Positions 1 to 32,000 of a DNA stretch of 32,000 nt are shown here, piece by piece. Under the pieces are notes generated by a model. It was not told the origin of the DNA and made no database searches. It worked only from the letters and a program-made list of their open reading frames with translations. The stretch comes from Candidatus Saccharimonadota bacterium (lineage in GTDB: Bacteria > Patescibacteriota > Gracilibacteria > Absconditabacterales > Absconditicoccaceae), in assembly GCA_030429145.1 (NCBI GenBank), contig JAUIDC010000001.1:780001-812000 (forward strand). Reading direction: 5' to 3'. Within the stretch, counting starts at the first letter, position 1; the number at the start of each line of letters is the position of its first letter. The position numbers and the translations under genes were made by a program.

Positions 1-149
1 TTGAATATAGTGAAACGAGCATATATTAACTCAGAAAGAGACTTAGAATGATTCTTAAAGGTAAAGGGTAAGTTTGTACAAGACTTGATATGACGATTAT
101 TCTTGGTTGTGTTATTCTTTATTATATCTTCGATAGTTAACAATAACCC

Positions 150-1075
150 ATATTAATCTTTCCCTATACCTTATTTAGTAATAGCCCAAATAAATTATCT
201 TCTTTTCTGTTATTATATCTCCAAACAAATTCATCTACATAAGCCTGCATCCATTGTTTGGAGACTCGATGATATATTCATCTAATACCTCTTTTGAGTA
301 AGCTCCAAAATCACTCAAGAGTATTTGTGTATACATCTCCTACAGCTCGCTCCCATCTGCTATGACAGACAGTATCATGCTGATAGCAAAGGGATAGATT
401 TCTATATCACCTTCGTTCATCTGAACATATCCTACTATGCTTTTCTACGTTTGCAAAAATAAAGGTTGTAAGGAACTCTTCTGTAGCGCTTTTCCCTATA
501 GTTGCCTTTATCTTTCCTGTATCGCGATTAAGAATTCAAACAACCATAGTTTTATTTCTTTGCCAACCATTATTCCATCATCATTTAACTCTTCCTCCCA
601 CATAAGTCTCATCGACTTCGCTAATTCATTTGAACATTGGGAGATCTTCCTTCATGAGTTTACGTATTTGTTGCATCATTCTCCAAGCCGTCTTATAGGT
701 GACTCTTATCTGTCTCGCTAGTTGATTTGAAGACAATCACTTCTTACTATTTGCTATGAAATACATAGCAAGAAACCATTTATGCAATGGTGTAGAAGAC
801 CTATAGAAGATGGTTCCACATTTCAATGTTTGCTGATGATTACAGCTGAATTTTCTACACTGATACTTTCTACTGTGAGATAATCTATACATAGTTGTTC
901 CACATTTTTGACATATTACTTTTGATTTTATTTTTGCAAGATGTTCATAACATTCTTCATCGGTTCTAAATTTCTCGATGAACTCTATTAAATTCATTCT
1001 GCAATTATTAAACAATAAAAGTCAATAATTGTAATGCAAAACAATGGCTATAGCAAGCCATTATCATACACGTGT
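150..1075 (-). mobile_element. IS1595-family insertion sequence (ends not resolved)
   Basis: Contains a complete IS1595/ISXO2-like transposase gene (164..1015). I could not identify convincing terminal inverted repeats or target-site duplications by eye, so the span is approximate. Hairpins at about 1041-1064 and 1098-1117 lie just upstream of the transposase start. Confidence 0.4.
164..1015 (-). CDS. IS1595-family (ISXO2-like) DDE transposase, intact only with 8 in-frame TGA read as Gly
   Basis: ORF 737..1015 encodes the N-terminal Zn-ribbon (CQKCG...CRKFSC...KCGTIF, then WFLAMYF). The same frame continues through TGA codons into LSSNQLARQI..KTAWRMMQQIR, SEVDETYVGG, SDERR-G-Y, VYTNTLE-G-FWSLLKR and YVDEFVWRYNNR, which are hallmark DDE_Tnp_IS1595 blocks. 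It ends at TAG 164-166. Length is 852 nt (283 aa). Confidence 0.85.
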
Positions 1076-1143
1076 ACGTGTATTTTTTAATTTTGTAAAG
1101 ATGCTTTTTTGCATCTATAAGAATAAAAATATATAATGTTAGT

Positions 1144-1488
1144 ATGAAAGAAGTTAGGATAAGAGACCCATTATATGGCATTTCTATTCAGGTATTCAGC
1201 GATATCTCTTTTGCAGATTGGAGAGAATCTTTTTGAATTTGAAAAGGGAAATCCGAAGTAAGTGTTGGGTGATTTACCTGGTATAATAATGAAACTTGAG
1301 GTGCACTCATATGGCTCAATAGAAAAGCATGACCAGAAATATTAATACACGAACTGTGGCATGCAATACATGGGGCATTAAAAGATAGATGATTCACTCC
1401 TAATAGCATTGCTGGGGAAGAGACGTATGCTTATCTTTTTCAATATTTTTATAGAAAGATGACTCAGAAAGGTTTATTTCCCAAATAA
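1144..1488 (+). CDS. small HExxH (zincin-like) protein, 114 aa, with 6 in-frame TGA; absent from the standard-code ORF track
   Basis: ATG 1144 to TAA 1486-1488 has no TAA/TAG for 115 codons in AT-rich DNA. In-frame TGA lie at 1234, 1240, 1270, 1297, 1330 and 1390. The table-25 translation MKEVRIRDPLYG...SVGGFTWYNNETGGALIWLNRKAGPEILIHELWHAIHGAL...FPK contains HELWH at nt 1348-1362. A TATAAT lies at 1132-1137 and a hairpin follows immediately downstream. Confidence 0.6.
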
Positions 1489-1512
1489 AAAAACACCGTT
1501 GTAGACGGTGTT
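1486..1512 (-). terminator. rho-independent terminator shared by convergent genes
   Basis: Stem acaccgt (1493-1499) pairs with acggtgt (1505-1511). The A-run 1487-1493 gives a U-tract on the minus strand after the 1542..1688 gene. The hairpin also sits 5 nt after the 1144..1488 stop. Confidence 0.7.
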
Positions 1513-1541
1513 CAAGATCAATATTAGCAAAAGAAAAGATA

Positions 1542-1688
1542 TTATTTTCTCTTGCGATTGGTGCCTGACTTTTTTTCTCCATCAGAGGTGTAAGGATTAC
1601 TTCTTGCGTGTCCTTTCACCTTGGTACCGTCAGCTTTAGTATAACCAGGTATTCTGTTATACTTTTGACCTTTGTCTGTTTTAGCCAT
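1542..1688 (-). CDS. small basic protein (48 aa), unknown function
   Basis: This is the internal ATG at 1688 of track ORF 1542..1877. The product is MAKTDKGQKYNRIPGYTKADGTKVKGHARSNPYTSDGEKKSGTNRKRK, followed by a terminator. The upstream part of the track ORF looks non-coding. Confidence 0.45.
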   Translation of the reverse strand: MAKTDKGQKYNRIPGYTKADGTKVKGHARSNPYTSDGEKKSGTNRKRK

Positions 1689-1829
1689 AAGGTATGTGGT
1701 TAAGAAATAAAAGAGTGTTTTTTTGTGGGTATGTTCTTTGCGAACATGTTGTGTAATCTGCATAATAAGCTTATTGCTGATTACACCCTGACTATATAGA
1801 ACGTACGTTTCTTTTTCAAGAGATTTTCT

Positions 1830-1867
1830 ATATATTGTGTTGCCGAACGTTTTTAGACACAATATAT
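1830..1867. promoter_or_regulatory. perfect 11-bp inverted repeat (candidate operator) in a divergent intergenic region
   Basis: atatattgtgt (1830-1840) and acacaatatat (1857-1867) are exact reverse complements with a 16-nt spacer. A TTGACA lies directly after, at 1871-1876. Confidence 0.35.
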
Positions 1868-2124
1868 GTGTTGACAAAAAACATATACTTATACCTTATA
1901 CTTCTTTTAAGGGAGATTTATCACTTGTTAAGTATCTCATATTCGTGGTTTTTGTTTATAAAAATATTATAGTTCTCTATGAGTGTAAGTCAACCCTTGT
2001 TTTCTCGCTCTTTTTCGGTAGAAAGAAGAAGATATTTAGTTTTTGAGTATGTATTTGTATGGCATCCTCTGCTCTCTCACAGATAGTATTGTTGCAGTGA
2101 TATTATAAGTTTTTATCGCTGTCG

Positions 2125-2835
2125 ATGTTTTTTGACCATTGCGTGAAGACAGATGATAGTATCACTGTCGGCGAACAAATTCGTATCCCCACGAGTGATA
2201 CGACTGCTATGATGCTCAATACCTCTATGGTAGAAAAGATACTGAAGGAGATTCGCCATCATCCGGACAAGAAAAATATCTTTGGTTATCTGGCGACTAT
2301 CAGTGCTTTGAGATGAGTTTTCTCATGTATGAAGGACTTTATGCAGAGTGATCGTCAGTTTGAGTACTTTCTCAAAGAGCTACTCAAGGACCAGTATTCT
2401 ACCTTTCAAAAGATCATCTACTTTTGCCGTAATGTGCTCTCTCATCATATCACTGCAGATATCGTGCTAACGAGAGAAGATTATGAAAAGCAAATGCTTA
2501 TGCTTCATCAGACGAAACGTCTGCATTTTGTGATGAACTATAAAAATGTCTTTGGAGCTGTCCGAAAAGGGAAAGAGACCTATGGGTTTACTATCGATAT
2601 CGATACTGCTCATATCAAGCAGGGGCAGAAATATACAAGTATCATCTCGTGGCATGAGCAATGGATGCTTGCAGAACTCTGCTACAATCTTAGCGAATAC
2701 TACAGAGCCAAGAAAATAGCAAAGAGTAAGGCCCCCACGATGACTAAGCAGGATGATACAAAGCCCGCAGCAGTGAAAAAAGCGCCACCAAAACGTAGAA
2801 GACGTAAAGTTGTAGCAAAGAAGAAAAGTTCATAA
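2125..2835 (+). CDS. hypothetical protein with an RNxxxH (HEPN-like) motif and a lysine/arginine-rich C-terminal tail
   Basis: Track ORFs 2125..2316 and 2329..2835 share a frame and are joined by TGA 2314-2316. The motif FCRNVLSHH fits Rx4H. The tail is KKIAKSKAPTMTKQDDTKPAAVKKAPPKRRRRKVVAKKKSS. Stop is TAA. Confidence 0.6.
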
Positions 2836-2997
2836 TATAATCCCTCATAGATCATGGCAGATTATTATAAAAGTTGAACATATATCACAGAAAATGTAGG
2901 AAATAATGCTATCTCATATGCTGAGAGAATGGCTTTGTGATCTCAGGGGAAACTCTATATTCCTCCTTTTGTGACATGAGGGATAGAAGATGTCGTT

Positions 2998-3576
2998 TTG
3001 GACGATAAAATCGTTTTTGAAGAGGTTGAGGATGGCCAACTCCTCTCTTGTTCAGGATTGAAGGAGCTTGTACAAGTATCACATCATGATAAACCTATCT
3101 ATATTACTGACAATCATCATCACGCATTATATTTCCGATACAAAGCGCTCAACGACGGCCTTATTTCTCCAGGAGCTACGCTCCTCCATATCGATCAGCA
3201 TGCTGATATGAACGAGCCTGTAGCTCGAATAGATCCTGATAAACAGTCCGACATGGACTATATAGCTACGTATGTGAATGAACAAACTCAAATCGCTTCA
3301 TTTATCCAACCAGCATTGAAGACGGGTCTTTTTGCAGAGTGCGTACAGATCAGAAGTGAGTTTGCACTACAGGAGGCTGTCAGCAAGATTAAATCATTTT
3401 GACCTTATGTCTTGGATATTGACCTCGATTTCTTTGTGTCTGAGTCTGATGTGTCAGAAAAAGTAGCTCTGATACAAAAGCTTATCTCAGGAGCGTCACT
3501 TGTAACGATAGCTACTTCCCCATCGTTTTTGGACCAGAAAAGGGCTTTGGAGCTACTACATACCCTATTACAATAA
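2998..3576 (+). CDS. UPF0489-family protein (arginase/deacetylase-like fold)
   Basis: TTG start at 2998. Motifs seen are ITDNHHHALYF, LLHIDQHADM and, after in-frame TGA 3400-3402, LDIDLDFF...IATSPSF. Ends at TAA 3574-3576. Confidence 0.6.
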
Positions 3577-3749
3577 CTATTGATTTTCGAAAAAGTCTGT
3601 ATAGACTTAGCCTACATATTATTATCTGTGTATCCATAAAGCATACACCGTTAGTAATAGGTAATTTACGTTGACACTCAATGGGTTCCTCGTCTGGTTA
3701 ACCGGGAACTCATTAAAGGGCTCAGGTATTCACCTAGAGCTCTTTTTTC

Positions 3750-3777
3750 TTGACAAACGTATTCTAGGTCGTATAAT
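3750..3777 (+). promoter_or_regulatory. near-consensus sigma70-type promoter
   Basis: TTGACA 3750-3755, a 16-nt spacer, then TATAAT 3772-3777, located 29 nt upstream of ATG 3806. Confidence 0.5.
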
Positions 3778-3805
3778 CTCAGGCACATCATTAAATTCAC
3801 AGAAT

Positions 3806-4054
3806 ATGAACACTACATTACAGAAACCAAAACAACGTAAGAGAATTACAAGACAGACGGCTAAAAACAAGAATTTTAAGCAGATAAAACTGTCTAAAGA
3901 CAAAGAAAAAGAACTGCAAAAACGGGCAAATCAACCACGTTATCAGCATCACAAGGACTGTCAGGAGATTACTCCAACAAAAAGTCTTTTCAGGGGTGCT
4001 ATAGGTTCAAGTGTCTATTATATGTTCCGCGGATACTCTGGAGGAGCATTGTAG
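3806..4054 (+). CDS. small basic protein (82 aa), unknown function
   Basis: Internal ATG of track ORF 3671..4054, placed just downstream of the consensus promoter. The product MNTTLQKPKQRKRITRQTAKNKNFKQIKLSKDKEKELQKR... is lysine/arginine rich. A terminator follows. Confidence 0.45.
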   Translation: MNTTLQKPKQRKRITRQTAKNKNFKQIKLSKDKEKELQKRANQPRYQHHKDCQEITPTKSLFRGAIGSSVYYMFRGYSGGAL

Positions 4055-4080
4055 TGATTGATGAGTGAAGAGGAAACGAG

Positions 4081-4115
4081 AGAGCTACGGTTATCCACCG
4101 GTGGGCTCTTTTTTT
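4081..4115 (+). terminator. rho-independent terminator
   Basis: agagc (4081-4085) pairs with gctct (4105-4109), enclosing the palindrome ccaccggtgg. A T-run follows at 4109-4115. Confidence 0.6.
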
Positions 4116-4127
4116 ATAGGTGATTTT

Positions 4128-4156
4128 TTGCTTTTACAAGCGGATTTGAGTATAAT
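4128..4156 (+). promoter_or_regulatory. sigma70-type promoter for the lipase gene
   Basis: TTGCTT 4128-4133, a 17-nt spacer, then TATAAT 4151-4156, located 28 nt upstream of ATG 4184. Confidence 0.45.
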
Positions 4157-4183
4157 TATAGTGTTATTTTGTAATAGTTTTCT

Positions 4184-5041
4184 ATGTCCGTAGGAACTGC
4201 TCTCAAATCGGCTCGATGAGCCATTGGAACGTTTGGAAAAGATGCTATCAATATCGCAAGCCGTACTTTGAAGAAACCGGTGCAGTTTTTGGCTGAAAAA
4301 AGCAATTTTTTTTCGTGAATTATGGAGTACTTGCCGACGGATAGCATTAGACAGCAGTGGGAAGGTATCCATTCGTCGTTCGCGGGAGTATTTGATAAGG
4401 TATTTGAAGAAGATGATTTGAATTTGGATATACAGGATGTGCCTTGTGCATATATTGCGGATAGGGTCTATTTAAATCCGTTTGAGCGTCCAAGACATGT
4501 GTTTGGTTTTGAGTTAGATGAAAAGTTTAATGAGTTTGAGTATGCGCTTTACGTCAATCATAAGAAAAAGAAGTGGATCATTGGCTATAGAGGGACAGAA
4601 GTGACTGCCGTAAAGGACTATATTAGTGACTTGCATATTGTACTTGGGACGCAATCATGGAATCAGAGATTTAGTGCGTCTGAGCATGTCTATAAGCAGG
4701 CAAAAAAGCTTTTTCCCGACTACCATAGTATCGTGACAGGCCACTCATTGGGTGGAACGATAGCATATTTTATTGCAAAGAAGTTTCTTCCAGACCGTTG
4801 TGTCGCTTTCAATCCTGGATCAAGTGCTAACCCGACCTTTGCGCAGCTTATCGCTGATACGCAGGTGCAAGCTGACTGGACGAGGCGTGTGTTTACCTAT
4901 CGTATTGCTGGGGATCCTATTTCGACGTTGAGTGTTATTGGGTATACGAGAACTTTCCGCAAGCGTCACCTCAATCCCCTTGCATTGCATGCTATTGGTA
5001 ATTTCTGCTCACTTCCTGATGTTTCTAAGGATGTTTACTAG
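4184..5041 (+). CDS. class-3 lipase-like alpha/beta hydrolase (GHSLGG nucleophile elbow)
   Basis: Track ORF 4322..5041 carries GYRGTE...VTGHSLGGTIAYF. The same frame is open upstream to ATG 4184 through TGA 4217-4219 and 4316-4318 (MSVGTALKSAR-G-AIGTFGKD...NFFS-G-IMEYL). This places the start right after the promoter. The start is less certain than the gene itself. Confidence 0.7.
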
Positions 5042-5106
5042 AAATAAAAACTATTGCATACTATAAAAAAAGGATTACAATTTTCCCTACACTAAATCTC
5101 TAAACG

Positions 5107-5388
5107 ATGAGAAGGATATACTATTACGTAAGGTTAATGAATGTTCTCCTGTATCATATGGGAGAGGATGTGCATGCCACTCGAGCGTGGGTCGTGAAAA
5201 TGTCAGAGTGTGCTGGAGTGTTGCTTTTGTTCTTTGCAGCTGTATATGCGGTAATGCATCAGGCTACTCTTGCAGCATTTGTAGTGCTACTCTTAGGAAT
5301 ATTCTTCTTTTTTATATTTACCGTGATGCCTCCTGTTGCTCATCGTATCTATAAACAAAGAAGGTTCGCCTCTCGTTCTGCATCGTAA
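5107..5388 (+). CDS. small membrane protein (two hydrophobic helices), unknown function
   Basis: Hydrophobic stretches are AGVLLLFFAAVYAVM and AAFVVLLLGIFFFFIFTVM. A terminator follows. The true start may be an internal Met. Confidence 0.35.
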   Translation: MRRIYYYVRLMNVLLYHMGEDVHATRAWVVKMSECAGVLLLFFAAVYAVMHQATLAAFVVLLLGIFFFFIFTVMPPVAHRIYKQRRFASRSAS

Positions 5389-5409
5389 TCACATTTCTAT
5401 TATTCATCC

Positions 5410-5443
5410 GCCTGACCAGGAACCCTCGGTTAGGCTTTTTTTT
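5410..5443 (+). terminator. rho-independent terminator
   Basis: gcctgacc (5410-5417) pairs with ggttaggc (5428-5435), followed by T8. Confidence 0.65.
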
Positions 5444-5470
5444 ATCTTTGAAATCTCTATACTAGTCCGC

Positions 5471-6505
5471 ATGATTATGTGACTTGCCCCTATGGATGGT
5501 ATAACCAATGCTGCTTATCGTATCGTCGTGAAGCAGATTTTTGAGAAATATAACAAAGAACATGAACTTTGGATGTGGACGGAGTTTATGAATGCAGAGG
5601 GCTATGTTCGCGAGCCACAGCGTCTGGTCCATCATATCATTAAGACCGACTATGAGGACAATACGATCGCTCAGATCTATGGTGGAGATCATGAGGATTT
5701 GGTGAAAACTGCAAAGGATATCGCTGAGAAGTATCCATCTTTTTCTGGTATAGAACTCAATATCGGTTGTCCTTCTCCAAAAGTGATGGCTTGTGGCGGT
5801 GGTGCCGGTATGATGAGAGAAAAAGAAAAAACTCTTGAATTGATGAAGCGTCTACGTGATGTGTGCGGTCTACTCCCCTTTAGCATGAAGACTCGTGCTG
5901 GACTGACAGAAGATGATAAGCAGGCACAAAAAGAGTTTATCATAGCCTCTGCAGAGTTTTGTCAGACGCTTTCTATACATGGAAGAACCTATAAGCAGTG
6001 ACACTCGGGTGATGTAGATTGGCAGATGATTTATGATATTAAAGAGGCCGTTGGTGACAAGGCGCTCGTTATCGGAAATGGTGGAGTAAAATCATATGAG
6101 CATGCCTTAGAACTGAAGCATAATCTCGATGGTATCATGATAGCTCAGGCCGCGATCGCAGATCCGTGGATCTTCGTGCCACATGAGCCTACGCCTGCAG
6201 AGCGTCGTGAGACCATTCTTTTCCACTTGAAGCTGATGATTATTGCTTTTGACTATTATCATAAGAACTTACATTTCACAGAGAAATTCACTCAACCGTC
6301 GTATGAACAGTGGATGAATGAGGTAGAAAACTTCGATATCAGTCGTTATGATGTAGGAAAATCAGTTATCGAATATAGAAAATATTTGTTCAATTATGTG
6401 GGTGGGCTGACTGGTAGCAAAGAGTTTAAGAGAATAGCTGCGACCATTAGAGACTATCAGCCGTTAGTCGATGCAGTCAATGAGTTTTTCGCGACACTTT
6501 CGTAA
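5471..6505 (+). CDS. dus: tRNA-dihydrouridine synthase
   Basis: MIM-G-LAPMDGITNAAYR restores the conserved LAPM(x)G(x)T N-terminus only by reading TGA 5480-5482. Other motifs are ELNIGCPSPKV and SIHGRTYKQ-G-HSGDVDW, which crosses TGA 5999-6001. Track ORFs 5492..6001 and 6026..6505 are in the same frame. Confidence 0.85.
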
Positions 6506-6508
6506 AAA

Positions 6509-6910
6509 TTATTGTATCTCCTCTACTTGTTCCTGTAGTGTTTCTCCTGTATAGGTCACTTTTAGGATAATGCTTTCGAGACTGAAATTTCTTGTCTGTC
6601 TTTCGCTATCGAGATACTTATTGCCGCTCATGACTTTCTCTCGAAGAAGCTTTTGCTTTTCTGCATTTTCTAGTGCGATCAGGCTATATTCAAATTCGAT
6701 CTTATCAAGTTCTCTTTGTTCTGTTCTTAAGAAAAATCCAAGTGTAGATCCTTGGTTTACAAAGTAGATGTAGACACCTCCGAAGAATAGAAAAAGCCCT
6801 GCAATGACACCAATTTTGATATACTCTACGAGTCTCTTATTGGTTCTTAGTCTGTTTTGCAGTTTCAGATACTCTCTGGCTACGGACTTTGCTATTGGTA
6901 ATTTATTCAT
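6509..6910 (-). CDS. FtsL-like cell-division membrane protein
   Basis: 133 aa with a single TM (IGVIAGLFLFFGGVYIYFV) followed by a coiled-coil-like region, sitting immediately downstream of rsmH as in dcw clusters. The call rests on position and architecture, not on sequence motifs. Confidence 0.5.
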   Translation of the reverse strand: MNKLPIAKSVAREYLKLQNRLRTNKRLVEYIKIGVIAGLFLFFGGVYIYFVNQGSTLGFFLRTEQRELDKIEFEYSLIALENAEKQKLLREKVMSGNKYLDSERQTRNFSLESIILKVTYTGETLQEQVEEIQ

Positions 6911-6952
6911 CGTTGTCTACTCTACTAAAGTGCATCTCGTATGCAAGAAATC

Positions 6953-7852
6953 TTACCTTACTCTTTCGATGACACGCAACTTTGCGCTACGTGCTGCCCT
7001 GTTGTGCTGTACTTCCAGGTAGTGTGGTTTGATGACTTTCTTATTGTACAGCTCATACCCTGCCTCATCAGCAAGCTGCTTAAATGCAATTTTCACCAAG
7101 CGATCCTCTATACTATGATAGGTCATAATTGCACACCTTCCTCCCTTACTCAACAATGGTGGAAACTTCTCCAAAAAAATAATTAACTCATCCAATTCAT
7201 GATTGGTTTCTATTCTCAAGCACTGAAAGATAATCGGCATCTGGTTTTTTCTTATTCCTTTCTTTTTGAGTGTGTCGTGGAGTTCCGTGGTTGTCAATAT
7301 GTGTCCATTTGTCCTTTCTGCAATAAGCGCATCAGCAATATATAAGCCACTCTTTTCTGGGAAGTCGCCATATTTCACAAACACCTCAGCGAGTCTTTCA
7401 CGTGGGTAGGTGTTGACGATCCTTGCAGCAGTCTGGCCGTTCGTCTGGTCGAAGCGCATATCCAATGGAGCATCGTAGAGAAATGAAAATCCACGCTCGG
7501 GGTCTTTAAAGTGCTCCATGTTTACTCCAAGATCTAAGAGTATGTAGTCTATTTGTGGTAGTAACTCACTCTGTAGTATCTCTTCTATGTGGCTGTAACT
7601 GTTGTGTACAAAGTCGATATGTGCATGATACTTGTGCACAAGTTCCCTTCCCTTTTCAAGCATCTTGAGATCACGATCAACAGCGACAATTCTTTTGTTT
7701 TTTACTGCATCCTCTCCTTCGTGAGCCTGGAGTTGTTGCATAATGTATTCGACGTGGCCACCATGCCCAAAAGTACCGTCCATATAGGTTTTCCAACCCG
7801 ACGGCAGCGACTCAAATACCTCCTTCGCCATAACTGGCTGGTGACGTAACAT
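6953..7852 (-). CDS. rsmH: 16S rRNA (cytosine1402-N4)-methyltransferase RsmH/MraW
   Basis: Motifs seen are HQPVMAKEV, DGTFGHGGH, LLDLGVN, SFLYDAPLDMRFD, TYHSIEDRLVK and NRAARSAKLRV. No in-frame TGA. Confidence 0.9.
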   Translation of the reverse strand: MLRHQPVMAKEVFESLPSGWKTYMDGTFGHGGHVEYIMQQLQAHEGEDAVKNKRIVAVDRDLKMLEKGRELVHKYHAHIDFVHNSYSHIEEILQSELLPQIDYILLDLGVNMEHFKDPERGFSFLYDAPLDMRFDQTNGQTAARIVNTYPRERLAEVFVKYGDFPEKSGLYIADALIAERTNGHILTTTELHDTLKKKGIRKNQMPIIFQCLRIETNHELDELIIFLEKFPPLLSKGGRCAIMTYHSIEDRLVKIAFKQLADEAGYELYNKKVIKPHYLEVQHNRAARSAKLRVIERVR

Positions 7853-8006
7853 AGTGCATTGTATATAGATATCTCTTCTAAAAGCTATGCAAACTTATGC
7901 TTGATAAATTTTGTGTAATATATATCATTGAACGCATGTCAATATCCTGTTTTTAGGCTATTGATGAACCTTAAAAACAAAGCTAAAACGATTTAAAAAC
8001 TCGAGT

Positions 8007-8828
8007 ATGAACAAGATCGAAATGAAGGGGGTAATCACTGACGACCCTCAAAAGAGAAATTTTATTGGTTTCCTGATAGGAGAAGACGCCTATTGTATCC
8101 ATCAGTTTCCTCATAAAGAAGGTGGTGTAGCCTCTGTAATCTATAGAGCTGTATTGGATCAGGGAGCGATAGTTCCTAAAGATGTATCACAGTTAGATGT
8201 GTTTCTTTCTCAACTGATGGAGAAAAATGGTGGACAGCCCATCTTCCACTTAATGCTCAATACACAGGAAGAAGCGGATCGCTTGCCTAAGGCGTTGTTT
8301 AAAGATTATGCTGAGTATCAGCAGTATTGTATGGACCACAATAGTTATGCGGCTGATTCTGATGACTATGAGATGCTTTGTGGGGACGGTAAGTTGAAGG
8401 ACCTTTTACAAACTATTATAGGTGCGATGACAGACCCTATGTTTGAAAGCCTGGTTCCGTACGTACCTGAAAAGGTTTCTGCTAATCAGCCTAACAGGGC
8501 TCAGACGGTTGCAGAAATCTTATTTATGCTCAATCAACCGAACGAGGTAACGCCTACTATGAGACGAACGCTTTTGGATAGTATTGCTACTCAGCTTCCA
8601 TTGGAAAAAGAGCCAAGTAAAATCTATCAGCTGTTCAAAGATAGGACTACTGACCCGGAAGTCTGGGCTCGTGCGATTGCTACACCTGGAGATCACTTTA
8701 CAGGAGAACAGATCATTTCTATCTGTAAGGAGTTGCACGATTCTTCAGTGTATGACGCAGCGCTAGCATCAGATAAGCTCAATGAGGTGCAGAAAAAGGA
8801 AATACAAGAGCAACAGTCAGTACATTAA
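8007..8828 (+). CDS. hypothetical protein (273 aa), paralog of the next gene
   Basis: Uninterrupted ORF with its own terminator. It shares the block LFKDYAEYQQYCMDH with IKDYRKYKEYCELRG of 8992..9609. Confidence 0.6.
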   Translation: MNKIEMKGVITDDPQKRNFIGFLIGEDAYCIHQFPHKEGGVASVIYRAVLDQGAIVPKDVSQLDVFLSQLMEKNGGQPIFHLMLNTQEEADRLPKALFKDYAEYQQYCMDHNSYAADSDDYEMLCGDGKLKDLLQTIIGAMTDPMFESLVPYVPEKVSANQPNRAQTVAEILFMLNQPNEVTPTMRRTLLDSIATQLPLEKEPSKIYQLFKDRTTDPEVWARAIATPGDHFTGEQIISICKELHDSSVYDAALASDKLNEVQKKEIQEQQSVH

Positions 8829-8862
8829 ATACAAATGCAGAAAAAGAAAAAACTATTTGTAG

Positions 8863-8894
8863 ATAGCCAGGTAATACGCCTGGCTATTTTTTTA
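8863..8894 (+). terminator. rho-independent terminator
   Basis: atagccagg (8863-8871) pairs with cctggctat (8879-8887), followed by a T-run. Confidence 0.7.
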
Positions 8895-8991
8895 TTTTCA
8901 GCTTGCTATATTCGTCCAGAAGTGTATTATTCGTTGTATGTCAATAGTGGCATGTGATCATTAACCCATTGTTAAACTAAAAACGTCTTTT

Positions 8992-9609
8992 ATGTCCCAG
9001 ATTTTTCAAAAGGTACAAGGTCCTCATTTGCATAGTGAAGATCATAGTTGGTATTCCTTTTATCAAACAGTGCAATCGGTATCAGAAGGTGTGTATTATT
9101 GTCTCCATGAGCACTACTCTCAAGATAATATTCTTACCATCAAGGTTCTTTCCTGTGCTGGAGATAAATGTTCGGCTATGGATATGCCCCTATTTATGCT
9201 TCACATTACTAATAACCTGGACTTCCTCTATCTCCAACATATTGGTATAAAGGACTACAGGAAGTATAAAGAGTATTGTGAATTGAGGGGGTTACCACTT
9301 GTTTTAGAGTCTCAGCTAGATCTGCTCCTTAAAGAAAGTGGTGCTACGTTGTCTGATTGGATCAAATTGATGACAGACCTTTCAGAGCGCCATGGTGGAA
9401 CAATGTCTGACCAGGATAGTTATCAAAATTCTTTCCTTTCTAGGCTCCCTCAGGTTCCATTGAGCGATGAAGAAGGAAAATACGTTCAGCATTTGATAGA
9501 TCGCTTGGTAAAAGCGGAAGGAAGCGGTGAAATAGCAGATGCCAAAATGTTCCTTGGTAATAAACTTAAAGAGCATATAGTTGGTTTTGTAGAGGGACAG
9601 ATGGCATAG
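8992..9609 (+). CDS. hypothetical protein (205 aa), paralog of 8007..8828
   Basis: Uninterrupted ORF with its own terminator and a shared KDYxxYxxYC block. Confidence 0.6.
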   Translation: MSQIFQKVQGPHLHSEDHSWYSFYQTVQSVSEGVYYCLHEHYSQDNILTIKVLSCAGDKCSAMDMPLFMLHITNNLDFLYLQHIGIKDYRKYKEYCELRGLPLVLESQLDLLLKESGATLSDWIKLMTDLSERHGGTMSDQDSYQNSFLSRLPQVPLSDEEGKYVQHLIDRLVKAEGSGEIADAKMFLGNKLKEHIVGFVEGQMA

Positions 9610-9648
9610 TGTTGATGTAGTGTTTATTTTGGTTTTGGTTTTGTTTTT

Positions 9649-9680
9649 GCAGCCGGGAGAATCCTCTCGGCTGTTTTTTG
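9649..9680 (+). terminator. rho-independent terminator
   Basis: gcagccgggaga pairs with tctcggctg (one bulge), followed by T6 at 9673-9679. Confidence 0.7.
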
Positions 9681-9718
9681 TTGTTTCAATTTGAAAGTAA
9701 ATCGCTACTCTGTCGGGT

Positions 9719-10759
9719 ATGAACTATGAGCGCTTTGATAGAGAAGATAAGAAAATATTTTTAGTAGATATGAGGCAGGATAAGAGTGCGTCAGGTTTTT
9801 CATCGTTGGCTGATGCGGGGATACGTAAGATGCTGAACGAAAAGAAAAAAGTACTTATTATTGCGTCGAAAAAGGGCTTCGCATCGTGAATGCTTTGCGA
9901 TGATTGCGGATTTATCCCGAAATGCGACCATTGTGACATCCCTATTGCTTTTCATAACGATCCACAAAAACAGCTTTATGGGATCTGCCATATCTGCAAG
10001 AAGCACTATCAGCCTTTTCCTACTTGTCCGAAATGCTCAGGATTTAACATTAAACTCTATGGGACTGGTGCTCAAAAGGTCGAGACGTTGCTAGAAAAAG
10101 AATTTGGTGCGAAGAATATCGTTACGGTTGATTCGGAGAGTGCAAATAGTCAGGCAAAGGTGAAAAAATTACAACTTGCTTTACCAGATGCGGATATTGT
10201 TGTAGGAACTTCCCTGTTAGCCACTCCTCCTGCAGATTGGAAGCCAGATATGGTGGTGGTGATGAATGCAGATGCAGGACTTCACATTCCTGATTATAAG
10301 TCGCACGAAAAGGTGTTCACAGGATTATCGACTATCGTGAATAATTACTCGAATAATATCATAGTCCAATCATATAAGAGTGATCATCCATCGATACGTT
10401 GTGCGTGTAGTGGCAATATGGATGAGTTTACTAAAACTGAAAAGGCATTTCGCAAAGATCATGGCTACCCGCCCTATGCACAGCTGGCAGTTATCCTCTA
10501 TAAAAATGAGATAGAACAAAAGATGTTTACCACGGTCAATAAACTCTATCAGGAACTCCTCTTTCTCAATGAAAAAAATGGTAGCAGTATCGAAATGTAT
10601 GCTACTCCTCCACTTGTTTACAAGATGTATGATAAATATAGATACAATATTGTCTTAAAGTGAGAAAATATTCGTCCATTTCTTGACGATGCGTTTGAAA
10701 AACTTAATATGTTTGGCCGCTGATTTAAAATAGATCGGATGCCTGAAAGTTTGGTATAA
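9719..10759 (+). CDS. priA: PriA-like primosomal protein N', C-terminal half only (Cys-rich region, degenerate helicase lobe 2, C-terminal domain)
   Basis: ATG 9719 has TAA 9698-9700 upstream in frame. The product starts MNYERFDREDKKIFLVDMRQ...KKVLIIASKKGFAS-G-MLCDDCGFIPKCDHCD...CHICK...CPKCSG...LYGTGAQKVE and ends ...YNIVLK-G-ENIRPF...FGR-G-FKIDRMPESLV. In-frame TGA lie at 9887, 10661 and 10721. The alignment by eye begins at about residue 400 of E. coli PriA. Confidence 0.75.
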
Positions 10760-10853
10760 GTCAATATATTATATCAGTCAAATATCTACTGGTAATCTTT
10801 TACCAAATATATATTTTATAGAACGTTTGTTTCATTATCGAAAGAATTATAGC

Positions 10854-13115
10854 ATGGATATACAGAAATATATAAGCGGACAGCTCAATCACGAACAGAC
10901 AAAAGCAGCACTTCATGCAGACACCTCTGCACTTATCCTTGCAGGTGCATGATCAGGAAAAACCAGAGTACTCACATATAAGATTGCCTATCTCATCTAC
11001 GAGAAAAAGATAAAACCAGCGCAAATTCTTGCGGTGACGTTCACCAATAAGGCCGCGAGAGAGATGAAAGAGAGACTGGTACACATCGCAGAAGAGATAG
11101 CAGATATGTCGCAGGAGAAATCCGCTGAACCGGTTGATTTCGATGCGATGATTGCCGGCGAAGCAACGGGGAACACAGGTGGCTCTATGCCTCGTTATGG
11201 GCTACAATCATTTCAGTGGATAGGAACATTTCATGGTATGTTCCTTAGATTTTTGAAAGAAGAGATGAAACATGTAGAAGATTTGGCATGGAATAGTAAT
11301 TTTTGAGTATATGATGAACAGGAGATAAAGTCGGTATTGAAAGAGATTATTAAAGAGTTGAAGATGGAAAATGATGTTGAAATCAAAGAAGCAAGATCGT
11401 TTATCTCTAAGCTCAAGTGACAAGGTATTACAGCGAAGCAGTTTGGCCATGGTAATGATGGCTATGAGCAAACTATGGGGATGATCTACGAAAAGTATGA
11501 GAAGAAGCTTCATGAGTGCAATAGTATGGACTTCGACGATCTCCTTCTCGTTCCCTACCTGATAATGAAGAAATATCCTGATGTTTTGAAACGTTGGCAG
11601 GAGAAATTTCGTTATATTCTTGTTGATGAGGCGCAGGATACCAACTGGATTCAGTTTGAACTTTTGAAACTCTTAACAGGAGGTGGAAGCAATATCACTT
11701 TTATCGGTGATGACTATCAGAGTATCTACCGTCGGCGTGGTGCAGTCATGGAAAATTTCTTACAGGTAAAGAAAATCTGGCCAGATATCGAAATATTTAA
11801 ACTACAAACAAACTATCGTTCGCGTCCACATATCGTTCACGCGGGTAATGCTATCATCAAACAAAATAGAAACCAATACGATAAAAATGTCGTACCTCAT
11901 CGTAGTGGCGAAGAGAAGATCATGGTCTTTACGCATGGTGATGAGACTGATGAGGCGATGACACTGATAGATCTCATGAAAAAGATCAAGAATGACAAAC
12001 AGAAACAGTGGGCTGACTTCGCTATTTTGTATAGAACAAATGCTCAGTCTGCTGTCTTTGAGCAAGTACTGCTTCAGGAAGCCATACCATATAAGGTCTA
12101 TGGTGGTTTTAAGTTCTTTGAGAGAAAAGAGGTAAAAGATGTACTCTCATATCTGAAATATCTACTCAATCCGAGAGATGCAGTAGCTCTCAAGAGAATT
12201 ATCAATACACCAAAAAGAAAGATTGGTCCTGATACGGTTGCAAAGCTCGAAGAGTATGCACAGGAGCATGGAGTGTCGTTTTCTGAGGTCGCTGAGCAGA
12301 TAGACATGATGCCAGTACCTTTGGGTCCTGCAGCACAGAAAGCTATCAGTCAATTTATGACCTCTATGAAGTTTCTAAAACAGTCTGCAGATGGACTTTC
12401 ACCTGCTCAACTGATCGATCAGCTTGTGAAGACTATTAAATATAGAGACTATCTGATAGATTCTGAATGACGCGAGATTGGTGAAGAAAAATACGAAAAT
12501 ATCGGTCAGCTTATCAATATTGCTTCAAAATATGACAGTGATGAGGTCGTTGATCTTAAAAATGGTATGGTACTCCTCTTGCAGTTTCTTGAAGAGGTCT
12601 CACTTATGACTGATATCGAGGAAAATGCTGAGGGAGAACTCGATGCGGTAAAACTTATGTCTGTGCATTCAAGTAAGGGGCTTGAGTTCTCTGTCGTGTT
12701 TCTTGTAGGATTAGAGGAAAATATTTTTCCGCTCTCAAAAGCCGCTTTTGATGATGCTGAGATGGAAGAAGAGAGACGTTTGATGTACGTAGCTATTACT
12801 CGTGCCAAAGACCATCTCTTTATCTCTCATGCAAATAGCCGTAAACAGTGGGGACAAACAAAATTCAATGAAGCATCTCGCTTTATTGAGGAGATACCTG
12901 AAGAACTTAAAAAGCCTTTTGATCTCACTGCAGGTTGACCTTCGGCTGGTCGCTACGTGGTACAGGCAGACCTTGATGCTGGAGACCAAGTGAAGCATAA
13001 GCTCTTTGGTATGGGTATAGTCGAAGAGGTGCGACGTGATGTCGCCGTGGTCAGATTTCAGAACGAGAAGTTTGGTGTGAGAAAGATAGAGGCGAGATTT
13101 TTAGAGAAGAAATAA
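10854..13115 (+). CDS. pcrA: ATP-dependent DNA helicase PcrA/UvrD (753 aa)
   Basis: Four track fragments share one frame. Walker A gca ggt gca TGA tca gga aaa acc reads AGA-G-SGKT, with TGA at 10950-10952. Other motifs are [41 protein letters not shown] and YVAITRAK. Five in-frame TGA. Stop is TAA 13113-13115. Confidence 0.92.
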
Positions 13116-13148
13116 GAAAAAGCCATCGGAGATCCCGATGGCTTTTTG
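13116..13148. terminator. bidirectional rho-independent terminator between convergent genes
   Basis: aagccatcgg pairs with ccgatggctt. An A-run precedes the stem and a T-run follows it. Confidence 0.7.
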
Positions 13149-13166
13149 TCTACCTGTTGTCTATAG

Positions 13167-13814
13167 CTATTGCATGACTTTCATGTTTTTTAGTTGTAAT
13201 TCTTGTACAATAGCATTCAAAATAGTGTTCTTCAATAATTCATGCTCTGGAGCAGCAGTCCGTAATATCTCCCATATTGATCTCTGTTCATCTGGATAGA
13301 TATTTTCAAAGAACTCTTCGGGCTTGCCTGAGATCTTGTTGAATATCCTTTGTCCTCCTGGTCCGAATGCTGGACTGGCTAATGCAGGGATAGCGTGTGA
13401 GCGCACAGCATTATACTCATGTATGATGTCATATGGGCTGGATGCATCATTATTACCTCCAATGAAAAGAACAAAGTCAGGCCTCAATACTTCAAACAAG
13501 AAGAACCTATGATCTGCTCTTATTTTTTCTATTTGTCCTTTGTTGGACCCATGCCTTGCGGCTGGATATGCAGCTTCTATATATTGGCTGTTCTCATAAG
13601 GGAAATGATTATGGAATGTATGTGTAGGAGCAGACTTTGCCGCTTCCTTAACCAACTCCCAGAGAGTGCCTCCTCCGGCATTGATAACGGTTACTCCTTT
13701 TAGAGCAAATAGAGACTCTAATAAGGAGAGAATGTCTTGTTCTTGTGCTGTACCGAATTTTGCTTCAACATGTGGAGAGCCGACAATTAAGATGTTTTTT
13801 TTGAAACCTTTCAT
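13167..13814 (-). CDS. Rossmann-like protein, possibly SLOG/LOG-superfamily (TIGR00725-like); function unknown
   Basis: ILIVGSP...(about 30 aa)...VINAGGGTLWELV...DFVLFIGGNNDASSPYDII resembles the Gly-rich LOG/SLOG layout. This is a weak by-eye assignment. No in-frame TGA. Confidence 0.55.
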   Translation of the reverse strand: MKGFKKNILIVGSPHVEAKFGTAQEQDILSLLESLFALKGVTVINAGGGTLWELVKEAAKSAPTHTFHNHFPYENSQYIEAAYPAARHGSNKGQIEKIRADHRFFLFEVLRPDFVLFIGGNNDASSPYDIIHEYNAVRSHAIPALASPAFGPGGQRIFNKISGKPEEFFENIYPDEQRSIWEILRTAAPEHELLKNTILNAIVQELQLKNMKVMQ

Positions 13815-13899
13815 GATATTTAATATTTAGTTTTTGTTAATATTTAGATTATTAGAAAATGATTGTATATTTATATTAAATTAAGTCAATATAATCGTT

Positions 13900-15426
13900 T
13901 TAGTGAATCTCTATCTGAAAGCTCACTGTCTTGATGCTGTTATCTGTTCCATTTTGCATCACATACAACGCATTATGAGAAAATGGCGTGCTGAAGAGCT
14001 CACTTGATTTCATCTGTCACTGGATGTTAGAGATGTCGACATGTTTAGGTGTGTAGACAACTCCTCTTGTTGACCAGACAGGATAGAGACCAAGGATTGT
14101 CTTTTCTCTGATGGTAAGTTTGATGCCGTACTTTTCTTCGAGAGCAGCTATCTCTTCTGGATATGAAGGTGGAATGTTGAGAGCATAGCTTATCTTCACA
14201 TCATACTTACCTGGAAGAAGGTCTTTGATATTGACGATGTCATGAGTCGTACTTAAGACTGTTTTCCCAGCTACGTCAGAAAATGTGATATGTTTCGTGA
14301 TAAACATGTCGATCTTATTGTAGCTGTTATTGTAATCTCGAAAATAGATTTGATCATCGCGGAAGCTGGTTGTAAGCCCTTGTGTTACCAATGATTTGGT
14401 AAGTCCTCCACCGATATCGTCAAGGTAGACATGGAAATAGTTGTTGTCTATAAGATGGCGGATATTTTTTACCATGTTTTTGATGATAGTATCCTTTTGT
14501 GTATTGATAATCTCGGCGACCTCTTTCATATAGTACTCTTTCTTGTTTGGAAGGTTTTCTCCACGGATAATATCAGTTGCTGCATTGGTAAACATCCACT
14601 CTCTGAGCTTCTTGTCAAAACCAGGGATAAGATCGGCAAAGGCTTCAGAGTTCACAAAAATAACTCCTCTTACCTTTTGATTGAACACTTTTTCGTAGAG
14701 AGTCTTGATGTTCTTTCCGTCTATATCAGTAAAGCCGAACTTATTGGATGCGAGGAAAGTAATGGTGTCTTCGCCCGAGAGGAAGGTATTTGTAGCCCAA
14801 GCTGGAGCTTGTAGTGTTGCGTACGGATCAACTTTGTTTGGATAGTAGCTGTCCATAAGCTGGATGTCCATAATCTTTGCATCTTTTATCGTCACAATAG
14901 CAAATGAACCAAAGAAACCGCCATTTGGACGTTTTTCTGCGCCATTTTGTAAGATGACGAGGTATCTTTGCTCCTCTTTTTCGCCTAGTAGCGAGAAAAT
15001 GTCATCGTTGTATTGTGAAAGATCGCTAACAAGGTCTATGATGCCTGCATAGTCATGGAGTCCAAGCTGCTTGAGTTGTTCTGGATTATTTGAGAGATAT
15101 TGCAGGATATACTGCATATTCCCCCTATTGTCTCTAATAAAGTACTCCTGCTCTTTGCTGTAGTTTTTCTTTACGTCGTTGATCGACATGATGAGATTGG
15201 CCGTCTTTTGATCCCACCCCATGAAATAGAAAGCGATATCTTCTAAGTTGTTCTCAAAAAGGTCCGTCTTATTTTCGGCAAAGACAAGCTTGGTGATGTT
15301 ATTGTAGAAAGCGAAACATGAAAACGCAAAAAAGACCAACACAACAAATCATCGATTGAGGTGTTTTACATAAAATTTCCAATCTCTCTTTTCTGGCTTC
15401 TTCCAGCCGAATTGGCCACTTTCCAT
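13900..15426 (-). CDS. DUF4012 domain-containing membrane-anchored protein
   Basis: YLVILQNGAEKRPNGGFFGSFAIVTIKDAKI is the signature DUF4012 block. The frame continues through TGA 15349-15351 upstream to ATG 15426, adding a basic N-terminus before the TM segment. It continues through TGA 14017-14019 downstream to TAA 13900-13902. Confidence 0.75.
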
Positions 15427-15559
15427 ACGCTTCTTGACGAGGTTGCTAACGGAACAAAAAATATTCACTGTAACCAATATAATTATACTAACAGGTAGGT
15501 GCAAAAACAAATGGAAAGCTTCTGCTATACATTAGTTAGCGTTGACAAGATGCTACGTT

Positions 15560-16747
15560 TTACTCTTCGTATCTAGGTTGCGCCCATCGAGAACCATACT
15601 CTTTTGACCAAAGAAATTCGAAGTTTGGATCTAAAGGATAGATAAGCTGTCCATTGAGGCGGATAAAGCCCTCTTGCAGACCTGCTGCTATGATAATACA
15701 TCTGACGTTTTGCTGTTCTTGACCTGCTCTACAAGTGGTATTCCAGCTGTTTTGTATCGTCCTACGGATAGCTCCATTTCTTTCGAGACATCCAAAACTA
15801 GTACCACACTGTGGCGTTGCATCGGCTGCTTCAGTGATCAGCTGGAGCTGCATTTCAAAGATGGCTTTATGGAGAGATCTTTTTGCGTCCTCACCATTGA
15901 TATCGTCTTCGCTATCTGCAAGATTGAGATATCTGTCGAACCAGAGCGTTGCACTCTTTAGATGCTCACCTCCTCTTCCATAGACAAGTGCTGCCATGAG
16001 GGGCGTAAGGCTTGGTGCATCATCATGAAAGGCTGAGATCCTGTACTGTAGTGCAGAATCCTCTGCGTTCTGGAGAAAGTAGAAGTAATTAAACGCCATA
16101 TAGTGTGGTATCTCATAGCTTTTACACGGATTACGATGCTGTGTATCAGTTTCATCATATACTACTCCGATAAATGTTTCCTGAGTCATACCAGTGATAG
16201 CGCTCATCTTTTCTGCATCACAGAGGAAATATTCGCCTTTAGCTGCAAGTTTAATCGCATTCTCCCATGAACGTTTTCTGATGGCTAGAACTTCCTCTTC
16301 TTTTCCTTCTTCTATGGCAGTCCTTTGCATAGGCACCACGAGCTGAGCGAACCCATAAGGATATGCCCGATGTGGGGAAAGCGTTGTCAGTGTATCAAGC
16401 AACGTATAGAGGCCTTTGTCTCCATCCGAACCAAGATTTACGCCAATATACTGGATGCTACTTATCCACATGATATCTGCATAGAGCTGTTGCCAAGGCA
16501 TAAAGAGGCATGTTTTACCTGCTTCACGACAGTAGTTATTGTACTGAGGAAAGGTTGGGGTCTGGAAGATAGCGTGAGGTTTATTGCTAGAGATGTCAAA
16601 GTAGACAATATACGGCAATGGATTTACCTTCTCTAGTATGGGGCGATCTTCCAGTGGTCCTCTACGTAAAAAGAGCCGATTATACCCTCAAATAAGTGCA
16701 CCAGCAACAATGATAATAAGTCATGGTAGTATCACTTTTCTCCACAT
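15560..16747 (-). CDS. membrane-anchored hypothetical protein (395 aa)
   Basis: Track ORF 15560..16618 extends in frame through TGA 16688-16690 and 16721-16723 to ATG 16747. This gives an N-terminal TM segment, MWRKVILP-G-LIIIVAGALI-G-GYNRL. No family recognised. Confidence 0.6.
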
Positions 16748-16758
16748 CTTTTGTTATA

Positions 16759-17229
16759 TTATCATAAACGTAAATGTTTCATCTCTTTTTCAGCAAGTCT
16801 TGCAGTGTCTTTCTCTTTGATAATCTGTCTTTTCTCGACTTTACGTCTGAGTTTTCCTACTCCTATTTTTACTTTAATCAATCTTCTACTATTTTCATAT
16901 ACCACTAAAGGCACTATCGTTAAACCTGTTTTCGTCGTTGCGGCTACTATCTTTGCGAGTTCTTTCTTTTTAACTAGTAGGGTCCTTCTTCCTTTCGGTT
17001 CGTAGTCACCCACTCTGTCCGGATCGGCCTTTGAGTAGAGCGGAATGTCCATGTTTGTTATATAGATAGTTTTGCTGTCACGATCTACCTTGACGATGGC
17101 ATCTTTGATGTTTACATGCCCCGTTTTGATAGATTTTACTTCGTGTCACGCTAAAATAATCCCTACATCGTACTCTTGCTGGATATCGTAGTCGTTATAT
17201 ACGTGCTTGTTCTTCGTGATCGTACGCAT
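16759..17229 (-). CDS. smpB: SsrA-binding protein SmpB
   Basis: MRTITKNKHVYNDYDIQQEYDVGIILA-G-HEVKSIKTG, with TGA 17146-17148 at the conserved Gly of L-x-G-x-EVKS. Other motifs are PKGRRTLLVKKKE, GLTIVPL and GKLRRKVEKRQ. The gene ends TGA-TAA. Confidence 0.9.
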
Positions 17230-18687
17230 TTAGTCGCTGATGTTTTCAAATACTTCTTTGAGGTCAACACTACCGTGACCAAAATCTTTCATGTATTTTG
17301 CGAGATGTGGTTTCTTTTTCAAGAGATCTCCGAGTGATTTTATCAGGAAGTCATAATCTCCAGCCTTTGGGTAGACATATGTGCGAGGATCTAACAGTCC
17401 TGTTGGTCTGATGATCTGTTCAATAACCTGTTGGCTATGGTCTGCTTCGTATTGTGCAGGAGTCGCTGATACAAAGAGTGTTTTTGCTTTTTCTTTGATC
17501 TTTTCTACTTGAAAATTTGGTAGATTATGCTTGTCCCAGCCAACAATAGTAGAAAGTTCTTCAAAGTTCAATGGACGATGGTCTGCTGCTGAAGGGAGAC
17601 GGAATCCATGCTCAATAAGCGAGTTTTTTCTCGCTTTGTCTCCCTCTGGCATAGCGCGAAGCTGAGGTACTGACATGTGTGACTCATCGACGATCATGAG
17701 CATGTCATCGGGGAAGTAGTCGAAAATAGTGTAAGGAGCCTGCCCAGGTTGTCTCTTATCAAAATAGATACTGTAGTTTTCTATACCGTTTACAAATCCA
17801 GTCTCTTTGATCATCCTGATATCATACATCACACGCTTTTCTATCCTGTGTGCTTCGATATCTTTCCCTGCTTTTTTGAGCTCTTTTACTCTTATTCTCA
17901 TCTCATTTTCAATAGCCTTGAGAATGTTTTCTAAGTCTGACATGTCTTGTAGATACTGGGAACTTGGCCATATAAGACACTTTTTTACAGTGCCAAGAGA
18001 CTTAAATGAGATGGCGTCTTTGCTTTCAATAAGCTCTAACTTGTCATCATTGAAGTGCATGCGATAAATCACATTTTCAATAGATGCATAGACATCGAGA
18101 AGCTCTCCTCTTAGGTCAAATGTTCCTGGCTCTATCTTGCTTTGCATTGGCTTGTATTGCATGGCAATGAGCTGACGTTTGATAGTGTCACGATCGTAGG
18201 TCTGCCCTACTTCAAAGAAGATGCTATGTTTCTGGAAGTACTCTTTCTGTCCCAAACCATAGAGTGAAGATACAGAAGAAACGACAATAACGTCTTCACG
18301 GGTAAGGAGCGATGCGAGCGTGCCAAGGCGGTACATCTCAATTTCCTTGTTAATGGTTGCTTCCTTCTCGATATAGGTATCTTTATCTGCGAGATAGGCT
18401 TCAGGTTGGTAGTAGTCGAAGTAACTCACGAAATAGTGGACGGCATTGTTGGGAAAAAAGTACTTAAACTCAGTTGCCAGCTGTGCAGCAAGAGTCTTAT
18501 TGTGCGAAATAACCAGAGTTGGTCTCTGGAGTTTTTCGATGACATTTGCCATCGTAAATGTCTTACCTGTACCTGTTGCACCAAGAAGGGTGAGAGCTTT
18601 ATCTCACTTTTCAAATCATGAGACTATCTGCTCTATCGCTTGTGGCTGATCCCCTTGTGGTTCATACGCTGCCTCTAACTTAAACAT
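17230..18687 (-). CDS. uvrB: excinuclease ABC subunit UvrB, truncated after domain 1b (485 aa; C-terminal helicase domain and UvrC-binding tail absent)
   Basis: [44 protein letters not shown], with TGA at 18616-18618 and 18604-18606. Other motifs are YFVSYFDYYQPEAY, IVDESH, GFRLPSAADHRPL and IIRPTGLLDP. After that come 52 further aa, ending in an unrelated tail, and TAA 17230-17232, directly abutting the smpB ATG (TAAATG). Confidence 0.85.
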
Positions 18688-18776
18688 GTCCTAGTGATAG
18701 GGAAAACGAGTTTTTTTGCAATGAAAAAACCTTGATATCTTTATAAATACCAAGGTGTAATAATAAGGTGTCTAAG

Positions 18777-19205
18777 CTACCAGGTGAAATTTATTTCTTC
18801 ACAGCCACAACTTCTCCACAGTGCAAATTTATTTCCCGCCGGGTATTGATACAGTTTGCTATCAGAATTGTTTATCACAAACTCTGCTTTTATAGAATGT
18901 GTTGAGTCTTTTGCCTTTAACATTTTCCTGAAGATAACAGCTTCTGTCTCATAGAAACCATTTTGACCTAGGATAACAGTGTCATTGGTAGAGCCTCCTC
19001 TAATGTCGCTGGTTATGAGAACCAGTGTGCTGCCGTCCTTCTTTTCATTGATGGTTCCGCTTACAATAGTCCCATGGATAGTACGTGGGGAATCTACAGA
19101 ATATAATTGTAGTTCAGTCCCATTATCTATGACCTGAGTATTGCTTGAACCACAAGATGAGAATAAACAAATAGCAACTCCGATTGTAATGAGTAGTTGT
19201 TTCAT
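18777..19205 (-). CDS. putative lipoprotein (142 aa)
   Basis: Signal peptide with lipobox MKQLLITIGVAICLFSS-C-GSS. No family recognised. Confidence 0.55.
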   Translation of the reverse strand: MKQLLITIGVAICLFSSCGSSNTQVIDNGTELQLYSVDSPRTIHGTIVSGTINEKKDGSTLVLITSDIRGGSTNDTVILGQNGFYETEAVIFRKMLKAKDSTHSIKAEFVINNSDSKLYQYPAGNKFALWRSCGCEEINFTW

Positions 19206-19299
19206 ACAAATATTTTTTGAGGTTAATGATGACTTTTCTCAAAAAGAAAATACTCTCTTCGATGAGAGTATTTTACGTAATATAAGATATAAGTCAATA

Positions 19300-21003
19300 T
19301 TACTGTGTAAGGAGCTTTTCTCTTTCGCTCCATACAAAATTGGCTAATTCTTTGATCCTTGCTGGAGAGAAGTCAAATGGTACTCCCGCTGCTTCGTAGA
19401 GTTCAGGGAGCTTTTTTGTAGAACCAAGTGAGAGACCAGTCTTATAAAGCTCCAATGCTTTTTGACGATCTTCTATGTAGTTCTTCCATACGCCAATAGC
19501 CCCAAGCTGTGCTATACCATACTCGATATAGTAAAGAGGGAAATCATAGATATGCATTTGTGCCTGCCAGCGGATATGCTGTACATGCTCGTACTCATTT
19601 CGATCAATAAATGGCTTATATTCATCCAAAAGCTCTTTGAATTTTGCATGTCTTTCTTCGACAGTGTGTGACGGATTTTTATAGAGCCAGTACTGAAAAC
19701 TGTCTACGATTGCTACCCAAGGGAGAATCTCTAATACTCTTTCAATTTCCTGCTCTTGAGCTCTCTTCTTATCTGCAGGATCACTATAAAAGCTGTCCCA
19801 CTCATACATACTCATAAGTTCCATACTCATAGATGCAACTTCAGCCATCTCTATGGGGAAATCTTTGAAGATGTTGAGAGGGATACCTTTTTCTTCTATA
19901 CAAAAGCTATGCATTGCGTGTCCTGCTTCGTGGACAAAAGTGACAACATCCTGCTGCACTCCTGCTGCATTCATGAAGATAAATGGATAGTGTGAAACAG
20001 CAAGAGGATAATTATAGCCACCTGGTGCTTTACCAGGTCTTGATGATAGATCAAAGTGTCCATGTTCTTTCATAGTGCGTAGGTTGTCCGCAAACTCAGA
20101 AGATACAGCTCATACTGCTTGTGTTCATTTTTCTAAGAGTTCATCTCCTGTTTCAAATGGGTTCAGAGGCTCGAGTCATTGTTCAGTAGCATCTTCATCA
20201 TATGGCTTAATCCCATCTATACCAAGTTTTTTGCTTCTTTCTTCATATATCTTTTGTAGTAACGGAACTATATGCTCTTTCACTCCTTTGTGAAAATCAA
20301 ATACATCCTGTTGTGTGTAGTCAAATCTTCTAAATGCATCCCACTGGTACTCAATGAAGCTTTCATACCCAGCATTTTTGGCGATCTGTGTTCTTAGTTG
20401 TATAAGCTCTGAAAGAAGATTATCCAAGGTCTCTTTGTCTTGTTCTCTTCTTGTTCGCATCTTATCATATACCTCTTTTCTGATGACTCTATCAGACAGT
20501 TCAAGGTATTTCTTTGCTTGTTGCATCGTCAATTCTTTTCCGTCGTGTTCTATAGACATATCGCCTGCAATTTCATCGTATTGTTTTTGCTTGTCAGCCA
20601 ATTCTACAAAAAGAGGGATATTCTCTTCTCTATACATTTCTAGTGACTTCTGGATGCCTCTCAATCGTATCTTATATCAACTATTTTCTTGTTGTAACTC
20701 CTCTAGTCCAGGGAGAGCAATGATCTTCTTATTTAATAGGTCCTCGACCTCTTGTATTTTAGGGCTCACCTCTTTGATGAAGGTCTCATATGCTTTCTTA
20801 TATTCCTCATTTTTTGTGTGGCATGACTGATGGATGTATCTTCGTGCAAAATCTTCACTTAAAAATGATTGAAGTGCATCATAATCCTTTATCCACTGCT
20901 CTGTCTCTTCTTTCGTGCTTATTTCACGTTCAACGAGATTGTCAAAATATGGTTTGATGTCCTCGTAGCTGTTGATGGTCAGATTGGTGAGATCAAAGTT
21001 CAT
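19300..21003 (-). CDS. pepF: M3B oligoendopeptidase F-like zinc metallopeptidase (567 aa)
   Basis: Track ORFs 20677..21003, 20176..20664 and 19300..20073 share one frame and are joined by 4 TGA. The HEAGH zinc motif lies in VTFVHEAGHAMH. The overall layout matches PepF. Confidence 0.8.
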
Positions 21004-21027
21004 GAAAGGTAATGATTATAATATAAA

Positions 21028-22038
21028 CTACTTTTTGATAATAAGTATCTGTCTACCGACTTTTTGCTTTGGTCTTTTATAGACTTCTTCGACGAACTCG
21101 TAGTTCACCTTATTGTCATTGAGCCATTCTTCAAGAGATTCTTTCACATAACTGGCTGTTCATTGATGAATAGGTATCGTGCAGACTACTGTTATATACT
21201 CATAGAATGAGTTGATATTCTCGAAAAACGCTTTGTAGAGCTTCACAATGTCATCTTGAGCTTGATAGATCTCTTTGTCTCCTGTTTTCTCTGTAATGAT
21301 GGGTCATAGCCACCCTTCCGTCACGATCAGATTAACGTGCTGTAAAAATGGTTTCTTGAGGGGCTCAAAGATATCATGTTTGAACACAGTTATCCTCTTC
21401 TCTTTTTGCGCAAGGTCCTGCTCTTGCCATCGCTGAGTATTCTGTTTCATGGCTGTCACATCTATATCCGATGCGATACAGTCGTATCCAAGGTAATTGA
21501 CGAGAAAGGCAGTAGTTCCAAGTCCTACAAAAGGATCATATACAGTGATATCATCATCATCATGGCACTGGCTCATACCCATATTTATCATCATATGAGT
21601 GAGTTTCGCTGGCATCATACCTATTTTCATACTATTTACTGGTTTTTCAAAATCTATCGCTTCATAAAGCGAAATATCCTGATATCCTTCGATAGCGATA
21701 ATATTCTCTTCTATAACGAGATATTCTTTCCCTTTTTCTTTTACTTCAAGGTCTGTCTTCGTAGGATCTACTTCTTTAAACCTCCTTGTGAGTCCCTCTT
21801 TTTTCACCTCTTTTCCAAAATCTCTCTCATTGGTTCCTATGATATCGACAGGAGTAATGTCCTTCTTTGTAATACACTTTCCCCATTTTATGATACCAGC
21901 AAGTTTTGATAATAACTCTGGTTTTTTTGTGTCAAAAAGGACGATATTTTGAGATATCGTGATGTTTGTTGGCTGTACCAGCTCAAGCTCTTTGAGAGAA
22001 ATGTGTTTGTGTTTACCGAGCACTGCGCCGTACATCAA
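21028..22038 (-). CDS. class I SAM-dependent methyltransferase-like protein (UPF0020/Trm11-like) with a non-canonical motif IV
   Basis: SAM motif I is VYDPFVGLGTTAF. At the position of (D/N)PPY the sequence reads LIVTEGWL-G-PII, with TGA at 21304-21306. A second TGA lies at 21160-21162. Stop is TAG 21028-21030. Confidence 0.55.
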
Positions 22039-22061
22039 GAATGTATTAGTTAGAGGTAAAA

Positions 22062-22517
22062 TTAGGTATTTTTGATATTCGCAAGTTTCATGTCTGCTCC
22101 AATCTTTTCGATTTCAGTAAGTTTTTTTGCCAATTCTTCAGGATTGTCTCCGTCTTTGAGTTCTTCAGCCTCTTTGATAAGTGTGTTTTTCATCTGCTGT
22201 AGTACCTCCTCACTACTTTCAGGATTGACCGTTACGTCATTGGCAAGAATAGTGATGTTTTCGCCATCTACGTAGATAAGACCGTTGGAAACGCTGAGGA
22301 AAATCTTATGGTCTTTAAAAAGAAACTGTGCATCTTTGACCAGTGAGACGGTAAGCACCTCTTCTGGCTGTATCTGCATGATCCCAGGTTTTAAGATAGA
22401 CATAAGCGGGATGTGGTTTTTGAGGACGGTGATCTCCCCTATTTCGGTTGGAATTGAAGCTGATACAATATTTCCCGAGAAGATCGTTTTGTCGGGAGAT
22501 GTGACTTTGAGATACAT
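22062..22517 (-). CDS. atpC: F-type ATP synthase epsilon subunit
   Basis: LKVTSPDKTIFSGNIVSASIPTEIGEITVLKNHIPLMSILKPGIMQI...SNGLIYVDGENITILAND matches the AtpC beta-sandwich, and a helical tail follows. Confidence 0.8.
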   Translation of the reverse strand: MYLKVTSPDKTIFSGNIVSASIPTEIGEITVLKNHIPLMSILKPGIMQIQPEEVLTVSLVKDAQFLFKDHKIFLSVSNGLIYVDGENITILANDVTVNPESSEEVLQQMKNTLIKEAEELKDGDNPEELAKKLTEIEKIGADMKLANIKNT

Positions 22518-22595
22518 ATAGTGAATGAGTTTATTTCCTAAAGCCTAGTTGGTCGTTGGTTACATAGTAGTGAATGGCAGTTTTTTTTCAACAAG

Positions 22596-22635
22596 AAAAG
22601 CCGGGGCGCAGTCCGTCGACACCTACCGGCTTTTG
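22596..22635 (-). terminator. terminator after ftsZ
   Basis: agccgg (22599-22604) pairs with ccggct (26-31 of the 226xx block, i.e. 22626-22631) around a GC-rich loop containing gtcgac. A T-rich tract follows on the minus strand. Confidence 0.5.
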
Positions 22636-22659
22636 TATGTAGAATACTTCTACCAATGT

Positions 22660-23871
22660 TTACTTCCCTTCGTTCATAAGTCTTTTTCTCATGAAAGGAG
22701 GAGTCTCAAAGTCCTGTTGAGGTTTTGCCTCTTCAGGAGTTTCTTGCTTTGCAGGAGTGTTGTCTCTTGCAGTGTTGAGCTCTCTTGATACGAAATCTTC
22801 GCTTCTGCTTGCTCTAGCACCACCCATGAAACCACTTGCTCTTGTTCCACCAAACTTTCCAGCGCCACTCATCTCTCTGAGTGAACCACCTTTGATCATT
22901 GTGTCCTGATTTCCTTCAGAGAATCCAGTAGCAATGATGGTTACCTTTACTTCACCTTGGTATGACTCGTCGATTGACATACCCCAGATGATGTTTGCAT
23001 CTGGATCTGCGATCTCTTCTACGATGCGAGCTGCCTCCTGTACTTCAATTGGAGTCAGATCATCACCACCAGTCACGGCAAAGATGATGTTTGTAGCACC
23101 TGAGAGATGAGACTCGAGAAGAGGGTTATCGATAGCTCTTCTTGCAGCCTCTACTGCTCTTGCTTCACCATCACCATATCCGATACCAAGAAGTGCAGTA
23201 CCAGAGTTTTGCATGATACGCTTGATATCCGCAAAGTCGATATTGATGAGTCCTGGCTTGATAACAAGGTCAGTGATACCCTGTACACCGAGTGTTAGGA
23301 TTTTATCAATCATAGAGAATGCTTGTTTGAACGTTGTCTTTTTATCAACGATGTTGAAGATCTTGTCGTTAGGAATGATGATAAGCGTATCAACATTGCT
23401 CTTAAGTCTTTCAAGACCATCAGTTGAGTTGATAAATCTCTGTTTCCCTTCAAAAGAGAATGGCTTTGTAACAACTGCAACAGTGAGGATTCCCATCTCT
23501 TTCGCTACCTGAGCGATAACAGGAGCACCACCAGTTCCAGTTCCTCCACCCATTCCGGCAGAGATAAATACCATATCTGCATCTTTGAGAACATGCTTGA
23601 TGCTTTCTACATCTTCTTCGGCAGCCTTTCTTCCGATATCTGGATTAGCTCCAGCTCCGAGACCCTTTGTAAGGTTGAGACCGATATTTACTTTGTGAGG
23701 AGCGAGACTATTTGCAAGCTGTTGAGCGTCAGTATTTACTGATACAAATTCTACTCCCTGAATTCCTTCTGAAATCATGCGGTTTACCGCGTTCACACCT
23801 GCTCCACCGACACCAATGACTTTTATACGTGCGCCAGGGATAAACTCAGGATTAATTTCTTGAATAACCAT
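22660..23871 (-). CDS. ftsZ: cell division GTPase FtsZ
   Basis: Motifs seen are IKVIGVGGAGVNAVNRM, NTDAQQL, GLGAGANPDIG, AGMGGGTGTGGAPV and the C-terminal PPFMRK peptide. No in-frame TGA. Confidence 0.97.
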   Translation of the reverse strand: MVIQEINPEFIPGARIKVIGVGGAGVNAVNRMISEGIQGVEFVSVNTDAQQLANSLAPHKVNIGLNLTKGLGAGANPDIGRKAAEEDVESIKHVLKDADMVFISAGMGGGTGTGGAPVIAQVAKEMGILTVAVVTKPFSFEGKQRFINSTDGLERLKSNVDTLIIIPNDKIFNIVDKKTTFKQAFSMIDKILTLGVQGITDLVIKPGLINIDFADIKRIMQNSGTALLGIGYGDGEARAVEAARRAIDNPLLESHLSGATNIIFAVTGGDDLTPIEVQEAARIVEEIADPDANIIWGMSIDESYQGEVKVTIIATGFSEGNQDTMIKGGSLREMSGAGKFGGTRASGFMGGARASRSEDFVSRELNTARDNTPAKQETPEEAKPQQDFETPPFMRKRLMNEGK

Positions 23872-23938
23872 ACTGTTGTAAAGTTTATAAAGTTAAAGGT
23901 ATATGTTCAACTAATAGCTTATATTATGATGATTTTTG

Positions 23939-25135
23939 TTAGAAGACATTTTTTATCCACTCTCGTACTTTATTGAGCCGATTTGAGTTGATACCGATAT
24001 TGAAGTTAATGTTTTTGAAGAGACCTCTTCTTCCTTCGTAGTATTTCTCTGATCGAGTGTACACTCCGATAAGATTGATAAACTGTGGATTGAGAGATAG
24101 CTCTCCGAGGTTCATTACTCTGTCTTTTCCATTGTGAGCGACAAGTTTGAAGACAGATTTAGCAAATATATCAAGGTTTTTCATCTTAGCTCCTCCTCCT
24201 ACAAGGATGATGCCTCATGGCAATCTTCCGTCTCTTTCTATCTCAGCGAACTCTTCATTGATGAGTTCGAAGATTTGTTCGTATCTTGCTCCGATGATCT
24301 CCGAGAGGAATCCTACGTCTATCTGTGTATCTTCTACGGGATCCTTTTCATTGATCATGAGTATTCCGTTTGCTTTTTTCATCTCCTCTGCTTCTTTGAT
24401 GTCGACTTGCATACCGAGTGAGATATCTCTTGTGACATCTTCACCACCTACAGGAAGTGTACCATATGCAAGTGGATTGCCCTCTTCATAGACCACATAG
24501 GTCGTATGATTTGCTCCGATATCTACGAGCGCTACCCCAAGGTCTTTCATGTCAAAGTCGAGAGCAACTTCGCTAGCACCAAGGATATTTGGTACGATAT
24601 CAACAACGTTGAGATTGAGTTTGTCGAAGATATCTACGAGATTGTTATAGAAGTTCTTCGGGATCATAAACACATCTGCAACGAGCTCGAGCTTCTTCGC
24701 TTGAAGACCAAGCGGATCCTTTTCTCTCTTCGTATCATCAATAAGCCGGTATACAGGCATGATTTTCAATGTTTCGTAGTTAGCGTGACCGCTTATTTCA
24801 CTCACGATTCTTGAAAGATGCTGAATATCATCATTGGTGATTTTTTCACTCATAATTCTCTTTTGCTCTTGGATTCTTGTTACCATCATCTCAGGATGAG
24901 AGATGCCGATGAAGACCTGTTCAAGAAAATCTCCTCCTAGCTTCTTATGAAATCCGTCAATAATGTTGCTCATAGAGAGCGTAAGGTCGTCCATATCGAG
25001 TACTTTCCCCTTGCGGAGACCTTTTGTCTTGACGATTTCCTTCGCCAAAATCAGCTGTTTTCCGTCGTCTTTTCCAAAGAGAGCCGCTTTGATGTATCCG
25101 TTCCCTATGTCAAATATTGCTTTGAGTTCCTGCAT
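23939..25135 (-). CDS. ftsA: cell division protein FtsA
   Basis: Motifs seen are AIFDIGNGYIKAAL, LVDIGANHTTYVVY and DGRLP-G-GIILVGGGAK, with TGA at 24215-24217. Track ORFs 24215..25135 and 23939..24184 are in the same frame. Confidence 0.9.
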
Positions 25136-25210
25136 ACCTAAATCACCGATACTTAAAGAGATAAAAGCTTTGTATTGTGTTTATGTAAATACTCTGTCAA
25201 TACAAGATGA

Positions 25211-25256
25211 TAAAAAAAAATACCGATAGCTCATGGTTATCAGCATCTTTTTTGCT
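25211..25256. terminator. probable terminator between the pilin-like gene and ftsA
   Basis: Imperfect stem ccgata/tatcag, flanked by A9 (25212-25220) and T6 (25248-25253). Confidence 0.4.
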
Positions 25257-25295
25257 ATATAACTTATGGTTATATGGCTGTAAATTATCTTATTT

Positions 25296-26150
25296 CTAGT
25301 TTATATCTCCTCCTTGTCGGCTTGAACAAAGTCAATTTGCACCATAGGTTTTACACTTCTGTTGATAGACACTATTAACTCTGGTATCAAAGAACATCCT
25401 ATATATCTGTCTACACTGTATGCTTCTGTTGCAGATATTAAAGTTGATGGCACCAGTGTATGCATTTCTGTAGAGTGAGGTGTTATTGATGTCGTGAGTA
25501 TAGCGTAATTTCATTTTTTGAGATACATTTATATCTGTTGTTTCATTTTGAAAGGTAAGAAGGATGGCGGTTGCATCAAAATCGTTATCCAAGGAGATGA
25601 AGTAGTTATTGTTGATACAGCTCACGTGGATATTGTTGTATCCGCTTATGATATTGTGAAATACAGGTAGCTGCGTTGCCATGTACTGATAGGTCGATGA
25701 GGTAAGCACGAGTGGGGCCTCTCCTGTTCCTCTGTAGAAGTTTTGTAGAGATGCTACATTATCAACGTCGACGGTTACTCCTGTTCGACTAGTAGACCAG
25801 CTACTTTGATCAGACCAAATAGAGCCAAGGTTCGGCACTCCTCTTATATCGATACCAGTACCAAAACTTCCTCCACCTGGGTACACAGCAGGAAATCTGA
25901 AAAAGAGAGCTATCCAGTCGGGGCTCGTTGCATTCAATCCTGTCATATTTCCGCCTGAGAGGGATCTGTTTCTACTGAGCAGTGATGCGAGGTGTAGTTC
26001 GTTTACTATACTGTGGACATTGTTAGCGCAGACCTCTCCTTCAAAGTATATTTGATTTTCGCTTGTGAAGAGATTTCTGGACATTAAAAGCATCAACCCC
26101 AAAATAATCATCACTACGATAAGCTCGATAATAGTGAAGGCTTTTTTCAT
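25296..26150 (-). CDS. type IV pilin-like / pseudopilin protein with a prepilin N-terminal motif
   Basis: MKKA-FTIIELIVVMIILGLMLLM has the FT(L/I)IE class III signal with Glu+5. The track ORF ends at TGA 25332-25334. Table 25 extends it by 12 codons (the TGA codon plus 11 more) to TAG 25296-25298. Confidence 0.7.
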
Positions 26151-26175
26151 AGAGACTAATCAGGAAATAAAGAGA

Positions 26176-27321
26176 TTATTTTACTAGTGGTCTGATGACA
26201 TATCTATAGTTTGCATCATCTTTATCCATGAAAATAACTGGTTTTTCTCCGTTAACGATATTAACAGAAATATCACTTCCTTCTATGGCTTTTACAAAGT
26301 CTGTGACATACTTTCCGTTGAGACCCATGGTTGCGTCAGGTCATTCTACGACAGCAGAGAGCGTACTATTTGCCTCACCTCTATCTGTTTCTCCTGAATT
26401 GATGAAAAGTGTGTCTGGTGAGACTTCGAGTGAGATATAATTGTTAATATCTCTTGTAATGATAGAGATCTTTCTAATAGCCTTTTCAATCTGGTTTTTA
26501 TCAATCACTACCTTTGTCTGGAAGTCAGTAGGCATGATATTCTCATTTTCATACTCTGGGAAAGAACCCTGGATAAGCAGAGATGTCATGACAATTTGCA
26601 TATCATCAAGATTTGCACTACATGAGAGAAGATTGTCAGAAAACTTCATAGCTATCTGCTCTCCTCCTTTTGAGATGAAATAGTCTACCACTTTTTTTAC
26701 ATCACCGATGTTGGTCTTTGGTATGATTACGTCCATGTTGCCACCTGCATCTCCGTGGAAATCTATCTTGTATTCGGCAAGTCTGAAAGAGTCTGTACCG
26801 ACGAAAACAAGTTTATGTGCTTTTTCTGTCGCTTTGAGTCTCATAAGGATACCTGTTAAGACAGGAGAGAAATTCTTTTCAGTCACAGCATATTCGACCT
26901 TACCAACACCTTTTGAGAAAGCAGCTGCATCAAATGTGATGCTCTTATCACTCTGTACCTCTGGCACAGCAACGTACTCACTTGCAGAAATTCCTTTAAT
27001 CTTGAAATCATCAGATGATGTTTTGATAGTCATAAGGTCTTTTACGCTATCCACATGTATCTGTACCTGTTCATCATCTATAGTCTTCATGATATCACCA
27101 AATGTTCTTGCATTTACAGTGATAGCACCTTCTGTATCTATACTAGCAGGCATTTGTACTTCAATATACTTTTCCATATCTGTTGCTCTGAGCAAGATAG
27201 TATCTATATTTCCTTTAATATAGATGTTTTCAAGAATAGGTAATGTCGAGTGCTTCGAAACAAATCTTCCTACGATATCGATAACTTCCTGCAGCTGTGC
27301 TGTCTTCAATGTAACTTTCAT
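26176..27321 (-). CDS. dnaN: DNA polymerase III beta sliding clamp
   Basis: The N-terminus MKVTLKTAQLQEVIDIVGRFVSKHSTLPILENIYI is typical. After TGA 26341-26343 the frame continues PDATMGLNGKYVTDFVKAI...YRYVIRPLVK, the canonical DnaN C-terminus. 381 aa. Confidence 0.9.
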
Positions 27322-27358
27322 GCAGATAACAGATTTATAAGGCTAAAAACGAATGTTT

Positions 27359-28063
27359 TTATTGTCAGTAGTTTCTTTTATTTGCTATGCTGTCAAATCG
27401 CTTCAGTGATTCGTCGAGATCCGTACTCGTAAAGTCAGGATAGGTTTTTGGACTAAAGTAGAGTTCGGCATATCCTATCCATCGAGACATAAAGCCTGAT
27501 GTTCTTTGTGCTTCGTCTCCTTTGGTTCTGATGACCATCTCTACAGGAGGTAGTGTACCGAGGTCCATGTGTTTACTCAACTCCTCTTCCGAGATAGTAG
27601 TGATTTGTTTCTTTTCTTCAAGTATCCTATTGATACCTCTTACAATCTCGTCTCTTCCTCCATAATTGAGCGCAAATACTGCATATTTTTCCGAATCAGG
27701 GAATGAGAAGTTCTTTTGTTTATTATCAAGAAACGCTTTAAAGTCATCTGGTATCCCTATGGGATTTCCAATTCGCTTAAAGTTAATATGATGTTCTGCT
27801 AAAAATTCATCTAGATCATTTCCTATCGTTTTGTAGATGCTGAAGATGAAATCTAGCTCTGCTTCTGATCTTTTCTGTAGATTCTCTGTGCTGAGAAATC
27901 GTCCAGTAACCACCTTCGTCTCAGTTGTGGTAAACACATGTTTAAAGAGGTCTATTGTGTTCTTTGCTCAAGCAAAATGACCGTCCATAGGTGCAAGTCA
28001 CTGCTCTTTTGCCCAAGTTCTGTTTCCATCTGCAATGATGGCAATATGCTGTGGATATATCAT
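27359..28063 (-). CDS. uppS: undecaprenyl (isoprenyl) diphosphate synthase
   Basis: MIYPQHIAIIADGNRTWAKEQ-G-LAPMDGHFA-G-AKNTIDL, with TGA at 27998-28000 and 27968-27970. Both align by eye with Gly in E. coli UppS (KKQG, KAGAK). Other motifs are ALNYGGRDEI and RTSGFMSRWIGYAELYF. A third TGA lies two codons before the TAA stop. Confidence 0.88.
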
Positions 28064-28088
28064 GAGTTACAAAATGCTTATATAATGA

Positions 28089-28874
28089 TTAGTCATCAGA
28101 TTTTTTATAGTGCTGTTCATAATAGCTGATACATCTCTGGAGTATGAGTTCGAGCTTTTCCATATGTGCGAGATCTTTTTTATCAATATGTAGTTTCAAG
28201 CTGAAATAGCCCTTGTAGTCGGCCGCATGAAGCTTGTTCATGAGAGAAGGGATATTGAGTATACCATCTCCAGGAATTACATGCGACTGATCGTATTGTG
28301 TTTTATCTGAAAGATAAATGGTCGAGATATACGGCACAAAGTTCTTGAGATTTCTGAGGAGTGTGCTATCAAACTCCTCTTCTTCCAGATTTGCGATATC
28401 GAGACCAAGATTCGCGTGATATGTTTTGATGATTTTAATCACGCTATTGAAACGATATTTGGGAAGTGCAAGGAGGATAGTTCCCTTTTCTGGATTGATA
28501 ATAGAAAATTTGATGTTTGGATTTGATTTCTTGTATGAGTTGAGGTTGTCTACCACGAACTTGTATGATTTGATATTGAAAAACCCTGGAGGGTTGATAG
28601 TTATCGTGTCGACGCCTAGCTCCCCTGCAAGGTCCAATGCCTGATTCATCTCTTTGATATTAATATCCTTCGACGTTTGGATCACTTTCACTGGGAGATC
28701 GTACTTTTCTACAAGTCTTTTGACGTATGCGATATTTCGACTGTCGAAATTCTTCCATATAGCAAGGTCGATACCGTCAAATCCGTTTTTCTTTGCAACC
28801 TCAAAAATAAGGTCTAGTCAATATCCTGTCAGCGTATCGGTACTGAGCAGAAGTGGTGGTCTAGTCTCTGCCAT
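28089..28874 (-). CDS. xylose isomerase-like TIM-barrel (sugar phosphate isomerase/epimerase family) protein
   Basis: MAETRPPLLLSTDTLTGY-G-LDLIFEVAKKNGFDGIDLAIW, with TGA at 28818-28820, is joined in frame to track ORF 28089..28691. The layout is typical of the AP_endonuc_2 family. Weak by-eye call. Confidence 0.5.
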
Positions 28875-29060
28875 GGGCTTTAAGAAACATAAAAACAATA
28901 AAGCTTTGGGATTAATCTATACAAATATCCATATAGTTCAATAGAAAAATGACAAATATTATAAACCATATATATTCTTTCCACGAGGGAGTATTTACAT
29001 AGTTATATCAAGTATCACCTTTCTTTTTTCCAATTTCTCTCTTACAACGATTCTCTACGA

Positions 29061-29091
29061 GTTACTTTTTAGCATTGCCCTAAAAAGTAAC
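29061..29091. repeat. perfect 12-bp stem hairpin
   Basis: gttactttttag (29061-29072) and ctaaaaagtaac (29080-29091) are exact reverse complements with a 7-nt loop (cattgcc). No adjacent U-tract on either strand. Confidence 0.6.
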
Positions 29092-29103
29092 CAAAAAGCT
29101 CTA

Positions 29104-29231
29104 GTCGAATACAGCGTTTGGCGTCACTGCAATTCACGAATGTCATCTCCCTTCCCGACGTGTCGGGTCCCTCGGGTCGATGATAACAGAGTTGTTTGCA
29201 GACAGATTATTTCTCACGCAGTGTATTCGAC
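29104..29231. other. 128-nt structured element closed by a 10+3 bp terminal helix (candidate small ncRNA or MITE)
   Basis: gtcgaataca (29104-29113) pairs with tgtattcgac (29222-29231), and gcg (29114-29116) pairs with cgc (29217-29219). An internal GC hairpin is cccgac/gtcggg (29154-29167). Further complementary segments are ctgcaa/ttgcag and tcatc/gatga. The element is visibly GC-richer than the flanks and has no convincing ORF. Confidence 0.4.
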
Positions 29232-29242
29232 GATTATATTGT

Positions 29243-29929
29243 TTAATCAAGTATCTGGATGCCGGTAGTGTTGAGGGTTGCTTTGTGGATTTCGGCGAGT
29301 TTTTTACAGATTTCTCTAGTGTCGTAGCGGGGGTCTTGTTGGCTTTTATAATATCGTTGGTGAGTATCGATAAGTGATATTTCAGTGAGATTTTTTCGAT
29401 CTTGAAAAAGTTGAGAAGGGGTGCAAAAAAGAGTTTGGATTTGGCCTGTTTTGATACCTCGTCGAGCTTTGTCTTTTTGCACCTGCGTAGATGTCCCATT
29501 GAGTATAACGTACTCTTTGAGGGAGTTGTACGCTGGATTTGTTTTAATGTGATTGTCCATCGTTCGGACATCGGGAAAAACGACAAGTTTCTGTTCAGCC
29601 TTCTTCTTAGTTTTGATTTCTTTGTTGAAGAGGTCTGCTACCTCTCCTGTGACAAAGAGTTTAACGACGTTTTTATATGATGTATAGTATTCGTGTACGA
29701 GTCGGTGAATGAGTGTGAGTGTCTTTTTTGAGAAAAAGTTTGGATAGTACTCATCTACCCTGTCAGATAGAAGAAATTTGTCTTTGTCGACTTTTCGAGT
29801 AGTTTCATCTCCAAGTGCGACGTACATGTCATTTCCACCGACATACAAATCTCCCTCCTTCAAGCCCTCCTGCTTGGTTCGGCAGATCTTATCATGGCCA
29901 TATCGTCACTGGAAGCTGTAGAGGTACAT
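29243..29929 (-). CDS. priA: PriA-like primosomal protein N', N-terminal half only (3' DNA-binding region and degenerate helicase lobe 1; Walker A absent, DEEH replaced by DTHQ)
   Basis: ATG 29929 with TGA at 29906-29908. The product is MYLYSFQ-G-RYGH...LIHRLVHEYYTSYKNVVKLF...QKLVVFPDV...ILNGTSTQVQKDKARRGIKTGQIQTLFCTPSQLFQDRKNLTEISLIDTHQRYYKSQQDPRYDTREICKKLA...TLNTTGIQILD. By eye it aligns with E. coli PriA LVMVPEI...LHSGL..ER..W...G...IVIGTRSALF...LGVIVIDEEHDSSYKQ...RYHARD...ILGSATPALE. Stop is TAA 29243-29245. Confidence 0.7.
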
Positions 29930-29947
29930 GTATGATGAAATGAGTAA

Positions 29948-30175
29948 TTACTGACTGTCTGTTTCGCTTTCTGCTGCTTCTGGGTCGTAGATAAGGTCGT
30001 CCATAGGCTCTTTTTTTGCCTCTTCGACGATGTTTTTTAACTCATCTGGAGCATCAGCAAACATCTCATGGAGCTTGACCTCCCTTGCATATTTTTCTTT
30101 TTCCTCTTTGAGTGTTTTCTCATCGACTACCTGAAAGTCGAACTCTTTATTTTGATCGTCTTCTTGTTGAGTCAT
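29948..30175 (-). CDS. small acidic protein (75 aa), unknown function
   Basis: Uninterrupted ORF between lysS and the priA N-half, with tight spacing. The product is Glu/Asp rich. Confidence 0.45.
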   Translation of the reverse strand: MTQQEDDQNKEFDFQVVDEKTLKEEKEKYAREVKLHEMFADAPDELKNIVEEAKKEPMDDLIYDPEAAESETDSQ

Positions 30176-30197
30176 TATAGTATAGTAGATTGGTAAA

Positions 30198-31793
30198 TTA
30201 TTCTTCTTCTGTATTTTCTGTCTTTTCCTTTAGCATGTGTGCCGGTTTCATCATGGGGAACAATATCACATCGCGGATATTTGGTTGTTCTGTGAGGAGT
30301 GCAAAAATTCTATCGATACCCATTCCTCGACCAGACTGAGGTGGCATACCGTATTCCATAGCTTGGACAAATTCTGGGTCTCCTGCAGTCGCTTCTTCGT
30401 CGCCTGCTTCTAGGGCTGCAGCTTGGGCATCAAAATTTTTCTGCTGCTCCACTGGGTCAACGAGCTCTGAGTAGGCTTTGATAACCTCTCGACCATTGAT
30501 AAGAAGCTGCCACTGCTCTACGATATTTTTATCATAATCATTGGTACGCGCCAAAGGTTGCATGAGCTGTGGATAGTTGACGATAAATGCAGGACCAACT
30601 ATCTTCGGTCTGGTTACTTTCTTGTAGAGGTAGTCAATCATCGTAACAAGGCCTTGTTTATCGATGCCTTCCCATGTATATCCTGCTTTTTTGACGTCTG
30701 CTCTGAGCTTTTCGTCGTCTCCTTCCTGATAAGATCCAACATCAATGCCTGAATCTTTTTTGATTTGATCGACATAATTGATACGCTGTCGTGGGGTTTT
30801 AAATGAAACCTCTTTTGTGACTCCTTGTTTGTCAGTAACATTGATCGTTTGTTGTAGTTCAGGGATCTTTTTGAAAATATAGTCAAACATCTCCTCGGTA
30901 AATTTCATGTTATCCTCATGATTTCGATATGCTGCATAGTGCTCGATCATCGTAAATTCTTGGTGATGACTTGGGTCTGAGCCTTCATTGCGAAAGTCTT
31001 TTGCTACCTCAAAAACCTTTTCAAGCATACCAACGGTAGCTTTCTTAAGATTTGTCTCGGGTGAGATTCTCAGATACATGTCCATATCAAAGTCGTTGTG
31101 GTGTGTCACAAATGGACGCGCTGCCGCACCAGATGCTGCATTGCCAAGTACTGGCGTCTCTATTTCGGTGAAACCTCTCTCTCGGTAAAACTCTCTGATC
31201 ACCTTGAGAAACTTTGAGCGGAGCTTCATCCTCTCGAGGCTCTCTTTATTGAATATCATATCGAGATATCTGTGTCTGTATGCTCTCTCTTGGTCTTCTC
31301 CGATGCCGTGAAATTTGTCTCCAAGTGGTTGGATCGCTTTCGCCAAGAATGTATAGTTAGTTACGAACAGGGTTAATTCCCCTTTATGCGTCAAAAATAA
31401 CTCTCCTTCTACACCGATAAAATCACCAACATCGACCAACTTATCAATTAACTTATAGGCTGTCATATCTTCTATTTCACTTACGGCTTCGCCGTCCTTC
31501 ACAATATGTGTCGCTTCCCTGTGGAACATAAGCTGAATTTCTCCACTTTCGTCAAGGAGTCTTCCGAATGACAATTTTCCATGAGAACGGAAAAGCGTTA
31601 GTCTTCCAGCCGTTTTATACTCATTTTTGGGTGAAGGGATAATCTCTTCTACATCACGAAATTCCTCTTCTTTTTTTGTCAGAAGATCTTGTATCATAGA
31701 GGTCTTATCGTACTTTGGTGCGTAGGGATTGATTCCCATCTCACGTAGTTTCTCTGCTTTCTGTTTTCTTACCTCGTACTCTGAAAGTGTCAT
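30198..31793 (-). CDS. lysS: lysine--tRNA ligase, class II
   Basis: The N-terminal OB-fold region is GRLTLFRSHGKLSFGRLLDESGEIQL. Class II motifs are FTEIETPVL, ARPFVTHHN, YLRISPE, RNEG and MGIDRIFALLT...IRDVILFP. No in-frame TGA. Confidence 0.95.
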   Translation of the reverse strand: MTLSEYEVRKQKAEKLREMGINPYAPKYDKTSMIQDLLTKKEEEFRDVEEIIPSPKNEYKTAGRLTLFRSHGKLSFGRLLDESGEIQLMFHREATHIVKDGEAVSEIEDMTAYKLIDKLVDVGDFIGVEGELFLTHKGELTLFVTNYTFLAKAIQPLGDKFHGIGEDQERAYRHRYLDMIFNKESLERMKLRSKFLKVIREFYRERGFTEIETPVLGNAASGAAARPFVTHHNDFDMDMYLRISPETNLKKATVGMLEKVFEVAKDFRNEGSDPSHHQEFTMIEHYAAYRNHEDNMKFTEEMFDYIFKKIPELQQTINVTDKQGVTKEVSFKTPRQRINYVDQIKKDSGIDVGSYQEGDDEKLRADVKKAGYTWEGIDKQGLVTMIDYLYKKVTRPKIVGPAFIVNYPQLMQPLARTNDYDKNIVEQWQLLINGREVIKAYSELVDPVEQQKNFDAQAAALEAGDEEATAGDPEFVQAMEYGMPPQSGRGMGIDRIFALLTEQPNIRDVILFPMMKPAHMLKEKTENTEEE

Positions 31794-31857
31794 TCCTATA
31801 GTGAAATAATGTCAATAAATCTTTCTACATATATAGAAATTCCGCGTTTTTGCAATG

Positions 31858-31884
31858 AAAAAAGGCTGCATGATTATGCAACCT
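31858..31884 (-). terminator. rho-independent terminator of the upstream minus-strand gene
   Basis: On the minus strand, ggttgcat-aatc-atgcagcc is followed by T6. Confidence 0.65.
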
Positions 31885-32000
31885 TAACTCTCTTGAGAGA
31901 TTTCTTTTTCCTTTTGGGTAATAATGAATTTTGGATACCAATGATCTCATCTGTTTTGGGGAGTATTTTACATGGATATGAGCTTATGGATGAGCTAACA
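31874..32000 (-). CDS. 3' end of an unidentified gene running off the window (last 41 codons)
   Basis: An open frame runs from the window edge to TAA 31874-31876, which lies inside the terminator hairpin. The product ends ...GIQNSLLPKRKKKSLKRVKVA. Support comes only from openness and the terminator. Confidence 0.3.
   Translation of the reverse strand, partial: VSSSISSYPCKILPKTDEIIGIQNSLLPKRKKKSLKRVKVA

Follow-up and report, generated by a model that had tools for sequence, protein, structure and literature searches.

The genes in a 32-kb stretch of chromosomal DNA from an uncultured member of Absconditabacterales (candidate division SR1, Patescibacteria), referred to below as the window, appear split at TGA, which raises the question of the code in which they are written. 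The window is contained in the 94.6-kb Logan contig ERR3428547_4705, which was located by means of the FtsZ gene; the nearest UvrB loci belong to Absconditabacterales/SR1 MAGs (55-88% amino-acid identity), and gene order is conserved. A preliminary description took UGA for glycine and held that translation table 25 was needed. Our analysis, in which codon meanings rest on alignment columns and on codon-for-codon exchange with relatives, indicates that UGA very probably stands for glycine and both CGA and CGG for tryptophan, with AGA, AGG, CGU, and CGC left for arginine. This code is already known, having been published for Absconditabacteria in 2021 (Shulgina & Eddy 2021).

Reading frames of the window

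With TAA and TAG as the only stops, 27 CDS comprising 8,954 codons cover 84% of the window:

164..997, minus strand: IS1595-family transposase, 277 aa (Pfam DDE_Tnp_IS1595, E 3.6e-33); TGA 737, 626, 581, 578, 536, 407, 311, 278; CGA 413, 347, 266
2059..2835, plus strand: hypothetical CDS, start uncertain, open only with TGA as sense; 2 TGA, 1 CGA
2854..3576, plus strand: CDS with a fragment match to FlmR_OhkR_N, 240 aa; 4 TGA, 2 CGA, no TGG
4184..5041, plus strand: Lipase_3/phospholipase-like CDS, 285 aa; 2 TGA, 1 CGA
5471..6505, plus strand: Dus (tRNA-dihydrouridine synthase), 344 aa; TGA 5480, 5999
6953..7852, minus strand: RsmH (Methyltransf_5), 299 aa; no recoded codons
8007..8828, plus strand: hypothetical CDS, 273 aa; 1 CGA
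8992..9609, plus strand: hypothetical CDS, 205 aa; no recoded codons
9719..10759, plus strand: C-terminal part of PriA, a separate gene, 346 aa; TGA 9887, 10661, 10721; CGG 10736
10854..13115, plus strand: PcrA/UvrD helicase, 753 aa; TGA 10950, 11304, 11418, 12468, 12936; CGG 11733; CGA 13032
13167..13814, minus strand: hypothetical CDS, 215 aa, no aligned relative; CGG 13260
13900..15426, minus strand: DUF4012 protein, 508 aa; 2 TGA, 2 CGA
15560..16747, minus strand: hypothetical CDS, 395 aa; 2 TGA, 1 CGA, 2 CGG
16759..17229, minus strand: SmpB, 156 aa; TGA 17146 and, as final sense codon, TGA 16762
17230..18687, minus strand: UvrB, N-terminal half only, 485 aa; TGA 18616, 18604
18777..19205, minus strand: lipoprotein-like CDS, 142 aa; no recoded codons
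19300..21003, minus strand: oligoendopeptidase F (M3B, PepF), 567 aa; 4 TGA, 4 CGA
21028..22035, minus strand: methyltransferase-like CDS (weak N6_N4_Mtase match), 335 aa; 2 TGA, 1 CGA
22062..22517, minus strand: ATP synthase epsilon subunit, 151 aa; no recoded codons
22660..23871, minus strand: FtsZ, 403 aa; no recoded codons
23939..25135, minus strand: FtsA, 398 aa; TGA 24215; CGG 24746, 23978; CGA 24053, 23963
25296..26150, minus strand: pilin-like CDS, 284 aa, N-terminus KKAFTIIELIVV; 1 TGA, 2 CGA
26176..27321, minus strand: DnaN, 381 aa; TGA 26341 (GGN in three relatives, TGA in two)
27359..28063, minus strand: UppS, 234 aa; TGA 27998, 27968, 27365; CGA 27899, 27773, 27482, 27398
28089..28874, minus strand: AP_endonuc_2/xylose-isomerase-like CDS, 261 aa; 1 TGA, 1 CGA
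29243..29929, minus strand: N-terminal part of PriA, a separate gene, 228 aa; 1 TGA, 9 CGA, no TGG
30198..31793, minus strand: lysyl-tRNA synthetase (LysRS, class II), 531 aa; no internal TGA; CGA 31182, 30924, 30789, 30489, 30327

The coding frames contain 48 TGA, spread over 19 CDS (about 20 genes and roughly 50 TGA had been claimed), and no TAA or TAG, the zero counts being partly a consequence of the ORF definition used. The two non-coding frames contain 217 and 395 TGA, 116 and 222 TAA, and 189 and 100 TAG. All CDS end in TAA (20) or TAG (7), as had been stated. Every site singled out in the preliminary description is an in-frame TGA: 10950-10952 in PcrA, 27998-28000 and 27968-27970 in UppS, 17146-17148 in SmpB, 24215-24217 in FtsA, 18616-18618 and 18604-18606 in UvrB, 5480-5482 and 5999-6001 in Dus, and 311-313, the TNTLE-x-FW site of the IS1595 transposase.

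Public code-11 gene calls on the Logan contig are broken at TGA. FtsA is called at 306 aa (398 with TGA read through), SmpB at 96 aa (full length, 156), PcrA at 331 aa plus additional fragments, and PepF and Dus in two pieces each (162 + 257 and 169 + 159 aa); the call for the CDS at 2059..2835 spans 2329-2835 only. The claim that consecutive fragments are colinear was borne out, as homology crosses the TGAs without a break: one alignment with L008, at 79% identity, takes in residues 41-793 of PcrA, and a single alignment likewise takes in residues 5-571 of PepF. The UvrB gene matches the Pfam domains ResIII and UvrB_inter and no others. The C-terminal PriA gene is colinear with PriA residues ~400 to 693, and the two PriA genes, when joined, give one colinear match to E. 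coli PriA.

UGA as a glycine codon

Codon exchange was scored against 52 Absconditabacterales relatives, a site being counted for a codon if at least one relative paired with it. TGA sites were paired with GGN in 23 of 30 cases and with TGG in none, whereas control TGG sites were paired with GGN at 1/47 and with TGG at 35/47 (Fisher p 2e-12 and 8e-12). Exchange is seen in individual genes: GGN is present in relatives at all three TGA sites of the C-terminal PriA gene, at TGA 21304 of the methyltransferase-like CDS (6/6), and at TGA 14017 of the DUF4012 protein (two relatives, three others having TGA). TGA 17146 of SmpB is retained in 6/6 relatives.

Homologues from outside the clade point to the same residue. 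In standard-code outgroups, UvrB has Gly in 50/57 aligned cells at TGA columns (25/27 at 18616, 24/27 at 18604). In PDB homologues, Gly occupies the Walker A site of PcrA (AGA-x-SGKT, 4/4 chains), TGA 17146 of SmpB (3/3), TGA 20125 of PepF (3/3), and TGA 5480 of Dus (1/1); at TGA 5999 of Dus the residues are S, G, G, G, at TGA 27968 of UppS G, G, G, I, G, and at TGA 24215 of FtsA G, A, A, A. Among 120 homologues of the IS1595 transposase (36-52% identity, most of them probably using the standard code), six of the eight TGA columns are Gly-majority (115, 113, 89, 117, 72, and 117 Gly), four at 113/120 or higher. At some TGA sites the column is variable (S, N, D, K, or E) and uninformative. Taken together, the alignments strongly support the glycine meaning of UGA proposed earlier; with UGA a sense codon, UAA and UAG would be the sole terminators.

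CGA and CGG as tryptophan codons

The CDS contain 73 TGG codons, so the claim that tryptophan is still encoded by TGG holds; it is incomplete, since CGA (40 codons) and CGG (7) also behave as tryptophan codons. In relatives, CGA sites were paired with TGG at 16/33 and with AGR or CGY at 0/33, while the corresponding values for true Arg sites were 2/237 and 190/237 (Fisher p 6e-15 and ~1e-20, respectively). CGG sites, of which only six were aligned, were paired with TGG at five and almost never with AGR/CGY. In the reverse direction, 35 of 47 window TGG sites were matched by CGA or CGG of relatives. TGG replaces CGA 14338 of the DUF4012 protein in 5/5 relatives, FtsA CGA 24053 and 23963 and CGG 16367 of the CDS at 15560..16747 in four each, UppS CGA 27398 in three, and CGA 29396 of the N-terminal PriA gene in two. 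Mixtures are found at PcrA CGG 11733 (TGG, CGA x2) and CGA 13032 (TGG x2, CGA), PriA CGG 10736 (TGG x2, CGG) and CGA 29564 (TGG, CGA), and CGA 21430 of the methyltransferase-like CDS (TGG x2, CGA x2, CGG). When all 64 codons were scanned by site majority, those outside the three came out with their standard meaning except for TCC (10 sites), which is taken as noise.

CGA or CGG occupies invariant tryptophan or aromatic positions in UppS, PcrA, FtsA, PepF, PriA, and the IS1595 transposase. PDB homologues have W in 5/5 at UppS CGA 27482 (FLLWQ motif) and Y, Y, Y, F, W at CGA 27899; W, F, W, W at PcrA motif III (IYR-x-RGA); Y, Y, F, Y at FtsA CGG 24746; and F, F, Y, C and Y, Y, Y at PepF CGA 20455 and 19600. 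E. coli PriA has W and F opposite CGA 29462 and 29396. In the transposase set, column 347 is Y57/W56 and column 413 W39/L23/Y18. At some CGA sites the aligned residues include A, L, T, or I, and these sites are likewise uninformative. The LysRS sites are variable in the PDB (A, F/W, R, L), with F/W/W/F/F at one; in 120 clade homologues, for which gene pipelines write CGR as R, the CGA columns are W43/R76, W86/R34, W75/R45, F53/R39/W28, and R55/H16/W15, i.e., W/R mixtures with almost no K.

Table 25 assigns arginine to CGA and CGG, which are Trp-like here, and is thus insufficient for the window: the earlier call for it stands as regards UGA and fails as regards CGA/CGG, which exchange with TGG and never, or for CGG almost never, with Arg codons. 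It would write Arg at 47 positions where Trp is most likely, leaving ~39% of window tryptophans mistranslated.

Predicted decoding

No tRNA or release-factor gene was found in the window, in ~45 kb of its contig, or in the UvrB surroundings of the 52 relatives; the decoding machinery proposed here is therefore taken from published work. UGA would be read by a tRNA-Gly with anticodon UCA, and RF2 would have been lost (Shulgina & Eddy 2021; Campbell et al. 2013). By the same literature-based reasoning, CGA and CGG would be read by tRNA(UCG) and tRNA(CCG) of tryptophan identity (G73, no A20), and CGU and CGC by tRNA-Arg(GCG). The code probably evolved by codon capture: at low GC, UGA, CGA, and CGG would become rare and could then be captured by new tRNA meanings.

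Alternative readings

The standard code, with interruptions due to pseudogenes, assembly errors, selenocysteine sites, or programmed read-through, has a negligible probability. Code-11 callers do yield plausible-looking fragments, but all 48 interruptions are TGA, they hit essential genes (DnaN, FtsA, SmpB, UppS, PcrA), and many genomes have either TGA at the corresponding position or GGN in its place, with alignments running through the TGAs; this refutes the standard code. Genes open across TGA are equally expected from any sense reading, including the Mycoplasma-type table 4, in which UGA means tryptophan. That assignment is refuted by the exchange of TGA with GGN and never with TGG, and by outgroup and PDB residues that are Gly and never Trp; its chances are practically nil.

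Plain table 25, i.e., UGA as Gly, CGA/CGG as Arg, and the rest standard, is correct in its UGA part. Some organisms with UGA as Gly keep CGR as Arg, and metagenome contig L119 has CGR at a conserved Arg of the ABC signature. In addition, LysRS CGA 30489-30491 falls at a mostly-Arg position (4/5 PDB LysRS) and PcrA CGA 13032 opposite Arg in the sole PDB chain reaching the site; clade relatives have TGG at both. The absence of exchange between CGA and Arg codons, the invariant Trp positions of UppS and PcrA motif III, and the W/R mixtures, nearly free of Lys, in the LysRS columns make plain table 25 very unlikely. That CGA/CGG are ambiguous (Arg and Trp), or that their reassignment is incomplete in the lineage, with UGA as Gly, is hardly less improbable. 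Two CGA sites align with Arg of standard-code homologues, and the history of CGG is complicated in a sister clade (Shulgina & Eddy 2021; PMC8629427). Against ambiguity, codon exchange is as clean as for TGG, the N-terminal PriA gene uses CGA at all nine of its Trp-like positions, and CGA is found at invariant Trp of essential enzymes. The code with UGA as Gly and CGA/CGG as Trp therefore remains strongly preferred.

Comparison with known codes

In table 4 lineages (Mycoplasmatales, insect endosymbionts), UGA was reassigned to Trp; the literature describes their genomes as reduced and low in GC, and RF2 as lost. UGA is sense both there and in the window, but means Trp in the former and Gly in the latter. 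Table 25 reportedly goes back to work on candidate division SR1 and Gracilibacteria by Campbell et al. and Rinke et al. in 2013, and the preliminary description was right that the UGA-Gly code is known from these groups. It shares with the window the lineage, UGA as Gly, and UAA and UAG as the only stops, and differs in having CGA/CGG as Arg.

Reassignment of CGG to Trp is known in Anaerococcus and Onthovivens (order RFN20) (Shulgina & Eddy 2021; PMC13092985). As in the window, an Arg CGN codon was captured by Trp in a low-GC lineage. In contrast to the window, these Bacillota reassigned only CGG, CGA being Arg through tRNA(ICG) and UGA being a stop.

The Absconditabacteria code, with UGA as Gly and CGA and CGG as Trp (Shulgina & Eddy 2021, eLife 10:e71402, PMC8629427; the three-codon code is also given in PMC13092985), has the same three reassignments in the same clade. 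What differs is quantitative: the GC content of the window, 0.396, is slightly above the reported 0.26-0.38, and its CGA usage, 45 per 10,000 codons, slightly above the <37 found in all species (PMC8629427); CGA and CGG together account for 39% of its Trp codons. Common to both are AGA as the main Arg codon, CGG rarer than CGA, and TGG kept for Trp.

Gene content and stop codons

Open reading frames were called with TAA and TAG as the sole stops; long non-overlapping frames tile the 32-kb window (GC 0.396), and starts were chosen afterwards. This resulted in 27 CDSs with 8,954 codons, at a coding density of 84%. TGA occurs 48 times in the coding frame, distributed over 19 of the 27 CDSs, and TAA and TAG never, while each triplet is present hundreds of times in the other two frames. 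The TGA positions listed in the preliminary description are all in frame: PcrA 10950, UppS 27998 and 27968, SmpB 17146, FtsA 24215, UvrB 18616 and 18604, Dus 5480 and 5999, and 311 in the TNTLE-x-FW segment of the IS1595 transposase. Its proposal that genes terminate at UAA and UAG only also agrees with the data, as all 27 CDSs end in TAA (20) or TAG (7), and alignments of relatives continue past every TGA. Two TGAs lie close to gene ends: SmpB has its final sense codon at positions 16762-16764, immediately ahead of a TAA stop, and in UppS positions 27365-27367, where relatives have GGN or TGA, are the second-to-last sense codon, with a TAA stop close behind. The latter matches the glycine of the conserved C-terminal RRFG motif.

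Features discussed in the text
164-997 (-): IS1595-family transposase, inside the low-GC left end (1-2000, GC 0.33)
9719-10759 (+): second PriA piece
17230-18687 (-): short UvrB
25296-26150 (-): CDS with a type IV pilin-like N-terminus
29243-29929 (-): N-terminal PriA piece
30198-31793: LysRS

The window corresponds approximately to positions 5,461-37,460, in reverse orientation, of the public Logan contig ERR3428547_4705 (94,580 bp), onto which FtsZ, LysRS, and one left-end ORF were mapped. The stored standard-code calls on this contig are fragmented, in line with the split genes described earlier.

Standard-code (code 11) fragments on ERR3428547_4705
FtsA: 306 aa
PepF: 162 and 257 aa
Dus: 169 and 159 aa
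SmpB: 96 aa
UppS: 190 aa
PcrA: in pieces

Relatives of the window

Relatives were collected in a UvrB protein scan of species-representative genomes, which provided 52 loci from Absconditabacterales/SR1 MAGs and 28 from bacteria that use the standard code, among them Armatimonadota and Paenibacillus. The two best UvrB relatives belong to the first group: L008, which is a 1.1-Mb chromosome, has 88% amino-acid identity, and L001 has 86%. The gene order flanking UvrB is common to the window and several Absconditabacterales loci, and the LysRS matches also come from Absconditabacterales/SR1 MAGs, which places the window in Absconditabacterales. Two proteins could be followed through their TGAs without interruption: PcrA residues 41-793 form a single segment with 79% identity to a relative, and PepF residues 5-571 aligned in one piece.

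Many of the closest relatives (L004, L006-L008, L011-L017, and many others) carry the NCBI label "uncultured Candidatus Peribacteria bacterium". These loci have 55-88% UvrB identity to loci deposited as Absconditabacterales or SR1, and the closer ones match the window in gene order and in TGA and CGA usage. The name "Candidatus Peribacteria" looks wrong for these MAGs.

UGA is read as glycine

Codons of the window were paired with codons of relatives in tblastn alignments, and a site was counted if at least one relative had the codon in question.

Codons of relatives at aligned window sites (GGN, Gly codons; TGG, standard Trp codon; AGR and CGY, undisputed Arg codons)
TGA: 30 sites aligned; GGN at 23, TGG at 0
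TGG: 47 sites aligned; GGN at 1, TGG at 35
CGA: 33 sites aligned; TGG at 16, AGR or CGY at 0
CGG: 6 sites aligned; TGG at 5, AGR or CGY at 1
AGR and CGY: 237 sites aligned; TGG at 2, AGR or CGY at 190

TGA and TGG sites differ strongly (Fisher test, p = 2e-12 and 8e-12). In the standard-code outgroups, the two UvrB TGAs correspond to Gly in 25/27 and 24/27 sequences, and Gly occupies 50 of the 57 outgroup cells at TGA sites. Homologues in the PDB have Gly at the TGA of the PcrA Walker A motif (4/4), in SmpB (3/3), in the GH-x-x-G segment of UppS (4/5), in PepF (3/3), and at two Dus sites (1/1 and 3/4); at the FtsA site they have G, A, A, and A. The remaining TGA sites are in variable columns. 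The IS1595 transposase is particularly rich in TGA, with eight Gly codons of this type in a gene of 277 codons, a frequency roughly fivefold that of the window as a whole. Six of the eight are in Gly-majority columns of an alignment with 120 homologues from Chloroflexota, Verrucomicrobiota, and others (36-52% identity), with Gly counts of 115, 113, 89, 117, 72, and 117 of 120. Read with the standard code, the gene of this mobile element would be interrupted by stops. A search for terminal inverted repeats around it produced nothing convincing.

The TGA observation is thus real and far beyond chance, and the earlier assignment of UGA to glycine holds: relatives have GGN at 23 of 30 TGA sites and TGG at none, and outgroup, PDB, and IS1595 columns have Gly. 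Altogether, TGA supplies 48 of the 560 Gly codons of the window. Reading UGA as Trp (table 4) would also remove the internal stops; it is rejected by the absence of TGG from all 30 sites and of Trp from every PDB or outgroup homologue there. Since no TGA site aligns with Trp, selenocysteine, pseudogenes, and read-through are excluded together with table 4.

CGA and CGG are read as tryptophan

A second departure from the standard code became apparent at invariant Trp positions, which in translation contained "R": the SNFLL-W-Q segment of UppS (CGA) and motif III of PcrA, IY-x-W-RGA (CGG). A CGA site of LysRS that is likewise translated "R" corresponds to the Trp of the eukaryotic LysRS segment AG-W-GMGIDR. 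The site-level pairing with relatives is decisive. CGA sites differ from AGR and CGY sites both in the presence of TGG (p = 6e-15) and in the absence of Arg codons (p = 1e-20), and in the reverse pairing relatives have CGA or CGG at 35 of the 47 TGG sites of the window. When the site majority was determined for all 64 codons, the standard amino acid was obtained everywhere except for TGA (G), CGA (W at 16/26 sites), CGG (W at 4/6 sites), and TCC; the last, with 10 sites only, was taken as noise.

Residues of PDB homologues at CGA and CGG sites
UppS 27482 (CGA): W in 5/5
UppS 27899 (CGA): Y, Y, Y, F, W
PcrA 11733 (CGG, motif III): W, F, W, W
FtsA 24746 (CGG): Y, Y, F, Y
PepF 20455 (CGA): F, F, Y, C
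PepF 19600 (CGA): Y, Y, Y
LysRS 30789 (CGA): F, W, W, F, F
PriA 29462 and 29396 (CGA): W and F

In the IS1595 alignment, CGA 347 falls in a column with 57 Y and 56 W, and CGA 413 in one with 39 W, 23 L, and 18 Y. Several CGA and CGG sites are in variable, uninformative columns, and the CGG sample is small (seven codons in the window, six of them aligned). At PcrA CGA 13032, one PDB chain has Arg, but relatives have TGG. Thus, the preliminary description, according to which the window needs table 25, was correct with respect to UGA and the UAA/UAG stops but not with respect to CGA and CGG, since AGR or CGY was found at 0 of 33 CGA sites.

The best 120 LysRS matches had been sought as a standard-code reference; all came from the recoded clade, for which public pipelines translate CGR (CGA and CGG) as R, and they were used to look for mixtures of W and R. 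Four of the five LysRS CGA columns hold no residue other than W, R, and F except for one T, and the fifth is variable, with two K included; in true Arg columns, R and K replace each other as usual. One site stands apart: at CGA 30489-30491 (G-G-R-E), four of five PDB LysRS have Arg, and the clade column contains 75 W and 45 R. Therefore, the clade really has Trp at this position; the codon may be an ancestral CGA for Arg that came to mean Trp once the reassignment had taken place and was retained from then on.

CGA and CGG supply 47 of the 120 Trp codons (39%), and per 10,000 codons of the window there are 45 CGA, 8 CGG, and 82 TGG. The choice between them is uneven: the N-terminal PriA gene has nine CGA and no TGG, LysRS has five CGA and two TGG, PcrA has seven TGG, one CGA, and one CGG, and Dus has five TGG and neither CGA nor CGG.

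tRNA and release factor genes

ARAGORN and Rfam searches covered the window, two extensions on ERR3428547_4705 (record positions 1-17,263 and 24,626-45,132), and the 52 related loci. No tRNA(UCA), tRNA(UCG), or tRNA(CCG) was found in any of them, and none contains a tRNA gene of another kind. The release-factor motif GGQ(H/N)VN is absent from 868 kb of clade DNA, and neither the window, the ERR3428547_4705 stretches L082 and L083, nor the 52 related loci have a gene with a GGQ motif. We infer the decoding machinery of the window's genome from the literature.

When metagenomes were scanned for tRNA(UCA) genes whose acceptor end is of the Gly type, six were found, which are not assignable to the window's genome; many other matches were set aside because they were tRNA-Glu genes, which are unrelated, or belonged to tRNA arrays of phages. 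On low-GC contigs, the acceptor end reads G1-C72, C2-G71, G3-C70, and U73, and on one contig (L099, GC 0.34) the ORF adjoining the Gly-type tRNA(UCA) has both TGA and CGA in frame. Another contig (L119, GC 0.32) has a tRNA(UCA) that shows the identity elements of glycine, and in its positions 3-509 (-) the conserved Arg of LSGGxRQ-R-IA, the signature of ABC transporters, is written CGA or CGG. This organism probably reads UGA as Gly and keeps CGR as Arg, which would agree with the mixed situation described in Gracilibacteria.

Other features of the window

PriA is encoded by two separate genes, ~18.5 kb apart and on opposite strands. Joined, they give one colinear match to residues 244-693 of E. 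coli PriA, and the break between them falls immediately behind motif III. In the related loci L003, L008, and L049, the two genes are arranged likewise; therefore, misassembly and a recent inversion are rejected, and the split is old. The ATPase motifs of the N-terminal piece are degenerate, with VTGEVAD for GVTGSGKT and IDTH for DEEH.

UvrB is only 485 aa long and consists of ResIII and UvrB_inter, without the helicase C-terminal or UVR domain; smpB follows directly. A short UvrB followed by smpB is also present in several closer relatives (L001-L004, L008, and L049), and the UvrB match generally ends at about query residue 460-485 in clade loci. No match to the C-terminal half of standard UvrB was found within 10 kb of UvrB in clade loci or in the examined part of the source contig. 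The CDS with the type IV pilin-like N-terminus (MKKAFTIIELIVVMIILG) is located between dnaN and ftsA and is poorly conserved (34-36% identity to L001 and L008). Beyond the right end of the window, at the contig end, L082 129-1782 encodes a protein that has an HMUDK_hel domain (5-hydroxymethyl-dUMP kinase type), and a dUTPase fragment lies next to it; the two are more commonly seen together in phages whose bases are modified.

Comparison with known genetic codes

All protein predictions in the window depend on the code. Code 11 fragments 19 of the 27 genes; code 25 mends the fragments yet puts Arg at 47 Trp positions, including catalytic or invariant ones in UppS and PcrA. This error is present in public protein databases, as the mixture of "R" and W in LysRS columns of the 120 relatives demonstrates. 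Annotation, modelling, and trees of Absconditabacterales proteins should use UGA as Gly together with CGA and CGG as Trp.

NCBI table 25 and the window are alike in UGA as Gly and in termination at UAA and UAG only, but table 25 keeps CGA and CGG as Arg, whereas the window reads both as Trp. Reassignment of CGA and CGG to Trp on top of UGA as Gly was described in Absconditabacteria by Shulgina & Eddy (eLife 2021; PMC8629427) and is repeated in a 2026 NAR paper (PMC13092985). CGA as Trp, CGG as Trp, and the lineage are all found in the window. The window thus belongs to a published code. The preliminary description is right for UGA but incomplete, and table 25 by itself does not translate the window correctly; the scientific novelty is low, and the value is practical. 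In CPR bacteria, which are without tRNA(ACG), tRNA-Arg(GCG) serves CGU and CGC, while CGA and CGG are read by tRNA(UCG) and tRNA(CCG) (PMC8629427). This would explain why CGA and CGG changed together.

It is conceivable, though rather doubtful, that the lineage is at a later stage of the capture of CGA and CGG by Trp than the genomes described in 2021. The 39% share of CGR among Trp codons, the use of CGA for 9/9 Trp in N-terminal PriA, and the clade-wide Trp (CGA or TGG) of LysRS where other bacteria have Arg point in this direction. If so, such LysRS-type sites would make it possible to work out in which order a sense-to-sense reassignment proceeded. Consistent with a later stage, both the GC content and the usage of CGA are slightly higher than published: GC is 0.396 in the window, a 32-kb sample and not a genome, compared with 0.26-0.38, and CGA usage is 45 per 10,000 codons in the same 32-kb sample, compared with "below 37" (PMC8629427).

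Follow-up and report, generated by a model that had tools for sequence, protein, structure and literature searches.

Two separate genes for the N-terminal and C-terminal parts of PriA in UGA-recoded SR1/Absconditabacteria-type Patescibacteria, a candidate two-subunit pseudohelicase

The window analysed here is the whole 32,000 nt stretch of Candidatus Saccharimonadota DNA. It contains two open reading frames on opposite strands that resemble the two halves of the replication restart protein PriA. A first-pass annotation read this arrangement as the product of a single inversion with one breakpoint inside priA, and gave metagenomic misassembly as the trivial alternative. The locus thus raises the question of whether priA has been broken in this genome or whether two genes are its normal state. 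The analysis favors the second answer, with a probability of roughly 0.7: a two-subunit PriA pseudohelicase appears to be the normal, lineage-wide form of priA in the UGA-recoded SR1/Absconditabacteria-type Patescibacteria and not a genome lesion. The two genes and an element upstream of the second are as follows.

29243..29929, minus strand: priA N-part gene, table-25 ORF of 228 aa, ATG start, TAA stop
9719..10759, plus strand: priA C-part gene, table-25 ORF of 346 aa, ATG start, TAA stop
9649..9684, plus strand: terminator-like hairpin with an 11 bp stem, 7 GC pairs and a T-tract, found by consensus scan and in the sequence

Both ORFs were read with code 25 (UGA = Gly); the table-11 ORF list breaks both at TGA. 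In-frame TGA is present at codon 8 of the N-part and at codons 57, 315 and 335 of the C-part, and it is found within long ORFs in all related loci. C-part codons 57 and 315 sit at Gly positions of the family consensus. The genes are convergent and separated by 18.5 kb (about 19.5 kb from the C-part start to the N-part 3' end), and the segment between them includes ftsZ, ftsA and dnaN. The hairpin precedes the ATG of the C-part by 35 nt; if it functions as a terminator, the C-part opens its own transcription unit. Scanning the window for Rfam families and tRNAs reveals nothing in the junction gaps.

The C-part consists of RecA lobe 2 with an inserted Cys-rich region, followed by a probable PriA C-terminal domain. 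Sequence and model comparisons make its PriA homology strong. It matches NCBIfam NF004066 with E 1e-61 (model positions 441–755 of 788) and TIGR00595 with E 1e-53 (164–479 of 509), and it matches PriA chains in PDB with E 1e-20; a profile comparison gives E 8e-29. AF2 models were made from orthologues (P0004 and P0025) rather than from the window's own translation. With the C-part model the top nine Foldseek matches are all PriA (E 7e-23, TMq 0.6–0.69), and the alignment covers all 346 residues. Pfam PriA_C (PF18074) gives E 2.2e-5 and 25.6 bits, where the cut-off is 26.9 bits, and this domain is precomputed for many C-part homologues. The N-part has a beta-rich N-terminal domain followed by a degenerate RecA lobe 1. 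Its homology to PriA, also judged from sequence, is modest but real: NF004066 is matched with E 7e-8 and TIGR00595 with E 1e-5 over positions 21–131, and a family profile search of PDB finds PriA at E 4e-7 (33 bits, spanning E. coli residues 243–339), the sole family with E < 0.1. The best Foldseek matches of its orthologue model are PriA, with E 3.6e-6. A match of the first ~65 residues to the PriA 3'-end-binding domain appears only in the global Foldseek alignment, and Pfam has none. The winged-helix domain seems to be absent, because the AF2 secondary structure leaves just 25–30 residues or so between the beta domain and lobe 1. Neither part reaches the curated equivalog cut-offs for full-length PriA, because each piece is partial (scores of 209 vs 813 bits and 182 vs 230 bits).

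When aligned to PriA, the two pieces meet at about E. coli residues 365/370 with zero overlap. The E. coli sequence used with MAFFT was checked through K230, DEEH320 and the segments printed by HMMER. The end of the N-part, TLNTTGIQILD on ILGSATPALETL, falls at about residue 365 and represents the motif III (SAT) equivalent. In the HMMER alignment the 15th residue of the C-part corresponds to E. coli residue 390, and the C-part therefore begins at about 370–376, in the YRLLRL strand. The N-part thus stops some 5–10 residues short of the C-part beginning, inside PriA-homologous sequence. Much of what the first-pass annotation said of the proteins themselves is borne out: the NCBIfam, PDB and Foldseek matches identify the ORFs as N-terminal and C-terminal PriA pieces, the first ends at a SAT-type block, the two abut without overlap in the HMM comparison that it had proposed, and the C-part has its own ATG, confirmed in the table-25 ORF and conserved in position across the family. 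The N-terminal motif MNYExF is also kept family-wide, and every C-part start has an in-frame stop 0–72 codons upstream. The N-part start and stop positions are kept in 15 aligned homologues. A split intein was considered and rejected: trans-splicing would call for an N-intein of about 100 aa behind the N-part and a C-intein of about 35 aa, ending in HN plus a nucleophile, ahead of the C-part, and neither junction carries any additional sequence.

The sequence elements that would mark an active helicase, and those that PriA uses to contact DNA, are located as follows.

29666..29689, minus strand: YYTSYKNV, degenerate equivalent of the P-loop, aligned by MAFFT with E. coli PriA GVTGSGKT
29357..29368, minus strand: DTHQ, degenerate equivalent of Walker B (E. 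coli DEEH), from HMMER, family and MAFFT alignments
29324..29353, minus strand: YYKSQQDPRY loop, aligned to E. coli SYKQQEGWRY
9896..10036, plus strand: Cys-rich region with four CxxC pairs (C60, C63, C69, C72, C90, C93, C103, C106)
10322..10345, plus strand: GLSTIVNN, equivalent of motif VI, from the HMMER alignment to 4nl4 (PriA QVSGRAGR)

The P-loop equivalent retains the Lys, but the glycines and the Thr are gone; the family alignment shows little or no variation at Y82, Y85 and K86. Homologues have DSHQ, DAHK, QPHK or EPQK at the Walker B position. The arginine fingers of motif VI are gone in the C-part, and the family consensus is also without Arg there. Other elements are maintained. 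Eight residues of the YYKSQQDPRY loop (Y193, Y194, Q197, Q198, D199, P200, R201 and Y202) do not vary among 15 sequences, and the equivalent PriA loop has a role at the fork junction (PMC5778457). The eight Cys occur without exception in 18 C-part homologues, at positions that correspond to the Cys-rich region of PriA, and are predicted to bind two zinc ions.

Relatives of the two genes were collected by tblastn and HMM searches in a survey of 143 loci, 1.86 Mb in total, drawn from 56 species in the genome database and 80 contigs of metagenomes. The N-part is present in 62 loci, with the 56 genome-database species represented, and the C-part in 81, including 80 metagenome loci. No locus has both halves and no fused form is found among the 143, and a phmmer search of the same loci with E. 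coli PriA as query finds no full-length PriA. Every N-part homologue stands alone (21 and 63 matches, each 319 aa or less), as do the best 150 of 1550 matches in a library of 1.84 billion proteins, all 287 aa or less. The C-part homologues, at least 120 among the matches listed, are 257–422 aa long, most about 345–350 aa, and there is no full-length PriA among them. Identities across SR1/Absconditabacteria go down to 26–30% for the N-part and about 39% for the C-part. These comparisons indicate that the split is old and conserved across the UGA-recoded SR1/Absconditabacteria. Both halves are on one contig in two cases, the window's contig and SRR32417865_260. In a relative at 63–73% identity, from an independent assembly, the halves are again convergent and about 25 kb apart on one contig of 240,818 bp. 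The C-side context is found again in a third assembly (P0026, on a 40-kb contig, not chromosome OZ246420.1), and three further records share the N-side context. Joining N-centered and C-centered loci by DNA overlap was attempted and rejected; the shared blocks of ~1.4 kb are conserved genes (RuBisCO-like, Clp ATPase) and not contig overlap. A description of PriA in Absconditabacteria, Gracilibacteria or CPR, or of a split priA, was not found in the searchable literature.

Comparison with the relative gives pN 0.22 and pS 0.81 for the N-part and pN 0.18 and pS 0.73 for the C-part, the latter with a dN/dS of about 0.07. Synonymous sites are saturated while pN is about 0.2, and both pieces are therefore under purifying selection. 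They evolve faster than their neighbors (pN about 0.2 vs 0.07 for dnaN). This faster evolution and the modest match of the N-part to PriA count against the two-subunit reading.

The evidence on distribution and selection bears on the accidental explanations together. If an intact priA of this genome had recently been cut by a single inversion, the opposite strands would be accounted for, and flipping about 9.70–29.24 kb does give colinear genes. This geometry is a weak argument, since one inversion suffices to join any two genes that lie on opposite strands (50% prior). Since the split is present in every sampled relative, down to 26–30% identity, and no fused form is found among them, it predates the divergence of all sampled SR1/Absconditabacteria. 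The relative at 63–73% identity, in the synteny comparison that had been suggested, has the same convergent arrangement and synteny. The proposed search for inverted repeats finds none that joins 9.6–9.73 kb to 29.09–29.25 kb, with chance-level matches elsewhere. The starts and stops of both halves are family-conserved, and both ORFs are intact although synonymous sites are saturated. A recent inversion is thus extremely improbable, and the event proposed for this genome by the first-pass annotation is not supported. An invertible DNA switch was also considered; it is rejected because the junctions have no inverted repeats between them, the N-part has a conserved TAA and the C-part its own conserved ATG. 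The invertible segment would hold ftsZ, ftsA and dnaN.

Misassembly or a chimeric join is less credible still. The window contig does come from a short-read assembly (Logan ERR3428547_4705), but the arrangement recurs in the independent assembly of the relative, the two contexts are reproduced in SRR32417865, ERR7015365, ERR4405440 and chromosome OZ246420.1, stand-alone halves are found in 136 other loci, and each half is bounded by a conserved stop or start and not by a join. The pieces could also be decaying relics, with a canonical priA elsewhere doing the work. The degenerate ATPase motifs would fit such relics, and a survey that covers loci of 1.86 Mb in total leaves room for such a gene. 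That possibility is very improbable in view of the strong purifying selection, the ORFs that remain intact over a deep radiation, and the invariance of the eight Cys and the YYKSQQDPRY loop. The earlier suggestion that this could be an expressed two-piece protein rather than debris agrees with these data as far as maintenance is concerned. The concern about an intact priA elsewhere is answered for the loci surveyed (1.86 Mb of related DNA) and for the listed C-part matches.

An inversion may still have been involved at the base of the lineage. According to this proposal, which concerns only the origin of the split, one ancient inversion separated the halves, and the convergent N-part and C-part with dus behind the C-part are its remnant. 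This layout is seen in the window and in relatives, and distant genomes put both halves near the same markers: 21 of 80 C-part loci have dus no more than 10 kb away, as do 5 of 57 N-part loci, a RuBisCO-like gene adjoins either half, and an AP endonuclease gene adjoins the N-part in many loci and the C-part in one (L096). The shared markers hint that the halves have long resided in one chromosomal neighborhood. On the other side are the 50% prior for opposite strands, the lack of any locus with both halves within 10 kb, and a gene order around each half that varies widely, later rearrangements having overwritten the record. Fission in place followed by relocation fits equally well. An ancient inversion is thus a possible but rather doubtful cause of the split, and it is not demonstrable from present gene order.

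The preferred reading is a two-subunit PriA that is normal for the lineage. The ancestral priA broke at the linker between RecA lobes 1 and 2, and purifying selection has since maintained the parts as two genes, each apparently with its own transcript. In a helicase both RecA lobes contribute to the ATP site. Here it has decayed on both of them, with the loss of the glycines of the P-loop, the acidic residues of Walker B and the arginines of motif VI. Elements that bind DNA or partners have been retained, namely the N-terminal beta domain, the fork-contacting loop with its aromatic and basic residues, the Cys-rich region for two zinc ions and, probably, the C-terminal domain. The two polypeptides may reassemble non-covalently into an ATP-independent platform that recognizes abandoned forks and recruits the replicative helicase. 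In the PriA structures the C-terminal domain packs on the 3'-end-binding domain and lobe 1 as one unit, and helicase-dead E. coli PriA K230R is functional (PMC5778457). A two-piece E. coli PriA, with an insertion at residue 154 and a suppressor start codon at 157, is nearly fully functional as cited in the same paper. By analogy, the SR1 halves would associate physically. The alternative that both are functional but independent proteins, which no longer assemble, is unlikely although not negligible; the C-part might be, for example, a helicase-loading adaptor and the N-part have another DNA-binding role. In its favor, the surveyed loci never show the halves as neighbors or in one transcription unit, a terminator-like hairpin stands before the C-part, and once the ATP site is gone catalysis gives no reason to juxtapose the lobes. 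Against independence, both families occur in the same recoded lineage and the two contigs of sufficient length carry both, the domains that would be divided form a single packed unit, and the artificial two-piece E. coli PriA works.

Canonical PriA of E. coli and K. pneumoniae (4NL4, 6DGD, 8FAK) has a homologous lobe 1, lobe 2, Cys-rich zinc region and, probably, C-terminal domain, in the order obtained when the SR1 pieces are concatenated, and it shares the fork-contacting loop and eight zinc-binding Cys. It differs in being one polypeptide with a winged helix, which the two unlinked SR1 genes seemingly do not encode, and in having the SF2 motifs GxGKT, DEEH and QxxGRxGR where the SR1 equivalents are degenerate family-wide. 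The two-piece E. coli protein is similar in that PriA is made from two separately translated segments, but the artificial split is in the winged-helix linker and leaves the ATPase core intact, whereas the SR1 split is between the RecA lobes. PriA of D. radiodurans, in which the catalytic residues of Walker A and B are not conserved, has no ATPase or helicase activity but has kept its binding to ssDNA and forks and its interaction with DnaB (Lopper et al. 2015, PMC4504706). This pseudohelicase, which also has non-conserved Walker A and B motifs, provides a functional model for the SR1 halves, although it is a single polypeptide from a different phylum. Deinococcus-Thermus and SR1 are unrelated lineages, and loss of the ATPase motifs was likely independent in the two.

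Dispersed split genes are known in another reduced-genome symbiont, Nanoarchaeum equitans, for reverse gyrase and alanyl-tRNA synthetase. As with SR1 priA, essential information-processing proteins of an ultrasmall host-dependent organism are cut at a domain boundary and encoded by unlinked genes; the N. equitans cases involve another domain of life and other proteins, and catalytic activity is retained.

On this reading a whole candidate lineage, human oral SR1 included, encodes PriA as two pieces, and neither side of the ATP site is left. This is a natural experiment on the indispensable parts of PriA, which would be the fork-contacting loop, the zinc region and the C-terminal domain, and it suggests that the RecA lobes need no covalent linkage once ATP turnover is given up. 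Pipelines that use table 11 truncate both genes and most call them hypothetical, so that surveys of replication-restart genes across the Patescibacteria may record PriA, wrongly, as absent or broken. A broader proposal, tentative and with somewhat less than even odds, is that an obligate heterodimeric, ATP-independent PriA from unlinked loci runs replication restart in SR1/Absconditabacteria, and that it may reflect a tendency of the lineage to divide SF2-type proteins of repair and replication where the two RecA lobes are linked. Such inter-lobe splits could permit regulation at the level of subunits, or may merely mirror relaxed constraint in a reduced genome. As a separate observation, UvrB in the same genome is cut at the equivalent place, with its ATPase motifs kept.

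The priA gene is present in the window as two separate open reading frames (ORFs), which are found when genetic code 25 (UGA = Gly) is applied:

9719..10759, plus strand, priA C-part: table-25 ORF of 346 aa, ATG to TAA
29243..29929, minus strand, priA N-part: table-25 ORF of 228 aa, ATG to TAA

This reading exactly reproduces the coordinates proposed for both halves in the first-pass annotation. When the window ORFs are called with table 11, both genes are interrupted at TGA. Among the in-frame TGA codons, C-part codons 57 and 315 are Gly positions in the family consensus. In-frame TGA is present in long ORFs of all related loci examined, which places the family, as sampled, in UGA-recoded Patescibacteria. 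Public gene calls for this contig (table 11) consist of P0001 (194 aa) and P0024 (257 aa), the two PriA parts, both cut at TGA. Other database members have TGA translated as Trp (code 4), with W at the expected Gly positions. Such table-11 and code-4 calls will distort homology-based annotation of the UGA-recoded lineage. 'Primosomal protein N'' is the name given to the pieces in a few automatic JGI annotations.

The C-part unmistakably corresponds to the C-terminal 45% of PriA. It matches NCBIfam NF004066 with an E value of 1e-61 (model positions 441-755 of 788), TIGR00595 with 1e-53 (positions 164-479 of 509) and PDB PriA chains with 1e-20; the C-part family profile matches PriA with 8e-29. 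The nine best PDB matches to the AF2 model of an orthologue, P0025 (pLDDT 81), are all PriA (Foldseek; E down to 7e-23, TMq 0.6-0.69, ~350 aligned columns). The N-part is PriA too, further diverged than the C-part. Its E values are 7e-8 with NF004066 and 1e-5 with TIGR00595 (positions 21-131). When an N-part profile of 15 sequences is compared with the PDB, PriA chains are the sole matches below E 1e-6 and E. coli residues 243-339 are covered. For the AF2 model of the N-part orthologue P0004 (pLDDT 78, pTM 0.70), the top Foldseek matches are PriA structures (E 3.6e-6). The NF004066, TIGR00595, PDB and AF2/Foldseek comparisons thus support the original assignment of the two ORFs as N- and C-terminal parts of PriA. 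With respect to the PriA equivalog, the two-gene form has the homology and the Cys-rich region, and lacks the single polypeptide and the intact ATPase motifs.

The N-part family was aligned with E. coli PriA; the E. coli sequence used reproduces K230 and DEEH320 and agrees with the segments printed by HMMER. On this reference the final N-part residues, TLNTTGIQILD, align on ILGSATPALETL, at approximately residue 365. C-part residue 15 corresponds to E. coli residue 390 (HMMER), and therefore the C-part Met is at ~370-376, in the YRLLRL strand. The pieces therefore abut and do not overlap, in agreement with the first-pass annotation, and the cut is located where RecA lobe 1 meets lobe 2. A split intein was considered and rejected, as there is no extra sequence at either the N-part or the C-part junction.

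The ATPase motifs are erased, and the DNA- and partner-binding elements are retained. The P-loop GVTGSGKT is replaced by YYTSYKNV, where the glycines and Thr are lost and the Lys is retained. Walker B DEEH is replaced by DTHQ (DSHQ, DAHK, QPHK or EPQK in homologues). Motif VI, QVSGRAGR, is replaced by GLSTIVNN, at a site that lacks a conserved Arg across the family. With these losses the ATP site is degenerate on both lobes in the whole family. The most invariant N-part stretch, YYKSQQDPRY, aligns with E. coli SYKQQEGWRY, which directly follows DEEH; an aromatic/basic loop in this region crosslinks to the fork junction (PMC5778457). All eight Cys of the Cys-rich two-zinc region are invariant in the family, and zinc binding is predicted. 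The C-terminal domain of the C-part matches Pfam PriA_C with E 2e-5, slightly below the cut-off, and this match is precomputed for many homologues. The winged-helix domain seems to be missing, because the AF2 model has only ~25-30 residues between the N-terminal beta domain and lobe 1.

The split is ancient and lineage-wide and is located at the inter-lobe linker. The N-part search found 21 proteins, and 63 were found with the profile; all are stand-alone and ≤319 aa, with 27-65% identity to the window sequence. Among 1.84 billion representative proteins searched exhaustively with the N-part HMM there are 1550 matches, and the best 150 of these are all ≤287 aa (E down to 3e-26). The C-part search found 145 proteins. 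The 120 matches listed are 257-422 aa (most ~345-350) with 39-79% identity, and are from Absconditabacterales wherever labelled; no protein of fused PriA length was found among them. The C-part N-terminus, MNYExF, is conserved from residue 1 in the family, and 5' of the first residue each C-part reading frame is closed by a stop within 0-72 codons. Among GTDB species, each scanned as one genome, the N-part is present in 56; carriers include human oral taxon HOT-345 and the complete SR1 genome RAAC1_SR1_1 (CP006913.1). A further 80 loci came from scanning metagenomes with the C-part profile. When 143 fetched loci (1.86 Mb) were searched by code-25 tblastn and HMM searches of all ORFs, 62 were found to have the N-part, 81 the C-part and none both, and no full-length PriA was found.

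In related locus L053 the N-part (10001..10761) is covered by two tblastn segments with ~13 bases in common and is possibly frameshifted. Related locus L102 has an additional C-part-like fragment (9016..9300, E 5e-14) ~700 nt upstream of an intact C-part. Local decay, duplication or assembly errors may explain these two anomalies. In L012, from HOT-345, a 693-aa SF2 helicase ORF (7872..9953) is directly 5' of the N-part at 10001. It matches the PriA Walker-A-to-lobe-1 region weakly (E 4e-4) and is possibly RecG-like.

The arrangement in the window, which is located on a 94,580-bp contig, is also found in a relative assembled from another sample (Logan SRR32417865, a single 240,818-bp contig). 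Its C-part is at 65,038-66,078 (plus strand) and its N-part at 91,275-91,967 (minus strand), i.e., the halves are ~25 kb apart in the same convergent geometry. The window and the relative share their neighbours too: dus, rsmH, the C-part and pcrA on the C side, and lysS, a small ORF, the N-part, AP endonuclease, uppS, dnaN, ftsA and ftsZ on the N side. The N-side context is reproduced in the independent assemblies ERR4405440 and ERR4405439 and in chromosome OZ246420.1, and the C-side context in ERR7015365. Misassembly, the alternative named in the first-pass annotation, is therefore excluded. Two other features lie on the C-part side of the window:

7908..9609, plus strand: two ORFs of ~273 aa and ~205 aa, immediately 5' of the C-part
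164..997, minus strand: transposase of the IS1595 family (ISXO2-like) with an N-terminal zinc ribbon, ~8.7 kb from the C-part and close to the left window edge

The two ORFs have no Pfam match and no tblastn match at E ≤ 1e-10 in the related locus L002, though L002 has genes called there. No link was found between the transposase and the priA split.

The first-pass annotation explained the two halves by a single inversion. As a recent event in this genome, this is contradicted by the stand-alone halves throughout the sampled relatives; the splitting event, whatever its nature, predates the sampled radiation. An ancient inversion that broke an ancestral priA is possible, and can be put forward only tentatively. 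Both halves recur near common marker genes in different genomes. The dus gene is within 10 kb of the C-part in 21/80 loci and of the N-part in 5/57, and the AP endonuclease gene is 3' of the N-part in many genomes and 5' of the C-part in related locus L096. A RuBisCO-like gene (484-486 aa) adjoins either half at a distance of 0.2-1.7 kb, in varied orientations, in three related loci:

L031, 6872..8332
L109, 2282..3736
L123, 11705..13165

This gene is conserved, with ~75% nucleotide identity across distant SR1 genomes, and the motif GGDFVKNDEPQ, noted on reading the sequence, suggests a form II/III-like RuBisCO large subunit. The recurrence is no more than suggestive of long residence of the halves in one shared neighbourhood. 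However, any opposite-strand gene pair can be joined by one inversion, and gene order around either half is widely different among distant genomes. Inverted repeats, which the first-pass annotation had proposed to look for at the two junctions, were not found to span or pair them.

Both parts are under purifying selection. In comparison with the SRR32417865 relative, pN is 0.219 and pS 0.812 for the N-part, and pN is 0.181 and pS 0.733 for the C-part (dN/dS ~0.07). Synonymous sites are saturated, yet both ORFs are intact. Both halves evolve faster than dnaN (pN 0.07), but under clear constraint. They are not relics or debris but maintained genes, as first suggested.

Signals flanking the two genes are:

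9649-9684: strong terminator-like hairpin and T-tract, 35 nt 5' of the C-part ATG
28875..29242: non-coding gap of 368 nt, from the stop of the N-part to the start of the AP-endonuclease gene

Given the hairpin, the C-part presumably must start its own transcript. The N-part starts 18 nt downstream of the small ORF that comes after lysS, and may be co-transcribed with both. The two halves are thus not operon-coupled. The gap between the N-part and the AP endonuclease is 35 nt in related locus L001 and ~145 nt in L004, and in the window it contains an AT-rich hairpin, TTACTTTTTAG...CTAAAAAGTAA. Rfam and tRNA scans show no RNA genes in the junction gaps and no match in 28875..29242.

From established PriA biology, we infer that the two polypeptides would reassemble into a PriA-shaped, ATP-independent platform, which would recognise abandoned forks and recruit the replicative helicase. 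E. coli PriA K230R, although devoid of ATPase and helicase activity, supports primosome assembly and near-wild-type growth, and the PriA C-terminal domain packs on lobe 1 and on the 3'-end-binding domain (PMC5778457). E. coli PriA made in two pieces, by an insertion at residue 154 and a new start at 157, also has almost full function (PMC5778457). PriA of D. radiodurans is a natural pseudohelicase that retains fork and DnaB binding (PMC4504706). With the ATP site at the lobe interface abandoned, a covalent linker between the lobes is unneeded for a catalytic cycle, and this makes an inter-lobe split tolerable. Heterodimer formation, the key functional claim, is putative; the main rival explanation is that the halves are now independent proteins that no longer assemble.

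The known counterparts closest to this two-gene PriA are canonical PriA, the Deinococcus pseudohelicase and the laboratory two-piece E. coli PriA. Features of the latter two are combined here in nature, but the cut is between the RecA lobes and not at 154/157. Full-text searches found no paper tying PriA to Absconditabacteria, Gracilibacteria or CPR and no description of a split priA. The case for a split, ATPase-degenerate PriA is solid; such a form is apparently undescribed, although it is not categorically new, and is relevant to replication-restart biology and to the annotation of recoded genomes.

The uvrB gene is likewise in two pieces, cut where its two RecA-like domains meet:

17230..18687, minus strand, window: uvrB N-piece, 485 aa, aligns to UvrB residues 5-446, without Helicase_C
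122..955, related locus L001: uvrB C-piece, 277 aa, UvrB residues 429-657 (Helicase_C, UvrB and UVR domains), adjoins valS in relatives

The C-piece is absent from the window and from 5.4 kb of contig past its right end. The two pieces share ~18 residues (the GQIDDLI segment). In contrast to PriA here, the split UvrB retains the ATPase motifs GATGTGKT, DESH and GRAARN.
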